DNA of 64,000 nucleotides from Pseudogymnoascus verrucosus (lineage: Eukaryota): NCBI GenBank assembly GCA_001662655.1, contig KV460214.1; one strand, given 5' to 3'. Shown here in pieces: positions 1 through 64,000 of this stretch. The translations under genes and the position numbers were made by a program. Below the pieces are notes generated by a model. It was not told the origin of the DNA. It worked only from the letters and a program-made list of their open reading frames with translations, and searched no databases. Numbering within the stretch: the stretch's first letter is position 1; each line of letters opens with the position of its first letter.

Positions 1-1462
1 ATCCGAGAAGATGGTGGGCTTGACGAAGTATCCCTTTCCGTCACCAACGTCTGTGAAGCTCTCTCCACCACAGACCAGCTTTGCGCCTTGGTCCTTGCCG
101 GACTGGGCGAAGCCGAGAACGCGCTCGTGCTGTACCTTGGTGATCTGAGGGCCTTGGCTGGTGGTTGCGGCGAAGGGGTCACCGACGACTTGGATCTCGG
201 AGACGTATTTGGTTAAGTCGGCGACAAATTTGTCGTAGACACCCTCCTGGACGAGAATGCGGGATGTGGCGCAGCAGACTTGACCCTGGTTGTAGAAAAT
301 GCCGATGTGCTATGCATGTTAGGTTGGGTTCGTTTGCTTCAAAACTGTGGAGGAAACTTACAGCCCATTTGACGGCTTGGTCCAGCTCAGCGTCGTCGAA
401 GATCAACAACGCAGACTTTCCGCCGGTCTCGAGAGTAATGTTCTTCATGTTAATGGATGCCATCTTCATGATCTCCTTACCAGTAGTGGTGCTACCAGTG
501 AACGCAATCTTATCGACATCCAAGTGGCTCGCAAGAGCCTTTCCAGCCTCTCTCCCATGTCCGTTAATAATATTAATAACTCCCGGCGGGAAACCAGCCT
601 CCTTAAACAAGCTAGCCATGTATAGAATGGACAACGGGGTCTGCTCAGCTGCCTTGAGGACAACCGTGTTACCACACGCCAATGCCGGTCCCAGCTTCCA
701 AGCCGCCATCTCGAGCGGAAAGTTCCACGGGATAATCTGACCACAAACACCGACAGGTTCTTTGATAGTATATGCAAGCTTATCGGCACCAACATCGATG
801 GTCTGGCCATGGTTCTTGTCCGCGTAGCCGGCATAGTATCTTAAGACCGTGGCGCTGCCCGCAACGTCGTCATTGAGGGACACACTATATGGCTTTCCAT
901 TGTCCCATGTCTCGATAGTGGCCAGCGTCTCCGCGTGCTTGTCGATGAGATCAGCAAGCTTGAACATCATCGTCCCGCGATCCGTGGCGGGGATGTCGCG
1001 CCAAGTGGGGTTCTTGAAGGCGGCGCGAGCTGCGGCAACTGCAGCGTTGACATCGTCTTCGGTGGCTGCGTACACGGAAGTAATCGCGGTCTCGTTGCTG
1101 TCAAATCAACAGTTAGTTTCTGTGGAATGAAACTGGCGGTGAGATGAGCAGGATTGGGCTCACGTCGGGTTGATCGTCTCGATCTTCTGGCCATTGCTGC
1201 TCTTTACGAACTCGCCATTGATGTACAGGCCGATGGGCTGGGTGTACTTGACGCCATTGGGGGCTGTCAATTCGACGGAAAGGTCGGAAGACATCTTAAG
1301 GGCGGTCTGTGTGCTAAAAAGCTGGTATTGTTTATGCGGGCTCGAAGCTGGCGGCAGTCGCGGTGAAGCTTTGAAGCGCGTAATGTACGAGGAAGGTTTT
1401 GAGTGGGCTATAGAAGACAATGCTGCATTGCGGAAGGAAGAATAGAGCTTATGAACGAGCAT
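1..1462 (-). CDS. NAD(P)-dependent aldehyde dehydrogenase (ALDH1/2 family), runs off the left edge; exons 1462-1164, 1097-362, 309-<1
   Basis: ALDH motifs GQIIPWNFP, KAAEQTPLS, FTGST and LETGGKS, then FYNQGQVCCA with the catalytic Cys after splicing. GT-AG introns 1163-1098 and 361-310 have CTAAC branch points and restore the frame. A second in-frame ATG lies at 1294. Confidence 0.95.
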
Positions 1463-2533
1463 CTCAAGTGGAATAGAAGTTCAGGGAAAGAGCCAACAAC
1501 AGGCAAATGTTAGATGCGGGGTTACCGTGCGGGGGGGAAGTATTGGGGAGTGGACTGGAGTGGTGTCAGCATATGACGATAGTGGGCTTGGCGCTATATT
1601 GCCGCGGTTGTTCCGAATCTAGGCCTTCAAAATATGAGATGCCTTATTAATCTAAGGCCGCTGTTGGTTTTCTTGGTATTGTAAAACATATATTTTTTTG
1701 ATTTGGGACATTATACTTGTTATATTGTCCTTTTTAAGGTGCGTATATAAGTATGTGCTTTTGTAAACATTTCAATGTATAAATGTAGGTAGCTGTCACG
1801 TACTGTATGTCATCTGCGGCCCATTATGCGGCCACCCCTGGTCTGCAGATAGGTAATCTGAACTGCAACGACACTCATTCTTAACAATTTGGTATTATCG
1901 ATACTATATATGTATATGTTGCTGTATGTCCCGGCATTCCACTCAGATAGTCCTCTTATATTTGAAGACTGCCAGTATATATCCAATTTCAGCTGCCGTC
2001 AATGTCGCCGTCTCCCCAAACTCCAAACAAATAACCCCCTTAAGACTTTCTCCCCGCCATCCTGGTAGTTCCCAATCTGTTCCGCCCAGTACGTGATATA
2101 AATAAACAGTTACAAAACCTCCCTCCCCGCCCAGTTCGCCCTTTACCTGGGCATATAAGCTCCATGCTCCAAACACCCGCCGCCGCTGCAGAAAAAACAA
2201 CAAAACGATAACAAAAAGACTCCGCCGCGCTGAGAAACAAAAGGGGTATAAATAGGTATGCTCGGTCGCCCGATCCATGCAATTCTTCGGTGGTGTTGGC
2301 ACACGCAGTGTGCCGTGATAAGAGCGAGTTATAATAACAGATAGTGTGGTACAACAGATGATCCGGTACAATATATAATGTGGTGTAATATGAAATAAAT
2401 GATAGTGTGATAGTATGATAGTTCGTTGTTGCTTGCAGATTCGGTTGTAATGTGGCACCGTTGGGTTAATTTGGTTTGATAAAGGGTGTGTTTCGGTAGG
2501 TAGTATTTGGAGTGATGATAGATAGTGACGACC

Positions 2534-4429
2534 CTATTGCCGCTGCCCGCTAGAGTCGCCTGGCTTCGGAGTCGGTTGTTGCGCCTGCTGTTGAGCTTGC
2601 TGCTGGGCTTGCTGTTGCGTTTGCTGTTGCGTTTGCTGTTGTGCTTGCTGTTGTGCTTGATGATTTGCTTGATGATTTGCTTGATGGTTTGCTTGATGAT
2701 TTGCCTGATGATTTGCCTGCTGATTTGCTTGGTACTGCGTTTGGTACTGTGCTTGGTACTGTGGTTGTTGCTGTGGTGGCTGTGGTAGTTGTCCACTTGG
2801 CCACGATCGGTCACTGCCACCTGGGGGGTAGAAGGTAGATTGCGGACGTTGCGCAGCGGTGTTGGAAAGCCAACTTGGAACCACCACAGGGCCAGAAACG
2901 CTTCTAGTTTGGGGAGGTAGATGCTGTGGGTGTTGGCCTCCTTCTGGTCGAGGCTGTGCGCTGGCGTATGGGGTGGTAGGAGGGAGATATTGCATATTCT
3001 GCCCTTCTTCTGGTCTGGATTGGTTATCAGGGCGTCCATATTCTCCCTGATCATCTAGTCGCCTTCGTCTTGCAGGTCTTTCGCCTTGGGTCATGTCGTC
3101 TCCGGGGGACTGCCGTCGTGAGCCGGGAGAAAGGTCATGAGAGAGTGGAGATGGCTCCCGAATAATAGGACTCCGTGGTGGCGCTTGTAAAGCTTGGTTT
3201 CTGGTCGCCGGGTTGTCGCATAACATGCGCCACATTCTCTCTGCTTCAGCCTGAAAGAAGTCGCTCCGTTCCTTGTGGTAGGCTATCATCTTATCTCTGT
3301 CTTGAATCTCCTTATTCTCCTGTTCCTTTTTATCTTTGGTCCTTTTGCGGAAACGCGCCGAGGCGCTTGCATTGCGCTTTCGTCTATTACCAGCCTCAAT
3401 TGATCCTACATCCACATCCACAGGTATGTTGAACTCGCCATTTCTTGCTGCCCAAAGCAGGTCATGCCCACCGCTAACGGGGCCTTGGGGGGGCATTATC
3501 TCCGGTGGGTGAGTTGTGTAGGGGCCTGGTTCTTGTAGGTTTCCCTGTGACGGACCTCCTTCTGGGACGGCTCCTCTTTGAGTTGGACCTGTGAAATATG
3601 GTGGGCCAGAAGGCGGCTGGCTCATCTGAGTCATCGCAGCGGGCGATGGGTGGCTGCTATAAGAGTATGGAGAGTTCGGGCTCACACTCTGTGAATTCGG
3701 TAACCTTGCTGCTGGCCCTCCCATCACAGCAACACTCGCTCGTCGGTTTAAAGGTGGCCCAGACACGGGAGGAGGCAAATTGATAGGACCTCGAATATGT
3801 GCAGGAATGGCGGGCACCGGTGGGATTTCGGACGAAGCACCAGTCCCCGGGACTACAACGTGCGGCCACCCTGACTCGTATTCAGGTGGTGGTTGAACAA
3901 AGGGTCTTTGGCCTCCCATCGCCGCATTGCCGAGACTAACAGTTCTATTGACGCTTGGGGCCAAACTTCTCCTGCGCCGCCCGGCGAAGCCGGCGTTCGC
4001 TGATAATAAACTAGGACTATTCGGAGGTTGATTTAGACGTGATATGAGTGGTGGTATTACTGCGCGAGTGGTCTGTTGTGGTAGTGACCGATCCACGAAA
4101 GCCATCTGGGAATTGGAACTAAACGTGGACTGCACACGGCTGTTTGCAGACTCCGTTGGGTTTAACATGGTATGGACGCCAACTCCCCGAGAAGCACCAG
4201 GTGCACAATTATCGCCAGGCGTCATTGGCGGATAAGTTTGTGCATGGGGTTGGGCTGCTGGCTGCTGGCTCAGCTGCTGTGAATTTTGATCTCGAGAAAT
4301 TTCATCTCCATGGTCAAGCCCAGCATGTTGACCTTCTTGTCCCCGAAAAGTACCAGCGGGCGAACTATCATCCCGGCCATCGGCGGTTGATTGAGATACA
4401 GGACGAGACGGAGCCGGCCTCTGTGACAT
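2534..4429 (-). CDS. bZIP transcription factor (ASARFR-type basic region) with Pro/Ser-rich N-terminus and Gln-rich repeat tail; first ATG at 4429, frame open up to 4759
   Basis: Basic region IPVDVDVGSIEAGNRRKRNASASARFRKRTK followed by a coiled-coil segment, within a long uninterrupted ORF. The start codon is uncertain. Confidence 0.8.
   Translation of the reverse strand: MSQRPAPSRPVSQSTADGRDDSSPAGTFRGQEGQHAGLDHGDEISRDQNSQQLSQQPAAQPHAQTYPPMTPGDNCAPGASRGVGVHTMLNPTESANSRVQSTFSSNSQMAFVDRSLPQQTTRAVIPPLISRLNQPPNSPSLLSANAGFAGRRRRSLAPSVNRTVSLGNAAMGGQRPFVQPPPEYESGWPHVVVPGTGASSEIPPVPAIPAHIRGPINLPPPVSGPPLNRRASVAVMGGPAARLPNSQSVSPNSPYSYSSHPSPAAMTQMSQPPSGPPYFTGPTQRGAVPEGGPSQGNLQEPGPYTTHPPEIMPPQGPVSGGHDLLWAARNGEFNIPVDVDVGSIEAGNRRKRNASASARFRKRTKDKKEQENKEIQDRDKMIAYHKERSDFFQAEAERMWRMLCDNPATRNQALQAPPRSPIIREPSPLSHDLSPGSRRQSPGDDMTQGERPARRRRLDDQGEYGRPDNQSRPEEGQNMQYLPPTTPYASAQPRPEGGQHPQHLPPQTRSVSGPVVVPSWLSNTAAQRPQSTFYPPGGSDRSWPSGQLPQPPQQQPQYQAQYQTQYQANQQANHQANHQANHQANHQANHQAQQQAQQQTQQQTQQQAQQQAQQQAQQPTPKPGDSSGQRQ
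2575..2790 (-). repeat. Coding 12-bp tandem repeats (QANH, QQQA/QQQT, QYQA/T)
   Basis: Plus strand shows repeated TGATTTGCTTGA and TTGCTGTTGCGT units inside the bZIP ORF. Confidence 0.9.
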
Positions 4430-7400
4430 TGAGCCCTGATCTCCTGGCCCTTTATGGTCCCAGAGATCGGGACATGGGAGTTTTTGCCCGTCCTGCCCCA
4501 AAGTTGGACTGCCGTGGGGGCTTGGATCAGATTGTATTTGGCCTCTCCCTACAACACTGGGCTGTTGTTCCTTGAGGCTTCGTGCGGAATTTGCAGGATA
4601 CAAGAAGGTAGAAGCAGCGAACGCTTGGGGCGCTGGCCTGTAGAGAATGGTTTGCACAGCCAGGGTGAAGGACGATGGCGGGTTGCCTAAAAGGCCACCA
4701 CGGTGCTCCGAAGCGTAGGCAGGTAAGTTTCCGGTATCACCGCGTAAAATCCAATCGCTTCAGCTTGAAATTTTGACTTCGAGTGATGGTAGTGTTTTTG
4801 CTTTTTCGTGGATCTCTTGTTATAATGTATGATGAGCTGTTGGACAGGGATAGTCGCACCAAACCGCCGTTGATTCGATAGGCGGCTGGATCTTGGTTAC
4901 CGTCAGCTATGAGCAGTAACGTTTTCAAGTGAGATGTATAGGTTGAGATTGGCGCGCTTCTATTGCGTCCAGGCCAGTAGCACAACAGTCGGTGCAATAT
5001 ATTGAGGAAGAACAAATTACGGAAGGAGGGACGACGTCTATTTGTTGTGGGCGAGCCAGTCAAATAATGAAGAATGAGTTGAGAGTTGTGAGTGGTTCGT
5101 CGTACTATGGAGCTGACTTGGATCCGGTTGGCCAGGCTTAACAGGAACAGCGGTAGACTCTCGTCATGATAGCCAGCCTTCGTAACCTTACATCCTAGGG
5201 CTCATAAATCCCGTATCGTGGGAACCGTAGAAAAGAGTTTGCATGAGCGGAAGCGCGACTTACTCTGCATATGACGGTGGAAAGCCCCACGCATATTTGG
5301 GGGACCATTGGGCTCCCTAGCCGTTGTCCTCCTGTGAGAAAAGATGTCCCAACAGCCAGGGCATGGGATGCATCTTAGTGTGGGGCTATGTGCACCTTGA
5401 TGAACATTGAAAGTACTCTTGGCGTATACCGTGGGTAGACCGGGGAGAAAGCCAAATGCCCCCCAACACGTTACTCCAAATAGGGAAGCCTTTCACGCTT
5501 GTGTAGGGCGTAAGCGGGAGAAAGGATGTCCCCTCAGGGTAACTGATCCACAGGTACTGGCTGCAGGCTTAGCACAATACTGCGGTGCGGGTCAACGCCA
5601 GATGAGTTGCGAGTAGCTTGAAAGGTAACAAAGTACCCTTGGTGAACGTTGCAAATCAGTGGTAAATCGACGGTGTTGGCTGTGCAGACATGTCATAATC
5701 TTTGCGTCAGCGCAATCATGTCCAGTTGCTGTATCCCATCACACATACCGATACTACTCTGGCTACCCTGGTCGCTCCGCGCAGTCTAACGGGCGAACCA
5801 ACGACATAATCTAGAGGCGCTTCGGTTGCTGAGTTGCTGGCTGAGAACCATATCGCCTCACTATCCAGCGATCATCAGCTTCCAACACACTAGGGGACCA
5901 CTGCTCCTGATCGGGAGTAGTGTTTCGATCAGTCCCGGCGTCTCACGTCCCAGCTGATCATGACCTCCGGCCGGGGAAAGGATCCTGCGACTGTTTGGGG
6001 GTTAGAATTGCACCCCACTCCGGGTGAGTCGTAGCGTGTGCTCCGCACTCGCTCTAAGAAGTCGTCCTGACCGTCTTGGCGGAGATCTTTACAGGAACTC
6101 GGTTCACGACGTGGGTCCGAACTGACGGTTGGACTCGACACGCCAGCGCCGTCGTACAATCAGTTTTTGTTAGTGGACCGGGGAAGGCGGGACGAGCCAC
6201 TAGGGACAAAATCCAACGAGAGAGAGCAACGCCTAGAACAGAAACAGGTAGCCCAGAGTCCGGTGTGGTATTGTGGTGCGGAGTACCTACGTAGTGTACA
6301 GAGGAAAAGAGAGGGTTTGAGGTAAACCCCTGGTGGCCAAAACACACAGTGGCTTTGTGCAAAATCAATCTAACCCTGCCCTTGTAAATCACATTGGACG
6401 AAACGCAACTGACAGGAAGTTGTGCCTTTGCAAGGAAGAAACAGTAGAAAGACACCTGGTAAAACATACCTGCCCGCCACAGCTCAGGGATCGAGGATTA
6501 AAACAGATAGAGCGTCCGACACGCTTACTCCTGGACATGTATGGTCAGTGTACAGCTCATGACGAAAGGCACTGTGTGCACCACGAGTTCAAAATTATCA
6601 TCCCAATGCAATCATTGTGCAGCATCGTACATACGTATCCGGAAATGTCCCGAGAGGCACGACCCGGTCGGCACTACCGCTCTAGCACAGTGGGCCCAAC
6701 AAGGGAGCACCAAATGCAAGGTGAACCCCCCGCGGGTCCGTGGCATTTCGTCGAAAGCGCCAAGTTCAGCCCGCCCGGCAATGCAGGCAATCAAAAGCTG
6801 TCTGTGGGTATTAAATTGCTTCCACGTTCCTCATGCACGCCGCCCTGTGCTTTTCAACCCATTGTGCGACCAGCCCTCGCCGAGCGATCCGAGTGGCGTG
6901 TAAAACAGACGCTCAGATCTTATTGTTGCCTTGCATTACAACGCTTGTGCTTTGAGTCCCATCAATCCCGTGCACTTAGAAAACTGGAGGGAACGTAGTG
7001 TCATACGTACCCCAGTGGCGTCCGTCAGCTTCGCTTTGGTAGCGCCAGGGCGAAAAGGTGGTGATGACGGACTGATCGTCCCAAGGTTGCTTCCCAGCTG
7101 CTTCGCCTCGCTGGTGCCTTTGGCTTCCATTCATTTCCTCGGATACCCAGTCGTGTGCCTTGGAATGATCCTCATTACATCTCATGTCGCAGCAAGCCAC
7201 TGGTTGACTTCGTCCAGGATGTGCACCTGTATCGTAGAGTAGAGTAGTATTTACCACTACTGAGTACGTGCACTGGGATGTACTGTCTTTGTGAGTGGAC
7301 TTGGTGAAGTGCGGAGTGCATATAAATCCAGCAACTGCATATGTCCATGCACTGCCGACAAGGAGTATGACTGTTTCACACGTCGAGCATAAAACGGGAC

Positions 7401-10400
7401 GTTGATTTTGCTTCTGAGCCTGTGTGCTAATATTCCCACCGCATCAAACCTTCATCATGGGGGCTTGGCGTCGGTCGAACTGCCCAAGGAAGCAAGACAC
7501 AACACCAACGCGAGAGATTTTCAAATTTTTCACAGGGCCTATGGTCTCGCTTTGCCGGAAATAGATATCGTCATGTGGAACAGATCGGTTTATTATTTCA
7601 TCTTAAAAACGAGCTGTAGTGCAAAGACTGTGGGGGTAGGAGTGAAGGTGGTTGGCTGGTTGCGTGGCCTCCAGTAAGATGAGATACAGTAGCTCTACAT
7701 GGGCCCCAGAATATACGATCAGATTTCCAGTGCTGTGGTGGTCTAAAAGGCGTTCACCCATGACACTCCACTGTGGTTTTTTCTCAATGGTAGAGTGTGA
7801 CCTGCCATTTCATCCTGCGTTGTGGGAATGGTTTGTGGTCGGTCCCCAACCAGGAGATAGATAACATGCATGTAAACGCGAACCGTTTCTGACGTGTGTG
7901 CAAACTTGAATGCGACGGAAAGAAGCCATTCATAGTGCTACATGTCAATTGGTAGCGAAGGAGCAGAGTCGTACAACGCTGAACTCGAAGTACTTCCTCT
8001 CAGAAACACGGTTAAAGTGAGATTCACACCGTCTGTACGCACTGAATACATGGTCCTGCATGTAGTACGTACTTTTTGGTGCAAGAAAAGGCTCGCCCCA
8101 TTTTAATCCCGTCTTAAAACCCCAGCAGTCCCAGCAGTGCATACAGTAGTGACCGACCCGAGCTGGCGGTAAACAATTCGAGAAGTTCCCGTTGCCCATG
8201 TAAATAATTGACGCCTGAATTGCTTGGATAATTTGTACCTGAAGCTGGTAGATTCTGCGAATTTGGGGTTAAAAAAAAATAGGAAGGAGCATGAGGAGCC
8301 TTCGTTGGCATTTGAGAGGCCGACAACAGGAGAAGGGAAACCCTTGCATCGAAATATACGCAGGTAGCAACGGGACCAGCAAGGCGCGACGCAGCCAACA
8401 AGGCAATCCTACCCAAGGACAATGCCCAACATCAGTGTTGTTTTCCATGAAATTGACTGGAATCATAACTGTATGAAGCCATACTGGGATCACGGCAACA
8501 AAAAAAACGGCCCGACAGGGAGCTCTAATTTCTCGTGTAGATCGACGCAAAGCTGTGCACAATCCTTCGCTCCTTCGCTCACAACCCCCCCAGCCAAGAC
8601 TTTCGTCGTTGTGTCAATGATGGCTTAGACCTTACATCATCATAGAAGAAGCCATTCGCGCATCCAGTCCAGACCGCCACACCTGTGAAAATATTTTGCC
8701 ACCCAACAAGCTTCCTTAGTTCAGCATGCGCAAATTAGCTGACTTGTCGGAATCCAGCAATCGCAGGGACCTACTCCCTGCATGACGGCTGGGTTAGCCA
8801 AGTAATTGGACGGTGTGACAATTAATTGTCTCCTCTTTAAGCGTCGGTCAAGTCGAGTCCGAGATGAGCACCAAGGCACGGAGTTGTTCGGATGGTGCCT
8901 GTGATGGGTCGGTGCGGTGAATTAGCTGATCGGAATCGGAAGACAAATATGCTCATACCCCGTAGCAAACAGACCAGTGGCCCGACGCGCTGATGGCCGA
9001 GCCCAATTTAGTGAACGCGCCCTTCCTACACGGGGTCTGTGCAAGGCGTACCCGTAGGCGGGTATACCCATTGCCAAGGATATGCATACGCGTCCAGTAA
9101 ATGATGCCTTGTTGGTGACGGCTGGGGTGAGCTTCGACGTACATAATCGTGGGGGATGAGAAGCACCAAGGGCTTGTCTCCGACTTTCTGCAGAGTTAGC
9201 AACGGTGAGAGGTTCGAACGCTCGTTGTCATGCACCCAGACACTGCGTGCATTGGATCCCTCTAAAATCGATGTTCAAGATCTAGCGGTCAGCGGTCAAA
9301 CCACCATAAGGTCCCATTGTCCCGCGGCTGCATATCCTCCAACCTGCATGCCCACAACAGGGGTGACATGTATTTCTCATGTATATTGGATGTCCATCCC
9401 ACAGAGCGTCGACGTGTAGTTTCAGGCAAAATAAAAGTCGGTCACCGCACATTGCAATTCCGCATCCTGGGCACTACACTTTTGAAGCACACCACCAGCT
9501 TTTTGGTAATCATATGCTGTATCTAACAGCTCTAACCTGCATACGGCAGAGGTTTATTGTGCCAGCAGAGCTTTGTGGCCATCGTATACTACAGTCAAGA
9601 TCTTCAGACTGTGTAAATAGGAGGTGAAACCTGCCACAAACGGATCAGTAAGGTAGATAATCACCACAAGAGTACTCTACCTGTGCCATCAACTTTTAAC
9701 ACTTTGATGCGCGGACCGGTTCATGCACGTCTCCTTCCGCATGAATTAGTTTTTGCTTTTGGTGTCGTTTTTTTCTCATCGGCTTGCCTGTTTAGGTGAG
9801 GCTTCATGCATGCAGTGTCCGCCTCACCTTTGATGGCCCATCAAAAACGCCAGCGTGGGGGGGAGGACACACACAGTATCACATGACTGTAAATAGATCC
9901 AGGTCATATCGACCTGCTTATTCCGTACCTGCAACATCGTTCATGACTTGCATGAAAAACACTGCATGACTTTTGTCAGTCAGACCCTGCAGCCTTCCAG
10001 CCCTGTTTTCGTCAAGTTCAAAGTGTATGTGTATCACGTGATTGACATACTGCCATATGGCTTTCTTGTCTCCTGTCTCCCATCCAAACACCAGTGCACC
10101 ATGGAATAGAAGAGGAGCTTGAACTTGATATAGCACACATACCTTTTATCACGTTTTCCTCGGCGTCGAATGGATTCATACTAGGTATCGCCCAGTGTTC
10201 CTTGTGTTAACAATCAACTGTGATGTGCTGATGTTAGAAAACCAGTAAACCCTGAGATTTATTGCTCCTAAAAGGCACCACGCAGCAATATCAAAGCATC
10301 TTGTTACTGATGATGGCTTTGACTGACCATGGTTTTGATAAACTTCATCGACTTTCTTGTGAATATCAGGTGACCAACGACGGATACATAGCAAGGGGGA

Positions 10401-10843
10401 TAAGATTAATGAAACCCCTCATCACCCCGCTCTCGATAACATCCTAATCGGATAAAGGTGAAAGGCCTAGAATTCCTTCGATTCCCTCGCCCTCAAGGTT
10501 CAACAAATATATAAACACAAGTATATTTGGCCGATAGCCTTATATTCTCCGATCGATCGATTGGCCTAACCCCGTTTTGGCGCCGCGGACCGTCCTTCCG
10601 AGAGCTCCGCAGGTAAGAGATAGAGGCTTCTTATATGAGTCTCGAAGAAGCCACCTGACTTCTTCTGTCTGTAAAATCTCTCATATATCCGTTGCTCCTC
10701 TCAATTGCGCTTCCCTCGACGACCCTCGAAAGCAACCTTGATCGAATTGCACTGTTATCGGCCACTCGATCAAAATTGCGACCCAAGGCCGTCAGAGCTA
10801 GAGAGAAGCCTCAAGATAAGACACGCTCAGCCCGTCCAACAAC

Positions 10844-11854
10844 ATGCCGGAATTACAGAGATGGGAAATTCAGGAGCCATACCTCAGGCCCAATGGTGAC
10901 CTCCTTGAAGGCCCATTTTACGAGCCCGAAAACAACCGCCTCCGTTTCGTCGACATCATCCAACGCAAGCTCCACGTGATTGATATCGCCGAAGGGCCGA
11001 CATCGCTCAAGACCATCGACTTTGATATCCCAGTTGGCGTTACGGCAGATATTGAGGGCGTCGATAGCAAGGATAAGATCCTGATAGGCGGAAAGACTGG
11101 AATTGCGATCCTGGACCGGAACACAGGGAAGTACGAATATATCAAGAAGTTCTACGATGACGTGGATGAGGCTCGAGATGATCGGATGAGGAGTAACGAC
11201 GGGAACGTCGATTCCGAGGGCCGAATGTGGATCGCGACCATGACTGATTTCCACGCTGGACCGTGTAAACCAGAGGGTATTTCTCCCCTTTCCAGCGCGA
11301 TATCCCCTCGTTAAGACTGACAAATGCTAGGGCACCTTTTAAGCTTCGACTCCAACCTCAACCGCGCATCGCACCGCTCCGAACTCGTCATCCCCAACAG
11401 TGTCGGCTGGTCCCTCTCCAATACCACCTTCTACCTCGTACACTCCACAGAGGCCACTATCTACGCCTACGACTTCGACGCTGCCACTGGTGCTATCAGC
11501 AACCCACGCGTTTTCTGGAAGCTCGATACTGGCTCTGAACCCGACGGATTTGCCATCGACGTCGAAGGCTACATCTGGCAGGCCGTGTACGGTGATGGCA
11601 AGGTGCTGCGTATCAGTCCTGAGGGCAAGACGGTGGGCGAGATCATACTGCCGACGCGTAACGTGACGTGCTGTGCGTTCGTGGGTGAAGACCTGTGGAT
11701 CACGACGGCGAGCGAGTCCGCTGAGAATGCGAAGTTGTACCCTGAGAGTGCGCGGAACGGGGGCGCGCTCTACAAGATCAATGTTGGCATCACAGGGGTG
11801 GATAAGCACAAGTTCAAGTTGACTGAGGAGACGAGGAAGACAGTTGGCCTATGA
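10844..11854 (+). CDS. SMP-30/gluconolactonase/regucalcin-family beta-propeller; exons 10844-11276, 11331-11854
   Basis: Motifs LLEGP, RSNDGNVDSEGRMW, IPNSVGWS and EPDGFAIDVEG. A GT-AG intron at 11277-11330 with CTGAC branch point joins the two ORFs in frame. Confidence 0.92.
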
Positions 11855-12061
11855 ATTTTCTCAGATGAGGTGGGTGAAGGGCTAGGTATTCTTGTTTCAT
11901 AGTGAACACAATTCCAGCTGTTGCAGTTGCTATCTCGCGCTGGTGTAATTTGCCCTTTTCTTGACTCCATTTCCGAGTCCGAGTAACTTATGTATTAACT
12001 GTAGCCTGAGTGATTAAGCATCTTTGTTCCGACCACAGCCAATTTAAATGGTAGCTGACTT

Positions 12062-12297
12062 CACTGCCCCTCTTCAATTTTGGGAAGGCACGATCAGTAT
12101 CCGTCTTCATATTTTGAGAAGGCACGAATAGTGTTTTTCTTCAAACTTAGAGAAGGAACGAGCAGCGTCCCCTGTCAAACTTTAGGAAGGCACGAGAAGT
12201 GTCCTTGTTTATAATTTGAGAAAGTACGAATGGTATCCTTCATGAAACTTTGGGAAGGCACGAGTGGTGTCCCTCTGTAAACATTGGGAAGGCGCGG
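12062..12297. repeat. Seven-copy tandem array with an exact 34-bp period (core GAAGGCACGA)
   Basis: The core starts at 12084, 12118, 12152, 12186, 12220, 12254 and 12288. Units are diverged but have no indels. Confidence 0.9.
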
Positions 12298-12507
12298 GTG
12301 GTTAGTCTATCAAGGTCTACGTCCAGCATCATGGAGATGGCAATTACATACTACTGATCACCCCGAGAAAAAAGTTCAAAGGATAAACTGACGGTCAGAA
12401 GTTCTTCGATAAGGGCATTGTTCAACGCATAGTTTCTCTGTCATAACTGATTTACCCCCTCGACGCATAGTTCCTCGGCCATCGCCGCGACTATTCTCCT
12501 CGCCACG

Positions 12508-14152
12508 ATGTCGGACTTATACAATGCAACCACTTTCACCAATCGCGCAGTGACTCCAACGGGCCTTGGTGGTTTTGCTTATCCAGACCGTCCCACCGTG
12601 TTTATCTTCCTCCCTGGCGGATGGTCTGGCGACATGTGGCATTGCGCAGCTGCAACGGCTCTGTGCCAAAGCGAAGATAAAGATGTCATTCGTGCATATG
12701 CAATCACGATCATTGGAATGAAAGAGAAAGTCAGCTTGGCCCGAGATGGCACTGTGGAGGTTTCTCCAGATTACTCGATTATCTATGGAAACCGAACATA
12801 CAACTACTTTCACTCCATTCAGATTCCTGCTCTCCTTGCCCGACTCAACAAACTGGAGAGTAGATTCCAGCCACTTTTTAGCGGCAATATCACTAAGGGC
12901 TCTGGCGAGTATTTGAATAAGATCATCGCCCTTTACCGTGCGAATTACGGGAACCCGAATGCTGTCTGCAGCTTCATGTGGCCTCTCACTCCCGAGACTG
13001 AGGAGGTTGCCAATGCACGCCCATTTCAGCTTCCCCCAAATGTCGCCAAACCAGTCTCCTTGGCAGAAGATGTGCTTTTCCCCAACGACGACGATATCCC
13101 TGAACTCGCCACAAGCGATATAAACCCTCCTTACCTGTTTGACGGAAATGAAGATGCTGTGACAGGCCCAGGCCATATGCTGCACCTATGGACTTCAACA
13201 ACTATCACCATGCAATATCTTTATGACCCCAACAAACGCGCAGGCCGCATTCAATACCTCCAGGAGCAACTTGGCAACATATCAAAGACAAACTCCACTT
13301 GGTTTCAGCAAGCGCGCGCACTTGCAGACAAACTTGTCATGCTTGCCACGCAGGAAGGTGTTGACAGGTCGAACGCCAAAAGGGTTGTGCTCTTCAACTA
13401 CCGCAAGGGCGACGTAAACAAGCAGCATGACGGGAACATAGGCCTTCTCAGTTCTGTCTCTCAGTTTGGTGCCACAAAGGGATTCGTCGTCATTGCACTT
13501 ATTGTCAATGTGCCTCAGGAAGAGGTTGATTACCTCAGGATAAACAACCATGTCGTCCTGAATCTCTATGCAAAGGGGCAATACTACGACAAGCGGTACA
13601 CTGCTACCTTTTGGTCAATCGTGGCGAACGAACTGCAGGGAACCATCGTGCAGGGGCTTATTGGTGGGAGAAGCGGAAGCATGGATATTGCATCTTTCAT
13701 GGGTGTCAATACCTGTTCATTCGATGAGCCAGTGTTTGGCAAGGGTTATAAGTTTGACGATGAATATATTCTGGCTCAAGGAGGACAGTTACTCAGATTG
13801 ATGTCGCAGTACCCGGTGATGAGCATCGTCTACGTGAGTGTGGATAGCTGGTACGATAACAGGCAGATATACAATTCGTATGATGAGCTTGACGAGAGAG
13901 GACTGGGAGAATGGCTGAATCGGGCGCCGAGTGACCCTCATATCTGCCCAGCGATATCTGTTGTGGAAGTTCGGGTAAGTATAACTGGAAACTGGGTCAT
14001 GAAGTTTGATTATCAATAGCATATATGCTGATCCACCATCGCAGTTTACTCAGGCAGGAAGCAAGTCATTGGATACCGCCTTGTTCAGAATGGAGAACGA
14101 CGACATGAGAATCAGAGCCACCAGTTTGAGGGAGCTGTTGGGGTTGCAGTAG
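12508..14152 (+). CDS. Uncharacterised protein, probable GT-B-fold glycosyltransferase (GT9/heptosyltransferase-like motifs); exons 12508-13974, 14045-14152
   Basis: 503-aa ORF plus intron 13975-14044 (GTAAGT...GCTGAT...CAG), which adds FTQAG...LLGLQ*. N-terminal VFIFLPGGWSGDM and C-terminal LIGGRSGSMDIASFMGVNT resemble GT-B motifs. The gene itself is well supported; the function is inferred. Confidence 0.6.
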
Positions 14153-14518
14153 ACGAGAGTGGGCAGCGGAGGGGGGGACTACGAGAGGTGCTATTATCCG
14201 CGTTTCCTATTTCAGTCGCCATGGCTAGATTCTCTTTTGCCAGTGATTCCATTTGACGAATTACGGTTTCAGTGCCTGAAAATGGCGGAGTATATTAACA
14301 TTCCCGAGCCACAATAGCTGTTGCTTCTATCATTAAACTTCGCGGCTTCAAAAAGGACGACCTCATTACTTCGACCTCGTCCACATTCACGAAAATTATC
14401 AGCAGAAGCAAAAATAGCATATCCAATAAAAACACAACGCTTCTCAAATTTCGCTCCTCTCCTTCGTGCTAATATACTATTACTGACCTCCATAGCCCTC
14501 GTACTCTCTGCCTTCCCT

Positions 14519-14896
14519 TCACATGACACAGCAATGCTCCCCATGCCACCCCATCTCCGCCTTCCGCGCCCACGCCTTCTCAACATGACACCCGTGACAC
14601 TCACCCTTGCTCTCCTCGAGTGCGTACTCGGCGCGAGAGCATTTCTCTACTAACTCTTGGGCTTGGGAAAGGGTTAGTTGCTCTCCCCCGCCGTCACCAT
14701 GATTGTGTGGCGGGTGGGGAGCTGGAGTAGAATGGGGGTGGGAGTGAGAACTTGGAGGGGAGTCGTTGCAGGGGAAGGTGATGATGGAGTGGGGATGGAG
14801 TGTAGTGGGGGGCAGGGGGATGAGGGAGCAGAAGCTTATGTGGTGGGTGAGATGGGCGGGGAGGCAGGTGTAGGTTGTTGTTGTTTGTTTGCACAT
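14519..14896 (-). CDS. Small Cys/His (putative Zn-binding) protein, MC-x8-C family member 1, C-terminal CaaX (CCVM)
   Basis: caaaATG start context. Cys/His spacing is shared with three neighbouring ORFs, and the protein ends in CCVM-stop. Confidence 0.75.
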   Translation of the reverse strand: MCKQTTTTYTCLPAHLTHHISFCSLIPLPPTTLHPHSIITFPCNDSPPSSHSHPHSTPAPHPPHNHGDGGGEQLTLSQAQELVEKCSRAEYALEESKGECHGCHVEKAWARKAEMGWHGEHCCVM

Positions 14897-15491
14897 TTTG
14901 ATGGTTGTGGTGGTGCTGTGTGAGGGTGGTGTTTTGGGGTTTGGAAGGGGAGAGAGAGGATTGTAGGATCGGGGGTTATATGGGGGGATATTGAATGGTA
15001 GGCGAATGAGAAGGTCGAATGAGACGAGGATTCATAATGGGATTATTGCTCACGCTGGTTGAATGGGGCTTTGCGGGGTATGAAGGGGTTTCTTTGTTTG
15101 AACAAGAGGGTTGTGGATTTTACTCGATGGAAGTGGAGGGTGGCGAACAAAACCGAAGCTTCAGGGGTTTCATGCTAGTTCAAGTGCACGACGGACTCTT
15201 CTTTGTTGTATGCGTCAGGGGCGGCGGCAGGCGGTCAAACTGAGAGGTGTTGCTCATGAGTCTCAACATCGGCCCTGCTGCCGAATTATTCAGCAGAATA
15301 GAACTTTCAAATGTCACGCACTATAAGGGCATTATTATTGATATCAACCTTGATTCTAGGCTACATTGAAAGGTATTAAATGACAGGAAACCTGCTAACG
15401 GTCGGCCGAGCTTAAACTCCAATGGAGAACTCCATACAACGGCCGAAAGCTCCTCAACCTCCATACACTCACCTACCATAGCACAGGAAGA

Positions 15492-15830
15492 TCAATCGCT
15501 AGAAATTGTCATTAAATACGTTCTATGCTTCCTTAACCATCCTCGAGCTAGTTGGTCATACTCTGCTTCACATCCCAAAAAATACCATTCATCGCCCATG
15601 ACTTGGCACTTCTCGGCAAATTCCATGACTCTATCATAGTTGGGAAGATCACAGTGTGGCACTGTCGAGCCACTACAAGCGCAGGTGCTCTCGCCTAAAC
15701 CGTCGCAGACTTTTTTGGTCGCCGTCGTGATCGCTTCAGGAGTTGCATTGTTGTTAAAGCACATGTACCGGAAGTTGCCGCAGGCATGAACAATGGAAGC
15801 ACAAAGCATGAGCAGTAGTAGGAGTCTCAT
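15492..15830 (-). CDS. Small secreted cysteine-rich protein (effector-like), 112 aa
   Basis: Hydrophobic signal peptide MRLLLLLMLCASIVHA, 8 Cys in the mature part, cacaATG context. Confidence 0.75.
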   Translation of the reverse strand: MRLLLLLMLCASIVHACGNFRYMCFNNNATPEAITTATKKVCDGLGESTCACSGSTVPHCDLPNYDRVMEFAEKCQVMGDEWYFLGCEAEYDQLARGWLRKHRTYLMTISSD

Positions 15831-16982
15831 TGTGAAATAAAGGAGGCGGCGTCAATATTCAAAGGTCCTAGATATGGTGGCAAAATAGGAGACTGGCGCA
15901 GACGCTCTAAAAGAACTTTATAGGCATCTTGAGACTCGGGAAATGGTAGCAGCAGCAAACTCTGGTGACGTACACTGTTTAAGAGTATCATTACAGAGTT
16001 TTAAATTTTGAAGCTGAGAAGTTACACTGTTCTGCTGGTGTGTGTCATGACTAACCAATTGCGCTCCAGACTCTAGATGAAGACGCAACGGTGAAAGCCG
16101 GATATGTCCAGCAGGACCATTCAAGAGTCTCACGTTTCGAAGCCGGAATAAGGACCGTTTCACTGGTGTGAATTGCGATCAACCAATCTGCCAGCGCCAT
16201 GAATTTCTAGTAAGTAAAGATACTATAACGTTGGCCAGTGGCTGGTGAGAAATATATATCTTGGACCTAGACACGCCAGAGAGACTAAGACCATAGCTAA
16301 ATCTGAACTATCACCCAATTTGAGCTATAACCCCCCGTATCTTCTTCTCCTATCAAGGAATAGTCCCATCTTGTCGAGATAGGTTCGCTATGGATATCCC
16401 TCTACAACATCTGCAACAAATTGGGCAAGGATTGAGTGGACGAAGAACTAGTATGAATTATAAACATGATGACCGAAACTTTGAACAAAGAGCCTCTTTG
16501 TTCAACAACTACTCAGATTCCGAATGAAAGAAAGATAGTCATTCTTCAACGCCCCAACAGCACATTCACCTTCGCCGTCCGCCTCGGCCCGTGCGGCAAA
16601 ACAGGGGTAAAAAGACCCCTTTGTCCATCTCCATCACTCAAAGAAAAATCTCGAAACATATACACAACCACCTCCTCCTCCTCCTCCTTCCTTCATCCTC
16701 CGCCCTCACCATCACCAAAAATGTCTCTCACTGAAACGCCGTCGCTTCCACCGTGCCGACCACAACATCACAGAACATCCTCAACAGTCTCAGACTAAAA
16801 CGCCTTTCGAGATGACGAGTATAAATACGCCCTCTTCTCCTCTCCATTCCCACTCTCCAGAAGTCACCACATGACCGCACTCGCACAACAGGATATCAAC
16901 ACGCCAACCAGGTAAGTGATCTAAACCATCAAACCAACATCACCATTATCTCTCACACAACATCCAATCCCACTCCCACACA

Positions 16983-17192
16983 ATGTGCAAAATCATCCAC
17001 ATCCGCCACCGCTGCGGCCACAGCTTCATCCAGGAGTTCCCCTGCGGGTGGTTCCGCTCACAGCTGGCACCGGTATGCCGCCCCTCGGAGTGTCCGTATA
17101 TGGAGTATATTGCTGGCGCGGATTGCTTGCTGTGTGTATGTTGTGAGGTGATGATGAGGCCGGGGGGGTATTGGCCAGGGGGGTTCATTTAG
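16983..17192 (+). CDS. Small Cys/His protein, MC-x8-C family member 2 (69 aa)
   Basis: MC-x8-CGH...C-x13-CxxC skeleton, TATAAATA at 16820, cacaATG context, C/A-rich leader. Confidence 0.7.
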   Translation: MCKIIHIRHRCGHSFIQEFPCGWFRSQLAPVCRPSECPYMEYIAGADCLLCVCCEVMMRPGGYWPGGFI

Positions 17193-17298
17193 GTGGGCGA
17201 GAAAGAAAAGGGCGGTAAGTCAGGTAAGTAGTATTTTTTTGGTTGAGTTGAGTAGTTGATATGATTTGATTTTGGGTTTTGTTATTCAAATATATATA

Positions 17299-17725
17299 AC
17301 GTATTTCACATGCGAGCGACGCACACAAGCGGGTGACGCACTGGATTCCTCACTAAAAATTAAGTATTCTAGAAGGAAATATCTCAACAACAGCTGAATG
17401 AAATATTTTAAAAATAGAGATCTAGTCCTTCTTATACATTTAGATTCGTTTTTTGTTAAATTTAAAGTAAATAGTTAAGAGGTTGTTTAGGTGTAAGGGC
17501 TTAGGTTGAATTTAAGTGCTAAGAATTACTAATTTAAAGATCCACTTAATACTATTATTTCAAAACTCTTAGGATAGAAATTTAATTGTATACAAAAGAC
17601 CAGCTATACATTTTTAAGTATATAATAAGCCTGTTGTTGAGATATTTCGTTCTAGAATACTTCATTTTTGGTGAGGAATCCAGTGCGTCACTCGCTTGTG
17701 TGCGTCGTTCGCATGTGAAATACGT
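17299..17725. mobile_element. Non-autonomous DNA transposon (MITE), 427 bp, Tc1/mariner-pogo type
   Basis: 95-bp terminal inverted repeats at 17299-17393 and 17631-17725 (5 mismatches by eye). Ends are ACGT...ACGT with TA on both sides, and the interior is AT-rich and non-coding. Confidence 0.9.
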
Positions 17726-18159
17726 TATATATTTTTTCAACATTGTTTTATTTTGATTAGTGTTTTATAGTAAGTAATATATTCTCCTTGGATGTGAAAG
17801 ATAAAGGGCGTTGGTTTTGAACTGAAAAGTAAGTAAGACAGCCAACTCTTGTACTTGCCCCGCCTTATAAAATATAACACCTTTATACTCAAATAAATTT
17901 AATAAAGTTAGAATTGTGATGATTTGACTTTGGTTTACATTTCAAATGCATTTTTCACAGTTCTTTTCACGAGCACAGAAATTTGATTTTGGTAATGATG
18001 CTGATATTGATATTTTTAAATAAGAAAAATATAATAAACACCCCCTTATATCCCTACCTTAAAAATACTCCGAGTTTCGTCTCACCGTGAGGACAAGACA
18101 AACCGCACCAATAACAACCTGCAAAAGTCAGCACACCACCACCCTCTCAAAAAACTTAC

Positions 18160-18564
18160 CTACCTCAAAAACCACCTCACCAACCTCCCCAATGCCCTCT
18201 TAAACGTCCCCCCCCTCTCCGGACTCCTCGCCCTCTCTCCCCTCACACTCTCCCTCCTCAAACTCTCCCTCCTCATACTCTCCCTCCTCATACTCTCCCT
18301 CCTACTCATCCTCTCCGTCCTGATCCTTTCTATCTCTCCGCCCCCCTCCTCACCCCCCGGGCCCCTGTACGGATGGGCAAACTCCGTAGTGCACCCCTGA
18401 CACACCTTCCCATCCCTCTTATGCGTGAACCGCTTGTAGGGACACTCGTGCTGGGATCTCCAGCGCTGTCTGGCGTAGTTGTCGAGGAAGTATTGGCAGG
18501 GCCTGGTGGCGACACTGAAGGTTTTGTGGTGGCAGATGTGGGAGGTGGAGACGATGATGCACAT
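18160..18564 (-). CDS. Small Cys/His protein, MC-x8-C family member 3, with RRES repeats and a basic amphipathic C-terminus (134 aa)
   Basis: MC-x8-CHH...C-x13-CQGC skeleton, caacATG context. A 15-bp repeat encodes RRESM/RRESL/RRESV. Confidence 0.75.
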   Translation of the reverse strand: MCIIVSTSHICHHKTFSVATRPCQYFLDNYARQRWRSQHECPYKRFTHKRDGKVCQGCTTEFAHPYRGPGGEEGGGEIERIRTERMSRRESMRRESMRRESLRRESVRGERARSPERGGTFKRALGRLVRWFLR

Positions 18565-19023
18565 GTTGGCGGTGGTTGTTGGGTTGTGGTGAATGTGGTC
18601 GTTGTTGTTGGGAGTTGGTAGTCGAGTTGTGATGCATGTGTGTGGTTGTGTCGGCGTGAGTGAAGAATTGTTGTGTGAGGAATGAGAGTCTGGAGGAAGG
18701 AAAAGAGGGGGTTATTATACTGGAAGTTGTGATGGAAGGTTATTTTCAGAGACATTTTTGAAACGAGACTCCATTGTAGAGTTGTTTTTCGACAATAGAC
18801 TCCATTGCGGATAAAACACACAAAGGGAACAATAAACTCAGGCTTGAGCCGATCCAGGCCCGAGCCGCCCCAAGTCCCCTCATAGACGCGCTGTCCAACA
18901 CAGAAATCCAGGGGCAACAAACGGGGAACCCAGCCAAAACAGCAGCCATCCCCATCACACCCCCCAACCACCAAGCAAACCACCCCCCTCCTTATAAACC
19001 AACTTAATTGAATTACTCCCAGC

Positions 19024-19105
19024 GGCACAGTGGCGCAGTGGTAGTACCACTGTCTGGACAATCTGGCCAGCGGAGGATAAAGGGGTTATGGGTTCGACAC
19101 CCGGT
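19024..19105 (+). pseudogene. tRNA-like element (Pol III A box + B box) with a broken acceptor stem
   Basis: A box TGGCGCAGTGG at 19031-19041 and B box/T-loop GGTTCGACACC at 19091-19101. The 5' GGCACAG has no 3' complement, and there is no oligo-T terminator. Confidence 0.5.
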
Positions 19106-19207
19106 GATGAAGAAAAAATGGAAATAAAGAAAGAGTTTGGAAACTAGCGATCAACACGACAACATAACATAACGACAAAAAGTAAAATCACAAAGTTGAT
19201 TTTCTCT

Positions 19208-19233
19208 CTCATCAGATCTCGAGATCTGATGAG
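19208..19233. repeat. Perfect 26-bp palindrome
   Basis: CTCATCAGATCTC|GAGATCTGATGAG. Confidence 0.9.
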
Positions 19234-19883
19234 TCTTTTGCTTTTTTGACCTTTTGATGTTTTGACCCCTTGATCTTCTGTATATCGTCGTACACATACG
19301 CGACCTTCTTCTTTCTTTTGTTCATTTACAGCTTCACCTTGCTTGACCCTTTGGTGATATGGTAACGTATTCAACCTTCTTTTTTGGCTGGGCAGTTAAT
19401 TCGATGCTGTAGGTGTATCCGGTCCAATGAATCACTCAGCATTGTTTGGCGTGGTGGAAGTTATTCAACATCAGACAGCTGCGAGAGCACAAAGAAGATT
19501 CTGATACAATGTGTCTGACACAGAGCATAAAGAAAAGTTTAACTGACACAATGTCCTTGTACGATATTATTTACAAGTTGCAGACTTCCGCATGAATAAG
19601 GGACTGTAATAACTTCTCTAACATCTCCGAATAGGACCACTATCCTCAAACACAAAATAACATTTTTTCGAATAGGACCACCATCCGCACCAGGACAACA
19701 CGACAATACTGAAACCAAACCTACTTATTTGTTCATCCATCTCTCCTGCGGCGCTGTATAAATACACCTCACTCCCACCACCATGGTATCCTCCTCTCCA
19801 GAAACCCCTATCCGCCCACATTCACACCTACACCTGCTGACAACAACCACAGATCCCCACAACACACCACCACCACCGCAACC

Positions 19884-20159
19884 ATGTGCAACCAACTGAC
19901 AACCAGCTATTCCTGCGGGCACACCAAAACAACACTCCTGCACTGCCCTCTCCACGACCCCCAAGACGCCGGCGCCTTCACTACCCCTTCGACGTGTCGG
20001 CGCTTGAAGGAGACCACGAAGAAGTGGCAGTGCGTGTGTACGTACTGCGATGAGCAGCTAGTCCGCGAGGCAGAGGAGGAGGAGAGGAGACGGAGGAGTG
20101 ACGCCAGGGAGCGTGAGAGGAAGCTGATGAAGATGAAGAAGGAGTGTAGTGTGATGTAG
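19884..20159 (+). CDS. Small Cys/His protein, MC-x8-C family member 4, charged helix + polybasic + CaaX (KMKKECSVM)
   Basis: MC-x8-CGH...C-x13-CTYC skeleton, TATAAATA at 19757, aaccATG context, ends CSVM-stop. Confidence 0.78.
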   Translation: MCNQLTTSYSCGHTKTTLLHCPLHDPQDAGAFTTPSTCRRLKETTKKWQCVCTYCDEQLVREAEEEERRRRSDARERERKLMKMKKECSVM

Positions 20160-20801
20160 GTGAGCAGGCGAAGGAGAGTGAGTATTGGTGGGAGAGAAAG
20201 AGAGCGTTGGAGTTGGGTAGGTTTGAGAGTATGAATATCAATATGCTAATGGAATAGTTCTTACGATTTGTTTGCCCATGTGTTTGCCCATGTGTTTGCT
20301 CACACTGTGATGTTACTATGATGTGAATGGAAGGTATGTCTTGAACGCTCCTTCCACATGAAGTGTATGGTATGTCTTGATCGCTCCTTTCGCGGCTTAT
20401 GAATTGCGTGGTCTCAGACCCTCAAGCTGTTGACCAAACAGACATCAGAGTCACATCACTCCCACCTACCATGTCAGCTATACGAGTCTCGACTCTCCAT
20501 CGACCCCTATTCGACATTATTTGGCACCTGCGCCATCACTCCCTATTCGCCAGTCCGCAGCCAAGTCCACATAGTGTCTCGGCCTGCGCCGACCTGCCTC
20601 TTCTGCCTCTTCTATGGCTTCTTCGGCCTCTTCTACAGTTGCATACTCCCACTCATCACCCTCCGCATGGACCCCGTGATGGCTGCTGCGTCGTGATGCA
20701 ATATGTCGCGATCCGCCCAGCCTCGCCGAGCATTCCTGCTGTCACGTCTGATATCCTCAAGAGGAAGGTGGTCGTTCGGGATTGTGGCTGACAAACGGTA
20801 T

Positions 20802-21595
20802 TCACGTGACCTCGCATCTCCAAATTTCTCCAATTTCTCCAATTTAGCTGGTGAAAATCGGATTTTCCTAGCTCGCCCCATTAAAAATTGTGGCTCAACG
20901 GGCTCAACGTTGGACCTTTCTCATCCGTCGACATGGCTCAAAATGGACATATCGCTGGTCAAAAAATCATTTATATAAAAATGCTGACCTAGTAAATAGA
21001 TATACTACCCTTGCACTCACCATACGGCCATGAATGCGTCTTTTCACCCCAAGATCTCGTCTTCTTCCATCATTCCCCGTCATCCCCGTATCATTTTACG
21101 ATCCCACCCAATTATGAGATCGGCGGTGGCAAGTGGAACCCACAGCATCGATTCAGTCGGATGGTTACGGCCTATCCAGCTACTTACCCCAGGTTTCGCA
21201 GATTTCTCGGCCACATTTCTTCTCGCGTATGGAAAGAATTTTCTCGAGTTCCCACTGCCATGTTCCATAGTATCCATAGAATGTAAGTAGGGGTCTTGCG
21301 AACGATCACGACATCGACGCTACTCTTCATGGGCCGCGCCGTCGTGGCTGTTTGCCGCTGGTTAAGCAACTAGGTAAATAGGGTCGCGACTCGCTCGTTT
21401 TTCTTTCTTGATCTCTCTCTCCCTTAACTCTCTTTCTTGATCTTCTGTTCATCTCTTCCTGTTCCTGTCATCTGTGGTGTGTATGATGGCTTGAAGGGGA
21501 TAGAATTTTCGCCAAGTTTTTGTAATAATACCCGCCCCCTTTTCACGAGGCTTGACACATAGCGTGGCGACAGTGTGAGAGGCGATACACGTGAC
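20802..21595 (+). promoter_or_regulatory. Two CACGTGAC (Cbf1-type E-box) sites upstream of the methionine permease
   Basis: TCACGTGAC at 20802 and CACGTGAC at 21588. ATTGTGGCT also occurs twice (about 20781 and 20887) and resembles the Met31/32 motif AAACTGTGG. Function is inferred by analogy to yeast MET promoters. Confidence 0.35.
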
Positions 21596-21613
21596 GCTAC
21601 CCCCGTTACGACG

Positions 21614-23308
21614 ATGGCTTCGTTTATCAAGAAGTTCTCAGGAGGGTCCGTTGACAAGAAGGACCCTGTGTCGACTCCCAGCGTCGACTCCAAGACTAAC
21701 CTCTCCGGCGAGGTTATTGCTGAAGGTACGATAGTATACTGAGGACCCCCCTCCTCCACCTCCCCCCATCCCCACTCGGCTTGGCCACGAGCTAACCTTC
21801 CCCCAGAACAAGGCGAGGTCTACATCACTAGTGATGACCGCCGCAATGTTGGCCGCGTCTCTGCCGCCTTCCTGGTGTTCAACCGCATGATAGGAACCGG
21901 TATCTTCGCCACCCCCTCCTCCATCTTCGCTCAGTCCGGCTCCGTCGGCCTCGCCCTCTTCATCTGGGTCGCTGGCATGATCATTGCCGGCGCCGGCCTG
22001 GCTGTTTACCTTGAATTCGGCACGGGGCTGCCGCGCAACGGCGGCGAGAAGAACTACCTCGAGTATGTCTTCCGCAAGCCAAAGTTCCTGGCCACTGCCA
22101 TGTATGCTTCCTATGTCGTCCTCTTGGGTTGGGCCGGCTCCAACTCCGTCGTCTTCGGCGAGTACATCCTGCACGCCGCCAACGTGGAGGTAAACCGCTG
22201 GAACCAGCGCGGCGTCGGACTCGCCTGCATCACCGCCGCCTTCCTCATCCACGGCTTCGCCCTGAACTGGGGTCTGCGCCTGCAGAACGTCCTCGGTGTC
22301 ATCAAGCTACTCATCCTCCTCCTCATCGTCTTCTCCGGCTTCGCTGCTCTAGGCGGCCACCTCCAGCCCGGCGTCGAGAAGCCAGACAACTTCACCAATG
22401 CCTTCGCTGGCACCACCGGCTCGGCATACGGCGTCGTCTCCGCCCTCTACAACGTCATCTGGTCCTACATCGGCTACAGCAACGCCAACTACGCCCTCGC
22501 TGAGACCAAGAACCCTGTGCGCACCCTCAAGGTCGCCGCGCCCCTTGCCCTCGGCGCAGTAGCAGTCCTCTACATGCTCGCCAACATCGCCTACTTCGCC
22601 GCCGTGCCCCGCGAAGAGATTCTCTCCTCCGGCCGCATTCTCGCCGCCTCCTTCTTCAGGAACATGTTCGGCCCCGAAGCCGAGCGCGCGTTGTCTGTCT
22701 TCGTCGCGCTGTCGGCGTTCGGAAACGTCCTTTCTGTCATCTTCTCCCAGGGCCGATTGGTCCAGGAGATCGGACGCGAGGGTATCTTGCCATTCTCTCA
22801 CTTCTGGGCTAGCAATGCCCCATTCAACACCCCTCTTGTCGGCCTCGCAGAGCACTGGCTCGTCTCGGTCATTATCATGCTCGCGCCCCCACCAGGAGAT
22901 GCGTACAACTTCATCCTAAACGTCATCTCCTACCCCCTCGCCGTCGTCAACGTTTTCGTCGCCGGCGCCCTGGTACACCTCTACCTCCACCCTTCCGCCG
23001 ATCACAGACCAACCTGGTCGCCGCCCTTCCGCGCCACGCTGCCAGTGGTTATCTTCTTCCTGCTGTCGAATATCTATCTTGTTGTCGCGCCGTTCGTGCC
23101 GCCGGATGAGGGACAGAGCATTTATAAGGATATCCCGTATTACCTGCATTGTCTGGTTGGAATTGCAATTCTGCTTGCGGGAGCGCTGTACTGGCTTATC
23201 TGGGCTGTGATTCTGCCGAAGCTGGGTGGGTATGAGTTGGATCGTGAGGTGGATGTTGATGCGCATGGGTGGAGTAGGGGGAAGTTTGTGAGGAGGAAGA
23301 TTGAGTAG
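21614..23308 (+). CDS. MUP1: High-affinity methionine permease (APC/LAT family); exons 21614-21725, 21807-23308
   Basis: FNRMIGTGIFATPS, LEFGTGLPRNGGEKNYLEY and SYIGYSNANY motifs, about 12 hydrophobic segments. Intron 21726-21806 has a GCTAAC branch point. Confidence 0.88.
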
Positions 23309-23535
23309 GGGAGCGATCTATGGGCTTGGCGTTTTTGAGATTATTTCTGGGATAGACTTCTGGGCTGTCCCTGGGTATGGGATAGGTGGATATAATGGGA
23401 CACTTTAGACTACATAGAACTTCTTATTTTGAAATTTATATACCCCTCTGAACTACGATCTCTACTATCACTACTATGCATTCCGTGCCCCTATGTGATC
23501 CACCACCACCAACTACCCCCCAAAACGCCGCAAAG

Positions 23536-24067
23536 GGAAGGCAGGACCACGTCAACATCCCAACGTTCCTTCCGCCGCAAGCCCTGACGGCTCAAAAGAT
23601 ATGCACGGAAGACAAACCGCGTCCCGCACCGTTCCTTCCGCAGCAGTTCCACTAGGGAAAACGGGGAGGCGGGGAGGGAAGCCACGACTCAACCCCACCT
23701 CCCAACGTTCCTTCCTTTTACTCCGACAGCGCGATTCAAACATCCAAAATGGAAAGTGCACCACCCTCGCTCCTTCCCCAACAGCTATCTCCAAATCACC
23801 ACGCTAAAAGTGGACAAAGGAAGGAAGGCACGACCCAACCTCACCCCTATCGTTCCTTCCGCAGCAACTCTGACAACGCGGGGAAAATAACGAGGCTGGG
23901 AGGGAAGCAACGACTCATCCTCGCCTCTTATCGTTCCTTCCTTTACTCTAACGAACTAGACACCTAGAATGGAAAGTGCGAGACGCATCGTTCCTTCCGC
24001 AGCAACCCATAGACGAAAGGTTGAGAATGGAAGGGGCGACTCGCTCTTATGTCTTAGCGTTCCTTGT
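23536..24067. repeat. Degenerate array of about 8 dyad units GGAAG-N3-CGA-N16/17-TCG-TTC-CTTCC, spacing about 58-80 bp
   Basis: Units start near 23536, 23607, 23677, 23751, 23823, 23903, 23971 and 24029. CGTTCCTTCC or a one- to two-base variant recurs in every unit. Confidence 0.8.
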
Positions 24068-24990
24068 GTAGCTGATATATTAACCTGGGGGAGATGATAT
24101 GAAAAAGCAGGGCGTAGAAGAGCTCATGACCGAATCTACGACATACCGCATCATACTCACTGTGAATGAAAGTTGAAGACTATTTTCCTTCACAAGTTGT
24201 TTTGTCCTTTCGTTTTTCTTTTCTTTTTCTTTTCTATCATTCTCCATGGGGATAAATGCAAAATAATGTTACCCACATCCACATTCATTCCATGCCCTTG
24301 CGGCTACTGATATCTCGTTAGAAAGAAGGCCGCATAGGTGAGACGATTGAATCGGTGAGAAGACTGGATCGATGAGAAGACTTAGTTGGCGAGAAGACTG
24401 CACCAGCAAGAAGACCACACGTTTGAGCAGACAACATAGATCCCCATCTCTTGTCAGGCGAGCCTTATTGTATGGTGCACCGTACGTGACACTGAAGTTA
24501 TCCATGTATTTGTCGCCAAGTAACCCTCCAAGATGTTTGAAGCCGGCCAATGCATTCGTTCCCATATAGTTTCAGGTTATCCATCGCCCCTAAGCCACCC
24601 CCATTCTTTCAGGTGGGAACAATGGTGAGTTGCAAACAATACCACGGTGTCAAAGCGGCTGAGACGGACTTTCTTGCTGGGGGACAATAGACTCTATCCT
24701 TTCTTTGACTTAGAGGATAAAGAAAACTTTTTCTTTTCCAGGCTCTGAACGGTCTACTGATCTGATACTTACTTTGCCTGGCAGTGCCTCGATTTGTATC
24801 AGAAACGATGTCCCGTTCATCAACTCTCTATATAACCCCTCCCCACCTCCTCCAATCTTCATTTTCATTCCAGACTCAAATCATCTCACACACATCACAG
24901 AATCCTACACACTTCCACCACTAACACTACAGCATCCACACATCCACATCACAAACACTACAGCAAATTCCTAATCCCACAACCTCCAAA

Positions 24991-25185
24991 ATGCGTCTAA
25001 CACACACCCCAGACAGCCTCCCCCTCAAATCCGACCATTGGTCCCACAAGCACCTCACCCCCTCCAAAGGCGGCGGACCCTTCGGGGTTAACGCATACTG
25101 TAAGAGTCGAGGGTGGCCACCCGTGTTTAAGGAGCGGCGGTGGCGAGGCCGGGCTAATTTTAAAGTTGCTATTGCGAGGGGATGA
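24991..25185 (+). CDS. Possible orphan micro-ORF (64 aa, basic)
   Basis: TATATAA near 24829, C/A-rich leader, caaaATG context and G/T-rich 3' region. No recognisable homology. Confidence 0.35.
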   Translation: MRLTHTPDSLPLKSDHWSHKHLTPSKGGGPFGVNAYCKSRGWPPVFKERRWRGRANFKVAIARG

Positions 25186-26398
25186 TGGGAGAGAGGGATG
25201 ATGATCTCGATGAGGAGTCTCAGGCGGATGAGGAGTTTGATTGGGACGAGTTTTATGCTAGTGAGCAGGAAGACAAGGAGTGAATGAGGTAAGTGAGAAG
25301 GTAAGATTTTATTTTTAAATAGAGGGGTTTGCTTTGGGAGTTAATAGATGGTGTTTCTTGAGTTTTGAAATTCTTGTGTTTTATGCCGCCTGGTGATCTG
25401 TTAAATCTCTAATAGCAGCTACGATCTCATCTATGGCAAATCATCAAATTGTGCACAGATCACAGATTCACTAAAGCATTCTGCTGGTGGTGGGGACCTG
25501 CTACAAGTCTCTTCGCTCCAGCCAGAGAGAAACGCGACTATTGCTCGAGTCACAGGCCTTGAGCGCGATGATCTCGGTTGGTCCAGCGCCCCTGAGTCCC
25601 ACTCCGATGCCAATACCCTGAGGCCTTGTTGTTTGTTGTTCTTGTTGTTGTCAAGTTTTGCTGCCGTGCACTCTTGCCGTCGTTGATTCTTGCTGTCGTT
25701 TGATTCTTGCCGTCGTCGACTGACTCTTGTCGGTGTGTCACTCGTATCCAAGTTCCGGCAACAAAATCCTCGTGCCGTCCTTCGCCTGCTTAATGAATCG
25801 TTTTCACCCTTTCCTTTGTCGTGATATTTCTGGAGGTGTATAGGGTGGGCGGTCTGGACCGGTGCTGCGAGACCCATATATAGTGCTTGTGTCTGACTTC
25901 CATTTTGTATCGGCTATCTAGAGGGGGTGTGAGGGGGATGGGGGCGATGATAAGCCTTCTGCGGCTTCAATACCGAAGGAATACATCCATAAACACTCAA
26001 CGCGTATATCATCCCCAGTAGCAACTATCGCAACTTCATCTCCGAACCTCTGATATTAGCTTATAGTACAATGACCTAATAGTATATACCCCCCCTCCCC
26101 TCTCCCTCTAACCTAGCCCTAAAGAACCCCTCTACCCCCCCTAAATGCACACACAAAAAAACGAAGCCCAATGTCATCCCTCACCCCCTCACCCCCTCAT
26201 CCCCTCGCTCCAAACCGCTCCTCCAATTTCAACGCCAGATATATTTACAGCGTACATATATAATGCAAAGTCCTCCCCCCCGACTTTGCGCTCTCAAGGA
26301 AAAAAGGTTAAGTCGTCCGTCCGGTAAAACTAACAACCCCCGCCCGGCGCGCCACCTATGCATGCATGCAATAACAAAAAACGCCTTTTTGAATCAGT

Positions 26399-29300
26399 TC
26401 AATGACTGAGCACTTCCGTCCGCTCGCTCTGCAGCAGCCCCTCCATCTCGCTCCCATTGTTGTCGCCCTCAGCATCGTTGTTGCCCGATTTATCATGCGT
26501 CCCGTTCACCGTATTACCATCGCCCATCTTACACACTGCGCCCTCAACCCCCTGCGCCATAGCCTGCTGCATCTCCTCTTCTCTCACTGCAGCCTCGTTC
26601 TCTCGCTCAAGTGCTTCTTGAGCGGCTCGCATCTCTGCTGCTGCTGGGTCTTCTTCTTCTATGTGGTCTGGTACCTGTGCGTCTGCTGGTGGAGGCGGTG
26701 GGGGTGGAGGTGGGCCGGGGGAAGCGTCGACTGCGGTACCATCTGCCTTAAAGCGCTTGGCGAAGGCATCATCGGTATCGGCGGGTGTGTGTTGGGCATC
26801 TTCGTTGCGCTTACGCTTCAGTGTGTCATCGCCTGAGCTCTCACCTACTGGGGTGGCTGGGACGGATTGCGTATGCAGCTCGTCATCTGACATGTCGACA
26901 TCGGACATCGCGGCCTTATCCTCCGCATCTGCGTCCATCGGGGTGCTGGTGTCCGCCGTAGCTGGGGTAGCAACGTCATTTGACACGACGCTGGCGGGAG
27001 TCTGGCCGTTCTTAAGAGCCTCAGCTGCCTTCTTCTCAGCCTTCTTCTTCTCATACGCGACCCTTTTGGCGACGGCTTTCTCGAAGTAGTCGCGCACGCT
27101 CTTCTTAACTTTCTTCTCGTGGTACTCAGTGATCTTGGTAGGGTCTTCGACGCGCTTGTGCTTGAAATCAGAGGCGGTGAGGATCTTCCCGATTTCCTTG
27201 GCGAAGCGCTTCAGTTCTTCTTTGGGAAGCTTTTTGCGGTACTTATCCATGACGTGTTTAATATGAGGAGCAAGCTGCGTACGTGTAAGTAGGGGGGTGA
27301 CTAACTGCCCGGGAGATGTGTACTTACAGTATTTTCATATATCTTCATCTGCTTCTCCTCAGGCAATGAGCGCCACTTCTCAGCCCTCTTCTTCTCTTTC
27401 AGCTCTGCCTCAGACATCTTTGGAGTAGCCACTGGCTTAGCCTGGTCGCCCTTCGTGACGGAATCAATAATATCCTGTAGTCGTTTTTGGTCTTGAATAG
27501 CTTTCGCAATATTCTTTTTCGGTGCTGGAGCATCGTTTGCAGGGAGAGTCGGCCGTTGCCACGTCGTTTGACCGCCGCGACTATAATAATATGTATTCCC
27601 TGCTGGATCAAGCGTCGCAAACCACCCCGTAGGTAATGGAGCTCTCCTCGGCACTGGTGGTCTTGGTTGGAACGGTCTTGCTGGACCTCGTGGTGTGGCG
27701 GTGGAGTTTCTGGGCCCAGTGGGAGCTGCTGCGGTTGGATTAGGTGTGTGGGAGGGCTCATCCTCGCGGTCACCTCCTCGACGAGCGTCAAATTGGTTTG
27801 CAGCTTGGGCTGTGGGATCGAATTTCTTCCGCGGAATGCGGTACGCAACCTCCAGCTTACTCCATACTTCCATCAATCGCAGCGATTCTGACGCAATATC
27901 TTCATGCTCCGACTTGGTCAGAGGCTCGACCACCTGCTCAATCTTTGAGTCGACAATCTTGTTCCTGGTGAGCCGGGGCAGCTGGTACAGGATGTCCAGG
28001 ACTTGGAGAATGATATTGTTATCCTCTTTCCAAGTCTCCAAGCATATCCGCATTATACGATAACCGTGAAATTGGACCACCTTTTGTCGGATTCGCTCGT
28101 CCCCGCACCGTTGTATGCGATTAAGCAACTTGACCGCAATCCACTTCTCCGTGCCCTGCATAAGTGTAGCCATGACCTTCGTAACGCCATTCTCATCAAG
28201 TCCCTTTGGTTGAACATTGTTAACATACTCCTCGTCATCTTCTCCCGACTTCTTCTTCCGAGGTTTCTTGGCAACCGCAACATCCCATCCATCACCATCA
28301 TCAATTCCAAGAGCCTCAATAGTAGTATGTGAGAGTTTCGTAGCCCGTTCAGTCTGAGTCTTGCCACCCAAAAATCCCGTGCAGTTTGGCTCTGCGCAAT
28401 AACATGGTTGCGGGTCTGCGCCGTACCGGTCAACGTTGTAGTTGAAAACGAGCTCCTCGCCAGCTTTGATGTTCCGCTCGGCAAATATGCCCATGCGGAG
28501 TTTATCGCCGACCACCCACTTATCGACGTAGCAATTGGGGTTACATGAGTGATTGCAGAACCGACCCAGATTTCCCTTTGTTGTCGCGTCGACGAACTCG
28601 GATTTGGTAAGGGACATGAAATAGAAATGCTTGATGCCTTCCTCATCGTACTGCCTCATCCGTCGTCGTAATGTCGGCTCGTTGACAACTTCCCCGATGT
28701 ACTCAAAGATGAAATCATGTGCGGAGAGATCTGTGTCAGCGCGTAACCCGTAACCCTTCTTCTCTGTCTTGATGACGGAAACTTTGGAGAACTCCTTTCG
28801 CTGAAAGCGCTGGTTCTGGCAGTTAGGACCACAGTTACACTCATCGTCCATGCATTCAATCTTTGTCAGGCGATTGATGCAGTCCGTATCTTCCCCACAT
28901 GCGTGATTCTTGCCATCGCCTGTACATGAGTTAGCAGAGAATTCAGGCCACGTAGTGAAGTCAGGGTCAACTTACGCCAGTCTTCAGAGCAATCACAGCC
29001 CAGGGCCTCGTGGTCCGCCGAACCCATATACTTCGACCCGTAGATGCAGTCCTGGATGACCTGAAATTTCGTTACGCATTCGGGGGTGGCATCTTCGAGA
29101 TGATCAAATAACGGCGGGGGCCTAAAGACGACCTTCTGGGAGGCCTTCCTCGACAATTTAGGTGCTTTCCCGGCCTCCTGAACCACTACGATATCCCCCT
29201 CGACCACCTCAGTATTGACCTCATCCTCAGATGTCGGCGTTTCCGATTTTGTCTCCATATCTTCAGGCGTAGGTGACCGCGATTGTTTCGGTGTTGGTGT

Positions 29301-29444
29301 TGCTGATGGTTGTGGGTTGTCGTCTGTATTTGACGGGGGTGTAGCAAGTTTTGCCTCCGTCGCGGAGTCCTCCTCAGCCAACTTCATATCGCCGAGCGCA
29401 GCATCGACCGCCTCGGTCTTGGGAGTGATTTCTTGATCCGACAT
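26399..29444 (-). CDS. SET2: Histone H3K36 methyltransferase; exons 29444-28976, 28919-27328, 27274-26399
   Basis: AWS (CINR...[11 protein letters not shown]), SET ([16 protein letters not shown]), post-SET ([10 protein letters not shown]), WW (LPTGW...YYY...TTWQRP) and SRI domains. Both introns are canonical. Confidence 0.96.
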
Positions 29445-32400
29445 GCTGAATTCGCGAGCAATTCACTGGTGCCTCTCCTTTATCTCCTGGTCGGACTCGG
29501 TGGGTGGCAGATTGAAGGCCAGTGCGGCGCGGCTCTACGGCCTTGGGCGACAGTGGCGCGCAGTTCTGGCGCATGCAGGTTCGGTAGCTTTGGAGTGCAA
29601 AGTATATAACAGTAGCCAACGAAGCTGCTGGGCCGATGGGTGGCTCGTGGCGTGGCAAGTGGTGGTGGAAGCTGAGGTGCACACCCTTATCGACTCGCGT
29701 TCTGCGCTGGATCAAAATTTGAACCAGGACGCAATCTGGCCAGGGTTCGTCTAGTGGTGGTATACCAAAGCGATCGTGATTGTCAAGTCATGTATACAAC
29801 TCTCCTCAGTTGCATATGTCGTGGAGTGTAGAAGGTAACAAGCACAGCTCGAATGGGGAAGTAGGGTTGCGGGTCAAATGTCGACTTTTGGAAGCCCGCT
29901 GCACAGATAGTTCCTCCCCCCGTATTATCAAGATCCAGTTACTGTCGCTGGGCGTCGTGATTACATGTCCCGTGTTCCCACAATATCACTGTGTTTTTTG
30001 TACAAGTCGAGATTTTCCCAGGAGTATTGAATTGCTATCTGCAAAGAAGAAGAGTAGAATATGGAAATGGAGGTTCTGAATGGGAACCTCAACTGGCACG
30101 TCTCGGCAAATGCCGCCATCACGCGCCGATGGCCAGATTCTGGCCGTGCCTGCCTGAGCAAAATCTTTCCCAACCGTGAACGCGCACAATTTCCACGAAG
30201 GCATTTGTATAATATGCCGATTTGGATCATATATATCACCTTTCCTCCTCCCAACCACCTTTCATGACTGCCACTCCTTTTCATAGGGCCAAAGGAGAAA
30301 CGGTTAAAGGAAAAAATCCCTTTATGTTTGTACTTACTATTAGTGATGCCAGGTGCTTTATCAGAGAGAACCCTGCCTCGTTGCACCACATCTTTGCGCC
30401 CAGGCATTCTTCGTAGGCCAACGTATTGGCATCTCCAACCATTCCCACTGACTGACTACTGGACCTGCAAGACCTAACAACTGGGCACGAACATAACATG
30501 TTTCCGTCGCTTTTGAGGGACTGCAAAGAGAGATTCCACACTGGAGGTTCCATGTCCACATCACTGGTGACTATAGATATTAGCAACATAAAGTTGGGGC
30601 ATGTTTTTAAGAACTATGACGGTTCAAGCTGTGATATGTGGGTTACACCCAGACTTGACTCCGCGGACAAGAGTATATTGGCATGCCTCCATGCGGTAGA
30701 GTGGGAATTGACAGCTATCGAATCCCAGGTATCCTTCTTGAGTGTGAATATTTCGGCGGGTATCCGCAGCTTGAGTGTTGTGTAAGGTATATAGAGTTGA
30801 TCGTCGCATTTTTGCCAGAGACTATATTCGAATTGGTGGTGACCGCTTCGATGCATCGCATCAACAAGTCTTGACTGCATATCCAGGTTCTCGTGTATCC
30901 CTTGGCCGCAGACACAACGTTGGCCTAAGAGCCGTAGATGTGGATATATGGACGGTGTAATAACCAGAAGATCCCCCCGGTATAGCCAGCGTTGCAAGTT
31001 GCATAGATTGTAGTGGCTCCGAACCGGTGCGTTCCGGCCTTGCCAACACACGATGCAGCACTGGCGTATACTGAAACTGGCGGTCGGGCATGGCCATCGG
31101 TCGCTATAAAACTGGGATGAGCTGCTGAAATCTCTGATCCTTCACAATCTTGATTCGAAAGCGAGTGCTCGAGCGAGTCGCGATCGGAACGATTCGAAAC
31201 ATGGCGGCCATTTCACTGGTCGTTGTCGCCTTCGATGTGGGGGGTGGCCATCGACTCGGCGACCCAAACGGCACAATTTAACTGCAGGCCGAGATGCAGG
31301 CCGAGTCATACGGCAACGGCGCTACGACTGCGCAATTGAAAGTGCGAAAAAGCGAAGCCCGTCGCATTTAGGGCCGGTCGAGCCGAGAAGCATCGAGGTT
31401 GATTGAGGCTCAGGGTGGATGCTCCAGAAGAGATCGATCGTTACCGGTTCGTCATGGGTATCGATGCAAAGCAGACTGCGACAATCACACAAATGTGACG
31501 AACTGGCGGGCTTTTTGGCGGGCTTTTTGGCTTGGCAAAGCTGTCAGTGGGTGTGTGGGTTCTGTGGAGGGGTGTGAGGGGTGTGTGAGAGGGTGTGAGA
31601 GGGACCGGTGACGGGTCTGACGGGGACTATCGACCCGTAAAGGGCTAATAAAAATGCTTCGGTGTGTCTGAGCTCTTTACTGGTCCCAGCGAAACGTTTT
31701 CTGGTCCAATGGTCATTTTGTTTCTTGAATCGTTTGACCATTTTCATCGATATAACTGGCTCTTGGGACCCTGCAAGGACAACGCAGACGCGCCACAGAC
31801 CCAATCAGCCAACGGCTGTTGAAGGAAGGCTGAGAGGGATGACCTTTCCTCATAGACGCAGGTGTCTCAGTTTTCTCATAATTCCCTTACTTTCGTTCAG
31901 ACTGAACGTTCTTGTTATTAAACTGGCGCCGAGTGAGTTGCTTCAATTAGCCAGAAAAGATGGTTGGATTTAGTTCGCTGGACTTTGCAGTGGAGTACAG
32001 CGACTGTATGCGCTCGTGTTGTGCATGCTGTACCTCCTGCATCGGAACTAGACGGCGTTCTCTTCCGTCTTCTGCAGCGTGCACGATGGATGTTCAGCAG
32101 AGCCTATAGTATTTGGTCTGTTCGCCGGAATAGGAACATCCCTCATGCACGCAATCAAAGTGGTGCATGCTTGTAGATACTATGAGTCCAGTCAAGTCCA
32201 GTCAAGCGCTGGACAAGATGCATCGTGGTCTACCCGCCGCAATGCTGCTTTTAGCAAAAATCTGAATCAGCCTTCAGCTAAGACGTTAGCTGCATCTCCT
32301 TTACTGTGCAGTAGGGACGTAGCAAGGCGTCGGATCGAGCCCATTGACAGGCGCGAAAGCCGCCCTTTTCTTCTTTTATTGGGCCAGCCAGACATGCGTC

Positions 32401-33473
32401 TCAAAAGCCAGGGGAACGCTGGAAAGTGCTCGTGCTCTTCTTTGCCCGTGGTCTTCTTGCTCGTGCTCGTGCTGGTCCTCGGTGAGCGTTTCAGTACCTA
32501 GCTATCCCTTGATTCCCATCCCAATCCGTCTTCAGTTTCGGCTAGTTTATTCATAGTTACAGGCGCATATGCAGCTTGTATGCACGCTTTTGGCAATCTC
32601 ATTTCCTGTGGACCGGGTTGTCGACGATTCAGCGAACTTAAACGACCGAAACGACCTCTCAATTGAACCTTGCTTTGGCACCGTGTCAGACCCTAGAGAA
32701 ATAGAAATAGCACTGTATGTATACTCTCCATACCTGTCTATTCTTGTCTATACCTGTCGACAGCGTGCCCGTCTAAGACGCGAAGGCTGGAGGAACGACA
32801 GACACCGACCTCCTTCAAAGGCAAGGACCTGCTTTTTCCTGAGGCTAATCTCCAGGGAAGACGACAGATTTAGATTGCGACAGGCCGCAAATCCTGGGAG
32901 ACAATAGGACACAAATTGAATGTATATTGGCCAGATACTCCATTTACTCCATTTGGGCGTTTAATTGCCGGCTGTTTGTTTCAATTGTTTGTTTGGTGTT
33001 GGTTGTCTGGCGTTGTCTGGGCCATAAACGCACTAAGATTAGGACCCGGGCCTGATGAGGAGGGAGTGAGAAACACGGAGAGACGCGACATTTATAGGAA
33101 AAGCAACGCCAATCTGCGCTCCTGCGCGTATTCCAACCCTCGACCACTTAATCCGACCACCAACCTCGGACGACCTTCCCTCATCCACTTCTCTTTCCCC
33201 CTTCCCCCTTCACCCGCTTCAAACTCCAGGGTCTTCTTTAATATTCCCACACTTTTCACCAATCTTCTTCACCAATTCATTTTACTGCCTCTAATATATT
33301 TGACCCCCCGTTTACGTCTGCAATCCCCGGTTTCCTTCTGTCTGCGTCTATCCGATCTGTCTATACCCCCCCACCACCACAGGCAGCCTTCGCTATATCT
33401 CGACTACCACTCCTTACCTTCCACAACAAACAAACTCCTTCAATTCCTTTTCGCCAACTTCGCAATACACATC

Positions 33474-34729
33474 ATGGCCGTGGGACCCTTCTCAGAATAC
33501 GAGCAGGTACGCAAACAATGTCTTACAGTTCATATCCGCAGGGTGTAGGGGTTGCATATGCTTGGACTCCTGCGCCTTGTGGGTGGCATTGCTGATGAAT
33601 TCCACCCAACGCGATTAATACTGACTATGTACTCTGTAGCGCTTCTTGCTCAGCGAAATCCTCAAGACATCGAACATTCCCATCGACGCGCTCTTGAATG
33701 TACTCAGAGAGCAGAACTTTGATCCGACCTGGGAGGAAGTTGGTCTACCTGCAGGTAAGCTTGCGCCGAGCTTCTTACACCCACCCCAAAGCTTCCACAG
33801 CCTTCAAAACCTCGAAATACCCAGTCGCGGAACACTATATACAATATCCAAAGCTTAATTTCTAACGAATTTTCACAGGTCGCAGCATGAACAGCTGTGC
33901 TGCCGAACTAGCCAAGCTCAACTCCAGCCCCAGCGGCGACTCGAACCCCGACAGCGCCAAACAGACCTCCCGTGGAATCAAGCGTACCCTCTCAGCAAGC
34001 GCATTCTACGGCCCTGCAACCCCCGCAACCAAGGCCCGCGAGATCAAGCCCAAGCCAGCAGCAGCCTCGAACGGAGCCGACAAGCCCGTCACATCCACCC
34101 CCGCCACAGGCTCTGCCCGAAAACGCGGCAGACCAAGCAATGCCGAGCTAGCACAACGCGCAAAGGAAGCTTCTGAGCGTGGAGAAGCCGAGAAGGGAGT
34201 CTATGCCACGAAGCGCAAGTCAATTAGTGATCAGTCCGTAGGAGAACCCCCCGCGCCCGGCTCCGAGCCCCCAGCCAAGCGCGGACGCGGCAGGCCTCCG
34301 AAGAACAAGGCTCCCGTGGCAAATGTTCGTTAGCACATAATTCTATTCTATTTTAATATCATCACGTTTTGTCGTCTGCACTGCTGACTCTGTGACCAGC
34401 CCGGTGTCGATGTCGAGGAGGAGAGTAAGCCGTCAGAGGCGGATACGGATGTGGCCGCCCCCGCGGACCCTGAACCTGAACCCGTAGTAAACGACAAAAC
34501 CCCCCAAGACGACGCAGCCACCAAAGAGACCCGCCAGAACCTCGAAGTCGTAGCCCGTGCCGCATCTGCCACTGTCTCTGAAGCTCTAGCACCGCAGCCC
34601 CAGATCGCCCCTTCTAACACACCAGCACCAACAACCTCCGCCTTCAAGAAAATCTTCGGCCTAAGCAGCCAGACTCCCACCACCCAGGCGCCTCCCCCCG
34701 AGCAGGCTATAGGGGCGGCGGCGCACTAG
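33474..34729 (+). CDS. AT-hook nuclear protein with a small N-terminal folded domain; exons 33474-33506, 33640-33754, 33879-34324, 34400-34729
   Basis: Three GT-AG introns with branch points join the ORFs in frame. AT-hook cores RKRGRP and RGRGRPPK are present. Confidence 0.8.
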
Positions 34730-36048
34730 GTTTCGGTTTTCTCTTTGATGGATGGACGGACGCGCTTCCTTCTTTTATCAGCAATTAGATCCTGCAATGA
34801 AACGAACGAACCAACGAACCAACGCCGTAAGATTACCACGACGCAGCATTACGAACGAACCTTTACCCATGACCAAGCAAGAAATTCAACGGTCTTCAGT
34901 TCCCATTTTCATCCACCCGCGCACTTCGAACGGCCAAAGATTTCACTTTCACTTTCACTTTCAACTCCACGACGGAATTTTCACAGATATCACGACACCT
35001 GAAAAGCGCAAACTACGACGACGACACACAATGTCTTTCTTTTTTATCTATCTATCTAAAGCCCTTCAATGTTTCTCATCACTTCTTTTCCTTTCAAAAT
35101 AATGGCAATCTTCTTTTCCCTTTTGATTCCCCCAGACCTGTATTACGAAAACCAGCCCCCTTCCAAATGGGGGTTTTTACCAACGTTCACGTCCTTCTTC
35201 ACATTCACGAATGACACGCACCCTCGGCGGCAGTATTCTTTATTTTGTTTTTCTCGTCTTAATGCGCGTTCTTCTTACTATGTTTTTTTGCTTTTTTCGC
35301 GGCGGCGGGCGGTCCCCCCTTTTGTTTACCTACACCCAGCACCAGCACCACGAGCCATGCGCATACGGCATCCACCAGAGACACACCGGATACCTGTCTA
35401 CCTTCACCATATCACCTGCTGCTTTTCACATACCCCCCCCGGCGGACTTTTGTTTTTTTGTTACCTCGGAGCCAGGATCCAGCATGCTCTCGGTCTCTAG
35501 AACGGATGGGAGGCTTTCTGGGACTTGGCGCCTTATGAACTGGAAGAAGTGGAGAGTGAGGGCGGTACGGGTCAGGAAATGGGTTGGGAGGTAGCCAGTT
35601 GTGCATAGCCGAGACGACGGAGGGATAGGAGGGGAGGGGATATTATCAGGGCCTACCTACCTACCTACCTACCCTGTATATTAGAGGGCAAGCGCGAACC
35701 GACCTACCTACGGAGTGAAGTGTCCATTTGCGGAGATATGGCATGTGGATAATGGGACAAGCATGCAGATCTCAGTTCGCTTTCGGGTTTTGAAGATGTG
35801 TGATTTGTGCATGAGTGATCATTGTGTGAGACTGGGCTATGTATGAGGTAGCTGAGTCTGCGGGGGTTTCATATACTGCCCATCGATCGTCATGGCTGGT
35901 CGTTTCTACATCTCGTCTTAAAGCCATGATTCGTAATTCATCGCGCTTGCCACTATACACCACTCGGTCTTCCTTCCCACCCTTCAGACTCCGCATACTA
36001 TACCCCCTCTCTCTCTATACCCCCCCCCCCCCCCCCCCAAATCCCTCT

Positions 36049-37918
36049 CTACCTCAAAGTAACTTTCGGGAACCACCTCCCCCCACACCACCCCTTAACA
36101 ACAATACTCTGAATATCAATATTCCCATCCGCCCCCACCTCCGGACTCCACATCTTCAACAAGATATACCTCCCACTAACCTCCGGCTCAAACACCAGCC
36201 GGCAGCGACTCTTATCCCTCTCAATAAAAAACCTCGCATGCGGCGCCATAAGCCCCTGCCCGCTCCCCCTCCCATCAACAGCCTTCACCGCCTCCTCCGT
36301 CGCCTCATCAGCAGCCTCAATCGCATTCTCCAGCCCCAGCGACACCACAGACGGCTGACTGCGTCTCGCGCCCCGGGATCCCGAGCGCGATCTCGACCGC
36401 GGCGGCGGCGCGGCACCCCAGTCGCCAACCTCGTCTGTCCAATCGAGCTCGATAGGCGCAGGTGGCTCCTCTTCAGAATCCTCCGAGCTAGTCTCCCCAT
36501 ACTCCATCAGCGCGTGACCCATGCGCTCGCGCTCCTCGCGGCGGCGTTCGCGCGCCCGATTGCGATTAGCGCGCTGGTAGCGGCGCGAGGAGGTCGACGA
36601 TCCGGCGTCGGACTCGGTGTCGGAGCTGCAGGAGGTTGTGACGCGGAAGGGCGGCGTGCAGGCGGGGTCGGTGAAGTCGGTTGGGATCTGGGCGGCGGGG
36701 CGGGAGTATGCGGACCCGTCGGTGTAGACGGTGGGGGATTGGCGGGTGGCGGTGGTGGAGCCGTCGTCGTTGTGGCGGATGGAGATGACGGGGGCGGCGG
36801 CCACAGGGTTGCCGCGGGCGTTGCGGCGATGGGGGGTTGGGAGGTATTGGATTTGGTATTTGGTGGTGCGGGTGAGGAGGTCGTCGGCGTCCATGGAGAT
36901 GAATACCATGCCTTCTTGGACTGGCGCTGTGTAACCCCGTGGTGGGGCTTTGATGATGATCTCCTTGAGGCAGAAGGGCCTATCGCCCTCGTGCTTGAGC
37001 ACTAGATTGCAGCGGTTGCTCTTGGTGGAGTACACGGAGTTGTCCGTTTTCAGCACGTTTGCTGCGCCGTATATGATGCTGTCTCGTTCCGAGCCCTCTG
37101 AGAACGTGCCTCCGTCACAGAACTCAATCTCCATGTTGAGTTTTCCAGGCTCGACCTGTCCATAATACCCATAGTTAACTGCGGGGATGCGTGACTCTGT
37201 AACAGGTGAACCTAGCCTTCTCCGCTTGAAAGCTCGACTGTTCTCGTCACCCTGTTCTTGTGCCGGCGCAAGTAGTTGTTCAATCCTTGGTGCTTCGAAT
37301 CGACTGCGCGTCTGTGACATCGCTTGCTGTAGTTGCTGTCCACTCTGATACATCTCCTCAAGGCTGGCAAGCGTTGGGCTACGCCGCCTCCCTTCTGTCA
37401 AAGAGCGGTGTACTTCCAAAAGACGGCCACTCTCAGTCATGCGAGGTCGAGGTGGAGGACCGGATCCCTGGGGTGGTACCGAAGGGTTCGCAGTATAGCC
37501 AGGGGGCGCTACATCGATTCCAGGCGCACCGCCGGTCGAGCCCAAGCGGTTTGCTACTAGCCTCGCACGCTGCCGCCTCACCCGGTCGCGGAGGTTGTTT
37601 GACGACGACATGCTTCGTCGGAGCTGTTCTACCCGCAGTCTCGTGGCGTGTGCCTCTTCTGCGGTTCTGTCGAGTTCACCCAGCACTTGTGCCAGTCGTG
37701 CGGTGCGGTTGTTGAAGCGGCTTATAGCTCTGAATAATTCGCCCGAGGGGCTGATGTCGTACAAGGAGGCGTCGTCACCCAGTCTATCCTGTAGAAAGCG
37801 AGTTGTCTCTTCGAGATCGGGTTCTGGAGAGTCCGAGCCGTCCGACTGGAGTATATAGTTAGCTATCTCCGGACCATTTCGTACAAGTCGCGGTTCCGGG
37901 ATTGGGGTCACTTGCCAT
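36049..37918 (-). CDS. Conserved-looking fungal hypothetical protein with a split C-terminal beta-rich (galactose-binding/discoidin-like?) domain; probable GC-AG first intron 37915-37846
   Basis: 620-codon ORF with folded segments YGYYGQVEPG...PVQEGMVFISM and PHARFFI...GRYILLKMW...NIDIQSI. The start region reads ATG|GCAAGT...GCTAAC...CAG|TCG. Another in-frame ATG lies at 37975. Confidence 0.75.
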
Positions 37919-38883
37919 CAGATATGAGGCCGCGGAACAAGTGCAGGTGGCGGTGACAACAAAGGGCAGGCGCATGCACGATTGCTGTCGGTTGCAGGTG
38001 CGAGACGGATAGAAGAAGCGGGACAACGTGCCGTGTAGCTATATCAGATACGGCGGGACAGTGGCGAGTAAGAGTGTCTTCGTCTTCGCAGCGGTGAGTT
38101 GAGTGAATGGGCAGGAGAGAAGTTGCAGTTACGATTTCATTTATTGATATTATGGAGAATAGAGGATCAAGTGTAGGAGTACAAGATGGACTGTACGAGT
38201 ATAGAGGGGGTGTAGTGGCGGCGGTAGCTTGGGGGTGGTAGTTGCGGTAGTGGTTGGTGGGGAAGGGAAGGAACCCCCGGAGCCCTTTAGAACCCTTTGT
38301 GAATGCGGCAGTCTGACCAATTACAGTCCTGTAAATACGTTTCTATAAAGTGCGGGTGTAGGTACCTGCCCGTCCGGTATGTCCGTCGCCGTATCTTATG
38401 TACCCCTCACCTCCCTCACCTCCCAACAACTTCTGCCGCCATAACCACGCACGACCAGGCAAAGTGTACGCTTCTAAGAAATCAGGATATATTGCTTCAT
38501 TATTGACTCGGTACCTATTATACTACTTAATATTGCATTGTCATAAAGAAATCAAAGCATCTACAAACCTCCTCTAGCCTTCTCAAGCTTTAATTGCGCT
38601 ATTCGTCGATCCTTTACCGTCACACTGGTGCTGTGCTCTTGTAAGGCTGAAAATAGGCTTCGGCTGGCAAGGCTACGGCGGGATAATCCTCTGTGTCATT
38701 CGCGCCAACACCGAGCTATCAACTTCCACAAGAGCGGAACCAGATTCCCAGATCTCCAGATCTCCAGATCTCTTGGGGCCGGTTTCCAGAACAACAACAC
38801 TGCCAGAACAGACCAGGTCCTGCGAGCTATTCTCCAAATTCAACCTCGTCGCCGTTAGACTACAATACCCTTCCCCATCCACC

Positions 38884-40146
38884 ATGGCAGCAAACACAGA
38901 GGATGGAGGGCCAAGCCTCCAGAATGAGGCCACAACTAATGTAGCCCCGGAGACTGGGATTACTGCCGGTGAGCTTCTTTCCAAATACAACACTGTGCAT
39001 TTTGCCCGTCACTTCAGGATCTAACGCGCACCAGACGAGATTGCCCTGTACGACCGTCAGATCAGGCTCTGGGGCGTCAAGGCCCAAGAGAAGATCCGGA
39101 ATGCCAATGTCCTCCTCATCAGCATGCGAGCACTCGCGAATGAAATCGCAAAGAACCTCGTGCTGGCAGGCATCAACTCTCTTACGATAATCGACCATAG
39201 CATAGTCACGGAGAGGGATCTGGGCGCACAGTTCTTCATCTCGGCGGAGGATGTTGGGAAAAACAGGGCTGAGGCGGCGGCACCACAGGTCCGGAACCTC
39301 AACCCGAGAGTTAATGTCATAGTCGATACGGATGATATTAGCATCAAGGGGCCTGGATATTTTCAGAATTACGATATAGTTATTGCGACAGACCTTCTCC
39401 CAGATACCCTCAACCTCATCAACACAGCAACGCGAGTGAACAACAAGCCCTTCTACGCGGCAGGCGTGCAAGGGCTCTACGGCTTCATCTTCGCCGACCT
39501 CATACAACATGACTACGTTATCGAGCGCGAGAAGGGCAACCGAGAAACACTCTTACAGCCCGAGACACGCACACGCTCCGTCATCGACGCGAAAACCAAA
39601 AAGGAAGGCGGAAAGCTCATAGAAATGGTCACCAAGCGCGAAGTCTATTCAACCTGGTTCCTAGCCAGCGACACCGCGCCTCTACCCCAAGATTATGCAA
39701 AAAGCCGCCGCCGTCTAAAGGCCGTCACCCCAATCCTGTCCTGCTTCCGCGCCCTCTGGGAATTCCAACAAATCTACGACGGCCGCTTCCCAAGCAACCA
39801 CGCCGACATCGCCGCCTTCACCACCCTAGCGACTTCAAAACACAGAGCCCTCGGTCTCCCGACAGAGACGTTGCGTGCTGAGGTCCTGCGCAGCTTCCTC
39901 CAGAACTTAGGCGGTGAGGTCGCCCCCGTGACAGCTATTCTAGGCGGACAGGTAGCGCAGGATGTCATCAATGTGCTCGGGCAGCAGCAACAGCCCATCC
40001 AGAACCTAGTGCTCTTCGATGGGGATCTAATGGAGGCGCCGGCTTACGCTCTGCACCCTGACGGCGATCTGGGTGTAGCGCTGCTCCCTCTCTCCGCGGC
40101 GGCGCAGAATGGGAATGCGCCCGGTGCGCCAAATGGAGAGAATTGA
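38884..40146 (+). CDS. AOS1: SUMO-activating enzyme E1 subunit 1 (Aos1/Rad31/SAE1); exons 38884-38968, 39035-40146
   Basis: DEIALYDRQIRLWG, ANEIAKNLVLAGI and APVTAILGGQVAQDVIN motifs; canonical intron. Confidence 0.93.
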
Positions 40147-40272
40147 TTTTTGGGTTGGATAGCTTGCGACGCCGCCACGTACTGGTTCGCGGCCCGGGGA
40201 AAACGGCGCCGCAGAACGGGGTCTAGGCGTAATAAGGCGTTGAAAAGTAGAGCATAGATACCAAGCAAGATA

Positions 40273-41344
40273 TTAATCTTGATTTTCCCCTTCTCCCTCA
40301 CTCCCGCTGTCCTCTTCCTCCTTTCCGCTATCCACATCCTCTTTTTCACTGTGATCCGCCGCCGCATCCTCCTCTTCCTGCTCTTCCAATTCCGATAATC
40401 CTTCCACTGCCTCCTCTTCCTCTTCATCGCTGTCATCATCTCCTCTCTTCCTCTTAGAAACCACAGGGGCAACCTCGTCCTTCTTTATAAACACGTAGCT
40501 TCGTGCTGGTCTCTCCTCACCCTTCCACCCCGTTTCACTCACCTCACCCGCCGACGTCTTTACAACTCCAATCGTGCGCGCGTGGTGATACCCCGGATAT
40601 GCCGAAGCCTGGAACTTGAATGATCGCTCCACTGCCAACCCGCTGTGTCGCGCTAAATCCCTAATATTCCATAGCGTGTATGGCATTCCCTCGAAGAGGG
40701 TGACGATGATGCTCCCCCCCGGTGTCAGCGACGGTATCGCGCGTTTAAAGAAGTTAACCAAGAGTTCTGCGTCCATCCATTAGCACCTTGACCACCCTCA
40801 TCTCCATCCCCCGCCACTTACCTTGGTTATACCTAACCTGCCGATTCACATCCGTACTCTTCCCCCCCACATGCGGAAAATTAAAAATCACCCTATCCAT
40901 CCCCCCCCTCTTCCTCCCCCCCCCACACCTCCCCTCCCGATCCCAAACCCCCATCCGTCCCGCATCAACATTAAACACGACCTTCTGCTCCCTCCCCTCC
41001 AGCACCTCCACATTCGCCCCAACATGCGGATACTTCTCCTCCAACTCCTTCCTATTCCGCTCCTGCACCGTCGCGACAACGTGTCCGCATCCGTGCGCGC
41101 TCACTAGCGAGGCGGCGAAGGATAAATCCCCGTCCCCGATGAGTAGGATGCGGTCAGATGAGGAGAAGGGGATTATAGGAGCCTGTTTCTTCTGCGGAGT
41201 TGCTTTCTTCGCTGGTGCGGCGGCGGAGGGAGTTGTGGCGGGGCCTTTGGTGCTGGCTTTGAGGTGTTTGGGGATGGGCTTGGCGGGGGGTTTGTATTTT
41301 TTGGTTGGGCCGCCACCGAGACGTTGGCGCTTGTTTTTGCCCAT
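40273..41344 (-). CDS. BMT5: 25S rRNA (uridine-N3)-methyltransferase, DUF2431; exons 41344-40822, 40766-40273
   Basis: ILLIGDGDLSF, FNFPHVGGKSTDVNRQVRYNQ, YTLWNIRDLAR and YPGYHHART motifs. Confidence 0.92.
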
Positions 41345-41822
41345 TGTGTGTTTGAGGAGGCAATGGATGGGTTTGGGGGGTGGGAAGTGATGGATGGGGG
41401 ATGGGGAAAATGAGGGAAGGCTGAAAATTCATGCGGCCGCTGGGGCGAGGCTGGGGAAAGGTTATATGGTGGGGCACTATGGGGTTACTATTTTGGGAAT
41501 GAAAGCCTCGAGGGGTTGATGGAAGTTGATGGTAAATACTATTTGTTAAATATATGGACTGATAACACGTATATCATCAGCTGATTATCAGAGAGAATGC
41601 ATCTTGAATTGAACTCTAAAATGGGTATATGCACGGCTGTAATAAATTCGAAGAATTTCGCTAGGTAGGATTGACGTGGCACCCTGCATGAGGGATATCT
41701 ACCCCTCATACAGCCAAGGGCTGTTACAACGAAAGATGTCCACCGACTACATTTTTCGATTTCCTTGTGCTATCAGACTTTCTTTTCTATGAGCTAATAA
41801 AGGCCCCGTGTTTAAATTAGCC

Positions 41823-44711
41823 ATGAGCTTTGGCTTCAGCGTGGGCGACATAATCGCCGTAGCCAGCCTTGCCAACAAAATCCGCCAACGATTATTTGAT
41901 AGTCCAGAGCAATTCAAGGCAATCGCTACTGAGTGAGTTACAGCAGTTGGCTGTTGGTTCCAGATCACTTACTATTCCACTAATAGGGTCCGAAGCCTCT
42001 CGATTGTCCTTCAAGATGCCGACATCGCCGTCTCTGAAAGAGAGCTCACCGGCCAGCAGAAAACCGAGCTAGATGGTATAGTGCAAGGATGTCATGATCT
42101 TCTAGAAGAACTAAAAATTGCACTTGATAGGTATCAGGAGTTGGATCCGGACGCCAAAGTCTCAAGCGGGAGGTCTCGAAAGGTGTGGAAAAGGCTCACT
42201 TGGGACCAGAAGGACATAGACGGGTTTCGGGGACGGATCTCGTCGAATATCATACTATTAAATACATTTCTAGGACTCATAAGCAGGTGAAGGGCTCCTC
42301 CTCATTTGGAATGAATACCCAAGCTAAATCAGAGCAGCCAAGCAATATTCGCGGTTAAAGATGGCATTGACCGATTAAATCTGGGACAGCAAGAGCAAGA
42401 ACAGAAAGAAGAACGCCAAATTATCATCGACTGGGTTAGCACAATTAACTATGCTTCTCAACATAGTGACTTTGTTACCAGACGCCAGGAAGGAACCGGA
42501 CAATGGTTGTTGGATTCGAACGAATTTCAGCACTGGCTCAACCATGGCCAGCAGATACTATTTTGTCCAGGTATGCCAGGAGCGGGGAAGACCATGGTCG
42601 CGTCTATTGTTATCGACCATCTATACGCCAAATACCAAACAGATTCCAGCGTTGGCATTGCCTACCTGTATTGCAACTTCCGGCGCCAAGATGAGCAGAA
42701 GCCCGTTGATCTACTAGCGAGTCTGCTAAAGCGGTTGCTTGAGGGACGGCCCAATTTGCCTATTAGCATGAAGGATCTTTATGAGCAGCATAAGAGCAAA
42801 CAAACTCGGCCCTCGTTTGGGGAAATCTTGACAGAACTACGATCCATCATTGCTAGTTTTTCCACGACTTTCATTGTTATTGATGCACTGGACGAATGTC
42901 AAGTTTCCGATGGAGGTCTGACAAAGTTTCTATCAGAGATACTCCGCCTTCAAACTAATACTGGAGCAAATCTATTTGTAACATCAAGATTCATTCCGCA
43001 TATAGTAGAAGAATTTCAAGGGGCTCCATCATTAGAGATCCGTGCCAGTGATGGGGATGTCAAGAGATACCTTGATGGACAGTCATCACGCCTTCCATCG
43101 TTCGTCCGTCGTAATCTCGACATGCAGGAGAAAATTAATGCTGAAATAGTCAAGGCAGTAGACGGGATGTACGAGCTTTCTCATCTTGCCATGGTAGAAA
43201 AGCGAGCTAACATTGTCAGGTTTCTTCTCGCGCAACTTCACCTCGAGTCATTAATCGGAAAGAGGTCGCCTAAAGCCATCAGATCAGCTTTAGAAAAGCT
43301 TCCGACAGGATCCGAAGCGTATGATTATGCGTATAAGGAGGCAATGGAGAGAATTGAGGGTCAGATTGCCGACTCTCAAGACCTTGCTAAACAAGCTCTC
43401 GGCTGGATCACTTGCTCTAAGAGACCTTTGACAACCTTGGAGCTTCAGCATGCACTTGCAGTCGAGATAGGCCAGTCTAGCCTTGATGAGGAGAATCTTC
43501 CTGACATCGAAGATGTCGTTTCAGTATGTGCTGGCTTGGTGACTATTGATGAAGAGAGTGAGATAATCCGATTAGTCCATTATACCACACAAGAATACTT
43601 TGACCGGAACTGGACTTCTTGGTTCCCTAACGCGGAGAAAGATATTGCGAAAACTTGCGTTACCTATCAACTATTCAGTACTTTTAGAGGCGGTTCCTGC
43701 GCCCATAATGAATTGGAGGAACGCTTGCGGTTAAATCCACTTTACGACTATGCAGCCCGAAATTGGGCCTATTACGCTTCCTCAGAATCGACAGAAGTAG
43801 AAGAGTTAATTCTAGATTTTCTTCAGAATGACGCAGCTGTGTGCGCCTCTGATCAGGCGGCGGTAGTTCCTTGGGACGACTACCCTGACTATGATATATG
43901 GTTGCCAAGGGGTATGAGAGGAACACATCTTGCGGCATATTTCGGACTGGAGAAAGTGATGAGAAACTTATTGAGGAAAGGGCACCACCCGGATTCTAAA
44001 GACAGTTTCGATTACACACCACTGTTGTGGGCTGCATCGAAGGGGCACGATGAGGTGGTGAAGCTGCTGCTCGCCACACCCGGCGTCAACGCGGACTCCC
44101 ATACCAATATATACCAGACGCCGTTAAGTGTAGCTGCATATTGCGGCCACGAGTCAGTGGTGAAGTTGCTGCTCGCCGAGGCTGGCGTCAACGTGAACTC
44201 TATGCAGTACGGATCAAATACGCCGCTGTGCCTTGCTGCAGAGCGCGGGAACGAGGAGGTAGTGAAGCTGTTGCTTGCCACGACTGGCATCGACGTGAAT
44301 TCTAGGGACCGAGGCGGTGTGACGCCGCTATTCCTAGCCGCAGGGAACGGACACGAGGAAGTTGTGAAGCTGTTGCTCGCCATGCCTGGCGTTTACGTGG
44401 ACTCTAATGACTCCTATGGTGAGACGCCGCTGTGGATGGCCGCACAGAACGGACACGAGGAGGTTGTGAAGCTATTGCTCGCCACGCCCGGCGTTGACGT
44501 AGACTATAAGAACTCCCATGGCAAGACGCCGCTGTGGATGGCCGCATCGCGCGGGCACGTGGAGGTGGTGAAACTGCTGCTCGCCACTCCTGGTGTTAAT
44601 GTAGACTCTGAGGATATTGATGGTAGATCGCCGCTGTCGATGGCCGCATTGTGCGGGCGGGACGTGCAGTTGGTGAAGCTTCTGAAATCGGGCGGGGCCA
44701 TGACAGACTAG
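41823..44711 (+). CDS. Fungal NLR-like STAND protein: HeLo-like N-terminal domain, NACHT NTPase, ankyrin repeats; exons 41823-41932, 41987-42286, 42338-43168, 43220-44711
   Basis: MSFGFSVGDII N-terminus, GTGQWLL, Walker A GMPGAGKT, Walker B IVIDALDE, winged-helix VCAGLV...RLVHYT, then ankyrin repeats. All three introns are canonical. Confidence 0.92.
44011..44690 (+). repeat. About seven highly similar 102-bp (34-aa) ankyrin repeats
   Basis: TPLxxAAxxGHEEVVKLLLATPGVxVDS is repeated, and the DNA GTGGTGAAGCTGCTGCTCGCCAC recurs with small variations. Confidence 0.92.
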
Positions 44712-45257
44712 AGGAGCGTTAAGTCCTTACGAAGTCATCCTGCTAGAGAGGTACAATATAACTATCCGACTGAGGGTCCGGACCGACTTCATGATCATAA
44801 TACTACAATTGCACGCCTGCCAGGGCCATCCAGTGTAGAGGGTGCCGAGGAACCAAGTGTCGCACGATGAACGCAGCAGCAGCGATAATGTTGGGAGGGA
44901 GAGGGATACAGGAGAGACCCTTCATAGAACTCGAAAGCAGCAGGAGGCCACTCTGTGCACGTTGTCCGATTTAGCGGGCGCCAAACCCCCCATTTCAGAC
45001 ATCAGTCTAAATTATAATGCGTCAATAAGTCGCTATCGCTACTGGTACACGTAATTGAACTGTCTCGGTTCCCTGTATATTATATCTTGATAAGTTTAAT
45101 CAATCAAAAACTTGCTTCCCCAGGCCTGCTTGGGTCCCTTCCAGGCGGTAACCTCAAATGGAATGTCTAATGGCATACCCTGCCTTCTACAGTCCCATCA
45201 TATACTCCTTGACTTGGATGCTGCACTAGCCTTCCGTCAAGTCCATGGACAAGCCTC

Positions 45258-47171
45258 TCAGATATCCCCCAGATATTCCACATCTTCCCCACCCCCGAAA
45301 GCACTCGCCTTATTCTTCTTCTTGCTCTTATTTTTCGATTTCCCGGCATTGCTGCCCCCGCCAAATCTATCATTCTCTTTCCCATCCGGTCCACGCGTAG
45401 CGTGAATAGCAGCCTTCTTCTGCCTCGTCGCTTCCGCAAGCTCGGCCTCCACGCGCGCCTCTTCGGCGTTTTGCTCTGCCTCGATCTCCTCTCGCTCGGC
45501 GTTGATGACAGCAACATCTTCGTACTCCAAGCCGGTATGGGACTTGTATTCGTCGAAGTTGATAGGCACCTTCTCTCCTAGCAGCGCGCTATTAATCTTG
45601 CTCGGGTAAAGCCTTTCCTCCTTGTTGAATTTGAGTTTGATCTGTCGCCTATTTCGATCCGGAAACATCTTGGAAATCATCTCGAAATCGGTTCCGAACA
45701 TGCGCAGGCCAACGTAGAACTTTTCTTCGGCCTCGAGGTCCCAGAATATGTTCTTCTCGCGTTTCATGAACGTGCCAGACGTGGTGATCCGCGTGAACTC
45801 GTTTTCTTCGATGATTTCCATGACTCCAGCATTTGCTGCAGCTAGTTTGTGACGATCGAGGTTCAAGGAGCTTTCGTCGATAACAATCTGCCCATCCACC
45901 AATCTCATGCGAGGGCCTACGCTTGTGGTTTGAAGGGGTGTCTCGGTCGCCGATCGCGTTGTTGCCGAGGGCCTTTCATCGTCAGAGGCTCCAACAAGCT
46001 CGGGATTCTCTCTCCGCAGTTTCGCCTTCGCTTTCCTGTCTATATCCCTCTGCTTTATTTCATCGTGTTTGCTAAACTTCTTGCCGATCTTGAGATCCTT
46101 GCAGAGATCTGCCATCTTGATTGTCGAGTGGTCAATTTCCTGGTCTTCTGCGTCTTCGGGGGTCTCCGCGCGCTTTTTCCGCGCTCTGGGTTTCGGGGTG
46201 CTAGAAGTGGCAGCCCTGGGTTCCCTGGGCTTCCTAGGTTTCCTAGGCGCGCTTGTGCGCGGTGCCTTGGTTGCATGGACTTGAACTTCAATGCTAGGCC
46301 GAATATCAATATTGGCATCATCTAATTTCCGCTTCCTAGCCCTCGGCTTTGCTTTAGGAGGTAGCACGGGAATTGGGACGCCGGAAGTTCCATCTGGATT
46401 CAGAGGCACCACTGGGATAAGTTGGGATGGGTGGCCTGCTTCACCTGCACCCAAGGCGGATAAGTCCATGGACTCGTCATGTGCACTAATTGCAGCAGTA
46501 TCATTCCTCTCGACATGTTCGCGATCAATATGTTGTTGGGTTGGTTGTGAAACAGGCGGGGGTATTATAGCAGTGTCTTGAGGTGTGCTTATTACTGCAA
46601 GCCTTTCTGTCTCCCTTTCAAGGAGTCCCTCCTCGCTCGGAGCAGTAACAGGAGTCGGTTCAGCGGTCGCTGTCGACGGTATAGAAGGCGGGCGTGTCGT
46701 GGGTTTTGAGATTGGCACCGTTTCCTGGGTTTGTGGGGGGGTTGGGACATGGCTCAGTCTTCGTCGTGTACTTGAAGGTATAGGTACTGCAGATTCTTGT
46801 CCCAATGGAGTCGCAGTTATTGGCGGTTGCACTACTTCTTTTGTAGGAGGAGGTATGACTGCAAAGTCTTTCTTGGCTGAAGTAGCTGGTGCCGCTAAAT
46901 CTTTTGGGGGCGGAGGTATGACTGCAGAATCTTGTCGCGCCACTGGTTTTTCCACAGAGGGCGCTGGTTGAACTTCGGGTGCAGCTGGTGATTCCACCTC
47001 TACCGATGGGATGGGAACATTATGAGCAACTGGAGGCGCTGGTGCGTGCGCTTGCTTTTCGACAGGTGGGATCGATGGTGAGGCTGATGGTGGGGCAGTA
47101 ACGCCAGGTCTTCGCGCCGGAGCGCGTGGCTTGAAGCTCGCGGCTCCTTTCTTCTTCAAAAGGGAACTCAT
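45258..47171 (-). CDS. BDP1: TFIIIB B'' subunit
   Basis: GPRMRLVDGQIVIDESSL and the SANT/Myb-like WDLEAEEKFYVGLRMFGTDFEMISKMFPDRNRRQIKLKFNKEER. Confidence 0.92.
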   Translation of the reverse strand: MSSLLKKKGAASFKPRAPARRPGVTAPPSASPSIPPVEKQAHAPAPPVAHNVPIPSVEVESPAAPEVQPAPSVEKPVARQDSAVIPPPPKDLAAPATSAKKDFAVIPPPTKEVVQPPITATPLGQESAVPIPSSTRRRLSHVPTPPQTQETVPISKPTTRPPSIPSTATAEPTPVTAPSEEGLLERETERLAVISTPQDTAIIPPPVSQPTQQHIDREHVERNDTAAISAHDESMDLSALGAGEAGHPSQLIPVVPLNPDGTSGVPIPVLPPKAKPRARKRKLDDANIDIRPSIEVQVHATKAPRTSAPRKPRKPREPRAATSSTPKPRARKKRAETPEDAEDQEIDHSTIKMADLCKDLKIGKKFSKHDEIKQRDIDRKAKAKLRRENPELVGASDDERPSATTRSATETPLQTTSVGPRMRLVDGQIVIDESSLNLDRHKLAAANAGVMEIIEENEFTRITTSGTFMKREKNIFWDLEAEEKFYVGLRMFGTDFEMISKMFPDRNRRQIKLKFNKEERLYPSKINSALLGEKVPINFDEYKSHTGLEYEDVAVINAEREEIEAEQNAEEARVEAELAEATRQKKAAIHATRGPDGKENDRFGGGSNAGKSKNKSKKKNKASAFGGGEDVEYLGDI

Positions 47172-47606
47172 GGCTCAGACGTTCCCATGTGAAAGGCCGG
47201 ATAGGTTGTTGGCCACAGTGGTGAGAATTCCTTCAGAGGCGCAGTTGTCGTTGGATGTTCGCTGCGAGTCAAGAAAGTGCATTTTAGTTTACAAGGCTAT
47301 CTATCCTCGTTATCGAGTCTAGGCGTCTGAAAAGTGGGACTAAGCGACAGATTTGGCGCTAGTGCACTTTTGGTCTCTACAACGCTAGGATCCGACCTTC
47401 GATCTTTGAACATCCTGCTCCCCCTTCAACACCACATCGCCACCACTTCTCGCGACAACCTACAACAAACTTCTCCCTCCTGACGACAATGAGCTAGATC
47501 TTGCTCTTGAACACTGTTTATCGCGACGCGCGATTCTTGTGCTGCCTTGCTTCTGATGAAGGTGGCCGCTGCAACCGTCGGCCCCCTTCCTGCAACCATC
47601 ATCAAG

Positions 47607-50142
47607 ATGGAGGACAGGAAGAGAGCAGCTGGCCAAAGCGTCGACGACCTTGCTCCGCCTACAAAGCGACAAGCCATGAATGGCGGCAGCAAGGTATCTG
47701 TCGACGCCGACATGCCATGGAAGGATGATCTGGAGGTGAGTTCGTCAATATTTCCTCTGCACACGATCCCTCTGTTACCTTGGTCCCCCACACGTGCCAA
47801 GTGTCACTGTGCGATAGAGGTCGCAAGACTAGATGATACACACATGTCGATGGCCTAGTCTAATGTCCCAGTTGTCACAAACTGTTGCCGACCTCACATA
47901 ACGATCCTCGTTCCATATCCCAGACCATACGACCATACCATTTCATACTACCTTCGTTCTATACACAGTTGGGTGCACATATGGGTTGCGTAGGACTTGT
48001 CTAACATGGATTACAGAGGTATCAGAAAGATGCAATTTTACGGCAGATGACCGAATACAAACGCGAAAAGGCACTACTCGAGTCGGAATTAAAGGATGTT
48101 CGCAAGCGCTCTGTTGATCACGATGACCACCTACGGGTTGTTGACGCTTGGTGGAGCCAACTGCTGGATGAAGTCACGCTTTTGACGAAGAACTCCGCGC
48201 CAAGCACTTTTAATGTAGATGGTACGTTGTTTGCGCCGGAATTCCAGGAAGATTATACTGACGCGTTTCCAGCGCCATTTCCTACCGCTACGAACTTTGA
48301 GAATAGCGTGGTGTTTTCGGATCACTTGGCCTCGAAGGCAAAGCAAATCAAAGAGATGGTTGCCAATATAATGGCTAACCTTGATACGTCCCCGGAAAAG
48401 CGAACCGACGAAGTCCAGGATCTACAGCAAAAGCTAAACAAGCTACTCGCTTCGCATAAGGACGAAATGGTCAAGTATGATCGGATGCGCGTGGAAAATG
48501 AGCAGGCGAAAGAACGACTGGAAAGCGCCTCACTCCGCGCCCTTAAGCTGGAAAGGAAACTGGAACGCTCCAAGAGCTCGACTGTCGCAAAGTTGGAGCA
48601 GCAAGCGATTGCAGGAACTGGCAACAGTGCTGGTAGCGGAATTGGCAGCGTCGAGAACGGATTCGATACTCGCGCCGAGGTTGCCAACGGCTCAAAAGAT
48701 AATGAGGCGAAGGTTGAAGCATCCGAAGTGGCTTTGAAGGAGGCCGTTGCTGTTTCTGATAAGCAAAAGCAACAGCTGGAGGAATTGTTTACCGAGAATA
48801 AATCGATAACAGAGCAGCTTACTGCCGCAAACGCCAGACTGGCCAATCTCACGGAGGACGACTACGCCCGGACCGAGCTGTTCAAGAACTTCAAAAGTCA
48901 GCATGAGGAAGTCATTAAGCGCATCAATCACCTGGAGGCTACCAATATCCAGTTGAGGGAAGAGGCAGAAAAGCTTCAAGCGGAACGAACGGCGTACAGG
49001 ACGCAACTTCAGAACGAAGCGGAAACGGTTAAGGAAGAACTCGAGAGCCAGCTGCAGCGCTTGGATTCCGATTTAGCCCGAGTACGATCTACCAGAGACG
49101 AGCTGTTGGCCGATCAGACGATGAGGAGAGCGAACCAGGACCAGGAGCGAACTGCTATTGGCCAGATGAAAGAACTCGTCAGTGCGAAAGAAGATCGCGT
49201 AACGACCTTAGAATCTGAAGTGCAAAGGCTGAGATCCGTGGTAGATGGTTCTTGCGAGGCCACTCCTAAGCCGGAAATCGAAGGCCTGGATCTCGCCGAG
49301 CTTCAACGGAAGTATGTTACCCTGGAACAGAGCTTTGCATCGGTCAACAATGAATTGCCAGCTATGGAGAAAGCATACAAGCGTGCAGTTGCGACAGCCT
49401 CGAAGAAGGTCATGGACTTTGCCGCCCTGGAAGAAAAGGTTTCCATTCTTATTGCCGAAAAATCGAAAGCCGACCAAAAGTATTTCGCAGCTCGCAAGGA
49501 TATGGACACCAGGATAGGCGAAGTCAGGGCCCTTAGAGCACAGAACTCGAAGAGCTCGGAAATTATCACGCAGCTGAAGGAAGTCGAATCTTCGAACAGA
49601 ACTATTGTCACCGGGCTAGAAAAACAACTGAGCGATGCCCGACAACTGTACAATTCCACTGTGTCAGATCATAAGAAGCTCCAGTTGACCAGCTCAGAGT
49701 CAGCTTCCAAGCTGGAGGGTTTGAGGGCACAGGTAGCAGAACTTACGAACATGTTGAGGTCCAAAGACACCGCTCTATCCACCACCAAGCAACGGGCTCA
49801 GTCTGTCGAGACAGAGCTCGAACAAGTCCGTTCTCGATTCGAACAATCCGAAAAAGAGAAGGAGACTTGGAAGGCAAAGAGCTTAAGCAATCAATCAGGC
49901 GAAGAAGAAATGTTGAGAGTAAGTTTATCAGTCACCGATTTATTGGACTTTGCTAACAGATCCTCCAGATGCTCGCATTATGTACTATTTGTCGCAATAA
50001 TTTCAAGAATACGGTCTTGAAGACGTGCGGCCATGTGTTCTGCAACCACTGTGTCGAAAACCGCCTGGCGAACCGGATGAGGAAATGCCCCAACTGCTCC
50101 AAGGCATTCGATAAGATGGACGTCATGACGGTTCACATGTGA
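47607..50142 (+). CDS. BRE1: H2B E3 ubiquitin ligase; exons 47607(or 47556)-47735, 48017-48221, 48273-49918, 49969-50142
   Basis: MEDRKR start, [10 protein letters not shown], long coiled coil, [14 protein letters not shown] and C-terminal RING CTIC...CGHVFC..C...RKCPNC. Confidence 0.95.
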
Positions 50143-50560
50143 TTGCACAGTTCACCCTACTGGCAGACGCCAAATTTCCATTTGATCTTTTGTATGTCCG
50201 TGGCAGAATCCGAGGGACCAGTCTTCTGAGGAAGGGCTTGTATGGTGGTCGGGGGTGCAGGCTTGTATGATGTGTTTCGGACGTTTCTGGGTGTTGTCAA
50301 TGGGCTTCCTGCAGCTGTTGTCAATTCGCCGCATAATTGTACATTAGTTTTTCCTCGGCACGATGGATAATGCGTGGCTTCCTATGCCGCCTGCGTAGGA
50401 TAGCCTCGCTGCTACGATGAGAGTAGCTTCCCTAAAGGTTGGGTATCAGACTGCTCGTCATAGAAGTAGATATACAATTAATACAGCTTCATTGCTGATA
50501 TCTTTTTAACTCTTGAGGTGAAATGTCTGCTCACTGTCTATATATATACTGATACACCAT

Positions 50561-51529
50561 CTATCTCCGGGTCGTCGATCCAAAGCCCGTACTCTCATGA
50601 CGAGCACCAGAACTAGACGAACCTCCAGAACTCGACCGACTAGGTCCCCCATAATTATAACCATTACCACCACCCCCCATCCACCCTCCACCCCCTCGAG
50701 GCTCCTGCTGCCTATCCCCTCCAAACCACCCCCTAGCCCCTCTGTTCTCTTGCTGCCTATTCCCTCTACTCCCAGCCATATACCCCGCCGCCGCTCCCCC
50801 CGCAGCACCGGTCCAGAACCCAGGCCTCCACCCCTCTTGTCCCGACGACGACTTCCCCGTTCCTGGGTAAGGTGGCGGGGGATCGGTCGGATAGTCTCCT
50901 CCCCCTCCTCCTCCTCCACCACCGCCGCCCCAGAACCCATCGCGTCTAGGCTCCCTCCTCGGTGCCGCCGGCTCCGTACCCCAATTCTTCCAAATCGAAT
51001 ACACAATCCACGCCGCGACGCCCAAGAAGATAGCCCAGAACACAACCTGCGCGGCTCCACTCACATCGCCATCCTGGCCAGAAAATACATTATGTCCCCC
51101 CCCCCCATAAACCTCCTCCCCCCTCTTCGTCAGCAACAACCGATACTCAACCCCACAACTCCCCTTCAACACCCTCGGATCCTCCGGCCCATCGTAACCC
51201 TCACATATGACATCCGTGCTCCCCAGCTTAAACTCCTCCGGCAAATCAGCCGTGCACGTCCACTGGATATTCTCATCGTCGTAATCGCTGCCCGCGTTCT
51301 TGCAGCGCATCACATCGACCTGGTGGTGTCTGCAGCCGTTTCCGCCCATGCATTTTAGCTGGGGGATGGCGGGGACGCGGCGGTGCGCGGTGGAGGCGGT
51401 GGAGCGGAGAGTGAGCGATTTGACTTGGCTGAGGAGGACGCTGGTGCCGGATTTGCGGGCTGCGGTGGCGGGGGGGGTGAGAGTGAGGAGGGCGAGCAGG
51501 AGGGGGGTGAGGTGGGGGAGGATGTGCAT
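50561..51529 (-). CDS. SARAF/TMEM66-family (DUF1183) membrane protein
   Basis: Signal peptide, RRVPAIPQLKC, VICEGYDGPEDPRVLKGSCGVEYRL, one TM helix, PPPPY, GFWTG and STGFGSTTRR terminus. Confidence 0.9.
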   Translation of the reverse strand: MHILPHLTPLLLALLTLTPPATAARKSGTSVLLSQVKSLTLRSTASTAHRRVPAIPQLKCMGGNGCRHHQVDVMRCKNAGSDYDDENIQWTCTADLPEEFKLGSTDVICEGYDGPEDPRVLKGSCGVEYRLLLTKRGEEVYGGGGHNVFSGQDGDVSGAAQVVFWAIFLGVAAWIVYSIWKNWGTEPAAPRREPRRDGFWGGGGGGGGGGGDYPTDPPPPYPGTGKSSSGQEGWRPGFWTGAAGGAAAGYMAGSRGNRQQENRGARGWFGGDRQQEPRGGGGWMGGGGNGYNYGGPSRSSSGGSSSSGARHESTGFGSTTRR

Positions 51530-52015
51530 TTTGGGGGGGTGAATGTGAGAGTGTGTGTAGTGGGAAGTTCAGCCTGCGACGGAGTTTTTGAGAAATAGTC
51601 ACGCAGACGAACTCCAATATTCGGAGTTTGAAGTTCGTTCGTGATTACTGATGTTGATATAGAGGAGATATGAGAGTTCAAAGGAGAGGACAGATTTCAG
51701 ATACTTGGTTGGATGGGCGGTTGTTGGCCTACGTACTCTACGTACTTTTGTTTGCCTCTTTGCCTCTCTCGGTGACGAGTATTGGTCGAATGAAGTGGCG
51801 TGGTTTCTGATTGGTCGAAGCTAGTAAGGCTACCTACCTCAGCCTCTTCGGTTCAGAACAGCTCAGAGCTCGCAGCCTTGCGATCTTCAACCAACCTCAC
51901 TCGGGACAGCAAGGTGTCGGAAATTCCAACAATTACTGGAGCGAGTTTTTCCCAGTCGCGAGGTACGAACAACGAAATCGGGAGCGACGGTGCGATATAA
52001 AGCGAATTATACAGG

Positions 52016-53655
52016 ATGCGGCAGAGAATCACTTTCGTTCACGAGCCGCAGGATGGGATTGATCCAAAGTCAATCGGCATCCACACCAATACCTTGTCGG
52101 TCTCAGGCCTCAAAGCTGCAAGGGAAGATCATATAACTCTCTCTCTCGATGAGCTTCCGCAGGAGTTGCGAGTAGCGCTTAGCCAAACGAAAGAGCTGCA
52201 TATTCGATATGTAACGGCGGCGTCATACGAGTCGATACCCCCCTTCAATTCGAAACTGTCGCCGGGATTGCATGTTTATTATACCCCCAAGACCGAGGTT
52301 GGGAAGGAGGGCCAGGAGTATGTTGTCGGAAGGGATTCTATACCATATCCACGTAGCTGATAGTCTGCAAGATTTAGTGATTTATTATGTGGCCTCATAG
52401 ACACACTCTTCGACTTAAAAGACAAATCGCTCTGCCAGACCCCCGAAGTAGCCAAACCCCCCCCCCCTCCCCTTCCCCCTCCCCATCCACTCCCCGAAAT
52501 CCAATTGCTAAGAATCCGTTCCAGATATCATTCACCTCCCTCCCATCCAAAAGCCCCAAACACAAAAGCAGCTATGAATTCTACCTCCGCTCCTCCGCCC
52601 TCGGCGGCACATCCGCCCTACAATCCTACTTCAAGCGCATCTGCTCCAGCACAAGCTGCCTCACCCGCATCTCCGAAGGCGCCACAGCCGCCTCCATCGA
52701 CCTCGACTACATCTCCACCACCGGCCTCGCGAGCCTCACCACCTCCTGGTCTCCCCGAACCTGGCCGTCCTTCGCGATATCAAAGATATCCCACACCGAC
52801 CGCGTCGAGCTCGGAATCCTCTCGAACGAAAAGCCCATAAGGCTGGATGATCTGAATATGTCTGGATTCCTCACCGTGTTGGGGGAATCGGAGAAGCCCG
52901 CGCCGACAATGTTTCAGTTCCCCAGCCGTCACCATAGGCATCCTGCGAAATTCAGCTCTTCGTTCATTGAACCGACGGGCCTGCATCCTACTTTACAACT
53001 CACCATTAGGGACAGCCAGCCACCGAAAAACAGGGAGGGGTGTAGCTTGAACGCACATTTAATGCTCCCGAGGAGTGTGTTCCCGGATAAATACCAGTTC
53101 CGCGATGCCCTCTTCATGGCGTCGAAGAATCTGACTGCACTACGCCATGTTACGGTCCCGGTCGATTTGGAGGCGCCCGAATACACGATGGCGCTATGGG
53201 GTTCCTCGCTCCTCGTCGAGCTTGCCCCTCCACCTCCTAGCGAGGAGTCTTGGACTGCGGAAATCCCCTTGCATCTCCGCTACCTCCTACCGAGCGAGTC
53301 GGGGTATAGTTCCACCTCTCTCCCCTCCCCCGTGCTCTTCTGGGCGTGTGAAGCGGACGAGGAGAGTAAATTGGAAGGGAGCCCGTTTGATAGGGTTAAC
53401 CTGGGGTATGATGGATTGTTTGGGGATAAAACGCTGTTTTATCACCTTGGGAGGGAGAGGGGGGAGGAGGGGTATAAGGAGGTTAGTGTGCCGGTGCTGA
53501 GTACCAGGTTTAATGGGGAGATGGAGGTGGGGACCGCGCTGGTGGTGGCGTTGGGGTTTGGGTGGGTGTTGTGGAAGTTGTGGGGGGTGGGGAGGGGGGT
53601 TGGGTATGGGAGTGGGAGGGGTGGAGGGGGGAAGGTGGAGGGGAAGGAGGAGTGA
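52016..53655 (+). CDS. PBN1: GPI-mannosyltransferase I subunit PIG-X/Pbn1; approximate exons 52016-52317, 52372/52378-52447, 52525-53655
   Basis: MRQRITFVH start, PTGLHPTL, LPRSVFPDKYQ, DLEAPEY, WGS, IPLHLRYL and a C-terminal TM helix. Middle exon boundaries are less certain. Confidence 0.88.
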
Positions 53656-53786
53656 GGATAATTTTTAATTGGGTTGTAGAATGTAGTATATATGTTGTTA
53701 TACTGTGATGCATCGTGGTCTTGTTTTATAGTGAATTGTCCACCCAATAATCACTCTTGAGACTCTGTTTTCAAGATTGGATATCT

Positions 53787-54258
53787 AATCGTAGAATCCT
53801 CCGAGCTTTTGAGTCCTACATATGGAAAGAACGATTTCTAAGCAAACTCAGTCGCAGCCTCCTCAGAGCGTTCAAGTCTGATATATGGCAAGAACGATTT
53901 CAAAGCAAGCTCAATCGCAGTTTCCTCAGAACCGTCGATCCCGACATGCGGAAGGAACGATTTCTAAGCAGACTGAGTTGCAGCTTCCTCGCAGTTTTCA
54001 AGTCCGATATATGGCAAGAACGATTACCAAGCAAGTTGAGTCGCAGCTTCCTCAGAGGTTTGCGGCGATATATATATGGATATATATATGGAAGGAACGA
54101 TTACTAAGCAAACCCTCAGTCGTAACTGCCTTGAGAGGCTCACAGTGTCATATATGGAAGGAACGATTTCAAAGCAAGCTCAATCGCAGCTTCCTTGGGG
54201 ACTTCGAGCACCTATATATGGCAAGAACGACAAGCAAGGTCCCAGTCGCAGCTTCCTC
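53787..54258. repeat. Seven-copy tandem array, about 63-bp period, each unit containing the dyad GG(A/C)A(G/A)-GAA-CGA-N17-TCG-CAG-CTTCC
   Basis: GAACGA at 53829, 53892, 53955, 54018, 54095, 54161 and 54225. Confidence 0.9.
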
Positions 54259-54439
54259 GAGGCTTTCAGGGTCGTGATATGCGAAGTCGGTTCGGTTCGG
54301 CTTTGAAAATTTGATCATAGTTTGTGAGGCCCATACGGTGCTTTTGACACAGGTATACGTGACATTTAAGAGCTATATCGGCCATTTATGACCTGGTAAA
54401 TACTCATGAAGGGGTTCTACTATATACACTTCTTCCATA

Positions 54440-55480
54440 GCCGCAGGATCCGAATGATTGTTTCATGTGATTGTGCATACTCGTGACGGTTAATGCGTTC
54501 AATGCACCGGGATTCCAGCCCATACAGCCGGTATATGTTGTTTGAAACAGATCCTGCATACAGTGTGTATGGCTACTCTGAATTTATACAAATAGGCAGG
54601 CCAGACAACAGAATGATTGTTTCGTGTGATTCTACAGAGTCGTGATGGTGTGTGTATTCAACTGCACACACGACAAGCACCAGCCTTGTATCCAGTTCGG
54701 TTCTAAACCCATTTTCCGTACACTCCTACAGTATATAGATCGACTATAAATCCATATGGATATTATGCACGCCATACTACAGACTGCTGTCTCATGTGAT
54801 TGTGCACACAGTGGTGACAGTCAAAGTATTCAAATACATCACCACGGGTACTCAGGCCCATCTATACAGTATATGCTATCTTCAAACCCATCTTGACTAT
54901 TGTCCTACAGTATACACATAAATCTCAAACCCATACGGACATAATGGCCATAGCACAGGATGTTGGTTCATGTGATTTGTGCACATAATCGTGAAAGCCA
55001 GTGTATTCAAATGCATCACCACCACTACTCGGCCTCTTCCACACAGGATATCCTATCTCCATACCCATTTTGCCTACCGTTACAGTATATACAGAACATC
55101 AACTTGGCAGTCATCATACAGATAGGCAGGCCATACAGTAGACTGATTGTCTCATGTGATTGTGCACCCAGTCGTGACGCTCAATGTATTCAAATACACC
55201 ACGACCACAACTCCAGCCCTTCCATACCGTAAATGCTATCTCCAAACCCATTGCCTACAGTCCTACAATATATAGATCAACTTCAAACCCATACACACAC
55301 ATGCATGCAATCCCACAGAATGCTGTTCCACGTGATTGTGCAAACGGTCGTGACATCGGTGTACTCAAATTCAAATGCACACGACTCAGCCTTCTCTGTG
55401 CCCAGCTCCCAGACCAGATTTTTCCCTACAGTATTACCTACAGTATACACATCAATTGCAAAGTCATACAGACATGCAGA
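54440..55480. repeat. Six-copy degenerate tandem array, period about 160-185 bp
   Basis: Anchor CATGTGATT(GTGCA) or variant at 54464, 54623, 54793, 54969, 55153 and 55329. Most anchors are followed by TCGTGA, GTATTCAAAT, AAACCCAT and CTACAGTATA blocks. Confidence 0.85.
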
Positions 55481-57034
55481 CATTTTCATTTTCATCCCAC
55501 TGGCCAATTGACATCCATGGCGGTGTGTGCTGGCACTTACCACTCCCTGAAAAACGCCTCTTACAACTTGTCACATCATCAACGCGTCTTCACTCGCGGG
55601 AGAATGAATAATCACTCAACCAGCCAGCAGTCCAGCTACAACTCTTACAAACACAGTAACAGTACACTACACTACAATATACAACAGTCACAATACAATA
55701 CAATACAATTCAAATTCTCTCTCTTTCCTACAAACAATGAATACATTATCCCTCCCTCCTCCACCCGATAACCTGGGCTGAGCCTGATCTTTCTGGTAAT
55801 CTGTAACGATTCATTGGCCGCTAGCCACCACCACCACCACCTCGCTGGCTGGCTGCTTTAACGGGACGGCGGAACGGGTATTGATTTTCCATTTTCCCAG
55901 AAAGTACGAGAACAAGAGAACCAGCGGTGCAGTCAACCAACCCCCATGATTAAGTACGGTAACCGCGCGTCAGGGAGAGTTGGGATTATTTATTTGATTG
56001 TTGTGTTGTAATGTAGTGTATTGTAATGTATTGTGTATTGACGATGCTATTGAGATGCTATTGCTACTATTGTCGTTCGTATTGTTGTTTCCAAATCACT
56101 TCGGTACTGTACTGTACTCGTAAGCATCTGAGAGCGTTCCCGCGCTCTTTTCGTTCTTTCTGTCTCCCTCTTTCTTCTTTCTCCTTAGAAACAGGGGTCT
56201 TCGCATGTGGCGTTAAGGCCTCTGCCAAGATTAGAATAGCCCAAATAGCCCATAACCCATAAAAGAAGTACTTATGCTCATGCCCCCATATGCCCCATAA
56301 CAGATACATTTACCGCTCACGGAACAAGACACAGTTGCCGTCGGTTTATCGTTTTAAATTGCTTCAAACTGTACTGAACTGCTTAATGAATTAATTATTA
56401 TCATTCTCCTATCTTCTCTCATCAATTATCCCACTGTAGATATAGAAAATAAATCAAATAAACCCAGTATTATCCCCCCAGAACTTCCATTTTCCCCCCG
56501 GCCCATGCCAGTTGTCGATGTTCCATAATTCAATTTAGGAGGGCGGACTCCATCCAACCAATCAAACCCCGCAAATAAACCCAAAAATCTCGCTAAATGG
56601 GAAACCTTGGGATTGAGGACCAGCTTTCTTTCAATTGTCTCAATAGCCACTTTTCACACGTATTCATGGTCACGTTCTAACAATCAACAACCCTTCTTCC
56701 TTATAATCATCAAGCTGTTGCCGATGATTGCTACGAGAAGCCCCATTGTCGGCTTCTATTGTCTCGTCAACGGCGTTCATTGACGAGTCGTCAAATCTTT
56801 AATGACCTCTTACTGTACACCCCTTCAAGCGTGCTTCCATCAAACGCCTCCCTTCCATCATCATCCACCATTACCCACCAACAACAATCCATCCGTCCTT
56901 CTTAATATCAACTCTAACCTGGCATCTCCATCACTGGCCGCCATTTCACTCATCCCCCCCGTGACTCTCACCTTTGAGGGTCACATCCAACCCCCAGTGC
57001 GAAATCATCACATTTCCTTGGACCCGCTCGCAAA

Positions 57035-60000
57035 ATGTCCAGAAATGGCGATGAAGGCGGCTCTCGTGCAGGTCACGGGCCAAACACCTCGACCTCATCA
57101 CGTCCACGTCTGATCGTCAAACTCCCCGTCCCCAGTCTCCGCACCATGAGCATCTTCTCTCATCCTCCCACTAATTCCCACGCCGCCGCCGCCACCGCGT
57201 CCTCGGCCCTCCCGGCGCACCCCCCAGCAAACGCTCCCAAGCGCCGCGGCCGCCCGCCCAAAAACCTCCACAGGCCGGATTACGCGCCGCCGCCACCAAA
57301 ACCAAAGGTATCTGACCTCCCCAAACCCCTCGCCACGCGCTCGAGCAAGCGCAAGGCTGCTGAGATGAGTGGGGAGCCGGGGGCCGGCGCTGGGGGTGGT
57401 TCGGTTACGGGTGATGGGGATGAGGAGGATTTTGACGGCAACCACCAGCCACCGCGCAAGAAGTCACGTTCGGTGTCGCAGGCTCCAGCGGTGAGGATCT
57501 CGACTAGGAATCGGGGACGGAGACAGTCGAATTCCGAGGGTGCTAATCTGGAGGGGGCGGAGGAAATTGCTAATGGTCACGTTACGCCGGCGGCGTCGCT
57601 GCACAAGGAGTCGTCGCAGTCGGAACGGGAAATTCAGGTTGCGAGGACTTCATCACGTGCTAGGAAGCAGGAGAACTTGACGTCGAGCAATGAGCTTATG
57701 GCTTCTATTGAGCCTCATGAGCGCCTGGAGAGAGATGGAGGTGCGATGGGTGTTACTACGAGAGCTGGTGCTAGAACCAGGTCTACTTCAATCAAAGCTC
57801 ATGCAGCTACCCAGGATGACGACACCATTCTATCTGTTGTCGCCACAGAAGAAGTATTGGATGCTGTTAACGGTGAAGCTGATGGCATTCAATCCGACGC
57901 CGGCACTCCTCTGAAACCAAGAGGCCGGGGTCGCTGGCCAAACGGCGCTATCAAAGCCAAGGCAATGGTAGCAGCGCTTTCCAAGAAAGCTGCATCAAAG
58001 AAAAAGGGTGCACCGGGAAAGAGAAAAACTTCTGATGATGCAGTCGTGCAAGCGGTTTACGACAGGCAAGCACATCTCAGGTCGTCATATAAAGACCTCC
58101 GCAAGATCATCATAAGAGCCGAGCAGGCGCTGCTTGATCGCGCACTAGAGGAATTAGAGGAAGATCCGGACCGCCACAAGAAGACGCCGTATTATGATAA
58201 TGTAATGAAGGGCCTCGATGCGCGTCATACCAAGGTGTTGGCGCAGAATGAGCGGAAGGACATGTTGAAGAGGGATTTGTTGGAGAGGAGGTTTGAGGCC
58301 AATGTGGCTAGCACGTGGCAGCAGCATAATGTAAGTTTTTGGAGTAAGTTACGCGTGGTCAGATCACTAATTATGTACAGCTGGAGGTCAAGGAATTGCA
58401 GGAGAAGTATGAGATGATCTGCAAGCGCGCTATTATGGATATCTTGAAGCGGGCAACTCGTGATGACGACGATGCTGCAACTGTTTCCGAGGTATGCTTT
58501 CTCTACTTCATTGGTTTTATGTCGTTATTAACTAAACTAGATTGAGACTCTGGATCCCGCCCACGTATCAGCTGTGTTGGAGGGCGCGGAAGAAAATGAA
58601 ACTGAAGAGGTACCCACGCCAGTGGAACTTGAGATCAAGAAACCTGTACCGAGAGGAAGAAAGAGCGCCAAAAGGCGCATTGCAGACGACGAGCCGCTTG
58701 GAAGACGGGTTGCAAAGCGTCACGCGCCTGCTATGCTTTCTGCCACCACCCAGGGCGGAGAAGATTCAGAAGCAGAAGTAGCTCCTGAGGCTCCCCCGAT
58801 TATCACAACACCGAGCCGCCAAAGAAATAAGTACCAGTTTGACGAGTATGGCGTGTGCGTCCCTACTGAGTCAAAGAAGGGCGCTCAGAAGGAAGAGCCG
58901 AATAACAGGGCTGTTGTTAAGCCGTGGATCACATTTACGAATGATGAAATTGGCCTCCGAAACTACCCTGAGGAGATCAAGGAGACTAACAGAGGCCCAA
59001 TACCCAGTGGTTATATCCACCTTGATCAGTTCAGAGGCATTTATGATATTTCCGGTAGGGCCGAAGACTACGATGAGGAACTTATCAGCAGACACCTCCT
59101 CCATCCGAGGATGGGTCTTCCTGTTCCTGGCTCCATTAACCCCGACAATGCCGTGCCCCCCACGGACTGGACAAAGGTCCTGAAAAACACACCTGCGCCC
59201 ATTTACATTCGCGATGAGGAGTACCCCGAGGGACAGTCCACATCCAAGTCTTGGAATATGATCATGACTGAGCGGGAGTGGAAGGAGCTTGAGAGGCGTA
59301 TGGATGCTGGGATGAGCTTGAGAGTCGGCTTGGGCAGGACCGGATTGGCGACGTTCGATGCGATTGCAAGGGATAAGGATCTTCAGAGTGATATGATTGA
59401 GGACATCCTGGCCGCGTCACAGATTATCGAGAAGGAGCTCAAGGAGAAATTACAGCGCTCAGTGACTCCACAGAAGAAAGATGCTACTCCGGCAGTCGAG
59501 GAAGCTGCTCCTATCGAGCGACCACCAACTCCAGACACGGCAAAGCTTCTCCTCCTCGCCGACGCCATCGAGATGTCCATCCTGGAACCAAAAGTACAAT
59601 CCCCCCCACCACCTCCACCACCTCACCCCATCCACCGCGCCAGCTTCACACAAGCACCACCCGTGCAACAAGCACCTCCCACCCCAAGAAGCCAGGCCCA
59701 AATGCTCAGCATAGCATTCATCAACAACCCCAGCCCGAGCCACAACGCCCTCCCCCCGCTCGCACCACAAGTGCCACCGCCACAACAACAACAGCATCAG
59801 CCGCAACAACAACAACAACAGCAGCGCCCCTACCCCGGCCCCGTCATGATGGCCGGCCCCCCACCCCACCAACAACCACCACCACCCCCCCCTCCCCAGC
59901 GAACAATGCAAATGCAATACCCCCCCATCCAACCCCACCCCCCAACCTCTTTCTACGGCCCCTCCAACAGCCCCTCCCTCCGCACCTCACGCTCTTCTTC

Positions 60001-60466
60001 CGGGCTCCGAAACATCCTCCCGCGCGCGATCCCGAATGAAGTCCCCCGCCAACACCATCGGTACCAGCAGCCTCCTCCTCCTCCTCCTCCGCCGCCACAA
60101 CAGCAGGCGCCACAGCAGCAGCAGCACCATATGCCGCATGAGCATCAGAGGTTTTACGAGGGGCCGGTGCAGTTACCGCCGTATTTGGGGGGGGAGCAGC
60201 AGCAGCAGCAGTATGGAGGGGGGGGGTATAGACAGGTTGCGCCGAGGCAGCCGTATAGTCCGTATCCGCCGCCGCAGCAGCATCCGCAGCATCAGGGGCA
60301 TCAGATGCATCATCAGCATGGTCAGCCGCAGCATGGCCAGTCGCAGCATAGTCCGTTGCAGCACCAGGGTCAGCCGCAGCATAGTCCGTTGCAGCATCAT
60401 CAGAGTCCGCATACGCATCATGGGAGTCCGCATCATCCGCCGACGCATCCGAGTCCGCGTCGTTAA
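57035..60466 (+). CDS. Large nuclear protein with AT-hook, coiled-coil (Sds3-like?) region and P/Q/H-rich tail; exons 57035-58330, 58381-58491, 58541-60466
   Basis: KRRGRPPK, a helical block VQAVYDRQ...LEVKELQEKY and two canonical introns that join the 460- and 630-aa ORFs in frame. Confidence 0.8.
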
Positions 60467-61928
60467 TCGTGGCAGGTTGTGGCGTCTGTACCTGGTATCG
60501 GGAAATATCCCTACCTTACCACGGCTTATTCTACAGAAGTGGTACATTTGTATAATACATACCCAGCCGTCTCATCTACCTTCCCCACCTTTCGAAGAGA
60601 AGGTGGGAGGGTTGACGGCCTATTGTATTTTAGTCTTCTCAAATACGTTTTTTTCGTTCTTCTTCTCTCTTTTCGTCTTGCATATGGACTCGGGGATATT
60701 GTCGTCTCATTCAGCGTCTTTACGTTCTTTTTTTGTTTTTCTGTTTGGTTTGGTTGTTTTTTGCGTGGTTATGGAGGGGTCAGGCTCATGATGGATTTTG
60801 AACATGCTCCTTGGGCTGGAATGGCTTTTTGCTTGCTTTTCTCTTCTTTCTGTTCTCATTTTTTTTGGGTGGGTGATGAGTTTTTGTGCATTTTTTGGAG
60901 GAAATATGGGAACGCGGGGGACGGACGAGAATGAAGATGAGAAGTTCTGCTACCGATTGATCGATTGGCGAGTGGGAAGGTGCCTGGCAGCGCTGGGAGC
61001 TTGGTTCTTGTGGCATATGCAGGCACTGGCAGTGGAGGGTTTAGGATAGGATAGTAGGATGACGGGGAGGTTTGGTTTGTTAATACCCCATCTGGAGAGA
61101 AGGGTGGGTGGACAAGACAAGACAAGACAGACAGACAGACAGAGAGACAGACGGATGGACAGAATGAATGAAGGAAGGAAACAAAATTACAATTATTTAA
61201 AATTACAACCCTTCCATTGATGAGGCGGCTGTGAATGTGAGGCTCGGGGAATTGAGTGGGTGAGTTAGTGAGTGATTCTTTGTCTGTAAACAAGCAAGAC
61301 CTGTACTCCGCCATGTCCGTATCACTGGGGAATCTTACATGCAGGTTGATATGCAGCCTCAATTTGACTCACTTTGGCGGGCCGGCGGGCTTAAAATTGT
61401 AGTAAATCTGTGACTCCTCCCATATCCCCGTAATCTTATATTATTAGAAATTCAACAAAGCTTACTACGTTCAATCTTTTTAACATTCCCAATCCCGCCT
61501 AGATCCCTTTTCGCCATCATAATTCGTCATCCCCTTGCATCCTGCGGCGTAGAGTCACAAAAAAGAGTTCTCCAGCCACAGTCCTTTGCCTCATTAGCTG
61601 GCTTAGCCTGTTAGTCACCCACCCACTACGCCACCGTGCCCGCCCCACACCCTTTCCTCGGCTTAGCGTCATCGGTCCTTCGCAATTCTTCGCTATCAGA
61701 AAGCCTAGGCGGGCAGAAAAAAGAAAGAGAGCGATAATAGTTTAAGTATCGCACTATCGTCTGCTCGTTGCATTACCAATAAAATCACACCAAAATCACC
61801 AACGACCACAACAACAACGACACAAACTTCACGAACTAGAAGTTTGACGACTGCAACTACTGTTCGAGAAGGACATAGACAAGATAGACAATATACTAGA
61901 CCAGCAGCTACATAATCTACCACCGAAT

Positions 61929-62961
61929 ATGGCTGTCCGCGCGCAGTTCGAGAACTCGAATGAGTAGGTGTACCCCGCCATGAGGCTGCTCTTTGCGATG
62001 GAAGAAAGGAACACACTCGACGCATGGAGATGGTTGCGCATACGATGAGGAGGAGGATAGTAGCTAACGAGATGATAGGGTCGGAGTCTTCTCCACGCTC
62101 ACAAACTCATATGCTCTTGTTGCCGTTGGCGCGAGCGAGAACTTCTACAGGTAAGCTTTTGAACTTTACGCTGTGTTTGCATCCCCCACCCCACCACCAC
62201 CAGCACCACCAGTTGCGCATATCTCTGCCACTGCCTCTCGAAGTCTTCGACCTACAATCCAGCATTTCCCACAAATCCCACAAATCCACAAAGCCACACA
62301 CATCACTAACACGCTCTCCCCCCACAGCATCTTCGAAGCCGAGCTCCAAGACGTCATCCCCATCTGCCACTGCACCATCGCCGGCACACGCATCATCGGG
62401 CGTCTCACAGCCGGAAACCGCAAAGGCCTCCTCGTCCCCACCAGCACGACGGACCAAGAGCTGCAGCACCTGCGCAACAGCATCCCCGACAGCGTGAAAA
62501 TCCAACGCATCGAAGAGCGTCTCTCGGCTTTGGGGAACGTCATCGTATCCAACGACCACGTCGCGCTGGTCCACCCAGACATTGAGAGAGAGACGGAGGA
62601 AATCATCGCTGATGTCCTAGGCGTAGAGGTGTTCCGCCAGACGATCGCGGATAATGTCTTAGTCGGGTCATACATGTCGTTATCGAACCAGGGCGGGCTT
62701 GTGCATCCGAAGACGAGTATCCAGGATCAGGATGAGCTGAGTAGTTTGTTGCAGGTGCCGCTTGTGGCGGGGTCGATTAATAGGGGAAGTAGTGTGGTGG
62801 GCGCGGGGATGGTGGTGAATGATTGGCTTGCGGTGGCGGGGTTGGATACTACGGCGACGGAGCTGAGTGTGGTGGAGAGCGTGTTTAGGTTGGGAGAGGG
62901 GATGGCGCCGGGGATGATTAATACGAGTCTTAAGGATACGATGGTGGAGTCGTTTTACTGA
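61929..62961 (+). CDS. TIF6: Translation initiation factor eIF6; exons 61929-61963, 62079-62150, 62328-62961
   Basis: [48 protein letters not shown] and [15 protein letters not shown]. Confidence 0.97.
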
Positions 62962-63578
62962 TCTGGGAGCCGCGGTGCGGGGGATGAAAAGTTTGGGTTG
63001 GGGGTGCTTGGTTTTCTCGTTTTGGTGGGGAGAGGGATGAAAGGGATAAAGGGGTGGATTGATTACCTTGACCTATGAGGATTGGGGCGGTGGTATTCGT
63101 TGGGGATGCTGAGTTTTGAGCGGTATTGCTCTGCCCTAGACGGTGTTGGCGTGGATAGATAGACGCATATCCTGCGCCCGAGAAGAGAAACCTTTTGACC
63201 CCGTTTACTACATGCATGCATTTACTCTGCTGTGATTTTGTGTGCAAAATAAGCTTCCTGCGCATGTGTGTTTGTCGGTATATGTGATTTATAAGACCCA
63301 ACCAGCTATTTTCATTGTGGGAGGGGACAGCCAAGTCTTATGCACAGTATCAGAATCACCTTTATTCCCACCTCCAACCTCTCCACATACTTCTTCAATA
63401 TAAACAATAACCCTCTTTATCCAAGAACAGCAAATTCACACCCCCGTCTTAAATCATTACCGCCCCTCGCCAAGCCAATTATCCTCCGCCAACCAACACC
63501 CCCAATCGCCACCCGTCTCACATCAACAACACACCAGCCACATACCTCCACCACGCATCCACCGCCTCACAACCTGCA

Positions 63579-64000
63579 ATGCCACCACCCCGCACCACAG
63601 TCCCAGACTCAGACGCAGACTCCTCACCCACCTCAGCATCTACCTCCCCAGAACCCCTAGCCCCGCCCTCAACAACCATTGCACTGGGGACGTCGAGAAA
63701 GCGTTCCGCGTCCCCTGACCCCAGCTCTGCGGATGGGGATGATGTATCAAAGCATGTCCCAAGAGCAGTGGATGCAGTTCAAGGACCCTCAGTTGGCGCA
63801 GCAAATACTGATGAAGGGACTACAACGGCCCTGGAGCTGATGAGCGAAGAAGCGAGGGCGGAGGAGAAGAGGGTGAAGCAGATTGTGAGTCCTTCCGCTG
63901 AGAACTGGGTGGAGAGGAGATACTAACGAAGCAGGAGGCGATCAAAGCGCGCAACAAGGAATTAACCGCTGAAGTGGAAGCTATGGAAGCAAAGCTTGCG
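63579..64000 (+). CDS. Gene running off the right edge: disordered N-terminus then coiled coil; intron 63885-63934
   Basis: GTGAGT...ACTAAC...CAG intron followed by in-frame EAIKARNKELTAEVEAMEAKLA. Too truncated to assign. Confidence 0.65.

What the first reader, a model, noticed from the sequence alone, without database searches (positions are those of the whole stretch)
23536..54258. The same 39-bp dyad GGAAG-N3-CGA-N17-TCG-N3-CTTCC builds two distant intergenic arrays
Seen: 23903-23941 reads GGAAG caa CGA ctcatcctcgcctctta TCG ttc CTTCC, and 54156-54194 reads GGAAG gaa CGA tttcaaagcaagctcaa TCG cag CTTCC. Both have a 17-bp core. The arrays are 30 kb apart and in opposite orientation, since the reverse complement of the 23.5-kb units reads GGAAGGAACG...GAGTCG...CTTCC. 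Each has 7-8 units and begins 130-230 bp downstream of a gene stop. Arms and spacing are conserved while cores and linkers drift. Inference: arrays of binding sites for a dimeric protein, repeated RNA hairpins, or remnants of an unrecognised dispersed repeat family.
Basis: partly seen in the sequence, partly recalled or inferred. Interest (0 to 1): 0.75.

Follow-up and report, generated by a model that had tools for sequence, protein, structure and literature searches.

The report
Eleven-letter motif arrays behind fungal genes
In a cold-soil fungus one 11-letter DNA word is repeated in short clusters with many unrelated spacers, mostly just behind the ends of genes, which suggests landing pads for a still unknown DNA-binding protein.

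Summary
The two arrays are real, but the conserved unit is the 11-mer GGAAGGAACGA, not a fixed 39-bp dyad. This Pseudogymnoascus-like genome has 295 exact copies against 45 for the reversed control, extrapolated to roughly 190 loci. They sit in short arrays with unrelated spacers (periods 23, 29, 34, 35, 38, 50, 63 bp, or irregular), direct or inverted. The 54-kb array belongs to a dispersed 63-bp family (at least 36 loci). The 23.5-kb array is single-copy. A third array (34 bp) lies at 12071-12293. Arrays favour gene 3' sides: 27 of 35 63-bp arrays lie within 450 bp of a stop, none near a start. There is no strand preference and no covariation, so RNA hairpins are unlikely. Between strains, substitutions avoid the arms. 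Some arrays were copied with 30-180 bp of flank. No matching transposon was found; Helitron2/HINE ends resemble them but fail the terminus test. Best reading: selected clusters of sites for an unidentified host DNA-binding protein, probably a barrier at gene ends. Binding and function are inferred, not shown.

The parts
21743..23308 (+). Last long reading frame of an amino-acid permease gene; its stop lies 228 bp before array 1
   Evidence: Pfam AA_permease_2, E 5.9e-103; distance
23536..24067 (-). Array 1: single-copy irregular array. Seven strong GGAAGGAACGA-type sites on the minus strand (lowest coordinates 23563, 23629, 23705, 23767, 23850, 23931, 23988) plus a degenerate eighth near 24057; five have a weaker inverted GGAAG-N3-CGA partner 16-17 bp away; built by ~140 and ~220-bp duplications
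   Evidence: single copy in the genome; wholly or partly present in 4 of 4 other runs laid
23823..23860 (.). Complete dyad, 16-bp spacer
23903..23941 (.).
52381..53655 (+). Last long reading frame of PBN1/PIG-X; its stop lies 169 bp before the first full unit of array 2
   Evidence: Pfam PIG-X, E 2.7e-62; best relatives are Pseudogymnoascus proteins, top hit 88% identical
53787..54258 (+). Array 2: one partial and seven full units of the dispersed 63-bp family (TA-rich leader, strong site, 15-19-bp spacer, weak inverted site, variable linker)
   Evidence: 36 loci genome-wide; unit profile
54156..54194 (+).
12071..12293 (+).

Best explanation
The arrays are clusters of binding sites for one sequence-specific host DNA-binding protein (unidentified). 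It reads GGAA(G/A)GA(A/G)CGA on double-stranded DNA in either orientation and tolerates changes in the middle three bases.

Shown: the word is multiplied by local tandem duplication inside many unrelated spacers. It is kept while spacers change, both among paralogous units and between strains. Two array types (63-bp and 23-bp) were also copied between loci, carrying variable lengths of neighbouring DNA. Arrays lie mostly at gene 3' sides and between convergent genes.

Inferred: the protein itself; selection acting through binding; copying by ectopic template switching or extrachromosomal circles. The most likely job is a chromatin barrier or roadblock behind genes that limits read-through transcription and/or slows replication forks, as yeast general regulatory factors and fission-yeast Sap1 do. 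About 0.3 overall for that specific job; replication-origin, cohesin or pairing roles are less likely.
For: (1) Enrichment: 295 exact copies against 45 for the reversed word. The 96 hits on contigs C1-C6 fall in 49 loci, about 9 expected by chance. Four of 7 apparent single sites lie in degenerate arrays with further periods of about 29, 35, 38 and 50 bp.
(2) Only the 11-mer is shared across unrelated arrays: information falls to 0.43 bits or less outside it over 187 sites in 21 arrays (sites were chosen by likeness to the word).
(3) In 126 units of the 63-bp family, 13 of the 16 GGAAG/CGA arm columns are 91-100% conserved; the 17 linker columns are 34-88%, 12 of them at 67% or less. Units within an array are as diverged (74.5%) as units between arrays (72.4%), so this is not recent homogenisation.
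(4) Constraint in place at the single-copy array 1: run X4 lists 0 substitutions in 32 arm-core bases against 16 in 81 other bases, p 0.005. Orthologous 63-bp arrays L039/L077 differ at 5 of 57 arm bases and 28 of 132 others, p 0.04.
(5) Position: 13 of 16, then 14 of 19 held-out 63-bp arrays lie within 450 bp of a stop, and 0 of 35 near a start (null 25% and 31%). Convergent 13, tandem 14, divergent 0, unclassified 8 of 35; for the 23-bp set 12, 3, 0, 9 of 24.
(6) No strand preference relative to the gene (10 against 11), as expected of a DNA site; Reb1-type roadblocks likewise show no preferred orientation (PMC5052057, passages).
Against: No binding protein was identified and no binding, chromatin or RNA data exist here. 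The 3' bias could simply reflect loss of insertions from promoters. The X4 substitution table was cut (106 rows hidden), so completeness up to 23947 is assumed. X4 and X5 have replaced the first part of array 1 (23477-23771) with other letters. L039/L077 arms are not significantly more conserved than flanks (5 of 57 against 93 of 532, p 0.13). Neighbouring genes share no function. Only about 2% of genes would have an array, so it cannot be a general terminator. Gene positions come from my own hexamer model; 85 of 113 neighbour frames had a Pfam hit.
Confidence: 0.55

Rival explanations
1. The word is the subterminal repeat of a Helitron2/Helentron-type rolling-circle element. The arrays are non-autonomous derivatives with multiplied ends, have no host function, and survive behind genes only because insertions there do no harm.
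For: HINE/DINE-1 elements have 11-15-bp subterminal repeats with a partial inverted partner 1-22 bp away and carry tandem repeats (PMC4067079, PMC7492417, passages). Fungal Helitron2 elements have a 12-bp inverted repeat 38-51 bp before an ATTTT end and sometimes repeat their first 31-85 bases (PMC5148889, passages). Ten of 24 23-bp-type arrays end in an inverted site plus a shared ~30-bp cap containing a T-run. Arrays are copied with flank and show no target duplication. L064 and the composite L153 share both ends.
Against: There are no common termini: four unrelated upstream and four unrelated downstream flank groups, and similarity running 17-180 bp past the T-run. No Helitron Rep domain and only one PIF1 match in an assembly that holds 92 pogo-type, 37 hAT and 19 DUF3435 matches (the Rep search had no positive control). 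Array 1 is single-copy, and several other arrays share no flank or spacer with any fetched locus. Arms are conserved in place between strains.
Confidence: 0.2
2. A host protein binds the word, but the arrays are a by-product: binding stalls forks or causes breaks, which drive tandem duplication and ectopic copying, as with minisatellites that share a core. There is no benefit to the host.
For: Many independent expansions around one word. Variable copy breakpoints. The 63-bp family is clumped by contig (4 loci on C38, 5 on C9; p 0.0007 and 0.002 uncorrected). Unit number differs between orthologues, 5 against 3.
Against: Units within arrays are about 25% diverged and look static. Arms are conserved in place between strains, which a harmful site would not be.
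Confidence: 0.12
3. Neutral slippage-prone purine tracts (GGAA-like) that expand by themselves.
For: The word starts with GGAA-GGAA, and extra GGAA units occur beside some sites.
Against: Six control words of like composition give 0, 0, 2, 0, 0, 0 clusters against 9 in 464 kb. The CGA end is as conserved as the GGAA part. Inverted weak partners are conserved too.
Confidence: 0.07
4. Repeated RNA hairpins or RNA-protein sites in 3' UTRs.
For: The arms are complementary, and 67 of 90 isolated units close the outer stem in a minimum-energy fold. On the strand opposite the strong word, the common changes at arm positions 5 and 8 give G-U pairs. Arrays lie close to stops.
Against: No covariation: 216-472 of 500 shuffles reach the observed values. 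Position 3 breaks the pair in 20 of 90 units. Whole-array z-scores are 0.54 and -0.40. No Rfam match. No strand preference. Direct-repeat arrays lack a partner.
Confidence: 0.06

Closest known systems
C. elegans pairing-centre motif clusters (ZIM/HIM-8)
   Same: Clusters of an 11-12-bp motif with two sub-sites that recruit one protein (PMC11605055, abstract and passages). That these motifs sit in repeats of varied period and orientation is recalled, not read.
   Different: Those clusters lie in one pairing centre per chromosome and bind known zinc-finger proteins. These are scattered over many contigs behind genes, with a different sequence and no known binder.
Yeast general regulatory factor roadblocks (Reb1, Rap1, Abf1) and S. 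pombe Sap1
   Same: DNA-bound factors that stop RNA polymerase II and DNA polymerase delta without preferred orientation (PMC5052057, passages). Sap1 binds both direct and inverted sites, and only direct ones block forks (PMC6053445, passages).
   Different: The motif differs from the Reb1 consensus in that paper and from the Sap1 pentamer (recalled). Those factors use one or a few sites, not minisatellite arrays. The Sap1 paper reports no sequence homologue for molecular replacement.
Helitron2/Helentron derivatives (HINE, DINE-1, Cg_HINE, FoHeli)
   Same: 11-15-bp subterminal repeat with a nearby partial inverted copy, internal tandem repeats, T-rich ends, repeated 5' termini (PMC4067079, PMC7492417, PMC5148889, passages).
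   Different: No shared termini and no autonomous partner in this assembly. The word sits in every repeat unit and in single-locus arrays.
Dispersed euchromatic satellites (Drosophila Rsp-like/1.688; Tribolium Cast)
   Same: Short arrays spread among genes by microhomology repair or extrachromosomal circles (PMC7403614, PMC11610590, abstracts).
   Different: Here unrelated repeat families share one conserved word, units are much shorter, and there is a 3'-end bias.
Bacterial REP/BIME elements; human minisatellites with a shared core (both recalled, no call)
   Same: Short motifs in direct and inverted clusters behind or between convergent genes (REP); unrelated tandem repeats sharing a core word.
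   Different: REPs are palindromic hairpins tied to RAYT transposases. Neither feature was found here.

Membership tests
Helitron2/HINE non-autonomous element | 11-15-bp subterminal repeat with a partial inverted partner 1-22 bp away | tested here: met
   Strong word plus weak inverted partner at 15-20 bp in 89 of 90 63-bp units
Helitron2/HINE non-autonomous element | Defined termini shared by the copies | tested here: not met
   Unrelated flank groups with variable breakpoints; the 23-bp cap is in 10 of 24 arrays and similarity runs past the T-run
Helitron2/HINE non-autonomous element | 3' stem-loop after the 3' subterminal repeat | tested here: inconclusive
   Only a short CCTAGG-type palindrome in some caps, by eye
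Helitron2/HINE non-autonomous element | Autonomous Rep/helicase partner with the same ends | tested here: inconclusive
   PF14214 gave 0 matches with no positive control; PF05970 gave 1 match with no array within about 1.5 kb; the assembly lacks even 5.8S rRNA
Helitron2/HINE non-autonomous element | Insertion into TT, shown by empty sites | not testable with these tools
   No empty orthologous site was available; both orthologous comparisons held the array
MITE or subterminal repeats of a DDE transposon | Terminal inverted repeats and target-site duplication | tested here: not met
   The flank BLAST of 36 63-bp arrays showed no upstream/downstream inverted match within a locus; no duplication seen by eye
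MITE or subterminal repeats of a DDE transposon | Word clustered at the ends of a coding element | tested here: not met
   0 arrays in 21 transposase loci scanned (15 of 92 DDE_1, 2 of 2 MULE, 4 of 37 hAT); some stretches may not reach both ends. No transposase domain among 113 array neighbours
Structured RNA family | Covariation of paired columns | tested here: not met
   1 two-sided change in 320 cells, 222 of 500 shuffles as high
Structured RNA family | Match to a curated family | tested here: not met
   Rfam 0 at gathering score; 3 weak hits outside the arrays; no tRNA
General-regulatory-factor roadblock or barrier | Orientation-independent DNA site downstream of genes | tested here: met
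General-regulatory-factor roadblock or barrier | Bound protein; RNA 3' ends or paused forks piled up before the site | not testable with these tools
   No RNA holder listed; no chromatin data
Pol I terminator array (Reb1/TTF-I type) | Same word repeated behind the rDNA | not testable with these tools
   rDNA not found in the assembly
Pairing-centre-like motif clusters | Confinement to one region per chromosome; meiosis-specific binder | tested here: inconclusive
   Arrays lie on many contigs; the 63-bp family is clumped on some; 151 contigs, no chromosome map

The most novel reading that the evidence does not exclude
A lineage-specific chromosome-organising system in a filamentous fungus. One host protein, possibly domesticated from a rolling-circle transposase, binds some 200 or more self-propagating site arrays that act as barriers, replication origins or pairing sites between genes, and new array families keep arising and spreading around the same word.
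Probability: 0.2. Interest if true: 0.85.

Novelty: new variant of a known kind. Interest (0 to 1): 0.6.

Why it matters
From my own knowledge, sequence-defined insulators, fork barriers, replication origins and pairing sites are largely unknown in filamentous ascomycetes. A single 11-bp word, amplified in many independent arrays and kept between strains, gives a ready bait for pull-down and a set of natural loci for deletion. It also shows how short dispersed satellites can arise repeatedly around one protein site in a genome that has RIP-like mutation of longer repeats. If it proves to be a Helitron2 relic, it is still an unannotated repeat family that standard terminus-based tools would miss.

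Tried and rejected
Sense-strand (co-oriented) placement: 11 of 16 in the first set, but it did not replicate in 19 held-out arrays (co-only 3, anti-only 9). Rejected, and with it RNA-level and polar-terminator models.

Crypton/Gcr1 link (CTTCC box, recalled): GCR1_C gave 0 matches, control silent. rDNA terminator test: 5.8S not found. RIP-immunity of the word as the cause of conservation: units keep CpA, with TpA/ApT 0.73 and (CA+TG)/(AC+GT) 1.18 (thresholds recalled). A hAT remnant 500 bp from one array has its own ends and repeats and is unrelated. Shared flanks were found only beside arrays, but that search missed known matches.

Metagenome scan: 29 loci, only L039 holds an array. Viral scan: 4 loci, tandem repeats with unrelated spacers. 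No RNA holder listed; this says nothing on expression. The bacterial promoter/terminator scan is not applicable. Four look-ups in earlier findings returned nothing.

Literature searches in which I saw no description of these arrays (search listings only): Pseudogymnoascus + minisatellite; the literal word, 20 of 104 listed; Pseudogymnoascus + tandem repeats + intergenic; + Helitron; + comparative genome. The word was also absent from 8 supplements of PMC5148889. Subscription journals are largely not covered. PMC9113092 (passages) was irrelevant.
Full report
Setting. The window is contig C9:558001-622000 of a 30.2-Mb fungal assembly in 151 contigs. The gene before array 2 is PBN1/PIG-X, and its best relatives are Pseudogymnoascus proteins, top hit 88% identical. 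Array 1 follows an amino-acid permease gene.

The observation. Both quoted 39-mers are present, and the gapped pattern occurs 3 times against 0 in 100 shuffles. Array 2 (53824-54258) has seven units of a 63-bp repeat. Array 1 (23536-24067) is irregular, with seven strong sites on the minus strand plus a degenerate eighth, and only five inverted partners. The arrays share the arms only. Array 1 finds no second copy in the genome, while array 2 finds 46 matches at 36 loci, a lower bound. A third array in the window, 12071-12293, repeats the same word head-to-tail every 34 bp with no partner.

What is conserved. The exact word GGAAGGAACGA occurs 295 times against 45 for the reversed control (the first 100 places were listed). 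The 96 hits on contigs C1-C6 fall in 49 loci, about 9 expected by chance, which extrapolates to about 190 loci. Five of nine clusters in a 464-kb census had no exact copy, so the total may be higher; that census was centred on known arrays and overstates density. Six control words gave 0, 0, 2, 0, 0, 0 clusters there. Fetched clusters have periods of 23, 24, 33-36, 45, 50, 63 and about 140 bp. Four of 7 apparent single sites were degenerate arrays of about 29, 35, 38 and 50 bp; 3 were lone or nearly so. Inverted pairs have spacers from -4 to 42 bp. A 23-bp tandem pattern has 61 matches at 22 loci against 0, and a 63-bp-specific pattern has 61 against 0. Over 187 sites in 21 non-63 arrays, information drops to 0.43 bits or less outside the 11 bases; those sites were picked by likeness to the word, so only the sharp edge is informative. 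In 126 aligned 63-bp units, 13 of the 16 GGAAG/CGA columns are 91-100% conserved (positions 3, 5 and 9 are 83, 54 and 86%). The first 11 core bases are 75-98% and the linker 34-88%. Units are 74.5% alike within arrays and 72.4% between arrays.

DNA or RNA. Arm pairs show no covariation: one two-sided change in 320 cells, with 222 of 500 shuffles as high (40 units with a 17-bp spacer chosen by me). Array 2 folds no better than shuffles on either strand. Rfam and ARAGORN find nothing over the arrays. In favour of a hairpin, 67 of 90 isolated units close the outer stem, and two common changes are G-U compatible on one strand.

Position. I called genes with a hexamer model trained on 62 long frames; 85 of 113 neighbour frames have a Pfam hit and none is a transposase. 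At the middle threshold, 13 of 16 first-set and 14 of 19 held-out 63-bp arrays lie within 450 bp of a stop, and none near a start; the null is 25% and 31%. At the strictest threshold the held-out figure falls to 9 of 19 (null 20%). One of the 36 loci, at a contig end, was not examined. For 16 held-out 23-bp-type arrays the figures are 10 near a stop and 3 near a start. By flanking genes, the 63-bp arrays are 13 convergent, 14 tandem, 0 divergent and 8 unclassified; the 23-bp set is 12, 3, 0 and 9; the null is 11.5, 37.1, 21.9 and 29.5%. A sense-strand bias in the first set vanished in the held-out set (pooled 10 against 11).

Other strains. Array 1 is wholly or partly covered in 4 of 4 runs laid. 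X11 spans it, with 93 other letters in 1166. X4 and X5 have replaced 23477-23771. X4's listed substitutions in 23823-23947 fall 0 of 32 in arm cores, 2 of 12 in the middle triplets and 16 of 81 elsewhere (p 0.005); the table hid 106 rows, so this assumes X4's list is whole up to that point. A metagenome contig (L039) holds the orthologue of a 63-bp array next to a gene 98% identical in protein, with five units against three. Arms differ at 5 of 57 bases, the rest of the unit at 28 of 132 (p 0.04) and the flanks at 93 of 532 (p 0.13).

How arrays spread. Subsets of 63-bp arrays share 30-180 bp of flank, in four unrelated upstream and four unrelated downstream groups, with mixed combinations and variable breakpoints. 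Ten of 24 23-bp-type arrays share an end cap. I saw no terminal inverted repeats or target duplications. The assembly holds 92 DDE_1, 37 hAT, 2 MULE and 19 DUF3435 matches, many with in-frame TAG/TAA stops as RIP would give. None of 21 transposase loci scanned carries an array. No Helitron Rep domain and a single PIF1 were found. The 63-bp family is clumped on some contigs (computed with 38 rather than 36 loci, uncorrected), which suggests local hopping.

Mechanism. The simplest account of one word embedded in a dozen unrelated repeats, in both orientations, conserved in place and indifferent to strand is a host DNA-binding protein whose site is favoured in clusters. Shown: enrichment, diversity of spacers, arm conservation, 3' bias, copying with flanks. 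Inferred: the protein, selection through binding, and the job. Position behind genes and between convergent genes fits a barrier or roadblock like Reb1, Rap1 and Abf1 sites (PMC5052057, passages) or Sap1, which binds direct and inverted sites (PMC6053445, passages). The same position would also follow from loss of insertions in promoters. The main rival is a Helitron2/HINE origin. The word plus partial partner, the T-rich cap and repeated ends resemble features in PMC4067079, PMC7492417 and PMC5148889 (passages; one supplement search), but shared termini were tested and not found. The two readings can combine: a transposon-derived site later kept by the host. Other analogues are C. elegans pairing-centre motifs (PMC11605055, abstract and passages) and dispersed euchromatic satellites (PMC7403614, PMC11610590, abstracts). 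REP/BIME elements, minisatellite cores, and the Sap1 and Gcr1 motifs are recalled, not read.

Verdict. A real, genome-wide and apparently undescribed feature (searches; open-access literature only, and supplements of genome papers were not seen). New variant of a known kind, namely homotypic site clusters or dispersed satellites with a shared core; interest 0.6.

Noticed in passing
window 54440-55400: A second, unrelated array right after array 2: at least five copies about 180 bp apart of a block with CATGTGATTGTGCAC-like and TCGTGAC-like words; single locus in the genome.
   Followed up: partly
window 24065-24500: All four other runs stop matching at 24047-24065 and continue with other sequence, so this stretch may be an insertion or replacement in this strain; it includes a 17-bp tandem repeat at 24337-24400.
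   Followed up: no
window 42315-44711: NACHT/NPHP3_N plus ankyrin-repeat frame (fungal NLR-like) with a 102-bp coding repeat.
   Followed up: no
L153 2352-3760 (G000:C82): Two 23-bp arrays about 630 bp apart; the left end of the first and the right cap of the second both match the single array in L064, as if unique DNA had been captured inside one unit.
   Followed up: partly
L154 about 3415-4495 (G000:C83): A short AT-rich hAT remnant with terminal inverted repeats, an 8-bp target duplication and its own GAGTACT-type subterminal repeats, about 300 bp from an array.
   Followed up: partly
L066 3984-4010 (G000:C3): A long perfect palindrome made of two exact copies of the word 4 bp apart, alone in a probably divergent intergenic region.
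   Followed up: no
L068 3309-3340 (G000:C5): A GGAC/GACC tetranucleotide run about 250 bp from a 23-bp array, like the GTCY microsatellite of DINE-1/HINE elements.
   Followed up: no
G000 whole assembly: Many pogo-type, hAT and DUF3435 (Starship captain family, label recalled) matches with in-frame TAG/TAA stops, consistent with RIP; no 5.8S rRNA match.
   Followed up: no
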